DNA from: Thermoproteota archaeon
GTDB lineage: Archaea; Thermoproteota; EX4484-205; JAAOZP01
DNA length: 64,000 bases
Reading direction: 5' to 3'
Assembly: GCA_049700215.1 (NCBI GenBank)
Contig: JBNAVT010000002.1
Coordinates: 14,711 to 78,710, forward strand
The position numbers and the translations under genes are program-made. A model generated the notes under the pieces. It was not told the origin of the DNA, searched no databases, and saw nothing but the letters and a program-made list of their open reading frames with translations. Position 1 is the stretch's first letter. Each line of letters starts with the position of its first letter. This document shows positions 1 through 64,000 of this stretch, piece by piece.

Positions 1-183
1 AACTAGTTGAAAAATATCGCCGTACGTGACTGACGAAACAGTGTTCACGCTCACGAAGATACGGGTGGAGGCTGCATCAGGTTCTCCGCGCGAGACCTTT
101 ACTGGAGACAGGGTGATAAGGATGATGAAAACAGAATATGCTATCGACAACATGTTTACTGGGCAGAGCCACATATGTTTCAT
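1..183 (-). CDS. 5' part of a probable secreted/membrane-anchored protein (runs off the window edge)
   Basis: Hand translation MKHMWLCPVNMLSIAYSVFIILITLSPVKVSRGEPDAASTRIFVSVN... is open to position 1; hydrophobic signal-like N-terminus; TATA-like AT tract at ~205-220. Confidence 0.55.
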   Translation of the reverse strand, partial: MKHMWLCPVNMLSIAYSVFIILITLSPVKVSRGEPDAASTRIFVSVNTVSSVTYGDIFQLV

Positions 184-266
184 TAGGCATAATGTTTTCT
201 AAGCATAATTAATAAACATTTTGGCCTGTTTCACGAGAATCCTTTTTCCAAGCGCTTAGCGCGCTG

Positions 267-469
267 CGGCCAGTGTGACAACCCTAGTGTCTACAGCCCC
301 GCCGTTAATCTTCAGCGTAAGCTTGCGGAAGCCTGTTTACCCGCATTATTCTTAACGGTAAGCAGGATCATTGCTGCTCAGCCGACTTTAAAGTGTTTGG
401 GCTTACGTTCAGATTACTGGAATCGAATCCTAAGGAGGATACTGTTTCAGGCTTATTGATAACCATGAT
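267..469 (-). pseudogene. Degraded fragment of a CARDB/Ig-like surface-protein domain
   Basis: Frameshifted pieces SNLNVSPNTL / MILLTVKNNAG / LTLKINGGAVDTRVVTLA; bounded on both sides by GCGCG palindromes. Confidence 0.45.
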
Positions 470-518
470 TAGCGCGCGAAGCGTCATGCTTCACCGAGGC
501 TCACTCTCCAGCCTAAAT

Positions 519-1044
519 TTATTTGGTTAATCCTAGTTTTTCGAGCATTATACGGTATAGTGTCGAGTCTATTCTGAAACCGACTTTAACAAGATCGTCC
601 AATGTTTTAAGAGCATCCTTTCTCGTAATCGAGCCTTGTCTGAAAGATTGAATTATCACGCTGAAAGTGCCTATGGGTGTTATTCCTAGGATTCTGGATA
701 CTCTTCCCGTCTCCCTGTCGTCGACGATAAAGAGTTCAGCGCTCAGCTGCCTGCAAAGTTTAAGAGCCTCCTTCTCGCCGAGACCAAGCTTAATATTGGC
801 GTCGAGGAAGCCTAATTCAGCATCTATTTCAGGTTTAACCTGTTCTCTTAGGATCCAGCTACCAACGGCTTTCTCAATTATGAAAGCATCGCTAATCTTA
901 AGCATCTTGCCTTGGACGACTGCTTCGTTGAAAACCGCCTCAGGGAATAAAGACTTTTCCGAAAGCATCCTTAACCATGTTCAGCCTGCCGACTTTAGCA
1001 AGGTAAATGAGCGGCGTAGAGTTTGAAACAGCTGTCTTTTTCAA
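519..1044 (-). pseudogene. DUF3368-type PIN-domain toxin, frameshifted
   Basis: TTG at 1044 reads KTAVSNSTPLIYLAKVGRLNMVKDAFGKVFIP, then a +1 shift at the GGG run ~943-945 continues EAVFNE...GLGEKEAL...IVDDRE...GTF...GFRID (ORF 519..968). Confidence 0.8.
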
Positions 1045-1045
1045 C

Positions 1046-1354
1046 TCATCCACGCTGGAGAGCTTTCAAGTCTTCCTCAAGATCCTCAGCAGCATACTGT
1101 TGCTGAACATTTCTCTGCGAAAGAACATCGATCATTTCCCAAACCGTGACCCCAGCTATCTCCGCCGCCCTCGGAAGCGTGGCCAATCCCTCCCGGTATG
1201 ATTCAACAGCCTTCCTCAGCCTCCATTCACGTATGTAATGTTCTAAAGCCCTGTTTAGAATAGTCAACTTGTCAACCCTCTCCTCTCTAGCTATCTCCTC
1301 TATTATTTTCACCTTATCCTTGGGAAATCTGGCTGATATGGTTTTCGAAGGCAT
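1046..1354 (-). CDS. UPF0175-family antitoxin with N-terminal ribbon-helix-helix
   Basis: KTISARF RHH strand; AVESYREGLATLPRAAEIAGVTVWEMID UPF0175 motif; directly upstream of the PIN gene. Confidence 0.85.
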   Translation of the reverse strand: MPSKTISARFPKDKVKIIEEIAREERVDKLTILNRALEHYIREWRLRKAVESYREGLATLPRAAEIAGVTVWEMIDVLSQRNVQQQYAAEDLEEDLKALQRG

Positions 1355-1498
1355 TCTTCATCATTGTATACGTTTTAAGACAATGTCCACATATTTTAAC
1401 TTTTCCAAACCCGTTTCATCTAGTTAAAAAGGTTTAACACGAACTAACACGGTCGCACGCGCTAGCCTAAAGGCTTAATAGAACTCCCGTTTTGAAGA

Positions 1499-1918
1499 AT
1501 GTTGATGGAGAGGTTTGAAGAGGCGCGCAGATGGTTTCTACAGGCGTTGAGGGATTTGAAGGCTGCTGAAACAAGCCTGGATGCTGAAAGCTACGAATGG
1601 AGCTCCTTTCAATCACAACAGGCGGCTGAGAAGGCAGTCAAGGCCCTGAGTTACGCTATGGGGCGCAGTCCTTGGGGTCACAGCATCGTCGAGTTGCTTG
1701 ATGGGTTGAGGGATGCTTATCCAGAGACTGATTCCTACATGAGCGATGCTAGGGAGTTGGATAGGCACTACATACCTTCAAGGTATCCGAATGCGTTTGA
1801 ATCGGGCTACCCTGCTCTATACTACGATAAGGTGTCTGCCGGGAGAGCTGTGGAATGCGCTAAGAGGATAATCGGATGGGTTGAGGGTGAGCTGAAACGT
1901 CTTGGAGTAAGGATGTAG
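1499..1918 (+). CDS. HEPN domain protein (HEPN-MNT toxin-antitoxin pair)
   Basis: WFLQALRDLKAA...SQQAAEKAVKA...GHSI...LDRHYIPSRYP. Confidence 0.9.
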   Translation: MLMERFEEARRWFLQALRDLKAAETSLDAESYEWSSFQSQQAAEKAVKALSYAMGRSPWGHSIVELLDGLRDAYPETDSYMSDARELDRHYIPSRYPNAFESGYPALYYDKVSAGRAVECAKRIIGWVEGELKRLGVRM

Positions 1919-1935
1919 AAGCGTTCGCTGAGAAA

Positions 1936-2280
1936 GTGAAGTCCTCGTTTCCAGTTGAAGCCATCCTGATCTTCGGATCATATGCAAAGAATCAACACGG
2001 CGACTGGAGCGATATAGATATACTTGTGTTAAGCGACGGTTTTAAAGATGTTAATATCCTTGACAGGTTTAAGATTCTCCAGGAGTTTAAAGTGGGAAGG
2101 ATTGAAGCATTCGCCTACACTTATGAGGAACTGGTTAGAATGGTGAATAAGGGGAATCCGCTGGCGTTGAATGCGTTAAGTGAAGGGAAACCGCTTATCG
2201 TCAGCCCAAGGGTGGAGAAACTGGTGTCTCTGGTTAGAGAAAAGTATGCGAAAAAGGGAAGAACGTGGATGTTTAAATAA
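1936..2280 (+). CDS. Minimal nucleotidyltransferase (MNT) antitoxin
   Basis: IFGSYAK...WSDIDILV GS-x10-DxD motif; adjacent to HEPN; start uncertain. Confidence 0.85.
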   Translation: MKSSFPVEAILIFGSYAKNQHGDWSDIDILVLSDGFKDVNILDRFKILQEFKVGRIEAFAYTYEELVRMVNKGNPLALNALSEGKPLIVSPRVEKLVSLVREKYAKKGRTWMFK

Positions 2281-2371
2281 CTGCGCGCTCAGCAGGAGGA
2301 TTATTGCCCTCCCTCTGCCAGCAGCCTCTTAAGAAGCGATTGCCAATAGACTCCTCTAGAATTGAAAAGAC

Positions 2372-2806
2372 TTATTGTTTTAAACTTTCCAGCTCCTCTA
2401 CCAGTCTTCCGCAAAGGCTGAAAACTTTCTCAGCCCTCTCGACAGCATCCTTAGAATCTTCCTCCCCTATTACTTCATCCGGGGATAGAAACGCTTCCTC
2501 ACCGCCGTAGAAGCTTGCCTCCCTCTTCTTAACCAAGATCTTAGAGGATTCGGAGAGATAGTTCAACTCCTCTTGGAACCATTCTGGAAACCTCTGTTTA
2601 ACGCTTAAGAGCACGTCTGAAACATCATGCACCTTCGGATACTCTATGCCAACAGCCTTAAGCACCGCTTTCAGAGAAAGCTCGACGCACTCTTGGCTCA
2701 GCCTCACAGCATAAGGATGATTCCCATCTCTGCAAGCATCTTCAGCATCACTAAGCCTAGCCTCAGCCTGTTTCAAGTATGATTGAGCAATCTTGATGAG
2801 CCTCAA
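2372..2806 (-). CDS. HEPN domain protein
   Basis: AVRLSQECVELSLKAVL...EYPKVHDV...KREASFYG. Confidence 0.9.
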   Translation of the reverse strand: MRLIKIAQSYLKQAEARLSDAEDACRDGNHPYAVRLSQECVELSLKAVLKAVGIEYPKVHDVSDVLLSVKQRFPEWFQEELNYLSESSKILVKKREASFYGGEEAFLSPDEVIGEEDSKDAVERAEKVFSLCGRLVEELESLKQ

Positions 2807-3543
2807 ACCAATATCTCCTCCCCAAACCTGTAATCAGGCTTCAGATCCCAATACCAGTTCTCCCTGTCGATGAAAACCCTTTTCGCACCAAGCCTGAGCA
2901 GCTCAGCTTTAAACTCCGTCAGAATCCTCTCCAGGAAACGATCCTTATCGTAAAGGATCACCGCGTCCTCAACCATGTCGATGAAGAGCAGGGGCTTCTT
3001 GGAAGCTTCCTCCTCAGTTAAAGGGTAGAAGCTGAAACCCGTGTAGACGCCATGCCGCCTGAGCCACGCTAACTCGTCTTCAAGCCTTCTCTCCAGCTGG
3101 AAAAGCAGGTCTATCCTCCTCCCGATGCTTCCGGAGAAATCGTTAGAAACGATAAGCAGATCTATGTCACTGTTATTGCCCGCTGTTCCACGGGCTACAG
3201 ATCCATATACTGCTAGGGATGTCAGGCTTAATGAGCGTGAAAAGATTTGAAAAGCGTCGCACAGAACTTTAACATACCTTTCCTGAGCAATCTTATTCAG
3301 GTTCCGCACTGTTTCGGAGGCCAGTAGGATGAAGCTCCTGGGGTCGAGAAGCCTGTAGCGCCTAGGCCTCCCCCAGTCGAAAACCAGTAGAACCCTTTTT
3401 TTATGAAGACTGCTGAAGGCTACTGAAAGCCTGTTTCCACTCACCTGCAGAAGCTCTGAAGCATCTTTAAACGTGAACAACTCGCCTTCAAACTCTAGGA
3501 AAAGCCTTGAATAAACCTCTCCCAGCCAAGCGGGTATCCACAT
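2803..3543 (-). CDS. Nucleotidyltransferase (MNT) with N-terminal winged-helix extension
   Basis: VYGSVARGTAGNNSDIDLLIV; C-terminal WYWDLKPDY; wHTH-like N-terminus; 4-nt overlap with the HEPN gene. Confidence 0.85.
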   Translation of the reverse strand: MWIPAWLGEVYSRLFLEFEGELFTFKDASELLQVSGNRLSVAFSSLHKKRVLLVFDWGRPRRYRLLDPRSFILLASETVRNLNKIAQERYVKVLCDAFQIFSRSLSLTSLAVYGSVARGTAGNNSDIDLLIVSNDFSGSIGRRIDLLFQLERRLEDELAWLRRHGVYTGFSFYPLTEEEASKKPLLFIDMVEDAVILYDKDRFLERILTEFKAELLRLGAKRVFIDRENWYWDLKPDYRFGEEILV

Positions 3544-3646
3544 TTTTTGCTTAACAATTACTTAAGATTAACGATTTATTAAGCTTTACTTTTTGTAGCG
3601 CGCTTGCTCAAAGAGTTGTTACGCGCGCTTCGGATATCTTCGAAAC

Positions 3647-4011
3647 CTAATTGATGTCTCCCAGCATCTTCTTCAGGATCTCCCTATTATAGTCTCTCGG
3701 TCTGAAAAGCTCCTTAAAAGCGGGGAAACTCTTCAAGAAGCCTCTCTTCTCCCCCACCGTGGCCAGAAGTTAGAGAGAGGGAATGCACCACAAGTCGGGA
3801 TGGTGAATGGTGCTCGCGAAGAGGCACATTTCCTCCCAGTAGCCCATGTTAGGATGTACGCATTCAACAATCACGATGGACCCGGTTTCAAAATTTATTC
3901 TCGTGGCTCTCCAGCGATATTCATCTTCGTCTAGAATCTCTATCCTTTTAGCGAAGAGCAGTGATTTCTTCTTCTCAATACCCCCTTTATGACGGGCGGT
4001 TTTCTCTCCAT
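3647..4011 (-). pseudogene. Degraded hypothetical gene
   Basis: Hand translation MERKPPVIKG/IEKKKSLLFAKRIEILDEDEYRWRATRINFETG...PDLWCIPSL*LLATVGEKRG...KMLGDIN* with one frameshift and one stop; flanked by palindromes at 3620 and 4018. Confidence 0.4.
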
Positions 4012-4029
4012 GATCCGAGCGCGCGCGCT

Positions 4030-4158
4030 ATACCAATGGAATTAATACCCGATTCGGATATTTTAGTTAATTATGAAGTTAGAGACTTGAGAGAGGTAAG
4101 TGGTTCAACCTATTGTGAGAAAGGCGGTTTACTTCTCGCTAAAATCACTCCTTCACTA
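4030..4158 (+). pseudogene. Internal fragment of a type I restriction-modification specificity subunit (HsdS-like TRD)
   Basis: IPMELIPDSDILVNYEVRDLREVSGSTYCEKGGLLLAKITPSL matches the HsdS pattern F(I/V)PM...TYF..GD(I/L)L(L/F)AKITP(C/S)(F/L)ENGK; it stops at the palindrome before ENGK. Confidence 0.7.
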
Positions 4159-4267
4159 GCGCGCGCAGCTCAAATCTCCATTGCTAACTTTAAACAAGCC
4201 TGCTTCAGTAGCCCTTGCCTTACAACCTTCATAATCATAGCCCTAATAATAACATAAATTAGGAGAT

Positions 4268-4699
4268 TTAGCTTTGCAAACCCATTCTTTCGAAAAATTC
4301 TCTTGCTGTCAATATTTCTGTTTTCCTGAATTTTTTCAGCTTAAGCAAGTGTTTATCTCCACTGATTATGTATTTTGCTCCTGCTTCAATTGCGCACTCC
4401 AAAACTTTATTATCTAACGGGTCCCTCTTTATTACGTCGACCTTCACTTTTGGGTTAACTATCTTCAATCTTTCTATCAAGGATTCTAATGCTGTTCTTT
4501 TATCTATTTCCGCTTTTCTGAATATCTCCTCGATTTTTGGATAAGTCAATACTCTGGCTAATTCCCTTAATATTTCTTCGGAGGAGTAGGATTCAACATC
4601 CTCTTTTTCCATTAGCCTGGAAAATTTCCTAGCTATGGCTTTTTTAAACAACAGCGATACGAGAATGTTAGTATCTAAGACTGCCTTGATCTTGCCCAT
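4268..4699 (-). CDS. PIN-family putative toxin (VapC-like)
   Basis: AVLDTNILVS...RDPLDNKVLECA...YIISGDKHLL. Confidence 0.9.
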   Translation of the reverse strand: MGKIKAVLDTNILVSLLFKKAIARKFSRLMEKEDVESYSSEEILRELARVLTYPKIEEIFRKAEIDKRTALESLIERLKIVNPKVKVDVIKRDPLDNKVLECAIEAGAKYIISGDKHLLKLKKFRKTEILTAREFFERMGLQS

Positions 4700-4938
4700 C
4701 TTATTGCCTCATCTATAAGCTTCTCAACATCCACCTTATTTTTCTCAGCAACGCTCCCTATTTTTTCAGACAACTCTTCTAAGCTTAATCTTCTTGCTTT
4801 CTTCAAGATTATTTCTTCATCTCTAGTCATGACTATAATCTTTTCTCCGGGCAAAATTCCGAACCTATCCCTTATCTCTTTTGGAATCACAACTTGACCC
4901 TTAGAAGAAATTTTCGTCACCCCTTCTATTTCTTCCAT
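4675..4938 (-). CDS. AbrB/MazE/SpoVT-family antitoxin
   Basis: KISSKGQVVIPKEIRDRFGILPGEK; overlaps the PIN gene. Confidence 0.9.
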   Translation of the reverse strand: MEEIEGVTKISSKGQVVIPKEIRDRFGILPGEKIIVMTRDEEIILKKARRLSLEELSEKIGSVAEKNKVDVEKLIDEAIRWARSRQS

Positions 4939-5588
4939 ATTTTTGGAATAGCTTTACTAGTATTTAAAGTTTTACCAATCCAACTTTTAAATCTTAATGG
5001 CTCCTGAATAGCGTGCGCTAATTGGCTGAATCCTCCTGTCAAAATACTGGAACTCTCGAAAATAGTGGCGGAAAAGTTCCTGAAATCATAATAACGAAGG
5101 AACCTAAGTATCCCCCGAGAATAGCACCCTGGTCTCTAGAAGATTTTATGAAAATAGCTCGTAAAAATCTGCCGGAAAATGATTTAATTACGCATTAAGC
5201 TGAAAGAAGATGTCCCTAGCCTACCCCGAGTTAGCGCGCGCTACATGAAGAGGAAAACAGGCTTCGTAGCTCGCTTCATCCTTCTCCTCAATTACCCATC
5301 CTCAATAAACAAAATCCTCAGCATGCAATACTATACACTCATCATATTTATAAATCGTTTCTAACCGAATAAATTAACTATTTTGAAGATAAAGAGAGAT
5401 GACTTTAAAGTCCTGAGAAGAGACCGAGATTTTCGAGAAACTTGTAAAGGTAATAACGCGCGTGGCGCAAGGAAGATAGTGGCAATAGAAAGGGCAAGCA
5501 TAACGGAGATTGAAAGGTTTGTAGCGCACGCTATAGTTCGGCAAAGGCTTTTATATTAATAATATGATGTGCACTATGATGACATTGA

Positions 5589-6641
5589 ATGTCTGAAGGT
5601 CAAGCAACTTTAGGGCTATTTGAGAAATACCTCACTTTATGGGTTATCCTCAGCATGATTGCGGGCTTTCTTCTAGGCAAACTTTTTCCGGAACTTGGCA
5701 TATGGATTGAATCGTTCTAGGTCGGAGACATATCCATTCCGATGGAAATATGCCTATTTCTTATGATGTATCCAACCATGGTGAACATTGAGTTTGGGGA
5801 AATCATGAAAGCTGCCAAGTCTCCGAAGCCCGCAATTCTCACATTAATGGGTAATTGGGTTGTGGCTCCAGCCCTTATGGCTTTGCTTGCCCGTCTATTT
5901 CTGCATAATTATCCAGAATATGCTGCAGGAGTGATTCTGCTGGGGATAGCGCCATGCACGGGCATGGTTTTATTCTGGATTCTATTAGCACAAGGTGACG
6001 TAGCTAAAGGCGTTGTAATAACTGCAATAAACGCCTTATCAACCCTCATACTCTATACGCCTCTGGCAACCTTCTACCTTGGAGTTGGAGGCGTTCCAGT
6101 TCCAGTAACCCCGATAGCTGAAAGCGTAATCTTATTTGTCGGTTTACCTCTAGCCGCTGGGCAAGCATCAAGGAAAGCTCTTATAAAGAGTAAGGGAGAA
6201 AAATGGTTCAAAGATAATTTTCGTCCGCTCATAGGAAATGTTGCAGCCATAGCATTGTTAGCCACAATCATAATGCTTTTCTCTCTAAAAGGGGAACTAA
6301 TCTTCAGCCAACCTTTAATAGTTGGCTTATTTTCAATACCATTGTTAATTCATTTCTTTACCATGGCTACGCTTTTCTACATTATACCCTGGCTTAAGTT
6401 CAGCTATAGGGATGCTGCCACCATTGCTTTTATAAGCTCAGGAACCCAGTTTGAGGTTGCCATAGCGACAGCAACCGTTATATTCGGCGCTGGCTCTGGG
6501 GCTGCCTTGGCAACAGTAATCGGTCCATTGTGGGAGGTTCCATCCATGCTGACATTCGTAAAACTAGCTCTTAAAACCAGAAATCATTTCCCTAATGATA
6601 ATACTGATCAAATCAAGGAGGAAGCTTGGCGAACATGGTAA
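5589..6641 (+). pseudogene. acr3: ACR3-family arsenite efflux permease with an in-frame TAG at codon 44
   Basis: ATG 5589 reads [19 protein letters not shown]... in frame with ORF 5742..6641 (MMYP, NWVVAP, APCTGMV, FEVAIA, GPLWEVP); TAG at 5718-5720. Confidence 0.85.
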
Positions 6642-6799
6642 AAGAAGTGACAAAGGATGGTAAAATCCTCTATGTCTGTGAAGAATGTGGTTTCGCCTAT
6701 GAAGAAAAGATTTGGGCGGAAAAATGCGAAAAATTCTGCTCCAAACACCACGCATGTTCACTTGAAATCACAAGCCACGCTGTTCAAACGAACATTTAA
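6635..6799 (+). CDS. 54-aa Cys/His-rich zinc-finger-like protein (below the ORF-track cutoff)
   Basis: MVKEVTKDGKILYVCEECGFAYEEKIWAEKCEKFCSKHHACSLEITSHAVQTNI; CxxC plus CxxxC plus HxC; overlaps the acr3 stop. Confidence 0.7.
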   Translation: MVKEVTKDGKILYVCEECGFAYEEKIWAEKCEKFCSKHHACSLEITSHAVQTNI

Positions 6800-7057
6800 A
6801 ACGTGTGCAGCGCGCTAGTACTCGAATTTACGGTTGGTATTTTCTGGGTTTTCTTGACATTAAGTGTTTTTAAAGAAGTTGCAGAGATGGGGCAGAGAAG
6901 AAAATACGCACTTATATTTTGTAAGACTTATAGGGCTGAAAAAAGAGATTTTGGGTCTTGATTGCGTTCTACAGAGGATAGCGCGCGATGCTTTTAAACC
7001 GGTCTCGTTAAAGTGGAGGTGTAAAAACTTTTACTGATACGATTATCACATGGCTAC

Positions 7058-7223
7058 TTACTCGCTTACCATCACTACTTCATTCTTCAGGTCGGCGAAA
7101 TGCTTGTCTCCCGTAACCACTTTAGTATTAGTTTTTCGGGCTGTTGCTAAGATGATTGAATCAGCTAACCCCCAATTACCCACTTTTTTCTCTACGTCTA
7201 TCTCACCTGCGATTTCAGCGATG
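7058..7223 (-). pseudogene. C-terminal half of a VapC/PIN toxin
   Basis: IAEIAGEIDVEKKVGNWGLADSIILATARKTNTKVVTGDKHFADLKNEVVMVSE*; begins exactly at the palindrome 7224-7235. Confidence 0.8.
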
Positions 7224-7321
7224 TAGCGCGCGCTTAATTGTCGATCAACTATGTTAAGCCAATCCCCAGGCTCTGACGATTATGGCAATTACGCCAACTA
7301 GTGTCTGAAACCCCTAGCCAT

Positions 7322-8458
7322 TTATGCAACTTTCCTATTCTTTTCAACCAGCTTCAGAAACTTCTCGAAGTATATTCTCGCATCATAGGGACCTGGGGAC
7401 GCTTCAGGGTGGAACTGCACTCCGAAAACCTGCTTATCCTCAAGCCTAATTCCCTCAACGGTTCCATCGTTCACGTTAACGTGCGTAAGCTTCAGCCTGG
7501 AGCCTTCCAAGCTCGCTCTACTCACTGCGAAGCCGTGGTTCTGGCTGGTTATGTAGATTCTTCCTGTTTCAAGATCTATGCACGGATGGTTCTGCCCCCT
7601 GTGGCCAAACTTAAGCTTGTAGGTTCTAGCTCCGAGCGCTAGCGAGATCAGCTGGTGGCCTAAACATATTCCGAAAACCGGGACACCGTATTCTATTAAG
7701 CCCCTGACTGTTTTGAAAGCATAGTCTAGAAGCGCAGGGTCACCCGGCCCGTTTGAAACAACAATACCGTCCGGCTCAAAACTCATGATTTTATCTAAAC
7801 TGGTATTGTGAGGAACCTGGATTACTTTAAAGCCGAGTACTAGAAGGTTTGCGATTATGGATTTCTTGACGCCGAAGTCTATGAGAACAGCTTGCAAGCC
7901 GTTGTGCTTAGCTGGCTCGTGCTCAATGATCCTGCTCGTGGAAACCTCTGCGGCGAGGTTTCTCTTATTCGGATCCTGAACGCGTCCCGCTTTTTCTAAA
8001 AGACTGTTTACATCCACATGCTCACCCTCATGATACACCTTTAAAATACCGAGTTGTGTTCCCATGATCCTTATTTTCTGAGTCAGCATCCTCGTGTCAA
8101 CCCTTGAAATTCCTTGTACAGACTCCTTCTCAAGCCACTCTGGCAGGGTCATCACTGAGGTGCGGTGGCTGGGAGTATCTATGCACTCCCTTACGACGAA
8201 GCCCCTGATCTTAGGCCTGTCAGACTCGAAGTCCTCAGGGTTGACACCGTAGTTTCCCACGAGCGGGTATGTTTGAATAAGTATTTGCCCCCAGTAAGAG
8301 GGGTCTGTTATGGACTCGACGTACCCGACCATGCCGGTGTTGAAGACAAACTCGCCGTCAACCTCCCCGACGGCGCCGAAGCCTTCACCGTGGACGACGG
8401 TCCCGTCTGCTAGAACTATGACAGCCCTCTTCCTATCCTCATACCTGTTTTTCGTCAC
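7322..8458 (-). CDS. carA: Carbamoyl-phosphate synthase small subunit
   Basis: GEFVFNTGMVGYVESITDPSY; SNGPGDP; GICLGHQ; GHRGQNHP; QFHPEASPGP. Confidence 0.97.
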   Translation of the reverse strand: MTKNRYEDRKRAVIVLADGTVVHGEGFGAVGEVDGEFVFNTGMVGYVESITDPSYWGQILIQTYPLVGNYGVNPEDFESDRPKIRGFVVRECIDTPSHRTSVMTLPEWLEKESVQGISRVDTRMLTQKIRIMGTQLGILKVYHEGEHVDVNSLLEKAGRVQDPNKRNLAAEVSTSRIIEHEPAKHNGLQAVLIDFGVKKSIIANLLVLGFKVIQVPHNTSLDKIMSFEPDGIVVSNGPGDPALLDYAFKTVRGLIEYGVPVFGICLGHQLISLALGARTYKLKFGHRGQNHPCIDLETGRIYITSQNHGFAVSRASLEGSRLKLTHVNVNDGTVEGIRLEDKQVFGVQFHPEASPGPYDARIYFEKFLKLVEKNRKVA

Positions 8459-8553
8459 AGATTTATTCGAGGAGGAAAAGTGATCATCCCGCCTATTTAA
8501 AGATTATCCGCCTCGACGTAAAGAAAATAAGCCGGTGCCAAGTATGGAAAACG

Positions 8554-9294
8554 ATGTTGGAAAGCAGGTTTAGAAGAAGAATCCTTGAGGAGGCTTGTAG
8601 GAAAAATAGTCGGATAATCCTGGCTTTCGACGAGCATGACGGTGGGGATACTGTCTTGGAAAAGCTTCGCTGGGTCTCCGAAAACCTCGGGGAACATTTG
8701 GCAGGTATTAAGATAGGCTATCCTACGCTGCTGTCAACAGGGCTTCCTGAACTCGGGAGGATCCTCGACAGGCTTAGCGGTGGAAACGTGTTTATAGCTG
8801 ACGCCAAGGTGGCGGACATATCGTATACGAATAGCCTTGTTGCGAGACTGCTCTACGAAGCGGGTTTCGACGCGGTGATAGCGCACGGCTTCATAGGCTA
8901 CGAGGGTGGTTTAGAAGGCGTTTTCCAGGAGGCTGAGCAACTTGGAAAAGGGGTTATAATCGTGGCCAGCATGAGTCACTCTGGGTCAAGGGAATTCATA
9001 GACCCTAGCGTCGATAGGATCACTGCACTGGCTTTAAAACATGGGGCTGACGGGGTTGTAGCCCCGGCTACAAGACCCCAGATTGTGGGTAGGGTGAGGG
9101 CGATAGCTGGGAAAAGTCTTCTAATACTGACCCCTGGCGTCGGCGTCCAGGGGGCACCCTATGGCGCTGGGCTTTCAGCGGGGGCGGACTTCGAGATAAT
9201 TGGGAGAAGCATAACTGGTTCTCCAAACCCTGTTGAAAAAGCTTTAGAGGTGAAGAGGAAGCATGGAAGAATCCTTGGTCAAGGAGCTTGTTAA
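8554..9294 (+). CDS. pyrF: Orotidine-5'-phosphate decarboxylase
   Basis: DAKVADISYT (DxKxxD); SMSH; VAPATRP; TPGVGVQG; IIGRSI. Confidence 0.95.
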   Translation: MLESRFRRRILEEACRKNSRIILAFDEHDGGDTVLEKLRWVSENLGEHLAGIKIGYPTLLSTGLPELGRILDRLSGGNVFIADAKVADISYTNSLVARLLYEAGFDAVIAHGFIGYEGGLEGVFQEAEQLGKGVIIVASMSHSGSREFIDPSVDRITALALKHGADGVVAPATRPQIVGRVRAIAGKSLLILTPGVGVQGAPYGAGLSAGADFEIIGRSITGSPNPVEKALEVKRKHGRILGQGAC

Positions 9295-9916
9295 AGATAT
9301 TTACAGGGCTGGCGGGTTCAAAACCGGGGATTTTAAGCTGACTTCAGGAGGGTTAAGCCCCTACTACGTGGACCTGAGGACTCTTGTTTCTAAGCCGAGG
9401 CTTTTCGAAAGGCTCGTCGACTCCTACATCAGCAGGATGAGGATGATTGGCGAGGGTTTTGACGTTGTGGCGGGTGTTGAAACCGCTGGCATACCCATCG
9501 CCACCCTGATATCCTTCAAGACCGGTATGCCCATGGTTTACGTCAGGAGTGGTGAAAGAGGACACGGGACTAGGAGGCTGGTGGAGGGGGAGCTTGAAGC
9601 AGGGAGCAGGGTTGTTATTGTCGACGATGTTTTAACAACAGGCGGGAGTATTCTGAGTGCTGCCAAGGGTTTAAGCGCTTCAGGGGGAAGAGTAGTCTAC
9701 GCGCTGGTCTTCCTAGACAGGCTTCAGAACGGTGTTAGAAGGCTGAGGGAAGCAGGGGTTACGGCTTACTCCGTGATAAAGATAGACGGGTTTCTCAGAA
9801 TACTTCTAGAGGACAAGCTTATATCCGAGCTGGAATACGATAGGATAATGAGATATTTGGAGGGTTTTCGAATTGTGGAGAAACAGGGATCTGATCGACT
9901 TAACCGAGTTCACTAG
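9263..9916 (+). CDS. pyrE: Orotate phosphoribosyltransferase
   Basis: GDFKLTSGGLSPYYVDLR; VVIVDDVLTTGGS PRPP motif. Confidence 0.95.
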   Translation: MEESLVKELVKDIYRAGGFKTGDFKLTSGGLSPYYVDLRTLVSKPRLFERLVDSYISRMRMIGEGFDVVAGVETAGIPIATLISFKTGMPMVYVRSGERGHGTRRLVEGELEAGSRVVIVDDVLTTGGSILSAAKGLSASGGRVVYALVFLDRLQNGVRRLREAGVTAYSVIKIDGFLRILLEDKLISELEYDRIMRYLEGFRIVEKQGSDRLNRVH

Positions 9917-10817
9917 GAGAGATGTGGAAACCCTGTTCAGGCAGGCGGACATCTTCCTAGAGGCTAGGCTTGCGCCGACGAAGATGCTTGAAGGCAAGAT
10001 TATGGCGGCAGCCTTCTTCGAGCCGAGTACGAGAACCAGGCTGAGCTTCGAGTCAGCGGTGCATAGGCTCGGGGGGTCCGTGATAGGGTTCTCCTCCGCC
10101 GAGGGCACATCTGTTGAGAAGGGTGAGAGCATTGAGGATACTATTAGAATGCTTGACAACTATAGTGACGTTATAGTTGTGAGGCATCGCGAAGACAGTG
10201 TAATGCGGAGGCTTGCTCAGCTTGCTAAAAACCCTTTGATAAATGCTGGCGAGGGGCAGAGCCGCCACCCGACACAGGCGCTAATCGACCTCTACACTAT
10301 TTTCAAGGAGAAGGGTACGCTGGAGGGGTTGAATTACGGTGTCATGGGCGATGTGAAGCATGCTAGGGCTGCTAAGGACTTCATAAGGGGTTTAAGCCTG
10401 TTCGGAGTCAGGGAGGTTAGCCTGATAACGCCGAGGGAGCTAATGCCCGAGGAGGTTTTCGTTAACGACGTTAATAGGAGGGGTGTTAGGCTTAACCATT
10501 ACGAGAGGGTTGAGGATGTTATAGGGGTGCTGGATGTTCTTTACGTCGTTAGGCTTCAGGTTGAGAGGTTTAGAGATATGAGTGAGGCTGAGGCGTTAAG
10601 GGGAAGCTACTCCATAAGCTTGAAAACGCTTGAACGGGCGAAGCGGGAGCTGCGTATTCTCCACCCTCTTCCAAGGGTATGGGAGCTTTCAAGCGAGATC
10701 GATAACACGCCCCACGCCGCGTATTTTAAACAGGTTTACTACAGCATACCCGTGAGAATGGCTGTCCTGAGCCTGATACTCACAGACATGGAAAGGGTTC
10801 AAGAGGGCTTGGTATAG
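9873..10817 (+). CDS. pyrB: Aspartate carbamoyltransferase catalytic subunit
   Basis: FFEPSTRTRLSFE; KGESIEDT; INAGEG...HPTQAL; LHPLPR. Confidence 0.96.
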   Translation: MWRNRDLIDLTEFTRRDVETLFRQADIFLEARLAPTKMLEGKIMAAAFFEPSTRTRLSFESAVHRLGGSVIGFSSAEGTSVEKGESIEDTIRMLDNYSDVIVVRHREDSVMRRLAQLAKNPLINAGEGQSRHPTQALIDLYTIFKEKGTLEGLNYGVMGDVKHARAAKDFIRGLSLFGVREVSLITPRELMPEEVFVNDVNRRGVRLNHYERVEDVIGVLDVLYVVRLQVERFRDMSEAEALRGSYSISLKTLERAKRELRILHPLPRVWELSSEIDNTPHAAYFKQVYYSIPVRMAVLSLILTDMERVQEGLV

Positions 10818-10822
10818 AGGCC

Positions 10823-11632
10823 ATGAAAGCCTCCCATTATTATTTAGAGGCCGACGTTGTTTCCAACATTAGTGAGACGAGCAGGGTTAATACGCTGGTC
10901 CTCAGGCTTAGCGAAGACCTTAAAATAGAGCCGGGACAGTTTCTAATGGTTTGGAGGCCAGGAGACGGAGAAATACCGATAACGCCTTCCTTCGCAGAGG
11001 GGGAGACACTCTGCCTGACGATAGAGAGGGTGGGCTTCACTTCGAACAGGCTAGCTTCGCTCAAACCCGGTGAGAAAGTGTTCCTGAGGGGACCATATGG
11101 AAATGGCTTCAACCTCAGCCACGCTGGGAGTTACGTGTTGATAGGAGGGGGAACTGGTGCAGCATCACTGGCACCCGCCTATCTTCGGCTTGCTGAGAAG
11201 AGTGTTGAAACGGTTTTCCTAGTCGGAGCCAGGAGCAGGGAGAACCTGGTCTATGTGCGCAGGCTGAGGGAGCTTGGAGTAAGGTTTCAGGTGGCGACCG
11301 ACGACGGGAGTGAGGGGTTCAAGGGAACCTTGCCAGAGTTTTTCGAGGAAGCTGCTTCGAGAAACCGTTTCGAAAACGCTCTTACGATCGGGCCTGAGAG
11401 AATGATGTTTAAAATAGCTGAGATGTGCGTTAAACGTGGCATTGCTTGCCAGGTTTCCCTGGTTAGGATTGTCAAGTGCGGGCTAGGTATATGCGGGTCC
11501 TGTGTGCTCGACCCAATGGGGTTAAGGGTCTGCGTAGACGGGCCGGTTTTTCACGGGGAGAAAATACTAGAGTCGGATTTTGGAAGATACATGAGGGATG
11601 AGGCAGGCAGGAGGATTGAAATAGTCCTGTGA
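10823..11632 (+). CDS. pyrK: Dihydroorotate dehydrogenase electron-transfer subunit
   Basis: PGQFLMVW; RGPYGNGF; GGGTG; CGLGICGSC...VCVDGPVF 2Fe-2S motif. Confidence 0.93.
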   Translation: MKASHYYLEADVVSNISETSRVNTLVLRLSEDLKIEPGQFLMVWRPGDGEIPITPSFAEGETLCLTIERVGFTSNRLASLKPGEKVFLRGPYGNGFNLSHAGSYVLIGGGTGAASLAPAYLRLAEKSVETVFLVGARSRENLVYVRRLRELGVRFQVATDDGSEGFKGTLPEFFEEAASRNRFENALTIGPERMMFKIAEMCVKRGIACQVSLVRIVKCGLGICGSCVLDPMGLRVCVDGPVFHGEKILESDFGRYMRDEAGRRIEIVL

Positions 11633-12939
11633 CACACTTAGATAAGGTTCTGACTGGAAGAATATATTATGAGGGCGAATTACTCGAGGGATGCGTGGGC
11701 GTGGGCGATGGGGAAATACTATTCATCGGAAAGGAGGCTAATGCTCCATCGTATGATGAGAAGGTTGATCTGGGAAGACTAGTTATAGTTCCCGGCTTGA
11801 TAGATATTCACGCCCATCTCAGAGATATGGGGCTCAAGCATAAAGAGGACTTTTCGACGGGGACATGCGCCGCGGCCGCAGGAGGGTTTACCCTTGTGAT
11901 GGACATGCCTAACACTGACCCTCCTACTAACAGCTACCTTAGGATGATGGAGAAGATTGAGGAGGCTAGCGGTAAAATAGTTGTCGACGTGGGGTTCTAC
12001 TTCGGCAAGCCGGACAGCAGGAGGGAGCTTGAAAGGCTTCTGAAGACTGTTGCAATAGGGATAAAGCTCTATCCTGAGGATTATTATGGGGCAAGCCGGG
12101 GTGAATTACCCGGAATGTTGAAGACTGTTGCGGAATCCGGGAGGAAAATAGTCTTCCATCCCGAGGATCTTTCAATAGTGCGGGAAAACAGGGGTAAATA
12201 CCCTCGAGACTTGAAGGGTGTTGAGAAGCATGGCTTCATAAGACCCTTGGACGCTGAGCTTTCAGCCCTAGATCTCTTCAGAAAGCTTTCTGAAACCGGT
12301 TCCCACGCGGCTCATTTAACAACCGTCAGGAGCATTAGGAAGGCTAGGGAGAACGGTTTCACTTTCGACGTGAGCGTAAACCATTTGGCTCTAACCGATG
12401 GAGACTTGTCCTCCATGGGGGGCGTATGTAAAGTGAACCCTCCCTTGAGAAGCAGCGAGGAGAGAAGCATGCTGGTAGAGAGCCTTAACAAGGGGGAGGT
12501 TCCCATAATAGTTACAGACCATGCTCCGCACACTGTTGAGGAGAAGGGCGCAACGCTTTACGACGAGGTTCCCTCAGGTATACCAGGGTTTGAAACAGCG
12601 TTCGCGGTGCTTTTAGACATGGTTAACAGGAGGGTTTTGAATATTCACAGGGTTTTAGAAGCTTTAACCAGGGGGCCCGCCGGATTCCTGGGGAACGATA
12701 AGCTGGGGAGCCTGGCTAAGGGGAATGTTGCAAACCTAACGGTTTTCGACCCTAAGGAGGAATGGAGGGTTAATCCCGAGGATTTCTACACTAAGGCTAA
12801 GCACTCGCCCTTTAAAAACAGGGTTCTAAAGGGAAGGGTTAAGGCAGTGTTGGTTAGGGGTGAGTTTGTCTTCCGGGACGGTGATATAGTGGTGCCGAAG
12901 GGCTATGGAAAAATATACGGGTTTAAAACAGAAAAATAA
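11629..12939 (+). CDS. pyrC: Dihydroorotase
   Basis: PGLIDIHAHLRD; AAAGGFT..DMPNT; KVNPPLR; TDHAPH. Confidence 0.93.
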   Translation: MTHLDKVLTGRIYYEGELLEGCVGVGDGEILFIGKEANAPSYDEKVDLGRLVIVPGLIDIHAHLRDMGLKHKEDFSTGTCAAAAGGFTLVMDMPNTDPPTNSYLRMMEKIEEASGKIVVDVGFYFGKPDSRRELERLLKTVAIGIKLYPEDYYGASRGELPGMLKTVAESGRKIVFHPEDLSIVRENRGKYPRDLKGVEKHGFIRPLDAELSALDLFRKLSETGSHAAHLTTVRSIRKARENGFTFDVSVNHLALTDGDLSSMGGVCKVNPPLRSSEERSMLVESLNKGEVPIIVTDHAPHTVEEKGATLYDEVPSGIPGFETAFAVLLDMVNRRVLNIHRVLEALTRGPAGFLGNDKLGSLAKGNVANLTVFDPKEEWRVNPEDFYTKAKHSPFKNRVLKGRVKAVLVRGEFVFRDGDIVVPKGYGKIYGFKTEK

Positions 12940-13096
12940 GTCTTTAAACAATACTCTTTCTCCTAGCGTGCGCTTCTGAATAACGACCCTTCTCCATTTT
13001 CAAGACCAGCGTGTGCCCAGCTAGCGTGCGTGCGGATACCGCCCGTCCCGCCGAAGTGCCGATAACAGCCGGCTCGCTAACCATGCCGGCAGCGCG

Positions 13097-13945
13097 CGCT
13101 TCGGAATGTCAGCTTTAGAATTAATAAAGAGGTTTCAGCATTGATAGTCCCAACGGTTCCGGTAAAAGCACAGTAATCAAGATCATCCTAGGGCTGATCA
13201 AGGCAGACAGCGGGTTTGCAAGAGTGTTTGGACACGATGCTTGGACTGAGGGGGAAATAGTTAGGAGCAGGATAAGTGTTCTACATGAGAAACCAGAGTT
13301 CCCCTGCTGAGCAACCGGGTACCAGTTAGTGAAAATGGTAGCTGGGCTCAAAGGGATTAAGGACCCGAGAAAAGAATCCGAGAGTATGCTAAGGAAATTC
13401 GGTCTTGCGGATGTGATGCACAGGAGAATAGGCACGTATTCCGCTGGAATGGTGCAACGCTTGGGCCAAACCCAAGCGTTCGCGGGCAGCCCCGAGCTGA
13501 TAATCCTAGACGAGCCCACCAGCAACCTGGATCCGGATGGAAGAATAGAAGTCCTAGATCTTATACGGGAGACTCATGGGCAGGAGGGTCGTCTCTCCTG
13601 TTATCCGGCCACATCCTCCCCGAGCTTCGGAAAGTGTGTAAGCATCTTGTGATAATGGACTCGGGCTACGTCTTGGAAGATGGTGGGCTTGACGGATTAG
13701 TGTCGAAGTATTTCCTCTGGTCTAGAAGAATCAGGTGTGCTGATAAGGAAAGGAGGGAACGGCTATTCGAAATGCTGGAGGGGGCTAGTGAGATCATTGC
13801 TGGCGTGGAGTCCGTTACAGTCCGGTCGCCGAGCGGGGAGTGGCTAAGGGAGAGGATGGACCGAATCGTCTCCACGGGTATTGTAAGGCCTTCAGATGTA
13901 GAAGAAACAGGCATCTTTTGGAAGAGCTTTACCAGAAAGTCTTAA
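13097..13945 (+). pseudogene. ABC-2-type transporter ATP-binding subunit, 5'-truncated and multiply disrupted
   Basis: ALRNVSFRINKE.../PNGSGKST Walker A; TGA at 13308; YSAGMVQRL, LIILDEPTSNLD; several frameshifts; starts at the palindrome 13091. Confidence 0.8.
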
Positions 13946-14449
13946 AGAATAAGATGGGTTAAAGGAGGAGAACTGCACAAGATTTTCATTTGTCAATAAA
14001 ATCTCTGGGAATGGTTAGCTCTGCTATCCCTAGCTTTCTCTGAAAGCGTCGGGTGAAGAACACTAGGCGCGCGCTACAACGGAAAGTTCTCCAGTAAATT
14101 TTTTAACTATGGTGGAATGCTGGTCGAATCTTGCTTGAATCTTTAGTGTCGGTTAGAGGGTAATGTTTCCAATTATGTTGAAGTACTGTTGGCTTCGAGG
14201 GTTAAAGAAGTTCTCAAGATCCTCTAGAAGTATTGCGAAAGGAGTTTAGCGTGCATCTTATTTTATAGCGCGCGCTTGATGATTAGGATTCTCATAGAAG
14301 GATTTTCCGACCGCGACTTCACAAACCCCCATCAAGCTTCTCTCGGCCAGAGCCTTGGACAGGGCATTGAGCTTAATGAGCACAGCAACGGGGATTCTGT
14401 GCTTAACGTTCTTGAAGTCCTTCCACTCCTCATCTATAAAGTACTTCCC

Positions 14450-14547
14450 GAAGGACGTGCAACAGCCAGAGCCTCGACACTCACATAACCGGCTTCCCTC
14501 AGCCTCCTCGCCGTCACCGGCCCAACGTCTTTAACATCTCCAACCAA
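14450..14547 (-). pseudogene. Helix-hairpin-helix fragment resembling the RadA/Rad51 N-terminal domain
   Basis: LVGDVKDVGPVTARRLREAGYVSVEALAVARP; no ATPase domain follows. Confidence 0.55.
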
Positions 14548-14784
14548 GCTTTCTCTACGATGTTTTAAACACGGAGGTAGTAAACTTTTGAGGAGGAGGT
14601 TTGGGTGAAAGCGGGCAGCAGGAGGAGGGTTGGTTTACTTGGTGATAACGCCCTCTTCAACCGCTGTGGCTACTGTAATCATGGTGGCGTTGCTGAATCG
14701 CCTCGTCCAGCGCGCGTGCCAACTAGTCTTGAAGCCGCGTCCTCGGCAAGATTAATAAAGTTTTGAAGTGTTTGAACGAGCGGT

Positions 14785-15723
14785 ATGCGTATGGATATGG
14801 AAGTGGAGATTGCGGGCCTGGTTCTCAGGTCGCCGTTGATGGTGGCTTCCGGCGTGTTAGGGTCCTCCGTTAGCATGATTAGGGCTGTTTCAACGATTCC
14901 AAGCGTGGGAGCGGTGGTTACGAAAACCGTTACGCACAGCCCGAGAAGGGGCTACGAGAACCCTACTGTCGTTGACCTGGGTTATGGTTTTCTGAACGCG
15001 ATGGGCCTGCCTAACCCGGGTTACTCAGACTATAGGGTTGAGCTGGAACCGATTAGGAGGGATTTAGAAATACCATTGATAGTAAGCATCGGCCCCTCGA
15101 ATGAGGAGGAGGCGGAGGAGATGGCTAAAGAGTTGGACAGTGTTTCCGACGGTTTTGAAGTAAACCTTTCATGCCCGCACGTGGAGAAACTCGGGTTGGA
15201 AGTAGGTTCTGACGTGTCGAGGGTTAGGAGTATTGTTAAGGCTGTCAGAGGGTCCACTGGGAAACCGGTTCTAGTTAAGATAAGCCCCAACGTTACTGAT
15301 TTCATCGAGCTTGCGAGAAGCGCTGTTGAAGCGGGCGCGGACGCGGTGACCGCGATAAACACGGTGAGGGGGATGGCTATAGACGTGAACGCTATGAAGC
15401 CTGTTCTCGCAAACCTTTACGGGGGGCTCTCGGGGAAGGCTATACACCCGGTGGCGGTGAGAATAGTCTTCGAGCTCTACGAGAAGATTAAAACACCCAT
15501 AGTTGGATGCGGCGGGGTCTATGACTGGAAGGATGCTGTCGAGCTTATTCTAGCCGGCGCCACGGCAGTACAGGTTGGGTCAGCCATAGGGCACAGCCAG
15601 AGGGGGTTGAAAGTGTTCAACGATATAGAGGAGGGGGTGAGGAGGTTCTTAATGTCGAAGGGGTTTAACAGTGTTAAACAGCTTACTGGTCTAGCGCATC
15701 CAGAGCCGAATATCCGCCGCTAA
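14785..15723 (+). CDS. pyrD: Dihydroorotate dehydrogenase catalytic subunit (family 1B)
   Basis: NAMGLPNPG; EVNLSCPH; VKISPN; AINT; GGLSGKAIHP; GATAVQVG. Confidence 0.95.
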   Translation: MRMDMEVEIAGLVLRSPLMVASGVLGSSVSMIRAVSTIPSVGAVVTKTVTHSPRRGYENPTVVDLGYGFLNAMGLPNPGYSDYRVELEPIRRDLEIPLIVSIGPSNEEEAEEMAKELDSVSDGFEVNLSCPHVEKLGLEVGSDVSRVRSIVKAVRGSTGKPVLVKISPNVTDFIELARSAVEAGADAVTAINTVRGMAIDVNAMKPVLANLYGGLSGKAIHPVAVRIVFELYEKIKTPIVGCGGVYDWKDAVELILAGATAVQVGSAIGHSQRGLKVFNDIEEGVRRFLMSKGFNSVKQLTGLAHPEPNIRR

Positions 15724-15781
15724 GGCTTGTCGTCTCCCAATCATTCAGTCTTCTTTTTAAGCGTCGTGAGCCGGTTGGGAC

Positions 15782-16702
15782 TTAAACTGGCTCAAGCCAA
15801 TGGGAGTATTTCTCAGATTCTCCTCTAACTATCCTGTAGAACTCGTCCTGTATCCTTCTAGTGATGGGGCCGGGCTTGCCGTCGCCAATCTTGTAATTAT
15901 CCATCTCAACCACAGGCACCACTTCCGCAGCGGTTCCGCTCATGAAGGCTTCGTCAGCATAGTAGAAATCAACCCTTGTAAGATCCCTTTCAACAACCTT
16001 CAAACCAATGTCTCCAACTATGTGGAACACTGTATCCCTAGTTATTCCTTCAAGTATGCCTGACGAGGTTGACGGAGTATACACTATGCTATTCCTAACC
16101 ATGAAAATGTTTTCTCCACTTCCCTCGGAAACCATTCCGCGTGAATCCAGCATAACCGCCTCGTCATACCCAGCCATCTTGGCTTCAACCTTTGCCAGAA
16201 CACTGTTGATATACTGTCCAGTAGCCTTAACCCCGGCTGGAATAGTGTTCACGTCGATTCTTCTGAAGGACGATGTCTTAACCCTTATGCCGTTTCTAAT
16301 ACCCTCGTCGCCAAGATATGTCCCCCAAGACCATGCTGCCACGGCAACATCCACCGGCGAGTTTAAAGGATACAGGCCCATTTCCCCGTAGCCCCTGAAG
16401 GCTATTGGCCTGACGTACGCGCTTTTGAGACTGTTCTCCCTGACGACGGCTTTGCACGCTTCCCTCAGCTCGTCGAGCGTGAACGGTATCTCCATGAAGT
16501 ATATTTTTGCTGAACGGTAAAACCTTTTTAAATGGTCGGTCAGTCTGAAGACCGCTGTACCATTTCTCGTCTCGTATGCCCTTATGCCTTCGAAGACGCC
16601 GGTGCCGTAATGAAGGCCATGCGTAAGAACATGTATTCTAGCATCCTTCCAGTCGACGAGTCTACCGTTGAACCATATTTTTTCAACTTCTCTTATTGGC
16701 AC
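15782..16702 (-). CDS. ilvE: Branched-chain amino acid aminotransferase
   Basis: HGLHYGTGVFEGIR; KATGQYINS; EGSGENIF; LEGITR; GTAAEV. Confidence 0.95.
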   Translation of the reverse strand: MPIREVEKIWFNGRLVDWKDARIHVLTHGLHYGTGVFEGIRAYETRNGTAVFRLTDHLKRFYRSAKIYFMEIPFTLDELREACKAVVRENSLKSAYVRPIAFRGYGEMGLYPLNSPVDVAVAAWSWGTYLGDEGIRNGIRVKTSSFRRIDVNTIPAGVKATGQYINSVLAKVEAKMAGYDEAVMLDSRGMVSEGSGENIFMVRNSIVYTPSTSSGILEGITRDTVFHIVGDIGLKVVERDLTRVDFYYADEAFMSGTAAEVVPVVEMDNYKIGDGKPGPITRRIQDEFYRIVRGESEKYSHWLEPV

Positions 16703-16775
16703 AGTCCATGCACCGCGCAGTAAACCGGGGCAGGTTGAAAATAAACTTTCCTGAAAAAGCTTTGCGAAAAATATT

Positions 16776-18980
16776 TCACGATACTATTACTTCTTCCCTT
16801 CTACGAAGCACGTGTAAAAGCAGTATTACGATGATTATGCTTCCAACGGACAGCGCTATCGCAATCATGTTCAAACCCGTTTTAAGTGGGGGTGTGCTTC
16901 CACCAGGATTCACCGTAATGGCGACGCCTCTCCCGAAAGTAGGCTGGACTATCGAGTAACTTAATGCTTCACTTTTCTCGCCAAGGCTGCTGGCTATAGA
17001 GTAGTCTACCTTAACCCTGATCTCGGAGCCCTTTGAGAAGAGTAGGTTAAACTCCTGGCCGTTCCAGAGGGTTAGAACATTACCCTCGTCGTAAAACCTG
17101 AAGGGCTCTATGATGATGCTGTTTCCTGAAAGCCGTATTCCAATTTGGTCAAGGTTTGCAACATATCTTGAGCCGTTCAACAAGACTCCCTTGAAGCTCC
17201 CGTTGTAGCTGACCTCAATCCGTCTAACGCCGATCCTGGTTTCATTCGTGAAGAACAGACCGTTTAGCCCTAGAAAATCGTCTTCAACCAATTCAGGCTG
17301 GAAAACAATATTTCCACTGTTTTGAACCTCCGGAGCGAGAAGGCTAGTTCTGGCTTCGCCATACTCTATCAGCCGGAGGATCAGGGACAGCTCGTCGTAA
17401 ACATTCATCAGGGAAGTCATGTTTTCATCCAAACTTTTTTGAATACTCTCTAAGCCTGAGGTGGCTTTTTCAAGCATCGGGATAACGCTGGTAAGGTTGC
17501 TTCCCATCATCATGTTAGCCTCGCCGATGAGCTTCAACGCTGAGCTCATCTCGGCCAGTGCCGAGGACGTTTGAGACAATGCTGAGAGACCTGTTCTTAA
17601 GCCTGAGCTCATCTTCACGATGCTGGAACCATATTCCTCCAGCATGTTTATGAATGATCCTAGGCTTTCGAACAGAGCGTCCAGCTGGGGCCCTGCTGAT
17701 TCAAAATAGCTTTCAACGATGCTTAAACGGCTATAGAGGTTGTTTATCCTCCGGGTAGCGTTTTCCAAGAGGCTTATCTGACTAGGGTCGGTCAAATTGT
17801 TCCTGAGAGTCATTAAAGTATTGTTAATCTCTGAAAGGCCTTGTTCCGCGTCGACTATCATTCTATAAGTCTCGTTCAGTATTAAACCAGCTGACTGTCG
17901 AGAGGAGTTGAGCCCCTGCCTCAGCCTGTTGAAATCCACCCTGGAAACGTTTTCAGCGATCATTGATAACAGTGAAGTTGCTTCAGAAAGTTGAGATGCT
18001 GCCGAGCTGAGTCCGAAGCTTACTGCTTTCAAGGCTTCACTGATCATAACGGTTTGATTACCCGTAATCTCCAGACCGGAGCTCAGGTTGCCAAGCATTT
18101 CCGTCATCAGGCTCGTGAAGCTTGTGAGATTGCTGATGGGCGTCAGAATCATATTCATCATGCGCATGGTCATGTTCAGCTCGTTCAACTGGGAAAGCAT
18201 CGATTTCTTCACAGACTCTCCCATCGGGGAGGATGAGATTGAGATCGTTGTCAACGGGATGGTGCCCCAATCGTCGAACCCTTCTACAACAGCCTCCGCC
18301 CTTATCTCCGCCTCCTCCCTTAGTATGAGCATCCATGAAACCGAATCCTTTTCAAGAGGGCTAGTCATGTTCACAGGAGGATTGTAAACGATTTTCCTGA
18401 AGTATCTCTGAGGAATGTTTATTGTTATTGAGACGAATACTGGAGGCTTCGAGGAGGTGTTTGTTAACGGGTCGAGTAGAAAAGGATTATTGTTCTTAAG
18501 CCTTATCACCCATTCCGCGGAATCACCCTCCCTAGACTTTACGAAGAATACTCCGTATGCTGAAGTATAGTTTGGAACCGCCCCGTTAATCCTTAGGCTT
18601 GCTTCAACCGTTAGTGGAAGCCAAAGTGGCTTACCGCTAACCTCGAAGACCCTTGTGCCAGGATTAGCCTGAACAACCCATTCGATCACGCAGAAGTCTT
18701 CCGAATCCTGTTGGGCACGCGCCTCCGGGGGCAATACTAGGGTTGAAACATCAACCCCGAATAGTCTTTGAGTGAAACGGTACTCGACACTCGACTGGCC
18801 AGTGTTCTTAACCGTCACGGTGGATTTGAATTCAACCGTAGAGTTCCCAGTCAACGGGTTTAGATCCAGTAAATAAGTGAGGCTTTCGCTCACGGAGACC
18901 TGTGTCTCCTCCGGGGAGGCCCTCACCACTGTGGGGAGCATCAGCATCAGGATTAGGAGAACAGCTTGGGCGCGCCTCAT
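16776..18980 (-). CDS. Large secreted, C-terminally membrane-anchored protein with a long coiled-coil core
   Basis: Signal peptide [16 protein letters not shown]; heptad-like Ser/Leu/Met-rich helical middle (~aa 260-535); C-terminal TM helix plus RRR; translationally coupled to the ABC genes. Confidence 0.75.
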   Translation of the reverse strand: MRRAQAVLLILMLMLPTVVRASPEETQVSVSESLTYLLDLNPLTGNSTVEFKSTVTVKNTGQSSVEYRFTQRLFGVDVSTLVLPPEARAQQDSEDFCVIEWVVQANPGTRVFEVSGKPLWLPLTVEASLRINGAVPNYTSAYGVFFVKSREGDSAEWVIRLKNNNPFLLDPLTNTSSKPPVFVSITINIPQRYFRKIVYNPPVNMTSPLEKDSVSWMLILREEAEIRAEAVVEGFDDWGTIPLTTISISSSPMGESVKKSMLSQLNELNMTMRMMNMILTPISNLTSFTSLMTEMLGNLSSGLEITGNQTVMISEALKAVSFGLSSAASQLSEATSLLSMIAENVSRVDFNRLRQGLNSSRQSAGLILNETYRMIVDAEQGLSEINNTLMTLRNNLTDPSQISLLENATRRINNLYSRLSIVESYFESAGPQLDALFESLGSFINMLEEYGSSIVKMSSGLRTGLSALSQTSSALAEMSSALKLIGEANMMMGSNLTSVIPMLEKATSGLESIQKSLDENMTSLMNVYDELSLILRLIEYGEARTSLLAPEVQNSGNIVFQPELVEDDFLGLNGLFFTNETRIGVRRIEVSYNGSFKGVLLNGSRYVANLDQIGIRLSGNSIIIEPFRFYDEGNVLTLWNGQEFNLLFSKGSEIRVKVDYSIASSLGEKSEALSYSIVQPTFGRGVAITVNPGGSTPPLKTGLNMIAIALSVGSIIIVILLLHVLRRREEVIVS

Positions 18981-19855
18981 CGCTTCACTATCAACTCCTT
19001 CTCCTCTATTGATTTTAAGGCTCTTTCAAAGGTTTCCCCCGTTATGACCCTGTTTTTGAAAAGCCTCTCAACATTCTCCCTTTCCAGGTTTAAAAGGTCT
19101 AGTTGAACCTGCTTCTTCAGCTTTATTGACTCATCGTCCATCGGAATGCCTTCCAAGAAGCTTCTGGGCGCCTCCTCAAATACTTGACCATCCTTCATAA
19201 ACAGTATTCTGTTAGTAACCTTAGCCAGCTCCACGTTATGAGTCACGATAATGATAGTGTTTCCAAAACTGTTCAGAAGCTTAAAAGTCGCTATTATTTC
19301 CGTGGATGAGGAGACGTCTAGATTACCCGTAGGCTCGTCCGCAAGTATGTATGCAGGATTATTCGCCAGGGCTCTGGCGATAGCGACTTTCTGCTGCTGG
19401 CCTCCGCTAAGCCTGCTCGGAGGGTTCCTCATCCTGTCTTCAGGGAAGCCAACCAGCTTCAACAGGTAAGTAGCCTTCAGCCTAGCCTCTTTGAAAGTAT
19501 ATCTTTTCGAGAGTAGCATGGGGAGCATCACGTTCTCCATGGCTGAAAGGTTTCTGAGAAGGTTGAAGAACTGGAAGACGAAGCCTATCTTGTTTTTCCT
19601 GAAGACGGATAGCGCGTTCTCACTAAGCTTAGTCACGTCAACACCGTCAACCATAACCCTTCCTGAAGTAGGCTTGTCCAGGGTTCCAGCTATGTGGAGC
19701 AGCGTAGACTTCCCTGAGCCAGAGGGGCCGACGATGGACACGAAATCTCCCCTCTGGATCGTGAGGGAAACGTTTCTTAAAGCCTTCACCTCTATGTCTC
19801 TACCCATAACGTAGGTTTTCGAAACATCTATGCATTCTAAGGCTGGCCTACTCAT
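18977..19855 (-). CDS. ABC transporter ATP-binding protein (LolD/MacB type)
   Basis: GPSGSGKST; [15 protein letters not shown]; [11 protein letters not shown]; VTHN. Confidence 0.93.
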
Positions 19856-21014
19856 ATCTTAAAGCCTCCACGGGCCTTATTCTGGAAGCGTTCCAAGATG
19901 GGAGCAGGCTGCTCAGGAAGCTCGCCGCAACCGATATTAAGAGGCCGTTTAAAACAGGCTCGTAGCTTATTATGAACGGCAGGCTTATCTGGAACCTGAA
20001 GACTCTGGGGAGCATGTAAACAACAATAACGTAGCCAAGGCCCATGCCGAGGGCTGACCCGAACAATCCTCCTAAAAGGCCGAGAATAATGCCTTCAACC
20101 AGGAAAATATAGAGAACCTGCAGGGGTGAAGCGCCTATCGACTTCAAAACCCCTATCTCCCTTATCTTCTCCCTAATGCTCATCGTGATCGTGTTCATGG
20201 TTCCGACGCCGGCTACGATTATGCTTATGGCGCTTATTGTGAATATCACAGCGTCAATCGTGTCTAGAATAGCCTGGCTCTGCTTCAGGACATCCTCCTC
20301 GGTTGAGACTGAGAGGCTCGGGTAAGTCGACCTTATGGCGTTGACGACGCTGCTCATGATGCTTGAATTATATACTCTTACCAGGATCATGTCTGCAAGC
20401 CCCCTCTTGTTCAAAATCCTCTCTCCCTGCTCAAGGCTCACTACGACAACCGAGGCTGGCCCAGCTAGAGCAGCTTGGAATAGCCCACCGATCTCCGAAA
20501 GGCCTACGACCTTGAAGGATACTCCCTCCTGCACGTAGGATGTCACGATCCTCACGGTCGAGTTCACTGAAACACCTAGTTTCTTAGCGGACTCCTCCGG
20601 CATTAAGCATTCTCTAGCGTTTGGAGAGGAGACTCCTGAGCCGCTTAAGATCGTCTGGAACGATTTTATCTCCTCCACTGGGACGGCGAGTATGAACGCG
20701 TTGCTCGACTCAACGAGGCCTGAGCCGATTATAACTGGGACAGCTCTTTCAACGCCAGTAATATTGCTTATCAGGTGAACCACGTAGATCGACATGGGCT
20801 CGCTGTTCCTGGTTCTGACTATTACTGATGATCCCAACAGGGTGTTTATCTCGCTCTCAACCCTTGCGCGCATACCCAGTGAAACTATGAAGAGGGAGAC
20901 TAGGGAGGCTATGCCTATTGAAATACCTAGCACAGTAAGGCCTGCTCTAAGCTTTTTATTCGTAATATCCCTGAGGGCATAGCGCGTCAAGTATAGCAGT
21001 GTAATCATCCCCAT
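19848..21014 (-). CDS. ABC transporter permease (MacB/FtsX family)
   Basis: RAGLTVLGISIGIA; GTMNTITMSIREKIREIGVLKSIGA; [13 protein letters not shown]. Confidence 0.92.
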   Translation of the reverse strand: MGMITLLYLTRYALRDITNKKLRAGLTVLGISIGIASLVSLFIVSLGMRARVESEINTLLGSSVIVRTRNSEPMSIYVVHLISNITGVERAVPVIIGSGLVESSNAFILAVPVEEIKSFQTILSGSGVSSPNARECLMPEESAKKLGVSVNSTVRIVTSYVQEGVSFKVVGLSEIGGLFQAALAGPASVVVVSLEQGERILNKRGLADMILVRVYNSSIMSSVVNAIRSTYPSLSVSTEEDVLKQSQAILDTIDAVIFTISAISIIVAGVGTMNTITMSIREKIREIGVLKSIGASPLQVLYIFLVEGIILGLLGGLFGSALGMGLGYVIVVYMLPRVFRFQISLPFIISYEPVLNGLLISVAASFLSSLLPSWNASRIRPVEALRYE

Positions 21015-21055
21015 TCACGCGGCCCAGCGGGTAAATAAATATTAGCCTTTATTGC

Positions 21056-21904
21056 TTATGCGGTAAGGATGTATATCGTGACGCCCAGGAGTCCAGCTAT
21101 AAGGCTTGAGACAAAGTTCACCACGTGGTTGTCGAAGCCGCTAACCCCCTTCACTAAAACGTATTCCCCCTGCTCTCTAGGCTGCTCGCGAAGCCTGCCG
21201 TCAGCCTTAGAAACATACGCTTCTTGAACAGTTGCTCCAAGCAGGCTGTCCACAATCATCCCCAGGAACCCGCCTGCTGAGCACGCCACTAATAAGCGTT
21301 GAAAATCACTAACTCCGGAAAGAATGCCTGGGGTGTTAACCAGGTGGAGTGCTAATGCTACCAGTGCTATAGCCACGGATCCTAGAAGTCCTGCGACAGT
21401 ACCCAGCAGGGTGACGCCGCCTGAAACCCCTTTCTCAACCCTACTCTTCAGCCTTGTTATGAGCCTCGGCTTAGAGTTGCTCAACAAGCCTATTTCAGTG
21501 GCCAGCGTGTCTGCAGCGGCCGAGCAGACGGCTGTTGTGAAGAAGACGAGGAATACCTCCATCCGGAATACGTGTTCGAGCATTATGGGTATTGCTGCTG
21601 GCCCACCGTTTGCAAGAACGTTCACCCAGCTTCTAACCCCGCCCTTCTCCTGGCTTAAAGTATCCAGCTCCTTGTCTCTACGCCTATACTTCGTGAACCC
21701 GACTCCGAGTATGAGGAACGCTAACAGTATTATGAAGCAGTCCCATCCTCCTAGGAAGACCACTATTACCCCCAGTAAGACGGAGGCTAGGACTCCGGAG
21801 AAGGTTAGGGAGTGCGAGACATAGGTTGCTACTGCCAGCGTGACTACCACGAGCGTTTTAACGAGCGTTTCGTCAAGCATCAAAAGACTGAGGACTCTTC
21901 TCAA
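21056..21904 (-). CDS. DUF92 family integral membrane protein
   Basis: RSWVNVLANGG; ADTLATEIG; GVSGGVTLLG; DSLLGATVQ; NHVVNF. Confidence 0.9.
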   Translation of the reverse strand: MRRVLSLLMLDETLVKTLVVVTLAVATYVSHSLTFSGVLASVLLGVIVVFLGGWDCFIILLAFLILGVGFTKYRRRDKELDTLSQEKGGVRSWVNVLANGGPAAIPIMLEHVFRMEVFLVFFTTAVCSAAADTLATEIGLLSNSKPRLITRLKSRVEKGVSGGVTLLGTVAGLLGSVAIALVALALHLVNTPGILSGVSDFQRLLVACSAGGFLGMIVDSLLGATVQEAYVSKADGRLREQPREQGEYVLVKGVSGFDNHVVNFVSSLIAGLLGVTIYILTA

Positions 21905-21918
21905 AGGAGTATTTAAGC

Positions 21919-22656
21919 TTAGCCCAGTGAGGCGAGCTTTTCTATAAGCTCCTTGGTAGAGCCCAGGTTCGACAGTGCTACAACAATCCCGTCGACCTTA
22001 GCTATCTCCGTGGCAACGGGGTCAAGATCCTTAGGACCGTGGAGAATGATCATCTTCGGCTTAAAAGGGTATAGGTGTATCCCTACTAAGGGGCTTCTCC
22101 CATGCTGAACATTCGTGAAGACAAGCGTCCTTATATTGGTGTAGCCGAAAACATTAACCAAGTCATACCATTTGAAGTAAAGTATTGCTTTAACGCTGTC
22201 CAGCACCGTGTGACCGAAGACAAAGTCGTCAAGCATGTCTGGAAAGGTTTCCACCCTGCCCTCCACTGCCTCAACAACCTTACGCATGGAAACAGGCCTA
22301 GAGTACTCTTTCATGTCTAGAATTATTCCTTTAAGAATGGGCTCAGTCTTCAAAAGGTCTATCAGGTGCGCCCCACCCCTTTCAGCATCGCTTTCAACAA
22401 GGTTCTGAACATAGTGTCTTAGAAAACTTATTCCAGGATTCCTCCTCCTGCCAGTTTCATAGTCGCTTATTACTGAGGCTGAAATCCCCATTTTGCTGGC
22501 TAGGGTTTTCTGAGAGACCCCGAACTTCTCACGCCAGTTTCTAAGGACTATGAAAGGCTGCTCAGCTAGGACGACGTCGCTGATGATCTTCTTCATCGAC
22601 ACTTGCTTGGCTACTGCGAGCAGCTCGCTAAGGTAAGGAACTAGTTCATCGCTCAT
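21919..22656 (-). CDS. Archaeal XRE-family HTH transcriptional regulator (COG1709-like)
   Basis: LRNWREKFGVSQKTLASKMGISASVISDYETGRRRNPG; C-terminal GHTVLDSVKAI, LVFTNVQHGRSP. Confidence 0.85.
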   Translation of the reverse strand: MSDELVPYLSELLAVAKQVSMKKIISDVVLAEQPFIVLRNWREKFGVSQKTLASKMGISASVISDYETGRRRNPGISFLRHYVQNLVESDAERGGAHLIDLLKTEPILKGIILDMKEYSRPVSMRKVVEAVEGRVETFPDMLDDFVFGHTVLDSVKAILYFKWYDLVNVFGYTNIRTLVFTNVQHGRSPLVGIHLYPFKPKMIILHGPKDLDPVATEIAKVDGIVVALSNLGSTKELIEKLASLG

Positions 22657-22707
22657 AGTCGAGACAGGAATAAACGTTAGCCGATACTTAAGCCTTTGCC
22701 GTCTAAA

Positions 22708-23142
22708 CTAGCCACTATCCCGCTCCCCGTAGACCCGTTGAGGGTTAAAAACCCTGCTCCCAATCCTTTTAAAGCGGCCGCTTTTAAGAATCTTCCTGTA
22801 GAAACAGGTTTTATAGCCCATGTGGCACGCGCCAGGGCCCTCCTGCTTCACGGTGAAGAGCAGAGAGTTGTTTTCACAATTAACCCTGACCTCCAGAACC
22901 CTCTGCACGAAGCCAGATACTTCTCCTTTCATCCACGTCTTCCTTCTTCTTCTCGAGTAGTAATGCATGAAGCCTGTTGAAAGAGTTTTTAGAAGAGCAC
23001 TCCTGTTCATGAACGCCATCATCAATACCTCCCCGTCAATACTCCTCGCCACCGCAGGGATCAAGCCTTTTTCGAAATTAAGTTGAGAGATTATCCTCCT
23101 AGTTTTCTCAACGCTTATCTTAAACACTCGTCTCGCCTCCAC
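22708..23142 (-). CDS. hisI: Phosphoribosyl-AMP cyclohydrolase
   Basis: GLIPAV; VLMMAFMN; YYSR; W.KGE.SG; ACHMGYKTCFYR. Confidence 0.9.
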   Translation of the reverse strand: MEARRVFKISVEKTRRIISQLNFEKGLIPAVARSIDGEVLMMAFMNRSALLKTLSTGFMHYYSRRRRKTWMKGEVSGFVQRVLEVRVNCENNSLLFTVKQEGPGACHMGYKTCFYRKILKSGRFKRIGSRVFNPQRVYGERDSG

Positions 23143-23740
23143 AGAGCTCTAGGAAGTTTCTGAGTATTCTTAGCCCGGGCTGCCAGCTTTTCTCAGGATG
23201 GAACTGCACGCCGAAAACGTTTTCCTTCTCGAACACGACTGGGAACCTGAAGCCCCGGTGGCTCGCGAAGGCGACAGCGTCATCAGCGTCGTACTCCAAG
23301 GGGGCGTAGGAGTGTGCAAAATACACGTAGGTGTTACTCTCTACCCCTTTCATAAGAATGGATTTCCTGCCTATTTCTATGCTGTTCCAGCCTATGTGGG
23401 GAAGCCGTTCGACAGGAATCTTTTTTACAAGCCCTCTGAAAAACCCGAGGCCCTTTTCACCCTGCTCACCCTCCTCGCTTCCGTTGAACATGAGCTGCAG
23501 GCCTAAGCATATTCCGAGCACGGGGAAACCCTTTTCCACAAGGCTCGTAATCCTCTCCCTTTCCCCGTCAATCTTTTTAAAAGCGGCTGAATAGCTTCCT
23601 ACCCCTGGAATAACGAGACCGTTGAAACCCTCTTCCAAGGCTGTTGAAGAGACTATTCTCGGATCGGCTCCAACTCTCTTCAGTGACGCGCTTATGCTTG
23701 CGAGGTTTCCAACCCCGCAGTCAAGTATCAGTATTCTCAT
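23120..23740 (-). CDS. hisH: Imidazole glycerol phosphate synthase glutaminase subunit
   Basis: GNLAS; PGVG; GICLGLQ; PHIGWN; YFAHSY; QFHPEKS. Confidence 0.95.
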   Translation of the reverse strand: MRILILDCGVGNLASISASLKRVGADPRIVSSTALEEGFNGLVIPGVGSYSAAFKKIDGERERITSLVEKGFPVLGICLGLQLMFNGSEEGEQGEKGLGFFRGLVKKIPVERLPHIGWNSIEIGRKSILMKGVESNTYVYFAHSYAPLEYDADDAVAFASHRGFRFPVVFEKENVFGVQFHPEKSWQPGLRILRNFLELCGGETSV

Positions 23741-24021
23741 CAGTGTCTACGCCTTCTCTCAAGCTCTTTCACAACTTCCTCAAGCTCTACTCCGGATGCT
23801 GCCAACACTACCAGATAGTGGAAGAGAAGGTCAGCAGCCTCTGCGACCTTGTCGCCTCCTCCCTGGACTGCTGAGGCGAATTCAAAAGCCTCCTCTCCGA
23901 ATTTTCCGAGAACCCTATCCATACCTCCCTCAACAATGCTTGCTACATAAGATCCATTCGGCTTCTCGCGCACCCTGTTTTTCACAACTTCGAACAGTTC
24001 AGCCAAGTATTCAAGAGTCAA
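23740..24021 (-). CDS. hisE: Phosphoribosyl-ATP pyrophosphatase
   Basis: GSYVAS; KFGEEAFE; EAADLLFHYLV. Confidence 0.93.
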   Translation of the reverse strand: MTLEYLAELFEVVKNRVREKPNGSYVASIVEGGMDRVLGKFGEEAFEFASAVQGGGDKVAEAADLLFHYLVVLAASGVELEEVVKELERRRRH

Positions 24022-24776
24022 AGCCTTACCTCAACCCCTTTCCCATTTAGCCATTTCTTAATGTCTAAAACACTATACTGGTCATAGTGTAGGATTGAAG
24101 CAATAAGCGCGGCGTCAGCGCCACCTTTAGTAAGAGCCTCGTAAATGTGTTGCAACGAGCCGGCTCCGCCTGAGGCTATTATGGGAATGTTGACGCTTCT
24201 CCTCGCCGCCTGCAATAGTTCAACATCGTAGCCTAGTCTTGTGCCATCCGCGTCTATGCTTGTTAAAAGTATTTCTCCAGCACCCTCGTGTTCGCAGGTC
24301 TTGATCCATTCAAGCGCATCCAATCCCGTAGGCTCTTTTCCAGCTCTAACGTAGACCTCCCATCCTTTCTCAACTCTTTTAGCGTCGACAGCGACTACGA
24401 CGCACTGACTCCCGAAAACACCGCTAGCCCTTCTAACCAGGCTCCTATCCTTAACGGCTGCAGTATTAACTGAAACCTTGTCTGCGCCGGCTCTTAGAAG
24501 CCTCCCGAAATCCTCCACGCTTCTAACTCCTCCGCCGACGGTCAGCGGTATGAAAAGGTTCTCAGCGGTCCTCTTAACTACTTCCACCATGGTTTCCCTT
24601 TCCTCCGGCGTTGCAGAAATGTCGAGGAAAACTATCTCGTCAGCAGATTGCTCCATGTATTTAACCGCGAGCTCCGCTGGGTCTCCTATTCTCTGTAGGT
24701 TTGAAAACTTGACGCCCTTCACCACGATGCCATCGTAAACGTCAAGACACGGAATTATTCTCTTGGCTAAGCCCAT
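24018..24776 (-). CDS. hisF: Imidazole glycerol phosphate synthase cyclase subunit
   Basis: KRIIPCLDV; ADEIVFLDI; TVGGGVR; GADKVSVNT; EILLTSIDADG. Confidence 0.97.
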   Translation of the reverse strand: MGLAKRIIPCLDVYDGIVVKGVKFSNLQRIGDPAELAVKYMEQSADEIVFLDISATPEERETMVEVVKRTAENLFIPLTVGGGVRSVEDFGRLLRAGADKVSVNTAAVKDRSLVRRASGVFGSQCVVVAVDAKRVEKGWEVYVRAGKEPTGLDALEWIKTCEHEGAGEILLTSIDADGTRLGYDVELLQAARRSVNIPIIASGGAGSLQHIYEALTKGGADAALIASILHYDQYSVLDIKKWLNGKGVEVRL

Positions 24777-24779
24777 TTC

Positions 24780-25361
24780 TTACAAGACCCCCTTCTCACT
24801 CGGTATCGTTGAACCTTCTACTGAAACCGCCTGTTTAAGAGCAAGCCCCGCGGCTTTAAACACGGCTTCGGCTAAGTGGTGCGGATCGCCGTTTCTAAAG
24901 ATAAGTATGTGAAGCGTCAAGCCAGATGAGTTTGAAAGGCTTCTGAAGAAGTGTGGAATCATGCTAGTACCTATGTTTCCAACCATTGTCTGATTAAACT
25001 TCATGTTGTGGGAGAAGAAAGGCCTTCCGCTCAAGTCCAGTGAAACGCACGCAAGCACCTCGTCCATAGGAACAATAGAATACCCAAACCTATTCACTCC
25101 CTTTTTCTCGCCAAGTGCTCTTCTTAAAGCCTCGCCTAAAGCTATTGCAACATCCTCGATTAAATGGTGTTCGTCGCATTCAACCTTGTTTCTCGCGCTT
25201 AGCCTAAGGTTGAAGCCTGAGAACCTAATCATGCTTCCCAAGAAATGGTTGAACACAGGGTAGGGTGTCTCTACGGCGTGCCCCCCATCCCCTTCCAGGG
25301 TTAGCTCCAGCTCAACCACTGTTTCAACTGTTTCCCTGCGAACCATGGATGTTCTCGTCAA
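24780..25361 (-). CDS. hisB: Imidazoleglycerol-phosphate dehydratase
   Basis: RETVET; DEHHLIEDVAI; PMDE; LDLSGRP; HHLAEAVFKA; PSEKGVL. Confidence 0.95.
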   Translation of the reverse strand: MTRTSMVRRETVETVVELELTLEGDGGHAVETPYPVFNHFLGSMIRFSGFNLRLSARNKVECDEHHLIEDVAIALGEALRRALGEKKGVNRFGYSIVPMDEVLACVSLDLSGRPFFSHNMKFNQTMVGNIGTSMIPHFFRSLSNSSGLTLHILIFRNGDPHHLAEAVFKAAGLALKQAVSVEGSTIPSEKGVL

Positions 25362-26080
25362 TCCTCGGCAATCCTCCTTAGGTCCTTTAAGCTTAGCAGC
25401 CCGTTGTAAAAAGCCTTTCCGATAATCACTCCTTCTACACCAGTCTTTTTCAAAGCCAAGACGTCTTCTAGAGAAGTAACTCCTCCCGCGTACATGAGCT
25501 CCAAACCTGTTTCTCTGAGAATGGTTAAGAATGAAAGCGTTTCATAGCGCAATCCTGCTAGCGAGCCCTCCCTTTCAACATCTGTTAGGAGGACTCCTTC
25601 CAAACCTATTTTTCCATCGACCCTGGAGACCCATGTGGCAACCTCCTCCCCTCTGACAGTGATGCTCTCCTTCCCGGTGCCTCTGAACATGTTTCCCCCA
25701 AGATAGTCTATTCCGAGAACAATCCTCTCTAAGCCTGAAAAAACAGCCGCGGCATCCGTCGAACAGGGCTTCAGTCTCACAACAATCTTTGAAGCACCGT
25801 TTGAAAGAAAGTCTTCAGCCTGCTTCCTACTCCTGATTCCACCTGCGACCTGAACAGGTATCCCGACTGAGCGTATAACCCTCTTAATAATGCTGGCGTT
25901 ACTTCTCCCCGTGTCCAAGGCAGCGTCTATGTCGACCAGGTGAATCATACTTGCGCCCGCCTTCTCCCAGTATAGCGCTATCTTAACCGGGTCAGAGTCT
26001 TCAAGAGTCTTCGCAACATGGCCTACTACCTCCACTCTTTTTGAACCCATTAAGTCTATCGCGGGAACTATCTTCATCAA
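25358..26080 (-). CDS. hisA: ProFAR isomerase
   Basis: IVPAIDL; IHLVDIDAA; QVAGGIRS; TDVEREG; AGGV; IIGKA. Confidence 0.9.
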   Translation of the reverse strand: MMKIVPAIDLMGSKRVEVVGHVAKTLEDSDPVKIALYWEKAGASMIHLVDIDAALDTGRSNASIIKRVIRSVGIPVQVAGGIRSRKQAEDFLSNGASKIVVRLKPCSTDAAAVFSGLERIVLGIDYLGGNMFRGTGKESITVRGEEVATWVSRVDGKIGLEGVLLTDVEREGSLAGLRYETLSFLTILRETGLELMYAGGVTSLEDVLALKKTGVEGVIIGKAFYNGLLSLKDLRRIAED

Positions 26081-26991
26081 ACTATCACCTTGTCGATGTT
26101 CAGAACGAGAATATCCCGGGCACCCTTGTTTTTAACATTGTAAACAACTTCAAAAACCTTGTCAGAGTCTACAACAGTTATGACCTCCCACATTGGCTCT
26201 TTAGACTCTACTTTCGAGATAGTTGGGCCGCTCATGCAGGGTAGACAGCTGACAACCTCCTTCAAGCATTCTTCAGGCACATTCATCATCAGCAGCTTTT
26301 TTCCTTGTGCCAGCTGGGTTGCTTGAATAATGGATATTATGCTTCCAATGATTGGTTGCTTCTCTGGTTTTTTAAGGCTGTTCCTGTTGCCTATAAGAAC
26401 CGCCTGCGAATCCATAATTGTTGAAAGAACCTTTAATCCGTGTAGAAGAAGCGTTGTGCCGGTGCTCATTACCGAGACTATGCAGTCGGATAGGCCGAGG
26501 TTCGGCATTGCTTCAGAGGTTCCTTCAACGCTTATGATTTCAGCGTTAGCATTAAGGCTTTGGAAGAAGCTTCTCGCTATGTTTGGAAACTCAGTTGCCA
26601 CTTTGAAGCTTCCTTTTCCCAACAGGTCGTTCAGGTCGCTGAATCTCGAGGAGGGTGCTGCGAGAACAAGCTTAGCATAACCGTAGTTGAGTGGAAGAAC
26701 CTCCTCCACATCTACACCGGCTTCCTTAACAAGGTCTCTCCCCGTGATGCCCAGGTCCACGACACCGTTTTCAACCATCCTCGGGATGTCTGCCGCACGG
26801 TTGAGCACTACTGCAAGCCCTTTTAAACGCGAGAAAGCCTGATAACTCCGGTCATTCGGGAAGTATGTCACCAGACCTGCTGACCCTAGTAGTTCAAGCG
26901 AAGGCTGGAGCAATCTTCCCTTGCTGGGAAGAGCTAGGAAAACCTGGTTTTTCAATTCGTCAAAGCCCTCCTTAAAGCATTGAGAAAGCAT
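26077..26991 (-). CDS. hisG: ATP phosphoribosyltransferase (long form)
   Basis: ALPSKGRL; RAADIP; DLGITG.D; VATEFP; STGTTL; C-terminal regulatory domain. Confidence 0.95.
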   Translation of the reverse strand: MLSQCFKEGFDELKNQVFLALPSKGRLLQPSLELLGSAGLVTYFPNDRSYQAFSRLKGLAVVLNRAADIPRMVENGVVDLGITGRDLVKEAGVDVEEVLPLNYGYAKLVLAAPSSRFSDLNDLLGKGSFKVATEFPNIARSFFQSLNANAEIISVEGTSEAMPNLGLSDCIVSVMSTGTTLLLHGLKVLSTIMDSQAVLIGNRNSLKKPEKQPIIGSIISIIQATQLAQGKKLLMMNVPEECLKEVVSCLPCMSGPTISKVESKEPMWEVITVVDSDKVFEVVYNVKNKGARDILVLNIDKVIV

Positions 26992-27956
26992 TTCAGCTCA
27001 ACCATGGTTCCAACCGTGACTCTTAGAAACGCTTCCTCAACGCCCCCCCATTCAGAAGTTACTGAACGCACCCTTATGTTTTCAGCAAGAAGCTTTTCAA
27101 AGACTTTTTGAGCGTCTCTAACATAAACTGGAACGTAATTCGCCTTGGAATCACAGGTCTTAACGCCGTCAAGCCTGTTCAACCCGTTTACCACATAGGC
27201 CCTGTTCAGGGAGGTTGATTCGACAACCATTCTAAGCCACTCTTCATCTTCAATAGCCGCCTTAGATGCTTCCACAGCCGGGGCTGGAACGTCGAAAGGA
27301 CCCATGGCTTCCTCAACCTTTCTCAAGACGGATCTTTCCCCTGCAAGATAGCCTGACCTTAAGCCCGCCAACCCGTATGCTTTAGAGAAGGTCCTGACTA
27401 GCACAAGGTTGTTGAAGCCGCGTAGAAATGAGATAAGGCTTTTACCATAGTACTCCGCATAGGCCTCGTCCACTATAACCATTCCGAACTCTTCAAGAAA
27501 CCTTCTCACAATCCTCTCTTCAACAACCTCTCCAGTCGGATTGTTTGGCGATCCTAACAATAGTACTGCGTCGCTGCCCGAGAGGCTAAAAACAGTATCC
27601 CAGCCCCTGCCAAGCCAAGAAGGGGTCTGCTCAACCTTGTCGAAGAAAAGCCTGGAAAACCTTGTGTACATTAGGAAGGCTGGTGAAGGTATTATAGCCC
27701 GCTCATATTTTTTCGACAAGCATTGCAACAGGGCCTGCAGCCCCCTGTCGCTGCCCGGGGTTGGAAGAACCTCCCCGGGCTGTAGACCAAGGCGGCTCGA
27801 TAAAAGCTCCCTGTATTCAACGTAATCCGGATACCTGTTTAGACGCATAGCTGCATTAAAATAGGCTAGTAAGGCCCTCGGAGATGGGCCAAACGGGTTT
27901 TCATTCGTGTCTAGACGGATGGGTTTTCCTTCATATCCGGATGATGGGAATTTCAT
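26952..27956 (-). CDS. hisC: Histidinol-phosphate aminotransferase
   Basis: RLDTNENP; SPNNPTG; VDEAYAE; RTFSKAYGLAGLRSG; ATG 27956 chosen because a TATA box lies at ~27987-27996. Confidence 0.92.
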   Translation of the reverse strand: MKFPSSGYEGKPIRLDTNENPFGPSPRALLAYFNAAMRLNRYPDYVEYRELLSSRLGLQPGEVLPTPGSDRGLQALLQCLSKKYERAIIPSPAFLMYTRFSRLFFDKVEQTPSWLGRGWDTVFSLSGSDAVLLLGSPNNPTGEVVEERIVRRFLEEFGMVIVDEAYAEYYGKSLISFLRGFNNLVLVRTFSKAYGLAGLRSGYLAGERSVLRKVEEAMGPFDVPAPAVEASKAAIEDEEWLRMVVESTSLNRAYVVNGLNRLDGVKTCDSKANYVPVYVRDAQKVFEKLLAENIRVRSVTSEWGGVEEAFLRVTVGTMVELKCFLNALRRALTN

Positions 27957-28027
27957 GGGAATAATGTTCCACTGGGAACCCACATGTTTATAAGCTTTTC
28001 CAAAGCCCCTAAACAAGGAAGATAAGC
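27957..28027. promoter_or_regulatory. Compact divergent promoter region between hisC and the AbrB-ACT regulator
   Basis: 71-bp gap containing TTTATAAGCTTTT (TATA plus BRE-like on the minus strand) ~30 bp upstream of the hisC ATG. Confidence 0.55.
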
Positions 28028-28444
28028 ATGCCGAAGACGTATCTTCTTAAAATAGACGATAGGGGCAGAATCCTGATACCTCAAGCCGTTAGAGACCTTA
28101 TGGGGCTTAGGCCGCAGTCTGAGACCGTCGGAACCTACGATTCTGAGAAAAACGTTTTCACGCTTATGCCTGCTAGGCAGGGTGGGTACTTCGTCAGGAT
28201 TGTTTTTAAAATATCTGACCAACCAGGCTCCTTGGCTAAGGTGGCTAACTCGCTCGCATCCTCGGGGATAAACCTTGTGGCAACGAGCTCGACAACCCTG
28301 GTGCCGGGTAAGCTGGCTGAGTGGGAAGTTATTGCAGACATTGACAAGGATTACCCGTTGAAGGAGCGTTTAAAAGGGGTTGTGGATGCCCTAAGGGGGA
28401 TCGTGTTCGAGTATGAAGCGGAGGAGGCTAGGGTTGAAACATAG
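28028..28444 (+). CDS. AbrB/MazE-type DNA-binding domain fused to an ACT domain
   Basis: KIDDRGRILIPQAVRDLMGL (AbrB) plus ISDQPGSLAKVANSLASSGINL (ACT). Confidence 0.85.
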   Translation: MPKTYLLKIDDRGRILIPQAVRDLMGLRPQSETVGTYDSEKNVFTLMPARQGGYFVRIVFKISDQPGSLAKVANSLASSGINLVATSSTTLVPGKLAEWEVIADIDKDYPLKERLKGVVDALRGIVFEYEAEEARVET

Positions 28445-28522
28445 TTTTCAGTTTTTCTACCAGGCTGGAATCAAAAAGATTTTTAAGCATCCTTAGAGAA
28501 TCCTTCTACGAATAAAGCCTAA

Positions 28523-28843
28523 ATGGTAGGGATAGAGGAAGCGTTAGGTGAAAGGATAAAGCCGTTTGACGACAAGGAAATTTTCGAGGAGCTAAGTAAG
28601 GAGGAACAGGTAATAACGATAAGGCTTGAGGTGACCAGGTGGAACAAGCAAATGACTATAATTGAAGGCATTGATCCCAAGGAAGTCGACTTGGCCGGCT
28701 TGGCTAAGAAGCTTAAGACTTACTGCGCATGCGGGGGAACCGTTAAGAACAATGCTATAATGCTTCAGGGCGACCACAGGCAGAGGGTCTACAACTATTT
28801 GTCTAAAAACGGCTTCTCAGAAAGAAACATAACAATACTGTAG
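28523..28843 (+). CDS. Translation initiation factor aIF1 (SUI1 family)
   Basis: TIIEGID; LAKKLKTYCACGGTVK; LQGDHR. Confidence 0.95.
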   Translation: MVGIEEALGERIKPFDDKEIFEELSKEEQVITIRLEVTRWNKQMTIIEGIDPKEVDLAGLAKKLKTYCACGGTVKNNAIMLQGDHRQRVYNYLSKNGFSERNITIL

Positions 28844-28943
28844 CCTGGAAAACAGGCTAAAATGCTGGTGGGGAGGGTCTTTTCTTAGACTGTGGTAGGA
28901 GTGTCAACGGAAAACCTTATCTTCAGGAATACATGTTTTTCAA

Positions 28944-29468
28944 GTGTTGGACGCGTTTGAATGCATCTCGAGAAGGAGGAGTGTAAGATCATTCTTAAAG
29001 AAGCCGGTTCCGAAGGAGCTTCTCGACAGGGTTCTTGAAGCCGCCCTCATGGCTCCCTCGGCCGGGGACATACATCCTTACAGGATAGTCGTCGTAGAGG
29101 ATGAGGGTAAGATAAGGCGTATTGCTGAAGCTGCTCTAAACCAAACGTTCATATCTCAGGCTCCCGTGGTAATAGTGTACCTGGTTTCACTGGAGGAGGC
29201 TTCAGCATACGGAAAGAGGGGGGTTGAACTTTACAGTATTCTTGACGTGGGCGCGTCAATGGAGAACCTTATGCTGGCAGCCACGAGCCTAGGCTTGTCA
29301 ACATGCTGGATCGGGGCTTTCGACGAGAGGCGGGTTGAAGAAGTTCTTAATGCTCCGAAAGGCTACAGGGCGGTTTCACTCACCCCCCTAGGCTACTCAG
29401 ATTCCACAGCCCGCGGGAGGCCACCCCCGCCTAGAAGCGCGAAGATCCTTTACGAGGGGTTTCGATAA
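28944..29468 (+). CDS. Nitroreductase family protein
   Basis: RRSVRSF; APSAG; ENLMLAATSLGLSTCWIGAF. Confidence 0.92.
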   Translation: MLDAFECISRRRSVRSFLKKPVPKELLDRVLEAALMAPSAGDIHPYRIVVVEDEGKIRRIAEAALNQTFISQAPVVIVYLVSLEEASAYGKRGVELYSILDVGASMENLMLAATSLGLSTCWIGAFDERRVEEVLNAPKGYRAVSLTPLGYSDSTARGRPPPPRSAKILYEGFR

Positions 29469-29469
29469 G

Positions 29470-30102
29470 ATGGGGAGCAGGGGGTTTCGGGATGTTGCTG
29501 AAGCGATAAACCGTTTAAGCGGGCTGGAAGAGCAGGATGCTGTCAAGGAGATGGCTGCCCTGTTTAAAAGGATTGATGCTGATTGCCTCAAGACTCTTCT
29601 CAGGATAATGAGGAGGGATTTCGGGGAGGCTTCAAGGCTGATTGGAACACACTTGTTAAGGAGAATAGTTTCAGAAGCCTTGGCCAGAATAACGCTTCTA
29701 AAACAGGATGTGGCTGAAGGGCTTGTGCAATCCGGAAGGCTGAAGGATGTTTTAAACAGGAGGAGCAGCGTACTTCTTGAGAAAGAGTTAAGCATCGACC
29801 AGGCTTATCTAGGGATGCTTGAGGCCTGTAGGATAAGCGGGAAGAGTAGCATTGCCTCCAAGGTTAAAAGCTTGGCGGGGCTACTTAACAAGGCTTCTGA
29901 CGAGGAGGCTATTCTGATAGTAAACATGCTAATGGGTAGACAGGAGCCTGTGGACGACAGGCTGATTCTAAGAGCCTTAGTCGAAGCATTCCACGGTTCA
30001 GCCGCCACTGGAGCGGGGATGATTAAGGAGGAGGGCTCTCAAGACATTTATAAGGTAGCGATGCAGGTAGTTAAAAATGCAGGACGAGTTGAAGCAGGGT
30101 AA
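29470..30102 (+). CDS. Stand-alone protein resembling the N-terminal DNA-binding domain of ATP-dependent DNA ligase
   Basis: LSIDQAY...ISGKSSIASKVKSLAGLLNKASDEEAILIVNMLMG resembles ligase DBD helices; no KxDG adenylation motif. Confidence 0.6.
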   Translation: MGSRGFRDVAEAINRLSGLEEQDAVKEMAALFKRIDADCLKTLLRIMRRDFGEASRLIGTHLLRRIVSEALARITLLKQDVAEGLVQSGRLKDVLNRRSSVLLEKELSIDQAYLGMLEACRISGKSSIASKVKSLAGLLNKASDEEAILIVNMLMGRQEPVDDRLILRALVEAFHGSAATGAGMIKEEGSQDIYKVAMQVVKNAGRVEAG

Positions 30103-30280
30103 GAAAGAGGATTCTGGAAGAATTGAGCAAACAATAGAGTGTGCTGAAGAATTATCCAAGATGGTTCAGAGCCTGAATACTGCTCTGTCGCGAGGGGACT
30201 TCGAAGAGCTGAGGGAAATCTTAAGCAAGGTTAAACGACGCATACTGGAGTTGGAGAACTATCTAAATATGATTGATTAA
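30077..30280 (+). CDS. Small coiled-coil hypothetical protein
   Basis: Helical, charged 67-aa ORF with host-like codon usage, overlapping the previous gene. Confidence 0.55.
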   Translation: MQDELKQGKKEDSGRIEQTIECAEELSKMVQSLNTALSRGDFEELREILSKVKRRILELENYLNMID

Positions 30281-30372
30281 ACCTGATTCCTCTTTTTATG
30301 AATATTGGTCACGTTTTTCCACCGGTCTTTCTCAGGAGTAAAAGCTTAATAGGTTAGAAGGCACCTAAAAAC

Positions 30373-30654
30373 ATGGTGGTCTTAATGTCTGAGGTTGAGG
30401 CGAAGATTGATGAATGCATAGCTGAGTTGAAGCCCTACAGGATGTTCTCCTCCGAGGCCAGTAGCGCTATAAAGGGCTTAGAAATGCTCAAGGAACAGTT
30501 GAAAAATCTAACGAAGGAAAACATTGATGAAGTTATAAGGAGTGTGGATGAAGGATACCGGGGAAGCCTAGCGTATGCGAATTACATTCCCAAGACGGTT
30601 GAGAACCTTAGGTTCATAAAGGAATATCTCGAGAAAGTAAAGGCTTCTCTCTAG
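30373..30654 (+). CDS. Hypothetical helical protein
   Basis: 93-aa ORF with a TATA-like AAAAGCTTAATA ~25 bp upstream. Confidence 0.65.
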   Translation: MVVLMSEVEAKIDECIAELKPYRMFSSEASSAIKGLEMLKEQLKNLTKENIDEVIRSVDEGYRGSLAYANYIPKTVENLRFIKEYLEKVKASL

Positions 30655-30791
30655 CTTACCAGCATGGGGTGGAATTGATCCCAGGTAACTAGGTGTTCTT
30701 TCTCCGCCGCGTTTTTACTCGCTGGATAAACGTTGGTGAGGAAGCGGGATGCCGGCTAATCTTTTTAAGCCTGTTTTCTAGGAAACAGTCT

Positions 30792-31835
30792 ATGAGGCAG
30801 GTTAAGTTTGGTGTAGTCGGCGCTGGGGTGGGAGCCAGCTTTGCTCTTCGCGCCATGAAGCTCCTTGAGGAGAAGGAAGGGATCGTAAAAGCTGTGGCTG
30901 TGAGCGATGTGGTTGAGGATTTGGCAAGGAAAACGGCGGAGGAGTTTGGAATAAAATATTTTCTCAACTATAGGGATTTATTGACCCAGGAAAAGGTTGA
31001 CGCGGTTTTCATTTCAACGCCGCACTATCTGCATTTCCCCATGGCAATAGATGCTATAGAGGCTGGTGTAAACGTGCTTGTTGACAAGCCTATGGCCATT
31101 AGCCTCAGGGAGGCGGATGAGATGATAAGGAGGGCTAGGAGGACTGGTGTGAAGCTGGGTGTAAACCTTCAGGGCAGGTTCGACCCCAGCGTGTTAAAGG
31201 TTAAGGAGGCGGTGGACACAGGCAGGCTCGGCAGGCTTTTCTACGGGGAGGCGACTGTAAAATGGTTCAGGACAAGAGAATACTATGATAAAAGCCAGTG
31301 GAGAGGAAGATGGGCCACTGAGGGAGGTGGAGCGCTCATAAACCAGGCTATTCACACTCTAGACCAGCTTGTCTGGATCATGGGTCCGGTTGAATACCTC
31401 TGGGCTCAATGCGACACTGTTTTCCACAATATAGAGGTTGAGGACCTGGCTGTTGCTACCCTAAGGTTTAAGAACGGTGCTCTCGGCCTTGTTCAGGCGG
31501 GCACAGCGCTCTACCCCGGTTTCCCAACCGGGCTTGAGCTATATGGGACGAATGGCACAGCAATCATAGAGGGAGAGGTGATTAAACTCTTGGACGTGAA
31601 GGGTGAGAAACCATACTCGGAGAAGGAGCCTAAGGGAGGCTTAGAGACATGGGCTAGACCAGAGGCTGCACCCCCTTTGAACCATGCAGCATCCATAAGA
31701 GACTTTGCCCAAGCCATCCTGGAGGACAGGGAGCCGAAGGTTTCCGGCGAGGAGGGAAGGAGGTCTATCGAGATCATAAACGCTATCTATCAGTCCAGTA
31801 AAAATAGCCAGATAGTCAGGCTCCCGCTGAAGTGA
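30792..31835 (+). CDS. Gfo/Idh/MocA family oxidoreductase
   Basis: GVVGAG; ISTPHYLH; VDKPMA; EGGGALINQAIH; EVED; ATG 30792 follows TTTTTAAG. Confidence 0.92.
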   Translation: MRQVKFGVVGAGVGASFALRAMKLLEEKEGIVKAVAVSDVVEDLARKTAEEFGIKYFLNYRDLLTQEKVDAVFISTPHYLHFPMAIDAIEAGVNVLVDKPMAISLREADEMIRRARRTGVKLGVNLQGRFDPSVLKVKEAVDTGRLGRLFYGEATVKWFRTREYYDKSQWRGRWATEGGGALINQAIHTLDQLVWIMGPVEYLWAQCDTVFHNIEVEDLAVATLRFKNGALGLVQAGTALYPGFPTGLELYGTNGTAIIEGEVIKLLDVKGEKPYSEKEPKGGLETWARPEAAPPLNHAASIRDFAQAILEDREPKVSGEEGRRSIEIINAIYQSSKNSQIVRLPLK

Positions 31836-31907
31836 TTTAAAATAGTTTTGCAGACGGGTTGCGAGAGCTTGAAGCAATTTTCTTCGAAAAAGAGCTTCAC
31901 GGGCTAT

Positions 31908-32795
31908 TCAGAGTTTCAAAACCTTCTTCGCATTCCCATGCATGATTTTATCATAGGCTTTTCGAGATATTTTTCCCTCCTCTCTCAAGCCGCGGAGATA
32001 TTTCAACTGGGGTATGTTCTGATCCGGCATGTCTAAGTCTGTTCCGAACATCAGCCTGTCTTGAAACTCCTCCAGGAACTGGACTCCGAACTCAGGGTCT
32101 CTCGAGACAGCGTTATACCCGCTGCCAGCCGAAAGATCCCCGTAAAGGTTTTGATATTTTTTGAACAAGTCGACAACTCTCCCGCCAGGCGCAACCCTGC
32201 CCGCCGGGTAGCTGTTCCTATCCTCCGGCTTAAGGTCTCCAGATATCTCAGCCCAGAATGGTTGAGAGTGCCCTATGAATATCAGGTTTGGAAACATCCG
32301 CAGGCATTTCTCAAGCCTAGGCAGGCCCGGCTCATCCGCAAGGCCGTAGCAGCCGCCAAGCTGAGGACCAATATGGAATATTACGGGTAGCTCGAGTTCC
32401 TCGCAAACCCTGAAGAGGCTCAGGGTCCTCGGGTCGTCGAAGTATATGTTGGCAGTTATTTCACCCACGCCTTTACATCCCTCGTTTTTATAATCCTCCA
32501 ATATGAATCTCAGGCTCTTTTCTGAGCCTGCGTTCAGCCTTGGATCCGGGTTTCAAAAAGGAATCCGCCTGCCTCTATGCTTTTTACAGAACTCTATTAC
32601 CTCGCGAGTGGTCACCGGCTCTATGGTGCTTTCGGGGCTCGGCAGTGGGAGAACAATCGCTACGTCTATCCCCTCTTCCCCCATTCTTTTAACGAGTTCA
32701 GACACCGTTATCCACCGTATGTACTGGTTTTTAACGGGATCGTAAGAAAGCCAACTTGGCCCGGGAGAGCAATGCGCGTGAATATCGATTATCAT
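31908..32795 (-). pseudogene. Amidohydrolase-2 family metallo-hydrolase interrupted by a single in-frame TGA
   Basis: IIDIHAH...IPF*NPDPRLNAGSEKSLRFILEDYKNEGCKGVGE...FHIG...FGTD; the two ORF-track halves are in the same frame, 17 codons apart. Confidence 0.8.
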
Positions 32796-32980
32796 GCTCA
32801 CCGTCTCGCGGAGCAAGTTATTTAAGCATTCGGTTTAAACAGGAAGACGCGTACGCCTCTTTTCAAAGCGTGGTTTTGAGAACCCGAGTGCCGTAAACCT
32901 CTAGGGTTCAAAGTCGGTTGGGAACATGGAGGCGGAAATATTTAATATCCGCTGAAACAGTTTAATAGCGGTTTAAACGG

Positions 32981-34316
32981 TTGAGAAGCAGCCTAGCTCT
33001 CCTGGGGGGTTCGAAGACTGTTAGATCTGAACCCGGAGACATATTCGCCTGGCCGATTATAACGAGGGAGGTTGAGGAGGCTGTTTTAGAAGTACTCCGC
33101 GCTGGGAAAATGTCAGACGTAGATGTGACTCAAAAATTCGAAGAAGAGTTCGCTCAATGGTTGGGCGTGGAATACGCGCTTGCACACAACACTGGAACCG
33201 CTGCTCTGCACAGCGCGATGTTCGGCATAGGCATAGGGAAGGGAGACGAGGTCATTTGTCCAAGCATCACCTACTGGGCCTCCTGTCTACAAGTCTACTC
33301 GCTGGGTGGGACCGTTGTCTTCGCTGACATTGATCCTGAAACGCTTTGTATTGATCCCATGGATATTGAACACTGGATTACTCCAAGGACTAAGGCAATT
33401 ATGGTTGTCCACTACCTTGGAATGCCGGCGGATATGGACGCGATAATGAAGATAGCTGAGAGAAACGGCTTAATGGTGATCGAGGATTGTTCTCATGCTC
33501 ACGGCGCCCTTTATAAGGGTAGAATGGTTGGGACCTTTGGAGACGTTGCAGGCTTCTCGCTAATGTCAGGCAAATCTCTTGCTTGCGGCGAGGGGGGGAA
33601 TGATGACTACGGGCGACAGGCGGATCTATGAGAGGGCAGTGGTCTTCGGCCATTATGAGCGCCACGGGTTTGCCCTAACGCTTGAAGACCTTAAGCGTGG
33701 ATCAGGGTTGCCCTGGGGAGGTTACAAGTATAGGATGCACCAGTTAACCTCTGCAGTGGGCCGTGTCCAGTTGAAGCATTACCCGGAGATTATGGCTGAG
33801 ATCGATAAAGCGATGAACTACTTCTGGGACCTGCTTGAAGGCGTCCCAGGGATCAGGAGCCATAGGCCTCCAAAAGACTCTGGGTCGACCAAGGGCGGGT
33901 GGTACGCACCCCACGGCATCTATCATCCGGAGGAGTTAGGGGGCCTATCTGTTAACCGGTTCTGCGAAGCAGTAAGGGCGGAGGGGGCTCCGTGCTACCC
34001 AGGATGCAATCTTCCGCTCCATCTACACCCCTTGTTTAACGAGGTAGACGTCTACAACCAGGGTAGGCCGACGCGCATAGCAAATTCTCCCCCGGGCGTC
34101 GACGTGAGGCAGCCTCCGGGCAGCCTCCCTGTTTCAGAGAGCGTGCAGGAGCGGGTGTTCACTGTCCCATGGTTCAAGCATTACAGACCCGAGATTATTG
34201 AAGAGTATGCTCAAGCATTCAGGAAGGTTGCTGAAAACTACATGGATCTTCTTCCGGGAGACGCTGAACGTGGCGAGCCTGCTGGTGGATGGAGCACTTT
34301 CTGGACTTCAAGGTAG
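32981..34316 (+). pseudogene. DegT/DnrJ/EryC1/StrS aminotransferase, frameshifted at a G7 run
   Basis: GTAALH; IEDCSHAHG; FSLMSGKSLACGEGG, then a +1 shift at 33592-33598 into MMTTGD...GYKYRM. Confidence 0.85.
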
Positions 34317-34404
34317 CGCTCGGGCTCCATGATACGGGGGAATTCGTGAAACAAGTCGGCATAGTAAACAGTTGGGCAGGCCGCTACGATTCCTTCCCCC
34401 GGAG

Positions 34405-35217
34405 TCAGTACCAGCCTAGTATTCCCATTGCTTCAAGCAGGTCGTCCCCACGGACGATGACAGTCCGGGAATCGAGGCGTTCTACGCCGGGCGTTCTACA
34501 CTGAACGTCCGCGTAATTCGGATGGGAGTATTCGACTTTAAGCACTATAGGGGGCTTAACTTTGAAAGGCTTGAAATCGGCGGCGTTTTTAACAGCCTTC
34601 TCAGCTGCCTCTCGAATCAGCTTCCTGCTCAATGCCGGCGGCAGACAAACCGCGAAGTTCCTGCTTAAGCCTTCTTTCACAGCAACGGTCTCAACCCTGC
34701 CCAGTAGAGCCCTAGCCTCCTCAACAGCAATCCTGCACCCGCTCACTAAAGCCACAGGTACTTCAAAATACCCGAGGATTGCAGCATCTATCCCTATTTC
34801 GCCAACCCGCTTCTCGTTTACGTAAGCGTTGACTATGACCCTACTGGCCATCGTGTGGTCTAAAACCGCACCCCTGCTCCCAGCCATAGCGTGGTACCCT
34901 ATCATGAACGCTAGGCTAAAGCTCCTGTCGAGGCCAGCCATCCTACACGGCCTCGGCCCCCCGGTTACGTACTTCGCCCCCTCATGCAGCTCCTCCGGGA
35001 CAAGGTTAAAACCGCCTCGCGCCCCGTGCAGATCGTTTACCAGAACTTCTGAAGCACCCCCCTGCAAAGCTCCTTCTACAGCAGCATTCACATCCCTAGT
35101 TAGAAGAAGGCATGCTTCTTCGTATTCTCTGCTTCCAGGCTCTGTCTGCTGCTCGCGGACAATGTAGCTGGCGCCCTCCATGTCGGCTAGAACGTAAACC
35201 TTCATATCCACCACCAT
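34405..35217 (-). CDS. M55 family D-aminopeptidase (DppA-like)
   Basis: ADMEG; DVNAAVEGA; VNDLHG; IGYHAMAG; LDHT; VAVKEG. Confidence 0.92.
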   Translation of the reverse strand: MVVDMKVYVLADMEGASYIVREQQTEPGSREYEEACLLLTRDVNAAVEGALQGGASEVLVNDLHGARGGFNLVPEELHEGAKYVTGGPRPCRMAGLDRSFSLAFMIGYHAMAGSRGAVLDHTMASRVIVNAYVNEKRVGEIGIDAAILGYFEVPVALVSGCRIAVEEARALLGRVETVAVKEGLSRNFAVCLPPALSRKLIREAAEKAVKNAADFKPFKVKPPIVLKVEYSHPNYADVQCRTPGVERLDSRTVIVRGDDLLEAMGILGWY

Positions 35218-35298
35218 TATATGGTTTTTCGAAGCCTTTAAGGATTTACAGGCCTAGCCGGAAGTTTCATTCTAACATGATTAGCGTTCTCTCAACTT

Positions 35299-36699
35299 TT
35301 AAGGTTCATGCCGATCCACAGGCTCAGAAAGCCTTTTCCAGGCCCTACGCTTCTTATACAGGACTGCCGCCGCGCACGCGGCTACAAGTATTACGGCTAC
35401 CGTTAATGGTTTAACATAGTCTATCCTCCAAACAGCTTTTACTACTCTAGACTCGTCAACATAGATTTCAACGGTTCTCTCATCCACCATCCTGTCGTTT
35501 GGGCCTAGCCCCTCGAAATGGTCGAAAACGTAGAAGCCGCAGCTCGTTACATTCATCCGTATTAGAGCGTAGGAGCCTTCGTCATACCAGCCTGCGCCGT
35601 AGGCGTTTCCATACTCCGTTTCCACACTAATATAATGTTTCTCGGAAATCAACGCGTTTAAAAGGCCTGTTCGCCACTCTCCCTTAACCGGGTCGTAGGC
35701 TCCGAAGCCTGCGCAGAACTCCCAGTAGCACCAGGCTATTCCCCTCTTCTCCGCCTCTCTCGCTACGAAACGTGTCCATCTCACCCTTGAATCCATATCT
35801 GCTTTACTGTAGGCTCCGAACTCGCCCATTAAAAGAGGGACACCGCCGTGTTGCGCTGCCCATTGGGCAGCCATATCCAATTCTTCAGTGATCTGTTTCT
35901 TCTCCGCCTCAGTCCCGAGCCATCGCTCACCCACGGCGGGAGAGGGACTAACCCACTCCGCCCCCTGATGGGTGAATTCGAACGGGGTGTAGAAGTGGAA
36001 GGTGACGATGATATTCTCATCCTGGGGGATCACTAGACTCTTAAGATTGTAGACACTGTTCCATCCCGTAGGGCCGATGATTATTTTTCTCGTGGGGTTT
36101 GTCTTCCTTATGGTTTCAACCGTCTCCTCAACAAGCTTGTTCCACTTCTCATCAGTCAACTCCCCGTAAGGCTCGTTCAGTAATTCGAAGTAAAGAGTTT
36201 CAGGATAATTCCTGTAGTGCTCGGATATTTGCCTCCATAAGGCTATGAAGCGGTCCCTATGGCTCAAGGGGTCTTGCATTATCTCCTCATAGTGATGAAT
36301 GTTTATTATGATGATAAGATGCTGTTCCAAGGACTTGTTCACAACCCAGTCCACCCTGTTGAAGAAGTCTCCGTCTATCCTATAGGGCGGATTGTTCTCA
36401 GCGTGAGCTGACCATCTTATTGGTATTCGAACAGTGTCGAAGCCCGCTTCCCTTATCACGCTGAAATACTCGTCTCTAATGTAAACCCCCCAGTCGCCCT
36501 CCCTGGGCGCTTCTAAAGCGTTCCCGATGTTTATTCCTCTGCGCATCCCGGATTCCACGACTGCTTCTTCAAACCGGTAATCGTAAGCCAGCTGCGCCTG
36601 CTCACTATCTCCCTTCATGCTTACAAAATAGAACATAATTGTAAAAAGTAAGCCGGACAATAAGATGCATGTTTCAAGCCTCCTCTCAAGCAGAGTCAT
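35299..36699 (-). CDS. Membrane-anchored GH5 endoglucanase
   Basis: RGINIGNALEAP.EG.WG; RIPIRW; IHH; ELLNEP (acid/base); HFY; GEFG (nucleophile); WEF; N-terminal hydrophobic segment and C-terminal TM plus KKRR. Confidence 0.92.
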   Translation of the reverse strand: MTLLERRLETCILLSGLLFTIMFYFVSMKGDSEQAQLAYDYRFEEAVVESGMRRGINIGNALEAPREGDWGVYIRDEYFSVIREAGFDTVRIPIRWSAHAENNPPYRIDGDFFNRVDWVVNKSLEQHLIIIINIHHYEEIMQDPLSHRDRFIALWRQISEHYRNYPETLYFELLNEPYGELTDEKWNKLVEETVETIRKTNPTRKIIIGPTGWNSVYNLKSLVIPQDENIIVTFHFYTPFEFTHQGAEWVSPSPAVGERWLGTEAEKKQITEELDMAAQWAAQHGGVPLLMGEFGAYSKADMDSRVRWTRFVAREAEKRGIAWCYWEFCAGFGAYDPVKGEWRTGLLNALISEKHYISVETEYGNAYGAGWYDEGSYALIRMNVTSCGFYVFDHFEGLGPNDRMVDERTVEIYVDESRVVKAVWRIDYVKPLTVAVILVAACAAAVLYKKRRAWKRLSEPVDRHEP

Positions 36700-36733
36700 C
36701 TCTAAACTCCTCTGCTGAAAACCTTTAAAAATA

Positions 36734-37921
36734 TTATTCTCGGATGATGAAAGATATTTTCTCAATCCTTCCAGCGTCCGGATTAATCTTCACATTCAAC
36801 TCTATCCCTTTTTCTAAATAGTATAAATTCGCGTTAAAGTACAGGCTTGTTTGATCAAAGGGATACTCCGTCATGATCATGTCTACCTCGCACCCGGATT
36901 CTATAAGCCTGCCTGTAAGCCTATTGCTGCTCAATATCTGCATGATTCTCCGCCCCAGCTCGCTCGTCGCATTAATAATCGAAGCCCTTGCGTATATGCT
37001 TGGTGAGACCCAGATGTTTGCCGAGCTATTCTTTAAACATGCTTCGCCCATACTGTAAGTGTATCCCGGATCATATGGGTCTTTGGATTCCACTATCGTA
37101 CCCACTATAAACCCATCACCATACTTATAAATATATACACAGATTCCATCAGTCTTATTACTCTCCTCAAGGGATATCTGCAATTCTCTGAATGCGTTAG
37201 AATCGGATATAATCCTATAGGTTTTATTAAGGATTAGGCTGCATGATGTTTCAACCCCTTCAACCACCATTTCTATCTCCACGTTTGAAGTGGTGTCCCA
37301 TTCTCTTAATATTCCCAATAGTCTAATTCTTTCAATACTGTAAGTGAAACCCTCCTCCTTAAGCCATCTGATGAAAGACTGGTTTTCCAGGATCATGGTC
37401 ACCCTATTCTTAAAGTCTTCAGGCGGGTTCCTCAGCCTTGGGTAGGATAGGTTTAGAACGTTGATCGTTGCCTCTACCAGCGTGTTGTTTACAGGCAGTT
37501 TTACTTGCTCAGGTCTTCTCCTCAACTCCTTTGTGTTAAAAACATGCTCTGTCCCATTAATCATGCTCAAAATAACCACTTCTTCATGCCACTCGATTCT
37601 GAGGGTTCCCCCTATTATTGCAGTCACAAGATTTCCCCTAGCCTCGCTCCATATCCTGTTCCCCATTCTCCCGGCTATTTCAGAAGGATAATAGATTTTA
37701 ACGATCAATGTTTCAAACGTGCCTTCTCCAACCGTAATCGGTATCGCCCCCTCTTCCTCAACGCCGGGAAGCATGTTGAATAGACTTGTACGGTATGTAA
37801 GAAGTATTCCTAAGCTTAAGACTATGGGTAGTATTATAATTAAAGCTAGGAGTGCTTGGGTTGACGTTAACACTTTTTTGAGCGAAGGCCTCTCCCCCAC
37901 TTTCCCTATGTTCTCTTTCAA
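36734..37921 (-). CDS. Hypothetical membrane-anchored protein
   Basis: 395-aa ORF with a single N-terminal TM helix and TATA at ~37938-37945. Confidence 0.7.
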   Translation of the reverse strand: MKENIGKVGERPSLKKVLTSTQALLALIIILPIVLSLGILLTYRTSLFNMLPGVEEEGAIPITVGEGTFETLIVKIYYPSEIAGRMGNRIWSEARGNLVTAIIGGTLRIEWHEEVVILSMINGTEHVFNTKELRRRPEQVKLPVNNTLVEATINVLNLSYPRLRNPPEDFKNRVTMILENQSFIRWLKEEGFTYSIERIRLLGILREWDTTSNVEIEMVVEGVETSCSLILNKTYRIISDSNAFRELQISLEESNKTDGICVYIYKYGDGFIVGTIVESKDPYDPGYTYSMGEACLKNSSANIWVSPSIYARASIINATSELGRRIMQILSSNRLTGRLIESGCEVDMIMTEYPFDQTSLYFNANLYYLEKGIELNVKINPDAGRIEKISFIIRE

Positions 37922-38021
37922 AAAGATGGAAAAACCTTATAAAGCTTTTTCCTTAAACTATTTTAAGCCGCTGCTTGTCTTTTGAATAAAGCATAAGTAT
38001 TTAGAATGTTTCAAGATAACC

Positions 38022-39759
38022 ATGGGGGCTGGAGGAAAACACGGTAATTTTAAGGTTGCGGTCTACTGCACGGTCCGTGACGTGAATGAAATGGCTGATT
38101 CAACCTGGCTGGAAAACAGTTTCAAGGTTTTGAGCAGGAGCATTCCTTTAGACAAGGTTTATCTTGAGACCTTCGGCAGCGGTGCCTTGGCGGATAGAGG
38201 CTTAATGCAGAAGGTTAAGTCTTTTTTCAAAGATAAGGGTGTCGAGGTGTCCGGGGGAATAGCCACCAATGGTCCACGCGGCCAATCTCTCTGCTACTCG
38301 AAGCCCGGCGACAGAGAAATGCTTGAAAACGTTGTCAAGTATACTGCTGAATTGTTCGATGAGATTATCCTGGATGACTGGCTCTTCACAAGCTGCAAGT
38401 GCGAAGCATGCGCGCGCGCTAAAGCTGGACCGAGTACCGTTTGAAGACTATGGAGGATGTTGCGCAAAACATCATCTTTAAAACAGCCAAGGAGGTTAAC
38501 CCCAAGGTTAGGCTGATAATAAAATATCCAAACTGGTATGAGCATTACCAGTTTCTCGGCTACAGTCTCGATTTCGAATCAAGAGTCTTCGACATGGTTT
38601 ACACGGGCACTGAGACGAGAGACTCAGAGTATACTCATCAACACCTTCAGGAGTATCAGAGCTACGCTATAATGAGGTTTCTGGAGAACGTTAAGCCGGG
38701 TTTCAACGGCGGCGGCTGGATTGATCCTTTTGCCAAGAGGCGCGCGCGCTCTTGACCGTTACGCGGAGCAGATAAGGCTGACGCTCTTCGCTAAAGCCAG
38801 GGAGGTTACGCTCTTCTGCTACAGCGCCCTGCTCGAGTCCTTTAAGCAAGATGGGGCAAGAATTCCTATAAGCATCCTTGCACCAGTAGTCGGAACCATC
38901 TTCGAGGAGATGGATTTTCTTGTCGGGAAACTCGGCAACCCTTGTGGTGTTAAAAGCTATAAGCCGTTCAACTCGTCCGGCGAGGATTTTCTTCAAAACT
39001 ACATAGGCATGCTAGGAATTCCTGTCGAGATGACTCCGAGTTTCCCCGAGGCCAGTGAAACCGTGTTCCTAACCGAGTGTGCCAAGTTTGACGGCGGGAT
39101 AATGGGGAAAATCAAGAAGCATCTTGTTAAAGGCGGGGACGTTATTATTACATCCGGTTTTCTGAGGGCGATGCAGGATGAAGTGGTTAGAGAGCTGGCT
39201 GAGGTCAAATACACCGGTGGAAAAATACTTGTCAAAGACTTCTCACTAGGCTTTTTCCTTTTCGAAGATGTTTACCACTCGGATGTGGAAATACTTATCC
39301 CCCATATCAAATACCCGACTAACGATGTTTGGGAGGTCATTACGTGTTTAAGCAGGGGCAACGGATACCCGTTGCTGATGCTCATGAACTACGGGAGGGG
39401 AACACTATACCTACTTACAATACCGGATAACTTTAACGACCTATACCATCTCCCACCCACTGTTTTGAACAGTATTAGAAGAATCTTCTCGAAGAATTTG
39501 AAAATAAGCCTTGAAGGACCAAGCAGGGTCTGCATTTTCCTTTACGACAACGATGCTTTAATCCTTCATTCATTCCTGCCTCATCCCTCTAGAGTCAGCG
39601 TTGTGGTTAAGGGCAAGGGTTTAAAGATGCGTGAACTCTCCTCGGGCGAGATACTTAACGGCTTCGAGAGGAAATGGGGGATGGTTTTGAAAGAAGTATT
39701 GAAACCGTGTTCCCGGTTTACTTGGCGTCGTCTTCCTACAGTGCTTTCAGGGTTGAATA
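38022..39759 (+). pseudogene. Conserved TIM-barrel glycoside-hydrolase-like protein broken by three frameshifts
   Basis: Continuous protein recoverable as KVYLET...ILDDWLFTSCKCEAC/SWTEYRLK...IIKYPNWYEH...GTETRD...GGGWIDPF/LDRYAEQ.../ETVFPVYL...FRVE*; breaks at ~38423, ~38741, ~39680. Confidence 0.7.
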
Positions 39760-39806
39760 ATTATCTTTGAAAAGTTTAAACCAGTTTAAAACTGGAGTGT
39801 TTCAGG

Positions 39807-40374
39807 ATGAACGCGTTTAAGCAGAATGAGCGGTTGGGCAGGGGGGTTAACATACTGGGTTACGACCCGGTTTGGAAAAACAGGTCTATGGCAAGAATGA
39901 GGAGCGAGCATTTTAGGCTGATAGGGAGCGTCGGCTTCAACAGCGTACGCATCGCTCTCCACCCTTTTCGCGACGGGGCTATGGGTTGGGGAAACCGGCT
40001 TTCGGAAGAGTGGCTTGAAACATTGGAATGGGCGGTTGAACAGGCTCTTGGAAACTGGCTTATGCCGATAATCGATTTCCACGAGTTTATAATCATGGGG
40101 AGGGATCCGTCTGGAAACAGGGATAGGCTTCTCGCCTTCTGGGATCAGATTGGTAGACTCTACAGTAATTATCCTGACGGAGTGGTTTTCGAGCTTCTAA
40201 ACGAGCCCAATAGGGAGCTTACGCCTGAGCTTTGGAACCGTCTTCTCGCCGAGATCCTTAAAACAGTGCGCAAGACTAACCCGGATAGGACTGTGATAAT
40301 AGGCCCAGCCGTCTGGAACAGCATAACCGGCCTTGATAAGCTGGTTCTCCCGGAGGAAGACAGGAATATAATTG
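39807..40374 (+). pseudogene. GH5 endoglucanase, 3'-truncated
   Basis: GRGVNILGYDP; VRIALHPF; DFH; FELLNEP; ends DRNIIV at the palindrome; the HYY and nucleophile GEFG regions are missing. Confidence 0.85.
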
Positions 40375-40572
40375 TAGCGCGCACTCACGTTTTGGTCAAA
40401 CGCCTTTAAAAATTTGGAGTAGCAACCTTGAGGAAATTATTGCTCTAAGCTTGTATGAGCACCCTCTACTTAAGGTTAAGCGCGCGCTATTTGTATTGAA
40501 TGTTAATCATCTCGTCTGTATATCTAGACGAAACTTAAATTCTTGCCTCGGAAAAGGGTTTTGGGCAGGTTG

Positions 40573-42309
40573 TCAACCTAGTGTTCCGAAGGGGAAAACG
40601 CCTGCTGAAACCCAGGCGAAGAGGAGCGCGTTGAAGACTGTGCCCGTGCCTATGGATGAGGTAATCCTGTGAAGCCACCATGAGCACGCGGTTGAGGTGA
40701 CGAATTGCACCGTTATGAGCGGAAGGAACTCTATTAGGAAGCCGAGGAAAGAGGTGAGCGGCTTAACTTCGAACAGGAACATCGGGATATACTGCACGCC
40801 CATTACGAGAATGTAGGGTGCAATCTTGATCCCGATGGTTCTAAGCATTTCCAGGGCTTCCGGGAGAAAACCGTTCTCCCTGCTTCCGCCGCGCAGAATA
40901 TGCAGGTAAATCGCTTCAACGTAGAAGAAGACCAGGAAGAACGGTATGAGGGTTAGAAACAGTATGATTCTCTCCGGAACGCGGAGAACTCTGAAAATGG
41001 GTACGAAAATCCAAAGGTTCATGTCTAGGAATAGATGCACAAGGTAAACAATGGTGTAGAGCATTAGGAACATGCTTACTGCAACCAAGACTCCTCGCCG
41101 CGTGAAGGATTCTGATGCTAATCTTCTCATTCTCAGCCTAACGCCTAAAAATCTAGGCATGGCAAACAGGATGAGAGAACCCCCGGCTAAAGCAACCATG
41201 AGCAGCCACCAGGCTATTGAGGAGCCGAATAAAACTGGTGGGAAAGGCAGGCTGAAGCCCAGTATGAACGCTGGTAGGAGCAGCGCTATGCTCAGAGCCC
41301 CCCAAATAACCATAATCTTCCAGTCTTTAAGGGAGCCATGCTCCCGCGCCCTCTTATTCTGGGGCTTGCGCGGCGAGATGAACGTGGAGACCGGGAAGGT
41401 TAAACCTACTAGCGAGAAGACGCTCAGGAGCATCATTGTTTCACGGTAGGGGTATGTTAAGCCTTCTTCCAGCAGCCCGATTCGGCTTGCTCCACTGGGC
41501 TTGAGAGCGCTGCCCATCCAGACAACTGTTTCGGAAACAATAGTCGGGTCGAGGGGTTCAAGCAGATGGGTTGTAGCTGGGGCTACTAGTTTCCTTGCGG
41601 TTCCAGAGTTGAAATCACCGTATAGTCTTCCAGGAGAAACCTCATGAACCCCGAAAACCGGGGGTAGCCATTCCCCAGCAACCTGGTTCAGGTTGAAAAG
41701 AACGTCCTGCCTACCTATGGCTACCAGCAGGTTCCTTGGGAAAGTGGTGTTTAGAACCCCGTATTCCAACGGGCTGGAGGCCATTCCGCCTAAGCCTCCC
41801 GCTATGAGCACGGTTGCTTTAACCCCCCGGTGGGCGGCGGCAGCAGCCCTGACCGCTCCAGCACCCAAGCTGTGCCCAACTAGGCCGAGTGAAGAAGCGT
41901 CTACATACGGCAGCTTTTCAACGTATCTTAAGGCTGCAATAGCCCCGAGGCTGGGGTCCTTAGTTGCGCCGAGCCGCCCACCGGAGTCGCCATGGCCCAC
42001 AACATCTATCGATAATGCGACGAAGCCCCTTCTAGCGAGCTCTAAGGCTATGCTGCTCATGGATTCTTTAGCACTGCTGATACCGTGCACAAGGACTACT
42101 GCCGGCATAGGGTTCTCCACGGTGGCCGCATGCGGGCGGTATAGTGCCCCGCTTATGTAGTGTTCGCCATCCGGTATTCTAACAGTTTTTACTTCAAGCC
42201 TTCCGAAGTCGTTGTTTATTAGGAATGCTGCGACTGTCCCTAGTAGGAAGACAGTGGCTAAAACAATCAGTGTCAAACAGCTTGTTCCCGCTGGCCCCAT
42301 GCGTGTCAA
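40573..42309 (-). CDS. Membrane-bound alpha/beta hydrolase
   Basis: VLVHG; GHGDS; GHSLGAG nucleophile elbow; TTHLLE; multi-TM C-terminal half. Confidence 0.85.
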   Translation of the reverse strand: MTRMGPAGTSCLTLIVLATVFLLGTVAAFLINNDFGRLEVKTVRIPDGEHYISGALYRPHAATVENPMPAVVLVHGISSAKESMSSIALELARRGFVALSIDVVGHGDSGGRLGATKDPSLGAIAALRYVEKLPYVDASSLGLVGHSLGAGAVRAAAAAHRGVKATVLIAGGLGGMASSPLEYGVLNTTFPRNLLVAIGRQDVLFNLNQVAGEWLPPVFGVHEVSPGRLYGDFNSGTARKLVAPATTHLLEPLDPTIVSETVVWMGSALKPSGASRIGLLEEGLTYPYRETMMLLSVFSLVGLTFPVSTFISPRKPQNKRAREHGSLKDWKIMVIWGALSIALLLPAFILGFSLPFPPVLFGSSIAWWLLMVALAGGSLILFAMPRFLGVRLRMRRLASESFTRRGVLVAVSMFLMLYTIVYLVHLFLDMNLWIFVPIFRVLRVPERIILFLTLIPFFLVFFYVEAIYLHILRGGSRENGFLPEALEMLRTIGIKIAPYILVMGVQYIPMFLFEVKPLTSFLGFLIEFLPLITVQFVTSTACSWWLHRITSSIGTGTVFNALLFAWVSAGVFPFGTLG

Positions 42310-42789
42310 CGTTTTTCCTTAAGCCTATATATTTGTTTCCCTATGCTTTCTGCAAGCGTGTTGTTCAACGTTTTCACGCGTGCCCGAACCGTTTCCACTT
42401 AAGGCTGGTTTCACGTTTTCCCCGCCTATGGTTCTCCGATTTAAATTACTTATATCATTGAGTAGCAGTAATTCGACTTAGCGCGCTGTATTCGAGCAAA
42501 AAAGTATTGGTAGAGCAGGCGAGCCTGATCCAGAACGGACTTTGATCCTTTCTATTTCGTGAAAGAACATTACAGGAAACAGAGGTTGGTTGAGCGAAGA
42601 CGCTGAAGCCTCCAGACAAAGAATGTTTACGGGATGGGTTGCACATCTCCATTTTTACTCCTGGCCGCGGGCGGGTTACTTACGTAGAGTATGTGAAGCC
42701 TTAACAATAATGGGAATCAGGAAAAGCGTAGCGCGCACTATAATCTTTGCAGGATTAAAATATTTGTTCTCTAAAGGGGTTTTATGGGG

Positions 42790-43267
42790 TCAGTCCTCCG
42801 GCATCCTTGTTTTTCTTTCAACGGCTGCTTTAGCCAGAGTCTCACCAAGCCTCTTCAACTCAGACAAGTCTTTTTCAAACGGTGATCCTTTCTCCCTGAG
42901 CCCCCAGACAACGCCTCCAGCAGTCTTCTCCATTTTGAAAGCTGGGAAAATCCTTTCTATGCTTAACAGTGCTGAGTCGCTTGAACTGCCGCCGCATGTG
43001 AATGGCTGCCGGTTTTCCAGCAGCCTTCTCCCTTACGCTCCAGGCTCTGTCGAAGAAATCCTTCAACAATCCCGCCATGTAGCCGAAATAGTTGGGTGAG
43101 CCGAATGCTACGGCGTTGCACGATATAAGGTCTTCAACAGTAGCGTAGTCCACGCGTTTCAGCTCAGCAGTGGCGCCTTCAACCTTCTCCACGCCTTGAG
43201 CAACCACCTTAGCTAAGGCTTCAACGTTTCCCCCTCGAGAATAGTAAAGTATTAGGACTCTAACCAT
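42790..43267 (-). pseudogene. Flavodoxin/WrbA-like protein, frameshifted
   Basis: MVRVLILYYSRGGNVEALA...GSPNYFGYMAGLLKDFFD...GKPAA, shift at ~43000, then FTCGGSSS...LKRLGETLAKAA...ED*. Confidence 0.8.
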
Positions 43268-43381
43268 GTTCCCAAGCCTCCTGCTGTAACCCTGCAATCC
43301 TAACAAAAATACTTTACTGTGAAAGCTTTATGCTAAACTTTTGATTGCCAGAACTGGTGGAAATAAAGGTTAAAAAGGAGA

Positions 43382-44572
43382 TTGAAGAATTTTTTTCTCA
43401 TGGAGGGCTTCCAGTTTCAATGTCCCACTAGAATCGTTTTCGGCAGGGGTGTTGAAAACCTGGTTGGGGAAGAGGTGAAGAAATACAGTGATAAGGTTCT
43501 TTTCCACTATGGTGGTGGAAGCATAAAGAGAATAGGTCTCTACGACAGGGTTGTAGAATCCTTGAAGAGTGCTGGCGTCAGGTTTATCGAGCTTCCAGGT
43601 GTTAAGCCTAATCCTCGTTTAAGCCTTGTTAGAAAGGGAATAGAGGTGTGTAGGAGTAGTGGTGTAGATTTCATACTGGCGGTTGGAGGCGGGAGCGTCA
43701 TAGACTCTGCTAAAGCCATAAGCGTAGGCGTTCCCTATAGGGGTGACGTGTGGGATTTCTACGTTGACAGGGCTGAGCCAGCGGAGGCTTTGCCCGTCGG
43801 GGTAGTTTTAACTATACCTGGGGCGGGGAGTGAGGCGAGCAGCAGCTCAGTTATCACGAACGAGGAGGATTGGCGTAAGCTTTCGCTCACAACTGAGCTC
43901 CTACGCCCCAGGTTCGCGTTGATGAATCCTGAGGTTACTTTTTCAGTACCGCCCTACTATACTGCTTGCGGAGCAGCTGATATAATGGCTCACGTCATGG
44001 AGAGGTATTTCACTAACGTGCGGCACGCGGACCTGACGGACAGGCTTTGCGAAGCAACTTTAAAAACCGTGATCAGGAATGTTCCAATAGTGTTAAGCGA
44101 GCCTGAGAACTATGATGCTCGAGCTGAAATAATGTGGGCTAGCACTGTTGCGCACAACGATCTTCTGGGGACCGGCCGGATAGGAGACTGGGCTACGCAC
44201 ATGATAGAGCATGAGCTCAGCGGTCTATACGACGTGCCGCATGGCGCTGGGCTGGCCGTATTGTTTCCAAGCTGGATGAGACACGTGTATAAGCACCGCC
44301 TAGACATATTCGTGCAGTTCGCCGTTAGAGTCTGGAACGTTGAACCCGACTTCCAGGATCCTGAGAAAACCGCGCTCGAAGGCATGGAGAGGCTGAAAGC
44401 CTTCTTCAGGCGGATAGGGCTTCCGACAACTCTAAGGGAACTCGGTGTTTGCGACGATAGGCTTGAGGAGATGGCGCTTAGATGCACTGATTCAGGAGCC
44501 TCGAGAATAGGGAGCTTCGTGAAGCTGGGGAAGGACGATGTTCTGAGCATTCTGAGAAACGCCAGGGGATAA
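43382..44572 (+). CDS. Iron-containing alcohol dehydrogenase (NADH-dependent butanol dehydrogenase-like)
   Basis: PTRIVFG; YGGGS; AVGGGSVIDSAK; DIMAHVME; HMIEHE; HGAGLA. Confidence 0.93.
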   Translation: MKNFFLMEGFQFQCPTRIVFGRGVENLVGEEVKKYSDKVLFHYGGGSIKRIGLYDRVVESLKSAGVRFIELPGVKPNPRLSLVRKGIEVCRSSGVDFILAVGGGSVIDSAKAISVGVPYRGDVWDFYVDRAEPAEALPVGVVLTIPGAGSEASSSSVITNEEDWRKLSLTTELLRPRFALMNPEVTFSVPPYYTACGAADIMAHVMERYFTNVRHADLTDRLCEATLKTVIRNVPIVLSEPENYDARAEIMWASTVAHNDLLGTGRIGDWATHMIEHELSGLYDVPHGAGLAVLFPSWMRHVYKHRLDIFVQFAVRVWNVEPDFQDPEKTALEGMERLKAFFRRIGLPTTLRELGVCDDRLEEMALRCTDSGASRIGSFVKLGKDDVLSILRNARG

Positions 44573-44578
44573 CTCCGG

Positions 44579-45814
44579 CTAACGCTTCTTCCTCAGGAGA
44601 CCGTTCGCCCTATCGATGGGATCCTGATATTTTGAAACCCTCCCGTTTAGAACATCCCTGTACCTTACGGCTGCACGGAGCTTAGCGGACTCGTATATGG
44701 CTTCCGCTATTGCTTTTGCCATCATCCCGTCCTCGCCGTCAACCTCCGGCCTTCTTCTTTTCTGAACAGCCTCAAGAAAATCGTAGCACTCCAGTGTAAT
44801 CCCGTCTGTAAAACCATGTGGGAAAAGCCTGTTCTTCCCCTCTTCACCTATGCTTCTGAGGAATTCTTCTCTAAGCTCAAGCATGGTGCGCTGAGTTCCA
44901 TCCTTAAGAATGAGCACAGCATTGTCGAAAGGACCGTGGAAGACATCACCCGAGTCGAGAAGACACCCTTCAGACCCATAGTAAACAACCTTCGTAAAAG
45001 AGTGGCCCGGCGCAGCCATAGTCCAGCTCCATGTCCCGACGAGACCGTTTTCAAAGCTTATTAGCGCAACCCAGCTGTCCTCCACCTCGCTGTAAAAGGT
45101 TTCCCCCTGCTTATCGTGGGGCCATTTTTCAAACTGTCCTACGAAAGCGTAAACCCTGTCCACCTCCCCGAAGAAATATCTCATCGAGTCGCAGAAATGT
45201 GCTCCACTATCCATAGCCAGGCCTCCCCCGCTCAGGTTCCTCTCGACTCTCCAATGCCACTTCTTGGGCTTCAAGGGGTCGTTCCAAGAGGCGTGAATCG
45301 CGTAGAACATTCTGGGCTTGCCGATCAGCCTGGCCTCGTTAATCAGCCAGTGCATAGTCCTCTGGTTCAATCCGCGGCGAATGTTCTCCGCCGTCGCGAC
45401 AATCCTCCCATGCTTTCTCCCAGCAGCTATTATCATCTTGCTCGCCCTCAATGATACTCCAAGGGGTTTCTCAACCATCACATCCGCCCCAGACCTGATA
45501 CACTCTATTGCAACCTTATGGTGTTCAGAATGCGGCGTACATATGTCGACGGCCCTCGGCCTAGCCTTCCTCAACATTTCCCTGGTGTCGAGGAAGACAG
45601 GGGGCCTGTAGCCGAGGAGCTTCTCAGCCTCGTCCGCGAAAGATTCAACAGCCTCCTTTGAAACATCGTTTAAGGCGACAAGCCTGAGTTTCCCAGGCTC
45701 CTTCTCGCTGATCCTTGCATAAGCCATCAAGTGTTCACGGGCTATTCCTCCGCAACCAGCTATCGCGAGTTTAACCGTCCCATCTCCTACCATAGTGGCT
45801 CTCCTGCTTAACAC
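44579..45814 (-). CDS. Gfo/Idh/MocA family oxidoreductase
   Basis: IAGCGGIA; ICTPHSEH; VEKPL; SGGGLAMDSGAH; EVED. Confidence 0.9.
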   Translation of the reverse strand: MLSRRATMVGDGTVKLAIAGCGGIAREHLMAYARISEKEPGKLRLVALNDVSKEAVESFADEAEKLLGYRPPVFLDTREMLRKARPRAVDICTPHSEHHKVAIECIRSGADVMVEKPLGVSLRASKMIIAAGRKHGRIVATAENIRRGLNQRTMHWLINEARLIGKPRMFYAIHASWNDPLKPKKWHWRVERNLSGGGLAMDSGAHFCDSMRYFFGEVDRVYAFVGQFEKWPHDKQGETFYSEVEDSWVALISFENGLVGTWSWTMAAPGHSFTKVVYYGSEGCLLDSGDVFHGPFDNAVLILKDGTQRTMLELREEFLRSIGEEGKNRLFPHGFTDGITLECYDFLEAVQKRRRPEVDGEDGMMAKAIAEAIYESAKLRAAVRYRDVLNGRVSKYQDPIDRANGLLRKKR

Positions 45815-46092
45815 GCCTTAAAAACATATTTTTCAAAATCGCTGGAGACGCTTCTGTAATTGGGACTCTGCCTCCCTGTTAAAGGTTAAGCCTTTTTAAG
45901 ACGCGCGTAAGCTTTTTAGCACTCCGTTTCCCTGTGGAACGAGGTTTTCCCCGGCTTCAAACCGGTTTTTGCATGGCGGAGCCCTATTTGGCTTCAGGCG
46001 CCTTTTCCAGAGGGCTTTATAAACAGGCGTAACCTTAATATTCACCCTTTTAGCGAATGAGCATACTGCAGGCAGGGGTCAAGGAATAAGAA

Positions 46093-46494
46093 ATGAGCAC
46101 GATAATGTTTAGAGAGGTGGATTCGCTCGGCAGGGAGTATGAGGAGGCTCTTAAGAATGTTGAAACCGGTAAGAACGTTAAGACCGGCGGGGCTCTCGTC
46201 ACTTTTCCGGATAAGGAGAGGAAAATCTGCGAGCTTTCAGCAACCTACATGGTGAAGCTGGGAAGGTTCTCCAAGGAGCAGAGAGTAGTAGTTACTCTCA
46301 CGTTTAACAAGGATAGTAATGGGGTTTACGTGGCGAACATGGATGACTCTGTGTTCCACGTGGTTCAGGAGGAGAAGGGAGGCCTGAAAGAGGTTTGGAG
46401 TGGAAGGCTTAGAGAAGCGATGGATAAACTGGGGGATGTTGCCAGGATTCACGTAAACGTGATGTCAAGCCTCTCCAGCAAGTCTTCGTCCTGA
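46093..46494 (+). CDS. Hypothetical protein
   Basis: 133-aa ORF with host-like codon usage; no recognised motif. Confidence 0.65.
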   Translation: MSTIMFREVDSLGREYEEALKNVETGKNVKTGGALVTFPDKERKICELSATYMVKLGRFSKEQRVVVTLTFNKDSNGVYVANMDDSVFHVVQEEKGGLKEVWSGRLREAMDKLGDVARIHVNVMSSLSSKSSS

Positions 46495-46793
46495 TTAGCG
46501 CGCGAATACTAAATATTTGGCGCATAATAAGCCGCCTCCTACGTTTAGTCTTGAGACGTAGCTCGAGGATTAGATTAGCGCGCGTCTTTTTGGTACTCCC
46601 CTGTTCTGATAGATATTTCCTAGATTATCAATTCCTAATAAGTGCACGCGCTGTTGTTAAAGCCAAAAACTAGCTTTGTGGCTTAATTCTTGGGCTTTGC
46701 CACAATCATGTTAAGATTTTCCACTAGCGCGCGCGCTAAAGCAAAAAACTTATATATTACTTCCGTAGGGTCTAAAAAAGTGAGCGATATAAA

Positions 46794-49424
46794 ATGAACA
46801 TATGCTCCATGGATTTTGGAAAATATGTTGCAGTATTGACCCTTCTAGCAACAGTAGCGCTTACCCAGCTGACGATGCCTGCTTTCGCTCAGCAAGTGCC
46901 AAACGGTGGTTGGCTGGATGAAATCGTTTTCTTCAAAGAAAGCGATGCAAGCAAGATGTTCGACATGATAGAGAAGGGTGAGGCGCATGAATGGCAGTGG
47001 ACGGCCCCTGTAACTCTTATTGACAGGATAAAGGCTTCTGATAAGGTTGGATATGTTTCCTCATCAGGAATCTTTTATGTGCTCGATGTGAATCCGTGTC
47101 CGTTTAGAAGCGGCTTTAACCCGTTTGTAAACGCGAAAATGAGAGAAGCGTTAAACTACATCGTGGATAGAGAGTATCTTGCTTACACCATTATGAAGGG
47201 TGCTGGGAGGCCGAAGTATACCATACTTGTCTCCAGTTTTCCGGATTATGGTCAGGTTATAGATGTTGCTAAAATAATTGAAAGCAAGTACAGGTTTAAT
47301 CTCGATGCCGCTAAGGAGATAATCTACAAGGAAATGGCTGATATGGGGGCTGTTCTCAAAGATGGGAAATGGTACTATGAAAACAAGGTTGTCACTATAA
47401 AATTCATCATAAGAATTGAAGATGCGAGGAGAGATATTGGTGATTTCATAGCTTCACAGCTTGAAAAGCTTGGTTTCATCGTAGACAGGCAGTATAAACC
47501 AGCATCGGAGGCCTTCCCCATTAGGTATGCTACTGACGCGCGCGATGGATTATGGCACCTCTACACCGGCGGGTATGAAGCAGGCTTCGACCAATCCGGA
47601 GACTTTTGGGGCTTCTTTGCAGGTGCCTACATAGAAACGGGTGCCGTCCATGACCCAGTCTTTTCAGAAATTGCTAGAAGGCTTTCCACGGCTGACTATA
47701 CTTCTTTAGAGGAGAAAATCAGCCTAATGAAGAAAGCATTGTTAATGTCGGTGGAAGACTCAACCTACGTCGGATTGGCTGACAGGCTTTCAATATTCAT
47801 GGTTTCAAAGGATGTGGTGGCAGCATACCATCTTAGCGCCGGACCTTGGAGAATGCCGTGGAGCAGAACTGTTAGGCTTAAGGACAGAGTTGGCGGAACG
47901 ATAAAAGTGGGTGAACAGGATCTTCTCGTAGAGGAGATGAATCCTGTTGCACTCGGCGGATGGGTCTGGGATATGGCTGTCTACATGCCGACTCAAGACT
48001 ACGGATTCATCGAGAATCCTTACACGGTTGCATTAATCCCATTGAGAGTTAAGGAGTACAGTGTTGAAGTGACTCAAGGAATCGCGATTAAACAAACGCC
48101 GGAAGTTAAAACGGTTGACCAAGTAAGAGTTCCTTCTGACGCTATTGCCGCATGGGATGCTGTAAACAAGAAGTATGTCAATGTCGGGGAGAACAAGTAT
48201 GCTAAAGCCAAGGTGACTTTAGTGTACGACTCTCCCCTCGGTAAATATCACGATGGTACGGACATAACTTTAGCAGACTTCATGTTCTGGTTCGCCCTTT
48301 CCTTTGAAAGGACAAGTAGTTCCAGCAAGATTTACGACGAGTCTGCTGTACCCGGATTCATAGCCACAATGCGGCAATTCATAGGTTTCAAAGTTATTCG
48401 TAGCAACCCGGTGACTGTGGAAGTCTATGTTAACATGACTCACGTCGAACCGACTCGTCTCGCTGACTGGGCTGCTCAACGCTTCACGCTATCGGGATTT
48501 CCGTACTTCCCGTGGCACGACCTTGCTGTTGCAATTCTCGCTAGACAGGATGGAAAGCTTGGTTTCAGCGCTCTTGAAGCTCGGTCTCTTGGATGTGAAA
48601 GAGTCAATTTCATGTATGGTCCAAGCATGGCAATACTAAACGAGTATCTTGATAAAGCGATAAAGGAAAAATACGTGCCTGAATGGATAAAGGATTATGT
48701 TACTCCAGATGAAGCAGTGGCAAGATACCAGAAGCTTAAAGAGTTCTACAACAAATATAAGCACTTCTGGGTTGGTTGCGGGCCGTACTATTTATACTCC
48801 ACTGATCCTGTGGGGAAGGTTGCGGTGTTAAAGGCTTTCAGAGAATACGTGTATAAGGCTGACAAATTTGATTGGCTGCTAAAGTCATCTACTCCTGAAG
48901 CCTCTTTAAAGGTTCCTGAAAAGATTGTTCCAGGCATTGAGGCAAATATTACCGTAACCATCAGTTCAATGGGAGAACCTTATCCAAGAAGCAATATAGA
49001 GAAGGTCATGTATCTCATAACAGATCCAGCAGGCAACATGCTTTTAAGCGGTATTGCGAGAGAAACTGCTACCGAAGGACTTTACCAAATAAGGCTTAAC
49101 GGGACTGAAACTTCAAAACTGCCTCCTGGCACGCATACGGTAACCGTATATGCGTTCAGCAATATTGTCGCAGTCCCGGGAAGTGGAGAAGCAACTATCG
49201 CAGTTATACCGCCTGCAAGCTACATAACGCTGGAGCTGAATAGGGTTAGGCAAGAGATGGAGGCCAGGCTGTCCGCAATAGAAGCCTTGAACACTCAGGT
49301 CTCCAATTTATCGTCTGAAGTAAACTCGTTAAAGAGTACTTTAAACATGGCTGTAGGGATAGGGGTTGTTGCGATAATAATTGCCGTAGTGGCAGTAGTC
49401 CTTAGTATTAGAAAGAAGCGATGA
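46794..49424 (+). CDS. ABC transporter substrate-binding protein, family 5 (Opp/Dpp type, archaeal membrane-anchored)
   Basis: Signal peptide; NPF...REALNYIVDRE; FIIRIEDARRDIGD; YHDGTDITLAD; GPY; C-terminal coiled coil plus TM. Confidence 0.9.
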   Translation: MNICSMDFGKYVAVLTLLATVALTQLTMPAFAQQVPNGGWLDEIVFFKESDASKMFDMIEKGEAHEWQWTAPVTLIDRIKASDKVGYVSSSGIFYVLDVNPCPFRSGFNPFVNAKMREALNYIVDREYLAYTIMKGAGRPKYTILVSSFPDYGQVIDVAKIIESKYRFNLDAAKEIIYKEMADMGAVLKDGKWYYENKVVTIKFIIRIEDARRDIGDFIASQLEKLGFIVDRQYKPASEAFPIRYATDARDGLWHLYTGGYEAGFDQSGDFWGFFAGAYIETGAVHDPVFSEIARRLSTADYTSLEEKISLMKKALLMSVEDSTYVGLADRLSIFMVSKDVVAAYHLSAGPWRMPWSRTVRLKDRVGGTIKVGEQDLLVEEMNPVALGGWVWDMAVYMPTQDYGFIENPYTVALIPLRVKEYSVEVTQGIAIKQTPEVKTVDQVRVPSDAIAAWDAVNKKYVNVGENKYAKAKVTLVYDSPLGKYHDGTDITLADFMFWFALSFERTSSSSKIYDESAVPGFIATMRQFIGFKVIRSNPVTVEVYVNMTHVEPTRLADWAAQRFTLSGFPYFPWHDLAVAILARQDGKLGFSALEARSLGCERVNFMYGPSMAILNEYLDKAIKEKYVPEWIKDYVTPDEAVARYQKLKEFYNKYKHFWVGCGPYYLYSTDPVGKVAVLKAFREYVYKADKFDWLLKSSTPEASLKVPEKIVPGIEANITVTISSMGEPYPRSNIEKVMYLITDPAGNMLLSGIARETATEGLYQIRLNGTETSKLPPGTHTVTVYAFSNIVAVPGSGEATIAVIPPASYITLELNRVRQEMEARLSAIEALNTQVSNLSSEVNSLKSTLNMAVGIGVVAIIIAVVAVVLSIRKKR

Positions 49425-49433
49425 AAAAGCAAG

Positions 49434-50540
49434 ATGAGTCCCTCCTCTTTTTCTGGCTTTTCTAGAAGTGAATTCGAAAGGTCTTTAATCTACTTTGTAA
49501 AAAGGCTTATTGCAATACTTATATCAGTAACGATAACGTGTTATCTGACCATACTCATAGCTGAAATGGGTGGGTTTGTAGATACTGTAGTAATATCCCA
49601 GCTGAAGGATGAGATTCGAAACATGGTTAGAACCAGCCTAGAATATGCTTCACTATCTCCACAGCAGCAGGAGGAGATAATGGCAATAAAGTTGAATCTA
49701 ACCATAAAGGAACGGGGTCTGGACACACCTTTCTACGTAAGGTCACTCATATACCTTAAGAATGCTCTAACATTAGATCTTGGCAGGGCGAACATACTTG
49801 TCAGCGACAGTGGTTCCAGAAGGGTGCAGGCAATAATATTTGAAAGGCTTCCTTACACTATTCTACTCTTCACAACAGCCACTGTTTTAGGCTTCTTCAT
49901 AAACATATTATTCGGATTATACTTAGCTCGCCACAGAGGTTCCCTCATAGATAGGATCATGGTTGGGTTTACATTCCTCTCATCCATACCCGGATGGTTT
50001 TACGGAATAATCTTCATAATGGTTTTTGCAATGTATCTCGGGGTTCTTCCTTACGGAGGTCTCGTCAGCATCCCTCCTCCCAGTGACCCGCTGCTCTATG
50101 CACTGGACATTTTGAAACACGCTATTCTCCCGATTTTTTCATGGCTTTTCTCAGGACTTTGGCTCGGGGTCTATGCGAACCGGAACTTTTTTCTTATATT
50201 CTCAACACACGGGTATGTGACTGTTGCTGATGCGAAGGGGCTTCCGGAGAGAAGAATTCTTAGTAAATACATTATAAAGCCTGCTCTACCGACAATCGTC
50301 ACGAACCTATCTCTAGGAATAATCGGTTCATGGATGGGTGCAATGGTTACTGAAAGCGTGTTCAACTGGCCCGGTATAGGAAGCCTAACTTACAGGGCTA
50401 TAAACCTCAAGGACACGCCAATAATAGTCGGTACAACAGTTATCTATGCGTATCTTCTAGGTTTAACTATGCTGATTCTTGATATAGTCTACAGTATTCT
50501 TGATCCGAGAATAAGAGCTAGCTTGTCAGGAGGGTATTGA
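49434..50540 (+). CDS. Opp/Dpp ABC permease (OppB-like)
   Basis: LDLG; ERLPYTILL; YVTVADAKGL; TESVFNWPGIG; LDPRIR. Confidence 0.92.
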   Translation: MSPSSFSGFSRSEFERSLIYFVKRLIAILISVTITCYLTILIAEMGGFVDTVVISQLKDEIRNMVRTSLEYASLSPQQQEEIMAIKLNLTIKERGLDTPFYVRSLIYLKNALTLDLGRANILVSDSGSRRVQAIIFERLPYTILLFTTATVLGFFINILFGLYLARHRGSLIDRIMVGFTFLSSIPGWFYGIIFIMVFAMYLGVLPYGGLVSIPPPSDPLLYALDILKHAILPIFSWLFSGLWLGVYANRNFFLIFSTHGYVTVADAKGLPERRILSKYIIKPALPTIVTNLSLGIIGSWMGAMVTESVFNWPGIGSLTYRAINLKDTPIIVGTTVIYAYLLGLTMLILDIVYSILDPRIRASLSGGY

Positions 50541-50541
50541 A

Positions 50542-51963
50542 TTGTCTAAAATCAAATCTGCATCAAGGCGTTACATGGTGTTAAGTGAACTATTTCGCTC
50601 CAAGAGTGCGATAATCGGGTTTTCTATAATAATTCTAGTTTCAATATTATCCGTTTATGCGGTGATCGTTTATCCTCCTTCTGTCGTCACTAGAATATGG
50701 AGTGATCCAGAGTATTGGAGAGATAAACCAGTATTAGCACTACCGGAATGGTATAGCTCCCTCTTAGGTCTCAACCTCCCTCCTAACATAGTTTTAGATA
50801 CTAGGGAGCAAGATAGTAGGATCTTGAAATACACGGTTTCTTTGAACGAGCATACGGAGCATGAAATCACGTTTACGTTTAACTATGATTATGACGCTTT
50901 TCCGAGTGAAATGAATGCTTATGTTCATGCTAAATTCAAAACGAATCCTTTAATTGTCATGACTTTTATTCGACCTGACGGGAGAGAAATAAACCTGTGG
51001 TCCGGCACTTTAACTCAGAATGAGAGTTTCATAATTTTGTCAAACTCTCCAATCGCTAAGAAAAATGTTCAAGAGTATTTTTTCAGTACTTTTGGGGAAT
51101 ACGTCTCTGATCCAACTACGGAAGTAATTTTATTCGCTGTGGAAAAACGAGGTATGGATAAACCGAACACGGCTGAAATTCTTAAGAGTGCAGGTAAAAG
51201 TTACAAGATTAAGATATGTGGAACGTTCTTTGAAAAAGACTCTAACCTTGACGTCAAGCTTATAATCTATGGTAAAATATGGGGAATGCTTGGAACAGAC
51301 GATAGAAGAAGAGACCTACTAATACCTATAATATGGGGTGCCCCGATTGCCTTAAGCTTCGGGATATCTCTTTCAATTATAACGTCTTTGCTACACATGT
51401 CCTTAGGCTCGATCAGCGCTTGGTTCGGGGGGAAAGTGGACTTCATAATCCAGAAGATAACTGAAATCTACATGACGGTGCCATTTCTATCAGTACTCGT
51501 GATGATCTCAATGTTCTACAAGGTCAGTATAGTTGCCATATTTATTTCTGTAATAATTCTCAGCCTATTTGGCGGCGGTGTGAAGAGTTCGAGAGCTCTT
51601 GCTTTGCAGCTTAAGCAGCAACCCTTCGTAGAGGCTGCAAAAGTCTACGGGGCTAGCGGGCTTCGAATAGTCTTAAGATACATAATTTTCGCTATGGCTC
51701 CAACACTTGTACCCGGAATTATATCCTCCATACCAGGGTTTGTATTCTTAGAGGCTGCCCTAGCCTTCCTCGGATTAGGAGACCCGGTTCTTCCGACATG
51801 GGGTAAAACTATTAACGAAGCGAATTCAGCAGGTGCTTTGTACAACTTTTACTGGTGGTGGATATTGCCTCCTGTCATAATGCTTGTCTCAATATCCTTG
51901 GCTTTTTCTTTAATAGGTTATTCCCTTGATAAAATTGTAAATCCCAAGCTGAGAGAAATATAG
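50542..51963 (+). CDS. Opp/Dpp ABC permease (OppC-like) with a large extracellular insert
   Basis: LGTDDRRRD; FVEAAKVYGAS; EAALAFLGLG; WG; WWW; VNPKLR. Confidence 0.92.
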   Translation: MSKIKSASRRYMVLSELFRSKSAIIGFSIIILVSILSVYAVIVYPPSVVTRIWSDPEYWRDKPVLALPEWYSSLLGLNLPPNIVLDTREQDSRILKYTVSLNEHTEHEITFTFNYDYDAFPSEMNAYVHAKFKTNPLIVMTFIRPDGREINLWSGTLTQNESFIILSNSPIAKKNVQEYFFSTFGEYVSDPTTEVILFAVEKRGMDKPNTAEILKSAGKSYKIKICGTFFEKDSNLDVKLIIYGKIWGMLGTDDRRRDLLIPIIWGAPIALSFGISLSIITSLLHMSLGSISAWFGGKVDFIIQKITEIYMTVPFLSVLVMISMFYKVSIVAIFISVIILSLFGGGVKSSRALALQLKQQPFVEAAKVYGASGLRIVLRYIIFAMAPTLVPGIISSIPGFVFLEAALAFLGLGDPVLPTWGKTINEANSAGALYNFYWWWILPPVIMLVSISLAFSLIGYSLDKIVNPKLREI

Positions 51964-51965
51964 CT

Positions 51966-52967
51966 TTAGACTACTCCTTTAGAGTTTTTCTGGCTGTAGA
52001 GCCAGCATTTGACTTTATGGAGTTCAGACACCTCTACTTCAGGAGGCTCCTCTCTCCTGCAAACATTCATGGCGTGTGGGCACCTCGGGTGAAACCTGCA
52101 ACCAGGTGGGGGATCAAGAAGACTCGGAGGCTCTCCTGGAGGTGTTTTCCTACGTCTTTTCACGTTTAAAGGATCCAAGTCTGGAATGGCTTCGAACAAG
52201 GCTTTTGTGTAAGGATGTAACGGTTCTCTTAAAATCGTCTGTGTATCTGCTTTTTCAACAATATGGCCTCCATACATTATGAATATTTTATCTGAAAAAT
52301 ATCTGGTGGTGGACAAGTCATGAGTAATATATATAAAGCTTATTTTCTTGTTCTCCTGAAGCTCTCTCAGTAAAGTCAATATCTCAATCCTTACAGATGC
52401 GTCCAGCATAGAAACAGGTTCATCTGCGACGATTAATTCGGGCTGGAGTATGAGAGCTCTTGCAATAGCTACTCTCTGCGCTTGGCCTCCGCTTATCATA
52501 TGGGGATACTTTGGCAAGAAATCTTCAGCAGGTAAAAGCCTGACGTTTTCAAGCGCTTTATAAACCATCTCACCCCTACTTCTTTCATCACTGATCTTAT
52601 GGATTTTCAAGGGTTCTTCAAGTATTTCTCGTATCGTTAAGAAGTATGGGAGGCTTCCGAATGGGTCTTGCTGAATCAACTGTGCCGCCCTCCTGTACCA
52701 CATAAGGTTTTTTGCATCCAAGTGAGTTATGTCTTTACCGTTAAATACTAAAGTCCCCTGTGTCGGCTTGTAAAGTCTGAGTATAGTTTTGCCTAAAGTA
52801 GTTTTTCCGCTTCCAGATTCGCCTACAAGCGATACTGCCTCCCCCCTACTGAGTTTGAAGTTGACCCCGTCAACAGCCTTCACTGCCAGGGATTTGGAGA
52901 ATAAGCCACGTTTGATTTCAAAGTATTTCCGTAGATCTATCACTTTTAACAGGGCATCGTCCATCAA
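51966..52967 (-). CDS. Opp/Dpp ABC ATPase (OppF-like)
   Basis: GESGSGKT; YPHMISGGQAQR; ADEPVSMLD; HPYT; GCRFHPRC. Confidence 0.93.
   Translation of the reverse strand: MMDDALLKVIDLRKYFEIKRGLFSKSLAVKAVDGVNFKLSRGEAVSLVGESGSGKTTLGKTILRLYKPTQGTLVFNGKDITHLDAKNLMWYRRAAQLIQQDPFGSLPYFLTIREILEEPLKIHKISDERSRGEMVYKALENVRLLPAEDFLPKYPHMISGGQAQRVAIARALILQPELIVADEPVSMLDASVRIEILTLLRELQENKKISFIYITHDLSTTRYFSDKIFIMYGGHIVEKADTQTILREPLHPYTKALFEAIPDLDPLNVKRRRKTPPGEPPSLLDPPPGCRFHPRCPHAMNVCRREEPPEVEVSELHKVKCWLYSQKNSKGVV
51973..52140. repeat. 168-bp exact direct repeat, copy 1 (3' end of the OppF-like gene)
   Basis: ACTCCTTTAGAG...CTCTCCTGGA is identical to 52977-53144 by eye. Confidence 0.9.
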
Positions 52968-53953
52968 CTATCAGCCACTCCTTTAGAGTTTTTCTGGCTG
53001 TAGAGCCAGCATTTGACTTTATGGAGTTCAGACACCTCTACTTCAGGAGGCTCCTCTCTCCTGCAAACATTCATGGCGTGTGGGCACCTCGGGTGAAACC
53101 TGCAACCAGGTGGGGGATCAAGAAGACTCGGAGGCTCTCCTGGAATATGACCGAGCTTCTTGGTGGAGCGTAATGTAGGTACACTTGCCAAGAGTAATTT
53201 AGCATATGGGTGTAGAGGCTCGCTTAGAAAAGCTTCAAGGCTCGTTAACTCTACTATTTTTCCTGCATACATTATGGCGATCCTGTCAGAAAGCTCCGTG
53301 CTCAGCGCAATATCGTGCGTAATAAATATGTAGCTGATTTTAAGCTCAGACTTTATATCCTTCAATATGTTCATTATGTTCGCCTGAGTTATAACATCTA
53401 AGGCTGAAGTCGGTTCGTCGAGAATAACTATTTCTGGATGCGTTATCAAAGCCATTGCTATTAAAACCCTTTGCTGCATGCCTCCACTAAGCTCGAAAGG
53501 ATACCTGTCTATAAAAGAACTGCTTATTCCGACAAGCGATAGAAGTTCCGATGCTTTTTCAATTGCGTCTTTTTCAGGAATACCTTTATGGATCATAAGT
53601 GGTTCTGCTACCTGTTCCCCTACTTTAAGCAAAGGATTTAAGGAGTCCATCGCTCCCTGAAAAACGATCGACACTTTCTTCCATCTGATTTTTTTCTTAA
53701 AATCATCATCTCTCAGACTCATAATATCCATACCATCGATAAATATGCTTCCCTCATACTTTGCTATATTCTTTGGGAGCAACCTCATTAGGGCTCTAGC
53801 CAGAGAGCTTTTACCACATCCGGATTCTCCAACTAAAGAAACTGTTTCTCCTTTCCTAAGGTTAAAACTTATATCATCTACAGCTTTCACTGTTCCTTTT
53901 CTAGTACTATAATATAGATAAAGCCTTTTTACCTCCATTAATGAGTCCAACAT
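52964..53953 (-). CDS. Opp/Dpp ABC ATPase (OppD-like)
   Basis: GESGCGKS; YPFELSGGMQQR; LDEPTSALD; HPY; GCRFHPRC. Confidence 0.93.
   Translation of the reverse strand: MLDSLMEVKRLYLYYSTRKGTVKAVDDISFNLRKGETVSLVGESGCGKSSLARALMRLLPKNIAKYEGSIFIDGMDIMSLRDDDFKKKIRWKKVSIVFQGAMDSLNPLLKVGEQVAEPLMIHKGIPEKDAIEKASELLSLVGISSSFIDRYPFELSGGMQQRVLIAMALITHPEIVILDEPTSALDVITQANIMNILKDIKSELKISYIFITHDIALSTELSDRIAIMYAGKIVELTSLEAFLSEPLHPYAKLLLASVPTLRSTKKLGHIPGEPPSLLDPPPGCRFHPRCPHAMNVCRREEPPEVEVSELHKVKCWLYSQKNSKGVADS
52977..53144. repeat. 168-bp exact direct repeat, copy 2 (3' end of the OppD-like gene)
   Basis: Identical to 51973-52140. Confidence 0.9.
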
Positions 53954-54120
53954 TCTTCCTACCTTGTATGAAAACTACTGTTTTCCAGCTTTTTATAAAT
54001 TTTTAGAAGAGATGTATAAATGCTAAGCTTAATCTGCAATACCGTTTATACGGTTTTGCGATAGACTTAGTAGTCATGAATGTCGAGAATCCTTGTTTAT
54101 TTTCTAGACGAGCTAACTTA

Positions 54121-54955
54121 GAGCATGTTTCAAAACCCCTTCTTCCTCCCATTCGCCCGCTTGTAGCATATCAGCGCGCACGCCAAGTTCAGGAACGCCT
54201 GGTATGTACACTGCAACCTCTCGTACCTGACCTTGAGCCTCCGGTACTGGTTGATCCACGCCTGCGCCCTCTCCACAGGCCAGAGCTTCCTATACCTCCT
54301 CGGCCTCCGCCTCCTGTTCAGCAGGGGGATTATGCCCCTCTTCCTTAGTTCCCTCCTCAGCGGCTCCGAGTCGTACGCCTTGTCTCCCTTGAGCTTTAGC
54401 GGCCTTCCCACTCCATGCCTTATCGGAGGTATCGCGTCGACCAGCCTCAGGGCTACTGTAGAGTCGTGCGCGTTCGCTCCTGTAACTATTGCAGCGAGAG
54501 GGAGCCCCCTCGAGTTGGCTATGACGTGCCTCTTCGTGCCGTTCTTGGCCCTGTCCGTCGGATTGGGGCCTGTCGAGCGCCCCCTTTTAGAGCCTGCACA
54601 GGAGAGCTGTCTATCATCGCAAGCCTCATGCTTGGCTCGGCCCTATCGAGCATCTCCTTCCAGACCCTCTTCCATATGCCCTTTCGCTGCCATTCTCTAA
54701 GCCTCCTCCAGCAGCTAGGTCCGGAACTGTACTCCTTTGGGAGGGCATTCCAGGGGCAGCCGTTTAAGAGCACGTAGAGTATTCCGAGCATCGCTGTCCT
54801 GTTCGGCACAGGTGGCCTGCCGGGTGTTCCAGGGGGCTTCTGCTTCGGAAGCATGGGTTCTATTATCTCCCAAAGATCGTCCGTCAGAACCTTCTCGGGT
54901 CTAGCCATGGGGAGAGGAGGTCAGAAGGCTTGGATAAGGGTTTTGAAACACGCTC
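54121..54955 (-). mobile_element. IS5-family insertion sequence (IS427-like), 835 bp
   Basis: 18-bp terminal inverted repeats GAGC(A/G)TGTTTCAAAACCC; TTA target duplication at 54118-54120 and 54956-54958; split transposase. Confidence 0.93.
54130..54908 (-). CDS. IS5-family DDE transposase expressed across a -1 frameshift
   Basis: LTDDLWEIIEP...GCPWNALP...IDSS / GPNPTDRAKNGTKRH...GDKAYD...WPVER; AAAAGGGGG slippery site at 54588-54580. Confidence 0.9.
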
Positions 54956-54960
54956 TTAGT

Positions 54961-55392
54961 TTAAGTCTGCATATAAAACTGCTCTTTAAAAAGCCTTATT
55001 TTCTTGAAACACTCTTCCTCCTCGCCGCAGTCTGCAACAAGCTTTTCAAACGGGCAGACATCGTTCTTCATCCTGTTTAGGATTTCGGGAACAAGTTTAT
55101 CATACTCGACGCTTATACTCTTCTCCTTCAAAGCGGCTAAGCCCTTCCTACTTACTACTTCCGCGTACACTTCAGCAATATTAGCACGCCGGCAGAGCAT
55201 TGCTGCTGCTCTGCCAACAACCCTGTCGGCAACAGCAGCCCCTGATAACTCTACACCATGGTTTTCAATAGCTTCAACAAGCCCCACGACGCCGTATTTC
55301 CTAGTCGCATGGATGAAAGCTCCTTGCTTAACTATAACTAGGCTGAAACCACCGTTTTTCAAAATCCTCTTAGCCGTCTCCAAGCCATTCAT
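54961..55392 (-). CDS. DUF1893 (TM1506-like) protein
   Basis: VADRVVGRAAA; ILNR...CPFE. Confidence 0.85.
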   Translation of the reverse strand: MNGLETAKRILKNGGFSLVIVKQGAFIHATRKYGVVGLVEAIENHGVELSGAAVADRVVGRAAAMLCRRANIAEVYAEVVSRKGLAALKEKSISVEYDKLVPEILNRMKNDVCPFEKLVADCGEEEECFKKIRLFKEQFYMQT

Positions 55393-55521
55393 TTCCTCGC
55401 AGCCGTATTGTGTCTGCCAAGAGTTATATAAGCCTGTTGTTCTATTTTGGTCTCGTGTTTTGGGAACTATTTCTGCAGCGCCTTAGTAAAATTTTTAAGT
55501 CTACCATCCTACGCACGGCTT

Positions 55522-56667
55522 ATGAAGTATAGGCGATTCGGGAAACTGGACTGGCAGGTGTCCGCCCTAGGCTTCGGATGCATGAGGCTCCCTATAATAG
55601 GCAACGATCATTCTAAGGTTGATGAGCCTGAGGCCATCAGGATGATAAGGTACGCTATAGACCATGGTGTCAACTATGTTGACACCGCGTACCCGTATCA
55701 CGGGGGGAATGGTGAGATCGTCGTCGGCAAGGCTTTAAAGGATGGCTACAGGGAGAGGATTAGGCTCGCAACCAAGATGCCTATCTGGAATATTAATTCT
55801 AGGGAGGATATGGACAGGATCTTCGAGGAGCAGCTTAAGAAGCTTCAGACGGAATACGTGGATTTTTACCTTCTCCACGCCCTGAATAAAGACACTTGGC
55901 TTAAGATTAAAAACCTGAATGTTTTCGACTGGGCTGAAAGGGTTGTTTCCGAGGACAGGATAAAGTATCTTGGCTTCAGCTTCCACGACGACTACGAGGT
56001 TTTCAAGGAGATTATAGACGCGTATGACAAATGGACCCTTTGCCAAATACAGTATAACTATGAGAATGAGGATGTTCAAGCCGGGACAAGGGGGTTGAAA
56101 TACGCTGCTGGGAAAGGGCTTGCCGTGGTTATAATGGAGCCTCTTTTAGGAGGGGCTTTAGCCAATCCGCCCCCTGCTGTTAAGCAGATCTGGGATGAGG
56201 CTGGTAAGGATCCTGTGGAGATGGCGCTGCAGTGGCTTTGGAACAAGCCTGAGGTCTCAGTGGTCCTAAGCGGCATGAGCACGATGGAGCAGGTTAAGCG
56301 AAACATTGAGTTTGCCTCAAGATCAGGTGTCGGGCTGCTTACTGACGAGGATCTTAAGCTTATAGCTAGAGTACACGTGAAGTACAGGGAGCTCCGCCCG
56401 ATTCCTTGCACGAGATGCGGCTACTGCATGCCGTGTCCGAACGGCGTTGATATCCCTGAGAACTTTGAGGTTTACAATCATGGTGTAGCGTATAGCACGA
56501 TTGGCGCAGCCCGATGGATTTACAACAATAATATTCCTGCTGAGAGGCGGGCGAGCGCATGCGTGGGATGCAGGACCTGCGAGGAGAAGTGTCCCCAGAA
56601 GATTAAGATCAGCGAATGGATGCAGAGGATCGATAAGGAATTAAGATTCCAGCCGCCTGGAACGTGA
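55522..56667 (+). CDS. Aldo/keto reductase with C-terminal 4Fe-4S domain
   Basis: MKYRRFGK...SALGFGCMRLP; VDTAYPY; LATK; CTRCGYCMPCP; CVGCRTCEEKCP. Confidence 0.93.
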   Translation: MKYRRFGKLDWQVSALGFGCMRLPIIGNDHSKVDEPEAIRMIRYAIDHGVNYVDTAYPYHGGNGEIVVGKALKDGYRERIRLATKMPIWNINSREDMDRIFEEQLKKLQTEYVDFYLLHALNKDTWLKIKNLNVFDWAERVVSEDRIKYLGFSFHDDYEVFKEIIDAYDKWTLCQIQYNYENEDVQAGTRGLKYAAGKGLAVVIMEPLLGGALANPPPAVKQIWDEAGKDPVEMALQWLWNKPEVSVVLSGMSTMEQVKRNIEFASRSGVGLLTDEDLKLIARVHVKYRELRPIPCTRCGYCMPCPNGVDIPENFEVYNHGVAYSTIGAARWIYNNNIPAERRASACVGCRTCEEKCPQKIKISEWMQRIDKELRFQPPGT

Positions 56668-56734
56668 CGCTTTAAAACCTGAAACCGGCATCCGGTGCAG
56701 TTTATATATTGCCCAGGGTTTTCAATACTGCGAC

Positions 56735-59610
56735 ATGTATAGGGATGAGGCGGTGGTTTGGAGTCCCGGGGATTCTGAGAAAATTGCTGGTTTTCTGAGG
56801 CGCGTATCCCCAGGTTTCACCGAGAACGCTCAGGCCAGGGCCTGGGTTGAACCTGACGGCAGGATCCTTCTTCAAATAGTGTTCATGAAAGAGGGTGTTG
56901 CAACCAGGATGCTTGAAACATTTGTCGTTAAGGATGATGGTGGGAACATCGTCAGGGTTGAGCCTCCTGAGGCGACTGGTGAAGCGGGGGAGAGCCAGCT
57001 GGAAGGCGGTTCCCAGAATCCCTGTTTAAAAACCCTTGGGGATCGCCTCAGGGTTCTCAACTGGCATCATAGTAATTCTCTGGCTGCTGTTGCTAAGAGG
57101 CTGGTGGGCCTCGAGGTTTTTTCCACACTTCCTTCTAAAGAGGTTGACTGGGCGAGCAGTGTTTTCAACCAGGTTTTCCCCGAGTCCCCTTTAACCCTCA
57201 GGCCCTACGGGTATTTTGATAAGGAGACGAGAGAGTACGTTATAACTCGGCCAGACACGCCTACGCCCTGGATAAACTATCTCGGCCAAGGAGGCTACGG
57301 CGGAATAATATCTAACACTGCTGGAGGTTTCTCGTTCGACCGTGACCCCCGTAACCGTCGGGTTACAAGGTACCGGTACAACGCTATTCCACTGGATCAG
57401 CCTGGGCACTATATTTATCTTAGGGATGATGAAACCGGGGAGTTCTGGAGTCCAACTTGGCAGCCTGTTAAGAACAGCCTTGAATGGTATGAGTGTAGGC
57501 ATGGCGCAGGCTATACTCGTATAAGCAGCAGGCGTAACGGGGTTGAGGCCTCAATACTCTTCTTCATCCCACCTAATCCCCCCTACGGGGAGTGTCCTGT
57601 CGAGCTTCATGTGCTACGCTTAAAAAACACTAGCGCCAGCGTTAAGAGCCTGAGCATATGGTCCTACGAGGAGCTGTCATACTGGGATGCTATCGTTGAC
57701 ACGACTAACCTGGATTGAGGTCAGCAAATAGTTTCAAGCTCCTACAGGAATGGTGTTATTGTCACGGGGGTTCAGTTTAAACCTACTAGAACGTTCCTCG
57801 CAAGCAGCCTCGCCCCAGATGGTTACGACACTAGCCGCGAGGTTTTCGTGGGGAGCTACGGCGACCTCTCCAGGCCGCAGGCGGTTGTCAGCGGCAAGCC
57901 GGGTTACAGTATTGCTTCACGCGGCAACAGTATTGCTTCCCTCAGACATTTTCTGGAGCTGAAGCCCCGGGAGGAGGAGACAATAGTCTACGTGCTTGGC
58001 GTGACTGATAAGCCGAGTCTAATACCTGAAACCGTTGAACACTATAGTGTCGTAGAAAACGTTGAGAAGGCTTTTAAAGAGCTTGGAGAAAACTGGGGCG
58101 AATACCTTGGGAAGCTAACTGTTGAAACACCGGATGAGGAGATGAACGCTATGATAAACTTCTGGAACGCTGTTCAGTGCTGTGCCAACCTCTACTGGTC
58201 TAGATTCGTCTCCCTGTACGATACTGGTTTAGGAAGAGGCATGGGGACGCGTGACTCTGCTCAAGACACTTTGGGCACTGTGCATAATGATCCTCAGCAT
58301 GCACGCAGGGTTCTGAAAATGCTCTGGAAACTACAGTTTAAAGATGGGCACACCTGGCACCAGGTTTTCCCGCTTACTGGCGAGGGGGGGCCTGGGCATG
58401 CTGCAGAATCTCCTGAGAAACCCCAGTGGTTTAGCGACGACCACCTTTGGCTCATCTTAGCGACCTGCAGCTATCTCCGTGAAACGGGTGACTTCACACT
58501 CCTGGATGAGAAGCTGCCATACCAGGATAGTGACGCGGAGGAGACTGTTTGGGAACACGTAGAGAGGGCGGTAGGCTTCACCTGCAGGAAAAGAGGATTA
58601 CACGGCCTGCCGCTGATCGGCTTCGCAGACTGGGATGACACTATGAATCTTGACCATGGTTCTGAGAAGGCTGAAAGCGTCTGGACGGGGATGCTTTTCT
58701 GCAGGGTTATGCTTGACCTTGCGGAGCTTTGCAAGAAGCTTGGGCGCGTGGAGAAGATGATGGAGTTTGAAAAGCTTCACAGGGAGATGGCTGAAACAAT
58801 AAACCGGGTTTCATGGGATGGTGAATGGTATGCTAGGGCTTACGACGACGAGGGCAGGCCTGTCGGCATTAAGGGTAAGAAGTATCACTGGATAAGTCTT
58901 ATTCCGCAGGCTTGGTCGGCTATTGCTGAGCTCGGCGAAGAAGAGAGGTCGAGGAAAGCCTTGGAGAGTGCACGCCGGTTTTTAAACAGCCTTTAGGATT
59001 AAGGCTGATGAGAGACCCGTTTAACAGCAGTAAGACGGATGAGGATTCAGTGGATGTTGAGAGCCTGAGGCGTTTCGGCGGAACAGCAACATACCCGCCT
59101 GGGCTCAAGGAGAATGGTGGAATATTCAACCATGCTAACACTTGGGTTATTGTTGCAGCCGCCAAGCTCGGGCTTGGAGACCTCGCCTACCAGTTTTACA
59201 GCCAGATAATGCCGCTTAGACGTAGAGATACGGATGCTCTTAAGACTGAGCCCTACGTGTATTCTCAGAATCTGGCTGCCCCGGAGCATCCTGAGTATGG
59301 GCGTGCAAGAAACTCGTGGCTCACCGGCACAGCCTCATGGGTTTACGTGGCTGCGACACAATGGATTCTCGGCATACGCCCCACCTTCGAAGGGTTGAAA
59401 ATATCTCCATGCATACCGGAATCCTGGAGCGGCTTCAAGGCTCGAAGGGTCTTCAGAGGAGTGACGTACAATATTCTCGTTAAACGTGTTGGAAAGGGTA
59501 ACAAGGTTTCGCTCAAGGTGAATAGTAAGCATGTTCCCGGAGAAGTTGTTCCGCTTCCAATCGAGGATGTGGCGAGCGTGGAAGTAGAGGTCGCGCTCGG
59601 AGGGCAATAG
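56735..59610 (+). pseudogene. GH94 glycoside phosphorylase (cellobiose/chitobiose phosphorylase-like) with an extra N-terminal domain; one TGA and one frameshift
   Basis: YGYFD...EYVITRPDTPTPWINYL; GRGMGTRDSAQD; SDDHLW; DWDD; KENGGIFNH; SWLTGTASW; TGA at 57716 in frame; shift at ~58990. Confidence 0.88.
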
Positions 59611-59684
59611 TCCTGGTGTACTCGGAGCCCAGCTTGTCTCAGCAAAGTTTAAATTAAAATTTAAATGGTTCAAACCGGGAAAAG

Positions 59685-60773
59685 ATGAGGAGGTTTCTTA
59701 AACTCCCCACGGATCCAATTGACGTTAGCCCGGATAAAAAGATTAGTCAGCTGACTGATGAAATGCTGTTCACAGGCTTTCAGGGTAGGAAGGTTGCTGA
59801 GGTTGTTCAAGTATGGTCGAGAATGCTTAATAAAAGGAATATCGTAATATGGTTCGGCTTAGCCGGCGCCATGGTTCCAGCCGGGATGAGGAGACTAATC
59901 TCGTACCTGATTGAAAGGAGAATGATCGACGCGGTTGTCTCGACTGGCGCAAATCTTTACCACGATCTCTTTGAAGCCCTAGGCGGGAAGCACTATGTCG
60001 GAACCCACATGATAGATGATGTTAAGCTGAGGAGGGAGAGGGTTGACAGGATTTACGACGTTTTCGCAGACGAGAACAAGTTCTACGAGACCGATCTCTG
60101 GATAGAAAAGTTTTTCGCCAGGACGCTTAGGGACGATTACCCCTATTCCTCTCGTGAATTACTCTATCTTCTCGGGAAGCTTTTAAGCAAGAATGCTAAG
60201 GATAAAGACTCCATTCTTGTAAGCGCCTACAGGAGCGGCGTCCCAATATTCTGCCCCGCGTTCGGAGACAGCTCCCTGGGTTTCTCGATAATGTTCTCCA
60301 ACAGGAGGGAGAGGGTTGCAAGCATGAACGGGAAGAAGGTTGTCCTTAAGAGGAAGAGGATAATTGTCGACTATCTTAAGGATGTTGACGAGAGCTCCAG
60401 AATAACTGAGAAGGCGAAGCAGACTGGGGTGATATACATAGGTGGAGGCGTGCCCAAGAATTTTATTCAGCAAACCGCTGTGATAGCGAGCTACCAGACC
60501 AGGCACGATAGAAGCCATAGTTTTGCGATACAGATCTCCACGGACATGCCGCAGTGGGGAGGCCTATCGGGATGCACATTCGAGGAGGGTCAAAGCTGGG
60601 GGAAAATCGGGTTCCGAGCCCAGAGAGTGCAGTGCTACGCTGACGCCACCATAGTGCTTCCGCTCATAGTTCATTCTTTAAGCGAAAAGTTCAAGAGGCT
60701 TAGAAGGGATGTTCCAATCTTCGAATGGAAGGGTAGTGATTTGAAGATAACTTATGAGAGGATGAAGCTTTAG
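59685..60773 (+). CDS. dys: Deoxyhypusine synthase
   Basis: TGFQG; AGAMVPAG; STGAN; GGGVPKNF; GGLSGCTFEEGQSWGK (active-site Lys); DATI. Confidence 0.92.
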   Translation: MRRFLKLPTDPIDVSPDKKISQLTDEMLFTGFQGRKVAEVVQVWSRMLNKRNIVIWFGLAGAMVPAGMRRLISYLIERRMIDAVVSTGANLYHDLFEALGGKHYVGTHMIDDVKLRRERVDRIYDVFADENKFYETDLWIEKFFARTLRDDYPYSSRELLYLLGKLLSKNAKDKDSILVSAYRSGVPIFCPAFGDSSLGFSIMFSNRRERVASMNGKKVVLKRKRIIVDYLKDVDESSRITEKAKQTGVIYIGGGVPKNFIQQTAVIASYQTRHDRSHSFAIQISTDMPQWGGLSGCTFEEGQSWGKIGFRAQRVQCYADATIVLPLIVHSLSEKFKRLRRDVPIFEWKGSDLKITYERMKL

Positions 60774-60776
60774 CCG

Positions 60777-62177
60777 TTAGACGATAGCCTCCCCCCTCTC
60801 GGTTAGGGAATAATACTCCCTCTTCCTACCCATGACCCTCCTAGACTCCCCCCTCTTAACATACCCTTTTTCAACAAGGTCGGAAAGATGCTGGTAGACA
60901 GTTGGAATCCTGACCTTCATACCGTATTTCTCCCTTAGCCCCCTCCAAACCTCGTACCCATACATGTTTTTCTCAGACAGTAGCCTAAGGATAGCTGTCT
61001 TAGTCGGGCCCAGTCTAATACCTCCGCTCAACTCCTCTATCAACACGCCTAGGCTGGACTTTCTGAAGGCTATTTCCTTCATAACCCTCGGATCCTTGAG
61101 GCCGCTTCCCGTGACGACGCAAACCACCCTGGCGTCCCTGCTTAAGCCTCCGCTTCTAACCAGCTTAATCAAGCCGGCTAGGGAAAGGCTTCCAGCCGGC
61201 TCTGCAAGTATGCCTTCCTTCTCAGCCAGTAGACTCAGGGCTTCGAAGATCTCTTTCTCGCTGACGGATACTGCGAGCCCGCCTGTCTGTCTTATTGCGC
61301 TCAGGGCAGCGTTTCCAAACCTGGGGTTGGCCACGTTTAAGTCGAATATCCTGCTTCTCGGCTCGGCTTCAGCCTCAACGGTTTCTAAGCCTCTTTCGAA
61401 AGCCTTTACTATGGGCTTACAGTCCTCCGGCTGGACTCCGACTATTCCTATACTGCGCTTAGCGACGCCGAGCTCCCTCAGCTCCTTCAGCATCTTGAAG
61501 GTTGCGTAGACTAGGCCTCCTTCTCCCATCGGGAGAATAACATAGTCTGGTTGCCTCCCGCTGAGCTGAAGCAGTATTTCAAGCATGATTGTTTTCTTAG
61601 CCTCGTTTATCAAGGGGTCGTGCTCCACGGCTACGATAGCCCCCCTAGTGCTACGCTTCCCAAAGGAGTTGACTACGCTGACTTCTGCACCATATATTAT
61701 CATCTGGTAGAGCTTTCCAAGGTCTATTGTGGGCTTTACCTGAACGTGCGTCTTTAAACCTGCTTTAGAGGAGTATGCGGCCAGCGAGGCGCCAAGGTTC
61801 CCGGTTGAATAGGTGGAAATCCTCCCGTAGCCGAGACTCAGGGCGACGGATACGAATAAGGCTGAACTCCTGTCCAAGTAGGAGCCCGTTGGCTCAACCG
61901 TCTCATCCTTAATCCAAAGCTCTTCAACCCCGATGCTTTTCTCAATCCTCACCCCGTGCTGGAGCATTGTGGTCCCCTCTCCGAGAGAGACTCTGAACTT
62001 TCTCTCGACAGCCGGCAGTATCCCGCCATACCTCCATATTCCATGCTCCCCGGGCTCCTCTAAGAAGGATGGTTTAACCTCCAGTGTTAATCCTTGTCCA
62101 CACTTATCACACAGCTTCCTCTCCACGTTGAAACTGTAGGCTGCTCCGCAGCCCGTGCATCTTAGAACATGGTTCAA
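60777..62177 (-). CDS. Threonine-synthase-like fold fused to a C-terminal PadR-type winged helix; PLP lysine absent
   Basis: CxxC...CxxC; SLGEGTT; EPTGSYLDR (canonical NPTGSFKDR); STGNLGASLAAY; TGSGLKD; MYGYEVW...PTVYQHL...REYYSLTERG. Confidence 0.85.
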   Translation of the reverse strand: MNHVLRCTGCGAAYSFNVERKLCDKCGQGLTLEVKPSFLEEPGEHGIWRYGGILPAVERKFRVSLGEGTTMLQHGVRIEKSIGVEELWIKDETVEPTGSYLDRSSALFVSVALSLGYGRISTYSTGNLGASLAAYSSKAGLKTHVQVKPTIDLGKLYQMIIYGAEVSVVNSFGKRSTRGAIVAVEHDPLINEAKKTIMLEILLQLSGRQPDYVILPMGEGGLVYATFKMLKELRELGVAKRSIGIVGVQPEDCKPIVKAFERGLETVEAEAEPRSRIFDLNVANPRFGNAALSAIRQTGGLAVSVSEKEIFEALSLLAEKEGILAEPAGSLSLAGLIKLVRSGGLSRDARVVCVVTGSGLKDPRVMKEIAFRKSSLGVLIEELSGGIRLGPTKTAILRLLSEKNMYGYEVWRGLREKYGMKVRIPTVYQHLSDLVEKGYVKRGESRRVMGRKREYYSLTERGEAIV

Positions 62178-62345
62178 AGCTATGCCCCATCCTAATATAT
62201 AGGGGGATACTTATACATTTCCTCTCTGCTTGCAGCAATCGTTTCCCGCCAATAAGGATCCGGCTCAGCGAAACCCCTCTCGCCGCTTAAAAAGCCCCTT
62301 ATGCAAGGCTGATTAAGCGGTCGTAGCAATCGTTTTATAGTTCCT

Positions 62346-63431
62346 GTGGCATTAAACCTATGGATGCAAAAACCGGATTCAAGGATGGCTCTAACGCTAG
62401 CAATACTTATTATAATTCTCTACGTAAGCCTGCTTATGGTGCAACGGACTGGGAGAAGAGTGTCACAGGGAAACTCAAGCAGCATCGAGGAGTATTTCAA
62501 AACAGTTCCCCTTGAGAAACTGGAGGTTAAGTTCTTCGGATGGGTTACGCCGGACGGTGAAAGCATCAACAGTTTTCTGGCTAACGCTGAAAAGTTCACC
62601 TGGGTTTCTCCAACAGGCTCGATAGTCAATGAACACGGGGTTTTCACCCCTAGAGTGGACAGTAGGGTTGTCGAGGCTGCTAGAAGGAGTAACGTAAGTA
62701 TTGTTCCGCTTGTAGCAAACTCAGGCTTCGACAGGAGCTTGGCTCACAGAATCCTTGCGGATCCTGAGGTTAGAAGACGCACGATAGAAGACATAGTCAG
62801 CTTCGTTGTTGAGAACAATTTTTCAGGGATCAACATTGATTACGAGAACATTCCTCCTGAGGATAGGAGTGCGTTAAACTCGTACATGAGGGAGCTGGCT
62901 TCAATCCTACACTCCCACGGGAAGATTGTTACTATAGATGTCTCGGGCAAAACTTGGGACGATGCCTCCGGTTGGGGTGGCGCATGGGACTACAGGGCTC
63001 TAGGCGAGGCCTGTGACTACGTCTGCATAATGTGTTATGATTATCATTGGTCTGGGAGCGAAGCGGGCCCCATAGGACCCTTAGGCTGGCTCAGGGAAGT
63101 CGTTGAATATGCTCTTTCAACAATACCGAGGGAGAAGATAGTAATCGGTATTCCCTTCTACGGTTACAGGTGGCTCGGGAGAAACGGTGTTGGCCTAACT
63201 TTTAAACAGGCGTTGGAGACGGCCAGGAGCGTTGATACGGAGGTTTTTTTCAGCGAGGAGGATGCTGAATACCACTATTCTTACGGCTCATACGAAGTAT
63301 GGTTCCAGGGTGCGAAGTCGGTGGAGCTAAAGGCTTCCGCAGTGCTTTCACACGGGATAGATAAGATAGCTGCCTGGAGAGTTGGGCAAGAGGATCCGAG
63401 GGTCTGGGAGGTTATAAGCAGGAAGCCTTAA
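62346..63431 (+). CDS. Membrane-anchored GH18 glycoside hydrolase
   Basis: FSGINIDYE catalytic motif; IMCYDYH; GIPFYG; AAWRVGQED; N-terminal TM. Confidence 0.9.
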   Translation: MALNLWMQKPDSRMALTLAILIIILYVSLLMVQRTGRRVSQGNSSSIEEYFKTVPLEKLEVKFFGWVTPDGESINSFLANAEKFTWVSPTGSIVNEHGVFTPRVDSRVVEAARRSNVSIVPLVANSGFDRSLAHRILADPEVRRRTIEDIVSFVVENNFSGINIDYENIPPEDRSALNSYMRELASILHSHGKIVTIDVSGKTWDDASGWGGAWDYRALGEACDYVCIMCYDYHWSGSEAGPIGPLGWLREVVEYALSTIPREKIVIGIPFYGYRWLGRNGVGLTFKQALETARSVDTEVFFSEEDAEYHYSYGSYEVWFQGAKSVELKASAVLSHGIDKIAAWRVGQEDPRVWEVISRKP

Positions 63432-63993
63432 CGGGTTCGGGAGGATCCTGTTTCAACCCGCCGGAACCCTTGTTCTCCCTGATTATTCTGATGAGCTCAG
63501 TGAGAAGCAGTATTACGAGAAGGGTGATCAGCACTATCCTGCCGAGACCAGTATTTGCAAGCAGCAGGATGAAGCCGACTAAGTGTATCTTTATCCCGAC
63601 CCATTTTCCAACAATATCCTCGTCTCTCGGATTATAACTGTCTGGGTAAGCATTATAATCCCCTTTCGTAACGTATCGCTTACTGCCATACTGGTCTACT
63701 TTAACCCCGATTATCCTGTGAACAATATTCCTGCCTGAATAAGGGTTTCTATAGATGATTACATCACCTACTTGAAGATTCTCCCCCCCGCTTAAGAGCA
63801 GCAGGTCCCCCGGGAAAAGGGTCGGGTACATGCTGCTAACGTACCAGGGGCTCATATCTATCTCCACAACCGCCAGCGGGCTACTGGTTCCCATCAGGCT
63901 GTTTAAAAGAGATATTGACACTGCTATTATTAACACAGGTATTACGATTGTTGTTAAAAACATGTTTAGAGATTCTTTAACCCTGTTATCCAT
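63412..63993 (-). CDS. Signal peptidase I (archaeal Sec11 type)
   Basis: SSMYPTL..GD; IVHRI; TKGDYN...D. Confidence 0.9.
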   Translation of the reverse strand: MDNRVKESLNMFLTTIVIPVLIIAVSISLLNSLMGTSSPLAVVEIDMSPWYVSSMYPTLFPGDLLLLSGGENLQVGDVIIYRNPYSGRNIVHRIIGVKVDQYGSKRYVTKGDYNAYPDSYNPRDEDIVGKWVGIKIHLVGFILLLANTGLGRIVLITLLVILLLTELIRIIRENKGSGGLKQDPPEPVKASCL

Positions 63994-64000
63994 TTCCTAA

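Follow-up and report, generated by a model that had tools for sequence, protein, structure and literature searches.

A short TA(GC)nTA palindrome as probable filler DNA at joins in an archaeal genome

Short palindromes of the form [T]A(GC)3-9T[A] stand in this genome of a hot-spring archaeon at places where two DNA ends were joined, and we consider it probable that they are filler left by the joining, i.e., scars of repair and not pre-existing sites. Deletions were observed in which 0 to about 2000 bp are gone from one genome, with the motif in their place, as well as foreign or displaced gene pieces stitched in with a copy at their ends, and such scar events arose independently in sister lineages. 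The motif is absent at both ends of the long alleles but fills the junction of the short ones, and would therefore have been written at the joins. Two readings had been offered in an earlier note on this DNA, a recombination site for cassette capture and a scar that some repair or transposition enzyme writes at joins. The comparisons agree with the second, bare insertions of 6-8 bp included, whereas the first is not supported, empty or long alleles being devoid of any copy and a conserved flank being absent. Below, the window designates the whole 64-kb stretch analyzed and G000 the genome to which it belongs, a MAG of 85 contigs.

Motif counts in the window

A single exact copy of the 12-mer TAGCGCGCGCTA stands in the window, at 5232-5243, and 0/100 shuffled sequences had any copy. 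AGCGCGCGCT was recounted five times at 5233, 7225, 13091, 14267, and 40479, the number and positions previously reported (shuffle mean 0.03; 0/100 shuffles reach five). Similarly, GCGCGCGC, for which at least 11 occurrences had been announced, gives 15 overlapping matches forming 11 separate runs of (GC)≥4 (shuffle mean 0.56, largest 3), all of them inside three accessory zones. Runs of at least three alternating units number 29, with 12 in 257-7235, four in 12964-14719, nine in 38410-46738, and four elsewhere (18970, 20866, 47537, and 54174); these last four all lack the A..T flank and are probably due to chance. The housekeeping stretches are thus without full copies, as the earlier note had claimed and as would be expected if selection removes hits in needed genes. 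Its tract length of three to five units in the window was also found, but its figure of about 33 exact or degenerate copies in the zones exceeds the recount of about 27, which includes at least two degenerate copies near 12964 and 13029.

Form and spread of the motif

The enrichment is a property of the whole genome and not peculiar to the window. G000 carries 264 GC runs with the [T]A..T[A] flank. Conservation around the run stops at ±2, which delimits a perfect palindrome of 10-12 bp, with T at -2 in 136/263 sites and A at +2 in 127/263. The flanks of the 264 sites are unique DNA, with merely eight similar pairs among them. Although 85% of the genome is coding, only 56/264 copies lie within called genes, which they break.

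A motif of HIP1 type is an octamer palindrome present in coding and non-coding DNA, arising by substitution and accompanied by a cognate methyltransferase. One could imagine that the palindrome was spread likewise by a methylation-linked repair bias, or by selection as a promoter, terminator or binding site, as GCGCGCGC is the most over-represented octamer (12 times expectation) and its copies are mostly intergenic. We hold this to be most improbable, given the deficit in coding DNA and the breaking of genes, the origin of copies as insertions and deletion-junction filler, not by substitution, the absence of the motif from the same spacers in close relatives, and the detection of a C5 DNA methylase in only 2/17 genomes of the genus (G001 and G004), both motif-free.

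The motif was found in 10/17 assemblies of the genus, with 0-3 occurrences of the reversed control. Outside the genus, the 10-mer and its reversed control number 30 vs 0 in G142, 35 vs 1 in G389, 14 vs 1 in G395, 22 vs 0 in the single-contig genome G105, and 10 vs 1 in G363. Variants differing by one base at core positions comprise 71 transitions and 37 transversions and are mostly CpG transitions; copies thus decay by this route.

An assembly, amplification or adapter artefact may come to mind with a MAG of 85 contigs in which a copy lies within 150 bp of 17/170 contig ends. It is hardly credible for a motif that decays by CpG transitions, that is seldom matched by the reversed control, and that is present in assemblies from different projects and assemblers, including the single contig of G105. 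Furthermore, seven window junctions are bridged by Logan contigs of run X1, for which a different assembler was used, these being assembled contigs, not raw reads. Their pieces over 38410, 40377, and 40480 have no other letter, the piece over 42481/42731 has one, and that over 46498/46578 has five plus 22 gaps. The spanning of junctions demanded in the earlier note was hence observed at the level of independently assembled contigs and many assemblies, not of raw reads.

Junctions compared with relatives

G000 was compared with 705 kb of the 94%-identical genome G002, a clean large indel being defined by one allele of at most 25 bp facing another of at least 100 bp. In 10/24 such indels, the short allele is [TA](GC)3-9[TA] and the long allele measures 122-1988 bp, whereas, with 537 runs in 2.09 Mb, (GC)≥3 would be met in a given 30 bp with a chance of about 0.008. 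The 10 scars are evenly split, five in each genome, and in six of them an open frame of 239-652 aa in the long allele crosses or fills the portion that was lost. No motif is present at either end of the long allele in any of the 10. In these indels and in the window cases, the extra bases lie exactly between two sequences that adjoin each other or stand apart when the allele is unbroken, which is what defines junction filler. The remaining 14/24 clean indels have no filler; among them is the deletion in G002 of the radA2-AEP2 operon described below. Eight indels with overlapping flanks form a separate class that fits classical microhomology-mediated end joining or direct repeats. The scars themselves do not fit that pathway, for the same filler word recurs at unrelated junctions and is not homology derived from the flanks. 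By eye, in 3/10 clean scars the long allele already has both TA dinucleotides where the deletion starts and ends, and one or none is native in the rest. These three native-TA scars would also fit cutting at TA.

Among collinear gaps, the motif is present in 43/76 and lies within 12 bp of the gap edge in 23/76. Both flanks are alignable at 9/41 motif sites of G002, one flank at 22/41 and none at 10/41, compared to 354/600, 148/600, and 98/600 random intergenic positions (Fisher p = 1.6e-4 and 4.9e-6). The enrichment at breakpoints anticipated in the earlier note is borne out by the sites with one alignable flank (22/41 vs 148/600; p = 1.6e-4). According to our own reading of the alignments, five of the nine sites with both flanks alignable are themselves larger indels.

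The palindrome might instead be a tiny inserted unit of 8-12 bp, two copies of which later recombine, deleting the DNA between them and leaving one. Bare insertions in the window (+6 bp at 42731, net +7 bp at 38740 and at 46498) agree with it, as does a slight clustering, 47% of copies having a neighbor within 1 kb compared to 40% (sd 3.8%) of random intergenic positions. We find it quite unlikely, because three events are needed per deletion, the long alleles of the 10 clean scars have no copy at either end, both flanks are alignable at only 9/41 G002 sites (5/9 of them larger indels), and 8 bp is short for homologous recombination.

Tc1/mariner transposons leave footprints made of their inverted ends plus the TA duplication. 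The excision of a TA-targeting cut-and-paste element with ends starting in GCGC would leave TA-(GC)4-TA as the expected residue, the TA being the duplicated target and (GC)4 two 4-nt stubs, and deletions would result from intramolecular transposition before excision. The T at -2 and A at +2 in about half of the sites, as well as the two native TAs of 3/10 clean scars, speak for such a footprint. It nevertheless seems unlikely to us. Tracts reach (GC)9, the TA of one side or of both is not native at several junctions, and no repeated element or repeat family stands beside any of the 264 sites. DDE_3 (IS630/Tc1) was detected in 0/17 genomes of the genus, with five control genomes positive, although MAGs can lose IS copies, and Y1_Tnp in 0/17, with six controls positive. 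The repeats of G000 correspond to large surface-type proteins, and the two tested have no transposase match in Pfam.

Junctions in the window

Copies had been claimed at the borders of modules, at the exact ends of gene fragments and at frameshifts, and each situation was retrieved at the nucleotide level. The features are given by zone, with the strand where a feature has one.

Zone 257-7235
259..264, motif copy TTA-GCGCGC-TG, 20 bp ahead of a piece that starts at 285 and matches G006:C18
472..478, motif copy TTA-GCGCGCG-AA, 3 bp past the end (468) of the G006:C18 piece
2283..2288, motif copy (GC)3, 2 bp past the end (2280) of a HEPN/MNT module matching G008:C9 at 93%
3598..3603, motif copy GTA-GCGCGC-TT, 6-12 bp past the end (3586-3592) of a second HEPN/MNT module
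3622..3628, motif copy TTA-CGCGCGC-TT, 18 bp ahead of a piece that starts at 3647 and matches G007:C12
4019..4028, motif copy (GC)5 then TA, starting one base past the end (4018) of the G007:C12 piece
4159..4166, motif copy CTA-(GC)4-AG, about 120 bp before a PIN module piece (4283-4989), exact border not seen
5232..5243, sole exact 12-mer TAGCGCGCGCTA, between the PIN module and an SBF transporter gene
6810..6815, motif copy CA-GCGCGC-TA, in the spacer past the SBF gene (5742-6641)
6981..6987, motif copy ATA-GCGCGCG-AT, at least 66 bp before a piece (7053-7230) matching G006 and G008
7226..7233, motif copy GTA-(GC)4-TTA, at the end (7223-7230) of the G006/G008 piece

The second HEPN/MNT module is found at other places in G002, G008, G009, and G006. 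Synteny with G002, G008, and G009 begins at 7313-7341, near the copy at 7226..7233. For the copy at 5232..5243, no homology border was found within 200 bp in the five genomes searched.

Insert between pyrC and pyrD
12927..14717, mosaic insert of 1.8 kb separating the pyrC-like from the pyrD-like gene; the same spacer measures merely 87-147 bp in G002, G009, G008, and G003
12964..12974, degenerate copy TAGCGTGCGCT (CpG to TpG), 38 bp past the end of G002 homology (12926)
13092..13099, motif copy A-(GC)4-T, exactly where an ABC-ATPase gene fragment has its 5' end
13100..14019, plus strand, 5'-truncated ABC-ATPase gene fragment, captured DNA, 90% identical to the intact gene G007:C14:30798-31722
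14067..14074, motif copy TAG-(GC)4-TA, 48 bp beyond the point where homology of the ABC fragment ends
14268..14275, motif copy ATA-(GC)4-TT, one of the AGCGCGCGCT/GCGCGCGC matches
14458..14616, minus strand, fragment of a RadA N-terminal (HhH) region, 44% identical to RadA2 residues 36-97 by tblastn
14710..14716, motif copy CA-GCGCGCG-TG, right edge of the 1.8-kb insert; G002 homology resumes at 14718

Elsewhere in G000, the ABC-ATPase fragment has only a 112-bp match at 85%, and the DNA at 14458..14616 matches inside radA2 of G008 and G007. The corresponding spacer of G002 holds one AGCGCGCGCT, and the G000 insert has copies at both edges, an arrangement reminiscent of an attC-like site at which a recombinase captures or deletes cassettes. 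Integron attC sites measure about 55-140 bp, consist of imperfect inverted repeats in which core sites are conserved, and adjoin an integron integrase. On the contrary, the motif is a 12-bp perfect palindrome conserved no further than ±2 and set in unique flanks, long or empty alleles usually have no copy, and the captured pieces are gene fragments, not cassettes. The statement that the window encodes no tyrosine or serine recombinase stands for the 30 ORFs scanned with Pfam, among which neither a recombinase nor an integrase was detected. A capture site of this kind is very improbable.

Zone 38410-46738
38022..39770, plus strand, gene split by two motif copies into three ORFs; G009 has a single open frame of 581 aa
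38410..38419, (GC)5+TA in place of about 19 bp of coding sequence, aligned with G009
38740..38749, (GC)5 run, net +7 bp within coding sequence, aligned with G009
39807..40409, plus strand, truncated GH5 cellulase gene, covering positions 5-190 of the 272 of Pfam Cellulase and extending further in G002
40377..40382, TA-GCGCGC-AC at a junction where about 2.4 kb were deleted; G002 has both flanks, 2.4 kb apart
40480..40487, motif copy TTAA-(GC)4-TA, within 40309-40568, a stretch without counterpart in G002
42481..42486, TTA-GCGCGC-T where about 290 bp were deleted, aligned with G011
42731..42736, bare 6-bp insertion GCGCGC, aligned with G011
46498..46504, TTA-GCGCGCG-AA, net +7 bp just past the stop of ORF 46093-46494, absent in G002, G008, G009, and G011; homology breaks beside it, at 46496
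46578..46584, motif copy TTA-GCGCGCG-TC, within a 242-bp stretch (46497-46738) that G002, G008, and G009 all lack
46727..46736, CTA-(GC)5-TAA, right edge of the 46497-46738 stretch; G008 homology resumes at 46739

How the filler could be written

Under the preferred reading of filler written at joins, each broken 3' end would gain the same short tail, TA followed by alternating GC. Two such self-complementary tails could anneal in a variable register, since (GC)n pairs with itself, which would produce X-TA-(GC)n-TA-Y, most often with n = 4, before the join is sealed. Hits in needed genes would be lost by selection, so that copies accumulate in spacers, toxin-antitoxin islands and pseudogenes. 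We know of no enzyme that adds a defined TA(GC)n tail.

A candidate agent

An accessory operon located outside the window (G000 C59/C17) is a candidate agent, as weakly suggested by its correlation with the motif, which was drawn from related, non-independent genomes with seven gene families tested. It encodes RadA2, a second RadA recombinase, and AEP2, a PriS-like archaeo-eukaryotic primase-polymerase of 273 aa, AEP2 always overlapping with the end of RadA2. AEP2 is full length in G000, G002, G006, G007, G008, and G013, where the motif counts are 118, 70, 18, 32, 88, and 6, respectively. G009 has AEP2 fragments only and 33 copies, and AEP2 was not found in G010 (16 copies; 89% complete) nor in nine genomes with 0-3 copies. 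G003, G004, G009, G010, and G011 possess only the other RadA, of about 50% identity. G011 is as near to G000 (85-86% at the nucleotide level) as G008 and G009, yet it has neither the module nor perfect motif copies. One-off copies outnumber perfect ones by a factor of 2.2-2.3 in G000, G002, and G008, 2.8 in G009, 3.9 in G010, and 26 in G011, a rise expected if motif production stops once the module is lost. Outside the genus, motif-rich lineages have no intact module (G142, with AEP2-like pseudogene bits only, G389, G395, G105, and G363). G023 encodes a distant AEP2 homologue (31% identity) away from radA, and no palindrome is over-represented in 400 kb of it.

[quoted passage not shown] Its DxD, SGxRGFHxH, D and Zn ligands are invariant (D97, D99, H153, H155, and D205 in 35/35 sequences), it matches Pfam DNA_primase_S with 32.2 bits (cut-off 26.8), and its fold is closest to archaeal PriS (TMq 0.60-0.65), also the best Foldseek match (E = 6e-10). 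RadA2 has the features of RadA/Rad51 (Rad51 308 bits, HHH_5 46.7 bits). It is conceivable, and we put it forward with little confidence, that AEP2 and its own RadA paralog form a dedicated route for end joining and DNA capture, writing the TA(GC)n tag untemplated so that the tags zip the ends together. If true, this tag would be a lasting bar code in the genome for each repair, each deletion and each uptake of foreign DNA made in this way.

Comparison with known systems

HIP1, REP/RAYT, attC and the GC clusters of yeast mitochondria are likewise short GC-rich palindromes in many copies, and the yeast clusters have a connection to deletions as well. Unlike the motif described here, REP and attC form longer, imperfect hairpins and have dedicated enzymes. 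REP sequences associated with RAYT are imperfect palindromes of 20-40 nt with a conserved head and a Y1 (RAYT) transposase, for which neither the perfect 10-12 bp palindrome nor the Y1_Tnp search gave support. HIP1 of cyanobacteria differs from the scar motif in lying within genes and being tied to methylases. The footprints of Tc1/mariner/IS630 elements share the short palindromic scar flanked by TA; here, no such element or transposase was found, the scars have 3-9 units, and the TA is often not native.

In V(D)J joining (N/P nucleotides), in templated insertions by polymerase theta and in telomere healing, a polymerase also writes extra nucleotides at the join. These additions are random, copied from the flanks, or repeats added on one side, and to our knowledge none of them puts the same self-complementary word on the two ends. 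RVT_1 was detected in 0/17 genomes of the genus.

In bacterial NHEJ (Ku and the PolDom of LigD) and in IEE, AEP polymerases bridge 3' ends and are tied to deletions; IEE is an AEP-helicase promoting IS excision and deletions in E. coli (PMC9943667). The joining seen here does not qualify as Ku-dependent NHEJ, Ku being detected in 0/17 genomes of the genus, and AEP2 differs from IEE by having no helicase fusion. A sequence-defined filler is not reported for either system in the literature consulted. More generally, no description of a TA(GC)nTA scar was found in the literature searched; there, a sequence-defined join filler has no described counterpart, and the earlier claim that it is undescribed holds to that extent.

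Archaeal PriSL is described as capable of terminal transfer, of strand annealing through 2-4 GC pairs and of end joining in vivo (PMC12019639). The end joining by PriS/PriL of Saccharolobus resembles the present case in that an AEP enzyme acts at double-strand breaks and indels result. These indels are mostly 1-2 bp, with microhomology from the flanks, whereas the filler found here is a fixed palindrome of 8-22 bp, often accompanied by kilobase loss or capture of a foreign piece, and the putative agent proposed here is a small PriS paralog of its own, encoded together with a paralog of RadA.

The motif in the window and in the genome

An earlier note had seen a palindrome crowded into three zones of accessory DNA in the window (257-7235, 12964-14719 and 38410-46738), and for the word TA(GC)nTA this was borne out. 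The 10-mer AGCGCGCGCT is present five times (5233, 7225, 13091, 14267 and 40479) against 0.03 expected, a count reached in none of 100 shuffles, and all 11 alternating runs of at least four GC units lie inside the zones. The octamer GCGCGCGC gives 15 overlapping matches forming 11 separate runs (0.56 expected), and the 12-mer TAGCGCGCGCTA occurs once. Runs of at least three units number 29, of which 25 fall within the zones; those outside (18970, 20866, 47537 and 54174) all lack the A..T flank. Toxin-antitoxin pairs (HEPN+MNT twice, PIN) are found in the zones, along with a transporter, sugar-related genes and pieces of genes; between the zones lie pyrimidine, ABC-export and other core genes. 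The two HEPN+MNT pairs and the PIN-domain gene occupy 1499-4699, and each of these modules stands at differing places in the relatives.

The assembly of the subject genome, G000, comprises 2.09 Mb in 85 contigs (49% G+C), and the window occupies C2:14711-78710 in it. Its (GC)n runs, from n = 3 up to n = 9, number 273, 204, 53, 2, 3, 1 and 1. Among 263 runs of at least four units, those too near a contig end being left aside, the base directly before the run (-1) is A in 197 and the one before that (-2) T in 136; on the other side, +1 is occupied by T in 194 and +2 by A in 127, with no conservation beyond ±2. Framed by A..T, runs from n = 3 through n = 7 number 53, 118, 33, 2 and 2, peaking at n = 4, and runs framed by T..A only 9, 2 and 0. 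The octamer GCGCGCGC is the most over-represented of the genome, at 12 times its zero-order expectation. Only 56 of 264 runs are wholly within genes, according to a crude in-house caller (1865 genes, 85% coding). Compared all against all, the 150-bp flanks of the 264 sites yielded only 8 similar pairs and families never larger than three; the flanks are unique, which argues against IS or MITE ends as the source of the motif.

Another octamer, GTTGAAAA/TTTTCAAC, has 653 copies on both strands, spread evenly over the contigs at 9.6 times expectation. Its role may lie in promoters or terminators; a CRISPR repeat is ruled out, and no 24-mer is present more than four times. A (GC)n run of at least three units lies within 150 bp of 17 of the 170 contig ends. 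The 5' end of contig C41 and the 3' end of C69 match at 97% and diverge within the motif, a hint that the sample contains strain variants.

Homology breaks and scarred deletions

The window was compared with syntenic contigs of four members of the genus (G002, G008, G009 and G003), and G000 with 705 kb of G002, its closest relative (~94% identical). Motif copies are present in the unaligned stretch at every window break except one.

Synteny breaks of the window against the four relatives, with the distance of a motif copy from the edge
7313-7341: ~70 to 530 bp
12926/14718: at most ~70 bp
32833/32994: no copy
37901/39272: ~70 to 530 bp
40309/40568: ~70 to 530 bp
42338/42767: at most ~70 bp
46496/54975: at most ~70 bp, from edge 46496

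At 42338-42767, ~430 bp common to G000 and G011, another close relative, are missing in G002 and leave no filler; this loss is an ordinary deletion among those that carry scars. At 46794-53953 stands an ABC peptide-type transporter block (an 876-aa binding protein, two permeases and further genes), which is found at the same place in G008 (91%) and is absent there in G002, G009 and G011.

BLAST chaining of G000 against the G002 sample gave 76 collinear gaps. Counted from these, 24 are clean large indels, with one allele of at most 25 bp and the other of at least 100 bp, and in 10 of the 24 the short allele is the motif.

Examples of clean scars
G002 C4:12286: GCGCGCGC plus TA, against 1750 bp in G000
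G002 C4:25571: GCGCGC, against 1988 bp in G000
G000 C29:7192: (GC)4, against 320 bp in G002
G000 C33:10192: (GC)9, against 639 bp in G002

Five of the ten scars are in G000 and five in G002, so they postdate the split of the two genomes. Since six of the ten long alleles carry an open frame of 239-652 aa spanning or filling the missing part, the long form is the older, functional state and the scar is the mark of a deletion. The remaining 14 clean indels are free of filler, eight of them having overlapping flanks of the direct-repeat type, and a second, ordinary joining route operates beside the motif-writing one. Two readings of the motif had been offered beforehand: a recombination site for cassette capture, which finds no support here, and a scar written at joins, which is supported by its presence as junction filler.

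The association with lost homology was also measured on 41 motif sites of G002, whose 250-bp flanks were aligned to G000. Both flanks aligned at 9 sites, one at 22 and none at 10, against 354, 148 and 98 of 600 random intergenic positions and 493, 31 and 76 of 600 random genic ones. Relative to the intergenic control (Fisher test: one flank, p = 1.6e-4; both flanks, p = 4.9e-6), the enrichment of the motif at homology breakpoints exceeds that due to its location in spacers.

Junctions at nucleotide level

Several joins of the window can be read base by base. At 40377, a GH5 cellulase gene ends in G000 at ...AATATAATTG-TAGCGCGCAC-TCACGTTTTGG... and continues in G002, where the right flank lies 2.4 kb further along; in G008 another part of this region is gone, with TAGCGCGCGCTA exactly at the junction. 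A single 581-aa gene of G009 corresponds to three ORFs in G000, ~19 coding bases being swapped for GC filler plus TA at 38410 and a net seven GC bases being gained at 38740. An ABC-ATPase gene fragment starts exactly at the motif at 13092; it shares 90% identity with an intact G007 gene, and comparison within G000 found no other source for it. It sits, together with a RadA N-terminal fragment, in 1.8 kb of inserted DNA separating a pyrC-like from a pyrD-like gene, two genes that are 87-147 bp apart in four relatives.

G011 is almost without perfect copies. Compared with it, 42481 is the junction of a ~290-bp deletion, 42731 a bare 6-bp insertion and 46498 a net 7-bp insertion, this last copy being missing also in G002, G008 and G009. 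The segment 46497-46738, not found in these three genomes, is edged by copies at 46498 and 46727-46736. Over 40340-40640, homology with G011 exists only to the right of ~40555, and the copy at 40480 falls outside the aligned part. The first zone is a mosaic of modules located at scattered places in relatives; the module ends at 468, 2280, 3586-3592, 4018 and 7223-7230 each have a copy 0-12 bp away, at 472, 2283, 3598, 4019 and 7226 respectively. The word is written at joins, symmetrically on both sides, with 0 to ~2000 bp lost or other DNA captured.

The junction DNA recurs in other data. Contigs, rather than raw reads, of run X1, possibly the source sample and built with a different assembler, span 38410, 40377, 40480, 42481, 42731, 46498 and 46578. 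No letter differs in the pieces that cover the first three; the piece over 42481/42731 has one such difference, and that over 46498/46578 five plus 22 gaps. Hot-spring runs X2, X4 and X5 contain, as small shares of cover, G002-like alleles without the copy at 46496; such small shares, like stretches left uncovered, weigh neither for nor against the junctions. The motif likewise recurs in assemblies from different projects and assemblers. One-off variants at its core positions comprise 71 transitions against 37 transversions, CpG to TpG/CpA foremost, and motif decay follows a biological pattern.

Distribution among genomes

Counts of the 10-mer differ widely among the 17 genomes of the genus; the reversed, non-complemented word used as control gave 0-3.

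Copies of the 10-mer in the genus
G000: 118
G008: 88
G002: 70
G009: 33
G007: 32
G006: 18
G010: 16
G013: 6
G011: 3
G014: 3
Seven remaining genomes: 0

Outside the genus, a 401-genome sample of the phylum was surveyed, and five genomes of two other families also carry the word. The 12-mer lies between ORFs at the three loci looked at (3/3), and the phenomenon may extend beyond the genus.

Copies outside the genus (10-mer/reversed control; exact 12-mer, whose control is 0)
G142: 30/0; 4
G389: 35/1; 4
G395: 14/1; 2
G105: 22/0; 5
G363: 10/1; 0

A proposed tailing model and the candidate radA2-AEP2 module

We infer a tailing-and-annealing mechanism. An identical tail would be put on both 3' ends, the (GC)n tails would pair with each other in variable register, leaving n of 3-5 and rarely up to 9, and the join would be sealed as a last step. 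Such a model fits the symmetric form of the word, its tracts of varying length, a TA now and then missing on one side and flanks that offer no template. A fixed double-stranded adapter ligated between two ends would fit as well. Selection would then remove copies from needed genes and let them persist in spacers, addiction modules and dispensable genes, which would explain where copies are found.

A search with DNA_primase_S found a normal PriS in 16 of the 17 genomes and a second, small match in only some. This second protein, a PriS-like primase-polymerase named here AEP2, has 273 aa in G000 (C17:241-1062). Searches using both the protein and a profile built from six sequences found it full length in G000, G002, G006, G007, G008 and G013 and as pieces with stop codons in G009, and did not find it in the remaining ten genomes of the genus. 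In every case it overlaps the end of the gene for RadA2, a second RadA paralog (Rad51 Pfam, 308 bits); in G003, G004, G009, G010 and G011 the sole RadA is the other one, ~50% identical. The G000 operon lies on two contigs joined by a 55-base overlap (C59:5478-6308 and C17:1-1062). In G008, the operon is closely preceded by a Y-family polymerase gene and closely followed by a HEPN+MNT pair.

AEP2 retains the AEP catalytic residues and Zn site, and its predicted structure (pLDDT 85.5) is nearest to archaeal PriS, then to eukaryotic Pri1 and then to LigD-type NHEJ polymerases. The family is tiny and unnamed, with 42 proteins, all "hypothetical", in a set of 5.8 billion, and 44 clusters at E<=1e-30. 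One study describes terminal transfer, annealing via 2-4 GC pairs and end joining in vivo for archaeal PriSL (PMC12019639); by analogy with the activities described there, an AEP would be a reasonable writer of GC-based joins.

In a comparison of related genomes, covering seven gene families chosen by the analyst, the motif-rich genomes are those with the two-gene module; G009 (relics of both genes) and G010 (16 copies, module not found) are intermediates. The pattern is scattered over the tree and does not follow a single deep split, since G011 is as near to G000 as G008 and G009 are (85-86% nucleotide identity) and the PyrD protein putatively from G008 (77%) is no closer than the one putatively from G003 (76%). 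For every perfect copy, the number of one-mismatch copies is 2.2 in G000 and G002, 2.3 in G008, 2.8 in G009, 3.9 in G010 and 26 in G011; with 81 near-copies against 24 for the reversed control, G011 seems to retain old relics of the motif.

An intact module is missing from all five motif-bearing genomes outside the genus: G142 contains two AEP2-like pseudogene bits, other small AEPs are present in G389 and G395, and PriS alone in G105 and G363. G090 has an AEP2-like fragment and only one motif copy. G023 has a distant homologue not adjacent to radA and no over-represented palindrome in 400 kb, which weighs neither for nor against the link. AEP2-RadA2 may thus boost or specialise a reaction within reach of other enzymes as well, or be a passenger; we hold it as a tentative candidate enzyme, and its involvement in motif writing as possible though doubtful.

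The module itself seems mobile. The intact copies of G000 and G002 encode proteins only 59% identical and have different locations. At G002 C47 ~17694 (locus L133), a G000-type radA2 with most of AEP2 was deleted (~1.75 kb, clean, without GC filler), and G002 retains another copy, located on C43. Among captured pieces, fragments of radA2 and AEP2 are also frequent.

If the reading as a join scar is true, ~40% of the sampled clean large indels (10/24, two sister genomes) would be the work of one self-signing process, from which the history of double-strand-break repair, of gene loss and of the capture of foreign DNA could be read in a lineage of uncultured archaea, and which would be a main route to its accessory regions and pseudogenes. 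It would indicate a new enzyme activity, potentially useful in the laboratory, that either tails DNA with a defined sequence or joins any two ends in the manner of an adapter, at high temperature, and the rejoining of breaks in Ku-less archaea would become testable via a concrete candidate operon.

Comparison with known systems

In the 17 genomes of the genus, searches for RVT_1 (reverse transcriptase), DDE_3 (IS630-type transposase), Y1_Tnp (Y1 transposase) and Ku gave no match. A C5 DNA methylase is rejected as the agent, being present in two of the 17 genomes, both motif-free. Self-comparison of G000 shows that its repeats are large paralogous proteins, two of which were tested and had no transposase Pfam match. 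These very large paralogs (556-1620 aa; C8:101-2707, C42:26-2977, C9:39320-40990, C85:5985-10010, C10:51783-56645 and others), the main repeats of the genome, stand at contig ends and have only sub-threshold Pfam matches; five of the eight displayed end in a PD-(D/E)xK-like "..IIVEVKT.." stretch.

Searches of the literature (Brockarchaeota palindromes, archaeal deletions, highly iterated palindromes in archaea) found no description of the motif, so that the label "undescribed" initially given to the candidate capture or joining system stands for the literature searched; among the matches listed, those for AGCGCGCGCT were, judged by their titles, primer or oligo uses. None of attC sites, HIP1, REP/RAYT, Tc1/IS630 footprints, Ku-NHEJ and flank-templated MMEJ was shown to fit by its defining features. 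One self-complementary word at hundreds of unrelated junctions is, to our knowledge, a property of no known system, and the behaviour of the motif is that of a junctional filler of end joining.

Follow-up and report, generated by a model that had tools for sequence, protein, structure and literature searches.

The question raised by this locus is how small toxin-antitoxin and resistance modules came to stand in a row beside a conserved gene, which we take from its translation to be carA-like, with copies of one short GC-rich palindrome between them. The window, i.e., the whole 64,000-nt stretch of Thermoproteota archaeon DNA that was analysed (genome G000), holds the row at 258-7234, and an earlier note on it had proposed an integron-like array of five complete units enclosed by consecutive palindromes. 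We conclude that the cassette array is real and that it was probably built by a cut-and-join process, not by an integron; the outcome, modular cassettes in random orientation, is integron-like, whereas neither the site nor the machinery is. The features are as follows, with the units assigned by Pfam/NCBIfam.

258-265, palindrome AGCGCGCT, leftmost array copy in the window
266-470, non-coding piece of 205 nt, 75% alike to G000 C47:8145-8353 and to G006:C18
471-479, degenerate palindrome AGCGCGCGA
519-1354, minus strand, unit 1: UPF0175 (1046-1354) with a 149-aa partner (519-968)
1454-1463, degenerate palindrome CGCACGCGCT
1499-2280, plus strand, unit 2: HEPN (1499-1918) and NTP_transf_2/MNT (1936-2280)
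2282-2289, degenerate palindrome TGCGCGCT
2372-3543, minus strand, unit 3: HEPN (2372-2806) and wHTH-MNT (2803-3543)
3597-3604 and 3621-3629, palindrome pair AGCGCGCT and ACGCGCGCT, 16 nt between
3630-4017, minus strand, frameshifted small gene, 82% alike to the intact ORF G007:C12:111132-111509
4018-4029, palindrome AGCGCGCGCGCT, (GC)5 form
4158-4167, palindrome AGCGCGCGCA
4268-4938, minus strand, unit 4: MazE/AbrB-type antitoxin (4675-4938) and PIN_3 toxin (4268-4699)
5010-5019, palindrome AGCGTGCGCT, one transition
5233-5242, palindrome AGCGCGCGCT, exact TTAGCGCGCGCTAC
5456-5463, weak palindrome copy ACGCGCGT
5464-5522, 59-nt piece, 88% alike to G002:C57:7397-7461
5523-5532, palindrome AGCGCACGCT, one transition
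5589-6799, plus strand, unit 5: acr3 and a DUF7128 zinc-finger ORF (6626-6799)
6809-6816, palindrome AGCGCGCT
6980-6988, palindrome AGCGCGCGA
7058-7183, minus strand, vapC/PIN 3' remnant of 41 codons
7225-7234, palindrome AGCGCGCGCT, vapC truncation point
7322-8458, minus strand, carA-like gene, the first conserved syntenic gene

The bracketing of the five units by palindromes stands, but three of the eight bounding copies are degenerate (471, 1454, and 2282), and not every unit is complete. The acr3 gene of unit 5 is broken by an in-frame TAG (5718-5720) into halves that match positions 1-35 (5589-5717) and 46-327 (5742-6641) of the ACR3 profile. Nine further inter-palindrome pieces in the array stretch had been left unlisted; for seven of them (16-213 nt) no family match was found, and the remaining two are the frameshifted gene and the vapC remnant. 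Unit 1 had been called PIN plus UPF0175; the second name is confirmed by a family match, while the 519-968 product, which we take from recall to be PIN-like, matches DUF3368 weakly (19.6 bits, under the cut-off). The MNT of unit 3 is an NTP_transf_2 match with an N-terminal extension. The mixed orientation of the units is confirmed from their strands, and each first start codon is preceded, at 22-45 nt, by a putative TATA-like AT-rich box, 15-60 nt away from the nearest palindrome rather than at the 10-45 bp given earlier for BRE/TATA elements.

Comparison across relatives supports the proposal that modules were added or trimmed singly at the palindrome. Each unit occurs singly, on differing contigs, in genomes of the same genus; where homology ends, a palindrome lies at that point or no more than about 25 nt away, and no relative was found with two units adjacent. 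Unit 1 stands alone in G003, G012, and G004 (84-85% identity), all three without the motif, and unit 4 stands alone in G014, G008, G002, and G005. Unit 2 is 93% identical to G008:C9:66916-67730, with homology that opens on the base adjoining the left palindrome and closes with the stop codon, 2 nt short of the right palindrome; its palindrome-cargo distance is 0-2 nt in G000 vs 116 and 159 nt in G008. Unit 3 is present in nine same-genus genomes; in G002 and G008 its locus is syntenic, differs from the array locus, and lies between the orthologues of G000 C23:18824 and 18899, a site at which G000 lacks the unit and has other DNA, about 100 nt long, instead. The homology of the frameshifted gene with G007 ends at the palindrome at 4018. 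The same modules are equally shuffled in genomes without the motif, which counts against the integron frame. These alignments support a picture of separate modules whose gain, loss, and relocation seemingly break at palindromes.

At the right edge, vapC homology ends exactly at 7225-7234. Full-length vapC with its antitoxin is found in G003, G008, G013, G014, and G006 (open frames of 160-165 aa across the block), the G011 frame being only 76 aa long, and a native (CG)-rich run stands at the equivalent coding position in five of the six relatives (TCGCGCGA in G003, G008, G011, and G006; GCGCG in G013; none in G014). Synteny with all relatives begins at 7313-7341, and beside carA G002 carries another palindrome-rich array with unrelated cargo. 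Other palindrome sites in the window are these:

12927-14717, second array, a 1.8-kb insert between conserved genes, in G000 only
40376-40488, two palindromes; all four chained relatives differ here, with 0.5-2.5 kb of other DNA
42480-42737, two palindromes within a 428-nt stretch absent from G002 and G008
46497-46737, four palindromes; an 8.5-kb segment (46497-54974) has its left edge here

The second array holds seven palindromes (12965-14717) and gene scraps, e.g., an ABC ATPase fragment (13329-13649); its empty site has one palindrome in G002 and G010:C25, and none in G009, G007, and G010:C21. The 8.5-kb segment is present in G000 and G007, absent from G002 and G009, and in G008 reaches at least to 52106, where the contig ends.

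The repeated motif, with the consensus W-A(GC)3-5T-W, is a perfect palindrome of 8-14 nt. AGCGCGCGCT with at most one mismatch matches 19 times in the window vs 1.5 expected, a count reached by none of 100 dinucleotide-preserving shuffles. The motif is not special to the array locus: 208 strict AG(CG)≥2CT copies occur across G000, and the exact AGCGCGCGCT 10-mer is found 118 times in this 2.09-Mb genome, the reversed control once. Maximal runs are GCGCGCGC in 166 cases vs CGCGCGCG in 10; the 166 runs have A at the left in 138 and T at the right in 137; the inner A/T is 83% conserved vs only about 60% for the outer T/A, and no conservation was found beyond ±1 nt of the palindrome. The (GC)3/4/5 forms number 53/118/33, half-site spacing changing by 2-bp steps. 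With gene calls from an ORF model made for the present analysis, 130 of the 208 strict sites are intergenic and 13 lie at an edge, vs 11% and 1% of 20,000 random positions; the spacers holding them are tandem, divergent, and convergent in the ratio 68/29/23, and no fixed distance or side to starts or stops was found. Copies cluster (77 spacings below 300 nt vs 17 expected), 60-200 nt apart within gene-free scraps and in arrays at several loci, and they are dispersed over the genome, flanking housekeeping genes too.

Exact copies fall from 118 in G000 through 88 (G008), 70 (G002), 33 (G009), 32 (G007), 18 (G006), 16 (G010), and 6 (G013) to 3 each in G011 and G014 and 0 in seven other same-genus genomes, with at most 9, near control values, in other families; the motif is confined to part of one genus. 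The palindrome is a genome-wide, lineage-specific, intergenic element and no local integron site.

Where it stands, related genomes tend to differ in structure. All 11 relaxed hits in window positions 7300-64000 fall in alignment gaps vs G002, G008, G009, or G007. From the G002 side (279 kb sampled, 57.5% of the DNA aligning), the motif has 90 hits, of which 81 fall into gaps or onto the edges of blocks, a statistic that leans towards variable DNA because the sample was partly picked for array-unit homologues. The motif is present in 36 of 99 G000 intergenic regions interrupted vs G002 and in 3 of 66 aligned straight through (Fisher odds ratio 12, p=6.6e-7), and at least one genome carries it in 15 of 22 collinear G000/G002 gap events. 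Orthologous copies are kept in G000 and G002 at C58:962, C58:2214, and C75:1329, which is also compatible with a selected function.

A GNAT-like gene, named from its translation, is complete in G002; in G000 it has lost 320 internal nt at the joint GGCTTA[GCGCGCGC]TAATGC with native flanks, and in G010 it carries a different deletion with the joint AATAATA[GCGCGCG]ACC. By these alignments the motif is shown to be able to arise de novo where a gene has suffered an internal deletion, and this in two lineages independently. It also replaces patches of about 21-29 nt at C29:13618 and C4:72974, sits at the joint of a roughly 250-nt deletion when G008 and G002 are compared, and is present once at G000 C2:10561-10569, a site at which G002 carries an insert of 984 nt that includes a copy. 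Three other deletions of the GNAT-like gene (G007, G008, and G009) lack the motif, as do 7 of the 22 gap events, so the junction process is not the sole one acting.

Our best reading, which we consider an evenly balanced call, is that break-and-join events write a lineage-specific junction palindrome, which afterwards serves as a recombination hot spot. The array would be a pile-up of independently joined DNA pieces beside carA (four intact toxin-antitoxin pairs, the interrupted acr3, the remnants of two genes, and seven short scraps), with the palindrome A(GC)3-5T, usually with T/A outside, at every joint. A putative sequence-specific cut-and-join process would seal broken or captured DNA ends via a self-complementary GC linker; from half-sites ...AGCGC and GCGCT... 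the dominant 10-mer would result, with (GC)3 and (GC)5 arising from other registers. Existing copies may then be preferred points of breakage or short-homology exchange, at which pieces would be added, trimmed, and swapped in either orientation. Being both tolerated and addictive, toxin-antitoxin pairs would build up, and the many scraps and gene fragments between palindromes are as expected for captured fragments.

No enzyme was found, and eleven candidate families showed no correlation with the motif. None of C5-MTase, N4/N6-MTase, tyrosine or serine recombinase, Y1 transposase, Ku, reverse transcriptase, Prim-Pol, PolX, and ATP ligase tracks it, so that the linker step is one we purely infer; TnpB-type matches were sought in G000 only. 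Please note that all compared genomes are MAGs, in which a repeat-borne enzyme or transposon may be unassembled.

The earlier, integron-like frame survives in altered form as site-specific recombination in which the palindrome is an att core, cassettes are one-copy circles that recombine with chromosomal copies, and the recombinase belongs to an unrecognised family. We consider this unlikely, and equally so that a symmetric att core gives the random orientation. Units are bracketed on both sides here and single elsewhere, arrays exist at several loci, and exactly one copy stands at the empty site of the second array in G002 and G010:C25 and at the G000 site of the 984-nt insert, all of which fits such a system. 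However, G000 has no hit to PF00589 (tyrosine recombinase) or PF01797 (Y1 transposase), its sole resolvase hit is a fragment with four stops, and no recombinase was found at either array end. The variable palindrome-cargo distance of unit 2, the deletion joints within genes whose relatives have no site, and the many "cassettes" that are 16-213-nt scraps also argue against it, as does the core itself, since known recombinase sites are longer than an 8-14-bp palindrome of variable core. Canonical attC sites had been expected to be absent, and indeed there is no attC-like fold and no conserved flank; together with a genome-wide motif, mixed orientations, putative own promoters, and inter-palindrome pieces of which half are scraps or pseudogenes, this removes the integron frame proper.

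We give little credence to footprints left on excision by a cut-and-paste transposon with TA as its target and with GC-alternating tips, in which TA + GCGC / GCGC + TA would yield TAGCGCGCGCTA, 3 or 5 end bases would yield (GC)3 or (GC)5, and adjacent deletions and local hopping would explain junction association and clustering. The symmetric TA-(GC)n-TA anatomy with its even-step series, the clustered spacings, the lineage-specific gradient, and the native TA on either side of the G000 GNAT-like joint all suit it, but the outer T/A is less conserved than the inner A/T, and flank resection should erase footprints, not keep them. No IS-like multi-copy DNA was found in G000 and no transposase among the families assigned to proteins of the multi-copy set, although MAGs can miss IS copies, which makes the IS absence weak evidence.

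Similarly improbable is a selected protein-binding site (boundary, insulator, nucleoid element, or operator) evolving in spacers, with an indirect link to variable DNA because new or variable genes need such sites. The perfect dyad symmetry, as in the sites of dimeric DNA-binding proteins, the strict intergenic bias, the conserved orthologous copies, and the flanked housekeeping genes would fit, but half-site spacing varies by 2 bp, position relative to starts and stops is free, copies lie inside dead genes and at deletion joints or crowd gene-free scraps, and sister species with the same genes have none.

Very improbable, in our judgement, is a by-product of restriction-modification or methylation at GCGCGC or CGCG, through re-ligated fragments or a methylase-linked repair bias as for HIP1. 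Re-ligation in (GC)n would regenerate the site on both sides, in either orientation and with variable n, and HIP abundance has been linked to cognate methyltransferases (PMC4390886); PF00145, however, was not found in a single motif-rich genome, PF01555 was found in each of the 17 genomes without correlation with the motif, such an enzyme leaves the conserved A...T flanks and strong phase bias unexplained, and de novo copies appear where no site existed.

Among known systems, HIP1 is found within genes as well as between genes. In cyanobacteria this highly iterated palindrome (GCGATCGC; Robinson et al. 1995/1997, as given in Elhai 2015, PMC4390886) is short, perfect, hugely over-represented, and fast in gain and loss between related genomes, as here; it has been linked in the literature to site-specific or illegitimate recombination, and is said to reach, in some genomes, an average above one motif per gene (PMC5861425). 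It has a density of about 1/kb, ties to two orphan methylases, and, by a title cited in PMC4390886, a reported spread by substitutions, whereas the junction palindrome has about 1 per 5-10 kb, is intergenic, is tracked by no methylase (PF00145 and PF01555 searched), and arrives with deletions, patches, and inserts; sequence and domain of life differ as well. Integrons and CALINs, archaeal ones included, resemble the array (Ghaly et al. 2022, PMC9668308) in small gene modules rich in toxin-antitoxin pairs that are gained, lost, and reordered at a repeated boundary element. The array differs from them in lacking IntI and the attC fold, in mixed orientation and putative own promoters, and in a palindrome that is genome-wide rather than on one platform and arises at deletion joints. 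REP/BIME elements of bacteria with RAYT transposases are likewise extragenic, species-specific, clustered short palindromes, hundreds per genome; REPs, however, depend on a Y1 transposase and are imperfect palindromes of 20-40 nt whose head is conserved, whereas the junction palindrome is 8-14 nt and perfect, with no PF01797 hit in G000. The mobile G+C clusters of yeast mitochondria and similar organellar palindromes are also GC-rich palindromes in AT-richer spacers and hot spots of deletion and recombination, some of them flanked by TAG, but they are 30-60 nt long with internal structure; ours is a bare (GC)3-5 core on an archaeal chromosome with inverted, not direct, TAG/CTA flanks.

Chance or an assembly artefact, conceivable in MAGs with GC-rich palindromes that are hard to sequence, can hardly be the explanation given the shuffles, the motif's presence in at least seven separately assembled genomes with some orthologous copies, a 12-nt length far under the apparent 55-nt contig overlap, and an independent Logan contig of 7395 nt, though one from the likely source sample, that spans 701-8095 with 0 differences. 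In favour of the junction reading, contig ends with a (GC)≥3 run starting the terminal 55-mer number 7 of 170 vs 1.41 expected (P=6.6e-4), a count to be read knowing that GC palindromes can break assemblies for technical reasons. Contigs C28 and C10 converge on one 55-mer, and the palindrome directly precedes it only in C28.

In the source genome (G000; 2.09 Mb, 85 contigs, 94.6% complete), 15 copies of a GC palindrome, A(GC)3-5T, lie at window positions 258-7234 beside a 378-aa ORF which, from its translation, we take to be carA. An earlier note on this DNA had read the stretch as five units bracketed by the palindrome, in mixed orientation and each with its own promoter. The five units are indeed present between palindromes, most of their gene calls were confirmed by Pfam/NCBIfam, and the array genes run in mixed orientation (-, -, +, +, -, -, -, -, +, +). 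In the unit described as PIN plus UPF0175, UPF0175 stands, but its 149-aa partner, presumably PIN-like, has only a weak DUF3368 match. Palindromes were found at eight unit bounds, but they are degenerate at three of the eight, and nine further inter-palindrome pieces had been left out of the description. As to the promoters, a putative TATA-like AT-rich box lies 22-45 nt upstream of each first gene, and the distance to the nearest palindrome is 15-60 nt, not 10-45 nt as proposed.

Pieces of the array beside carA (window positions)
Unit 2: HEPN and MNT, by Pfam/NCBIfam
Unit 3: wHTH-MNT and HEPN, the MNT and HEPN parts by Pfam/NCBIfam
Unit 4: MazE/AbrB and PIN_3, by Pfam/NCBIfam
Unit 5: ACR3 and a DUF7128 zinc-finger ORF, by Pfam/NCBIfam
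Seven short inter-palindrome pieces: 16-213 nt each
3630-4017: frameshifted small gene between palindromes
7058-7183: vapC remnant between palindromes

The acr3 gene of unit 5 is in two pieces (5589-6641; profile positions 1-35 and 46-327), split by an in-frame TAG at 5718-5720, which may represent a pseudogene, a sequencing error or read-through.

Window 1-9300 was compared by blastn with the 16 other genomes of the genus, and conserved synteny begins at carA (7313-7341). The modules behave as separate pieces, as had been suggested: each unit occurs by itself in relatives, on contigs that are unrelated. Positions 515-1438 were found in G003, G012, and G004, 1466-2280 singly in G008 (93% identity), 2387-3591 in nine genomes, 4290-4992 in four, and 5590-6579 in three; 3647-4018 recurs in G007, 7053-7230 in six genomes (seven places in all), and 264-470 and 5459-5523 as separate small blocks in relatives. 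The ends of these blocks coincide with palindromes, so that the proposed breakpoints hold as well; for example, the homology of HEPN+MNT with G008 runs from the first base after the left palindrome to the stop codon, which lies 2 nt short of the right-hand palindrome. Beside carA, G002 has another palindrome-rich array, the pieces of which correspond to scattered contigs of G000, again with palindromes of G002 itself at their borders, and in G008 and G010 carA abuts a block whose G000 counterpart is on contig C6. Orthologues of G000 C23:18824 and 18899 flank the wHTH-MNT+HEPN unit in G002 and G008, and G000 itself has ~100 nt of unrelated, palindrome-free DNA there; the unit therefore sits at different loci in close relatives. 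This "empty" G000 site (C23:18840-18870) has a word of 13-14 nt duplicated in tandem (TTTGCACTCCTAG twice), which may be a repair footprint. Please note that in the motif-free genomes G003, G004, and G012 the neighbors of these units likewise have their G000 counterparts on scattered contigs, and thus shuffling of these modules needs no motif.

The motif itself is sharply defined. Exact AGCGCGCGCT occurs 118 times in G000 against one copy of the reversed control, and in the 118 aligned copies conservation ends one base out, with T before in 59% and A after in 58%. By core length, G000 holds 53 copies of A(GC)3T, 118 of A(GC)4T, 33 of A(GC)5T, and 4 longer ones. Maximal runs of GCGCGCGC number 166 against 10 of CGCGCGCG, and those of (GC)5 51 against 4 of (CG)5; the GCGCGCGC runs are flanked by A on the left in 138/166 and by T on the right in 137/166. 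Because both phase and flanks are specific, the motif is one defined word and not CG slippage. In the window, 19 matches with up to one mismatch were found where 1.5 are expected, and none of 100 shuffles reached 19. With our own ORF calls as the gene model (2092 genes, 88% of G000), 130 of the 208 strict copies in G000 are intergenic and 13 lie over a gene edge (143/208 together), versus 11.3% and 1.3% among 20,000 positions drawn at random; the 65 "genic" copies are mostly within 80 nt of an ORF end. The spacers holding intergenic copies are tandem (68), divergent (29), convergent (23), or at contig ends (10). The copies in G000 are also clustered, with 77 spacings <300 nt against 17 expected, and arrays of 5-9 relaxed hits occur at at least 15 loci, the carA array being among the largest. 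A scan of 99 proteins in and around 12 arrays gave the toxin-antitoxin domains PIN (four), MazE (two), HicB (two), and RHH (two), along with housekeeping genes, i.e., glutamine synthetase, a class-I aminoacyl-tRNA synthetase, glutamate dehydrogenase, phosphotransacetylase, and an EF-Tu-type GTPase.

Beyond the carA locus, the motif is associated with structural change. All 11 relaxed hits in window 7300-64000 fall in alignment gaps against G002, G008, G009, and G007, at the following sites.

Gap sites with the motif (window positions)
12927-14717: 1.8-kb insert found only in G000, with seven copies and an ABC-ATPase fragment
40376-40488: gap site
42480-42737: gap site
46497-54974: 8.5-kb segment absent in G002 and G009, with the motif at its left edge

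No copy lies in the 18 kb of 14745-32833, which is conserved in all four relatives. The empty site of the 1.8-kb insert has one palindrome in G002 and G010 contig C25, and none in G009, G007, and G010 contig C21. In G010, the same spacer and flanking genes occur twice, with and without the palindrome (C25:20905-21065 versus C21:295-450), which may reflect mixed strains within the MAG (5% contamination) or a duplication. The 8.5-kb segment carries ORFs of 876, 368, 473, 333, and 329 aa and is found in G000, in G007, and in G008 to at least 52106, where the contig ends; G009 has a 98-nt empty site in its place. In a 279-kb sample of G002, biased in that its contigs were partly chosen for unit homologues, 81 of 90 motif hits are in unaligned DNA or at block edges, while 57.5% of the sample aligns to G000. 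With intergenic location controlled for, the motif is present in 3/66 G000 spacers that align straight through to G002 and in 36/99 that are interrupted or unaligned (Fisher odds ratio 12, p = 6.6e-7, with the sites partly non-independent). G000 and G002 differ by 22 collinear gap events, 15 of them with the motif in one genome or both and 7 without it.

The abundance of the motif is graded within the genus. Across 26 genomes of the order, exact AGCGCGCGCT was counted 118 times in G000, 88 in G008, 70 in G002, 33 in G009, 32 in G007, 18 in G006, 16 in G010, 6 in G013, and 3 each in G011 and G014; no copy occurs in another seven genomes of this genus, of which four are ≥91% complete, and other families of the order have 0-9 copies, near the reversed-word control. 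From these graded counts, it follows that the motif expanded within one genus, and with a gradient from 118 down to 0 across sister species, a search for the responsible gene by phyletic profiling is feasible.

Alongside the lineage gradient, we observe de novo seams and truncations at the motif. A gene which, from its translation, we take to be GNAT-like is complete in G002; in G000, 320 bases are missing from its interior, and the joint reads GGCTTA[GCGCGCGC]TAATGC, with both flanks native and an early stop created. A different deletion in G010 removed the promoter and 5' part, leaving the joint AATAATA[GCGCGCG]ACC. Three more deletions of this gene, in G007, G008, and G009, are without the motif, the one in G009 being at an ATGC microhomology. 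Altogether, the gene (G000 C29:~7120-7200) is deleted five ways in G000, G010, G007, G008, and G009 and intact only in G002; independent decay so often at one locus is unusual. The vapC gene beside carA is an open frame of 160-165 aa with an antitoxin upstream in G003, G008, G013, G014, and G006 and of 76 aa in G011, the pair in G014 likewise lying beside carA. In G000, vapC homology ends at the palindrome GTA[GCGCGCGC]TTAA; the corresponding coding place has native TCGCGCGA in four relatives, GCGCG in G013, and no run in G014. Elsewhere, ~29 nt (C29:13618) and ~21 nt (C4:72974) of otherwise conserved DNA are swapped for the motif; between G008 and G002, the motif is at the joint of a ~250-nt deletion and, at another place, stands for a patch of 6-10 nt. 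At G000 C2:10561-10569, a (GC)3 copy joins flanks between which G002 has 984 nt with a (GC)4 copy. Such events are as expected if some bases were lost at a break that was then sealed through the palindrome, and they do not match precise site-to-site exchange.

Our main reading, held at about an even chance, is a lineage-specific break-and-join process that would leave A(GC)nT at the seam; half-sites AGCGC and GCGCT would give the main form and other registers (GC)3 and (GC)5, and seams already present would be later points of breakage or short-homology exchange. More tentatively, as a possibility well short of an even chance, we put forward an undescribed sequence-specific end-joining or "stitching" activity with A(GC)3-5T as its signature in one archaeal lineage, broken chromosome ends and captured fragments being sealed via a self-complementary GC linker. 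Stitching would let the cell capture, trim, and shuffle cassettes without an integrase, and the trail of palindromic seams would then provide further points of breakage or short-homology exchange. Both the linker step and the hot-spot role of the motif are what we infer here.

The earlier note had framed the array as integron-like. Gain, loss, and reordering of cassettes with breakpoints at the palindrome are found, unlike the other integron features: archaeal integrons are described as carrying IntI, attC sites that fold, and ORFs in a common orientation (PMC9668308), while here there is no IntI and no attC-like structure, the orientation is mixed, and the units have their own promoters, so that the integron frame does not hold. 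IntI is a tyrosine recombinase with a domain of its own, encoded next to the array except in a CALIN, which can do without it; integron cassettes mostly lack promoters and are read from Pc. An attC site is an imperfect inverted repeat of about 55-140 nt that folds as a single strand. The repeat here is 8-14 nt without conserved flanks, the unit borders lack long imperfect inverted repeats, and Rfam gave no match at E ≤ 0.1 on window 1-15000. A site-specific system with a recombinase that escaped recognition would suit units bracketed on both sides, and it is unlikely in our estimation given that the joints do not fit precise site-to-site exchange. Tyrosine recombinases (PF00589) have no match in G000 and no correlation with the motif across the genus; seven of the 17 genus genomes likewise lack a PF00589 match, and no XerA-type recombinase was detected in G000. 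The ORFs of the array and left flank, among them an MFS transporter, an Ig-like fragment, and MazE, include no recombinase at the array ends. The only resolvase in G000 is one fragment with four stops, and TnpB-type Zn ribbons gave five hits. At C19:10071-11562, a TnpB-type zinc-ribbon fragment adjoins a serine-recombinase fragment broken by four TAG stops, together a decayed IS607-like pair. Neither Ku, RVT_1, Prim-Pol, PolX palm, nor ATP ligase tracks the motif across the genus.

Footprints of a TA-targeting transposon with GC tips would suit the T and A outside the core, and we consider them improbable. No source element with matching tips and transposase was seen in G000; MAGs often lack IS copies. 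Self-megablast of G000 found no IS-like repeat. Among its multi-copy proteins (14 families annotated), no family is transposase-like, the matches being ABC ATPases, oxidoreductases, URO-D, HEPN, PIN, and similar. MITEs and IS elements have a repeated body with terminal inverted repeats and target duplication; the 104 inter-motif segments of 30-600 nt have no common family, therefore there is no MITE. An extended element was likewise rejected, since conservation does not go beyond ±1 nt and the inter-motif scraps are unique. REP/BIME with RAYT needs a Y1 transposase, and PF01797 has no match in G000; moreover, REP/BIME is a 20-40-nt imperfect palindrome with a conserved head, in contrast to the 8-14 nt here. 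A family of 230 aa (ten copies, six near motifs) was rejected as the enzyme because it is present in motif-free genomes. This family (G000 C10:19821-20726 and nine paralogues, 22-64% identical) has no Pfam/NCBIfam match and occurs in 15 of 16 other same-genus genomes and two genomes of another family, often beside palindromes, with no correlation.

A selected protein-binding site, to which a fixed intergenic word would lend itself, has little probability in our view: the G000 copies favor neither a side nor a distance relative to starts or stops, and a promoter or terminator element was rejected on the same randomness. A by-product of restriction or methylation is very improbable in our estimation. 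Of the two methylase classes searched, the C5-methylase PF00145 matches in no motif-rich genome and the N4/N6-methylase PF01555 in all 17 genus genomes without correlation with the motif.

The closest likeness to the motif is with the cyanobacterial HIP1, i.e., a short perfect palindrome many-fold over-represented (here 118 versus 1, and 19 versus 1.5) and differing sharply in abundance among close relatives (here 118 to 0 in one genus). HIP1 is spread through coding and non-coding DNA alike, whereas the motif here is mainly intergenic (143/208 versus 12.6%). Like our motif, HIP1 is over-represented, lineage-specific, and linked to recombination, with an unexplained mechanism (PMC4390886). It differs from our motif in sequence, density, in-gene presence, methylase link, and reported mode of spread; palindromes of the HIP1 type have cognate orphan DNA methyltransferases for an internal word. 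No archaeal palindromic motif like GCGCGCGC was found in the literature searched, and the published Brockarchaeota description makes no mention of palindromes, integrons, repeats, or mobile elements. The motif is kin to iterated palindromes and repeat-bounded cassettes, and there is a real chance that it marks a new joining mechanism. If the break-and-join reading holds, a word of 10-12 bases would record the points of cutting and rejoining and so map how genes were captured, lost, and relocated in a phylum without, to our knowledge, a cultured member. It would mean a joining or recombination activity without a recognizable enzyme, no Ku, tyrosine recombinase, RAYT, or reverse transcriptase having been found; such activity could explain toxin-antitoxin and defense islands in archaea without classical mobile-element machinery, and the long-unexplained class of highly iterated palindromes would gain a case in which the link to rearrangement is directly testable.

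The assembly suggests variation at the motif within the sampled population, technical assembly breaks at GC palindromes being also possible. Many G000 contig ends share an exact overlap length of 55 nt, and at 7 of 170 contig ends, where chance predicts 1.41 (P = 6.6e-4), a (GC)≥3 run stands right at the start of the terminal 55-mer. Contigs C28 and C10 run into one shared 55-mer, directly preceded by TA(GC)5 in C28 and by unrelated DNA in C10, and the core length of one copy differs between C41 and C69. No joints at the motif were reported in the public contigs of two runs. In the second of these, low-depth pieces have unlike ends at 14076 and 14267, by the palindromes at 14066 and 14267, and these loose ends are only a hint. 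The first, the likely source run, confirms the array: a Logan contig of 7395 nt from it spans 701-8095 with zero differences.
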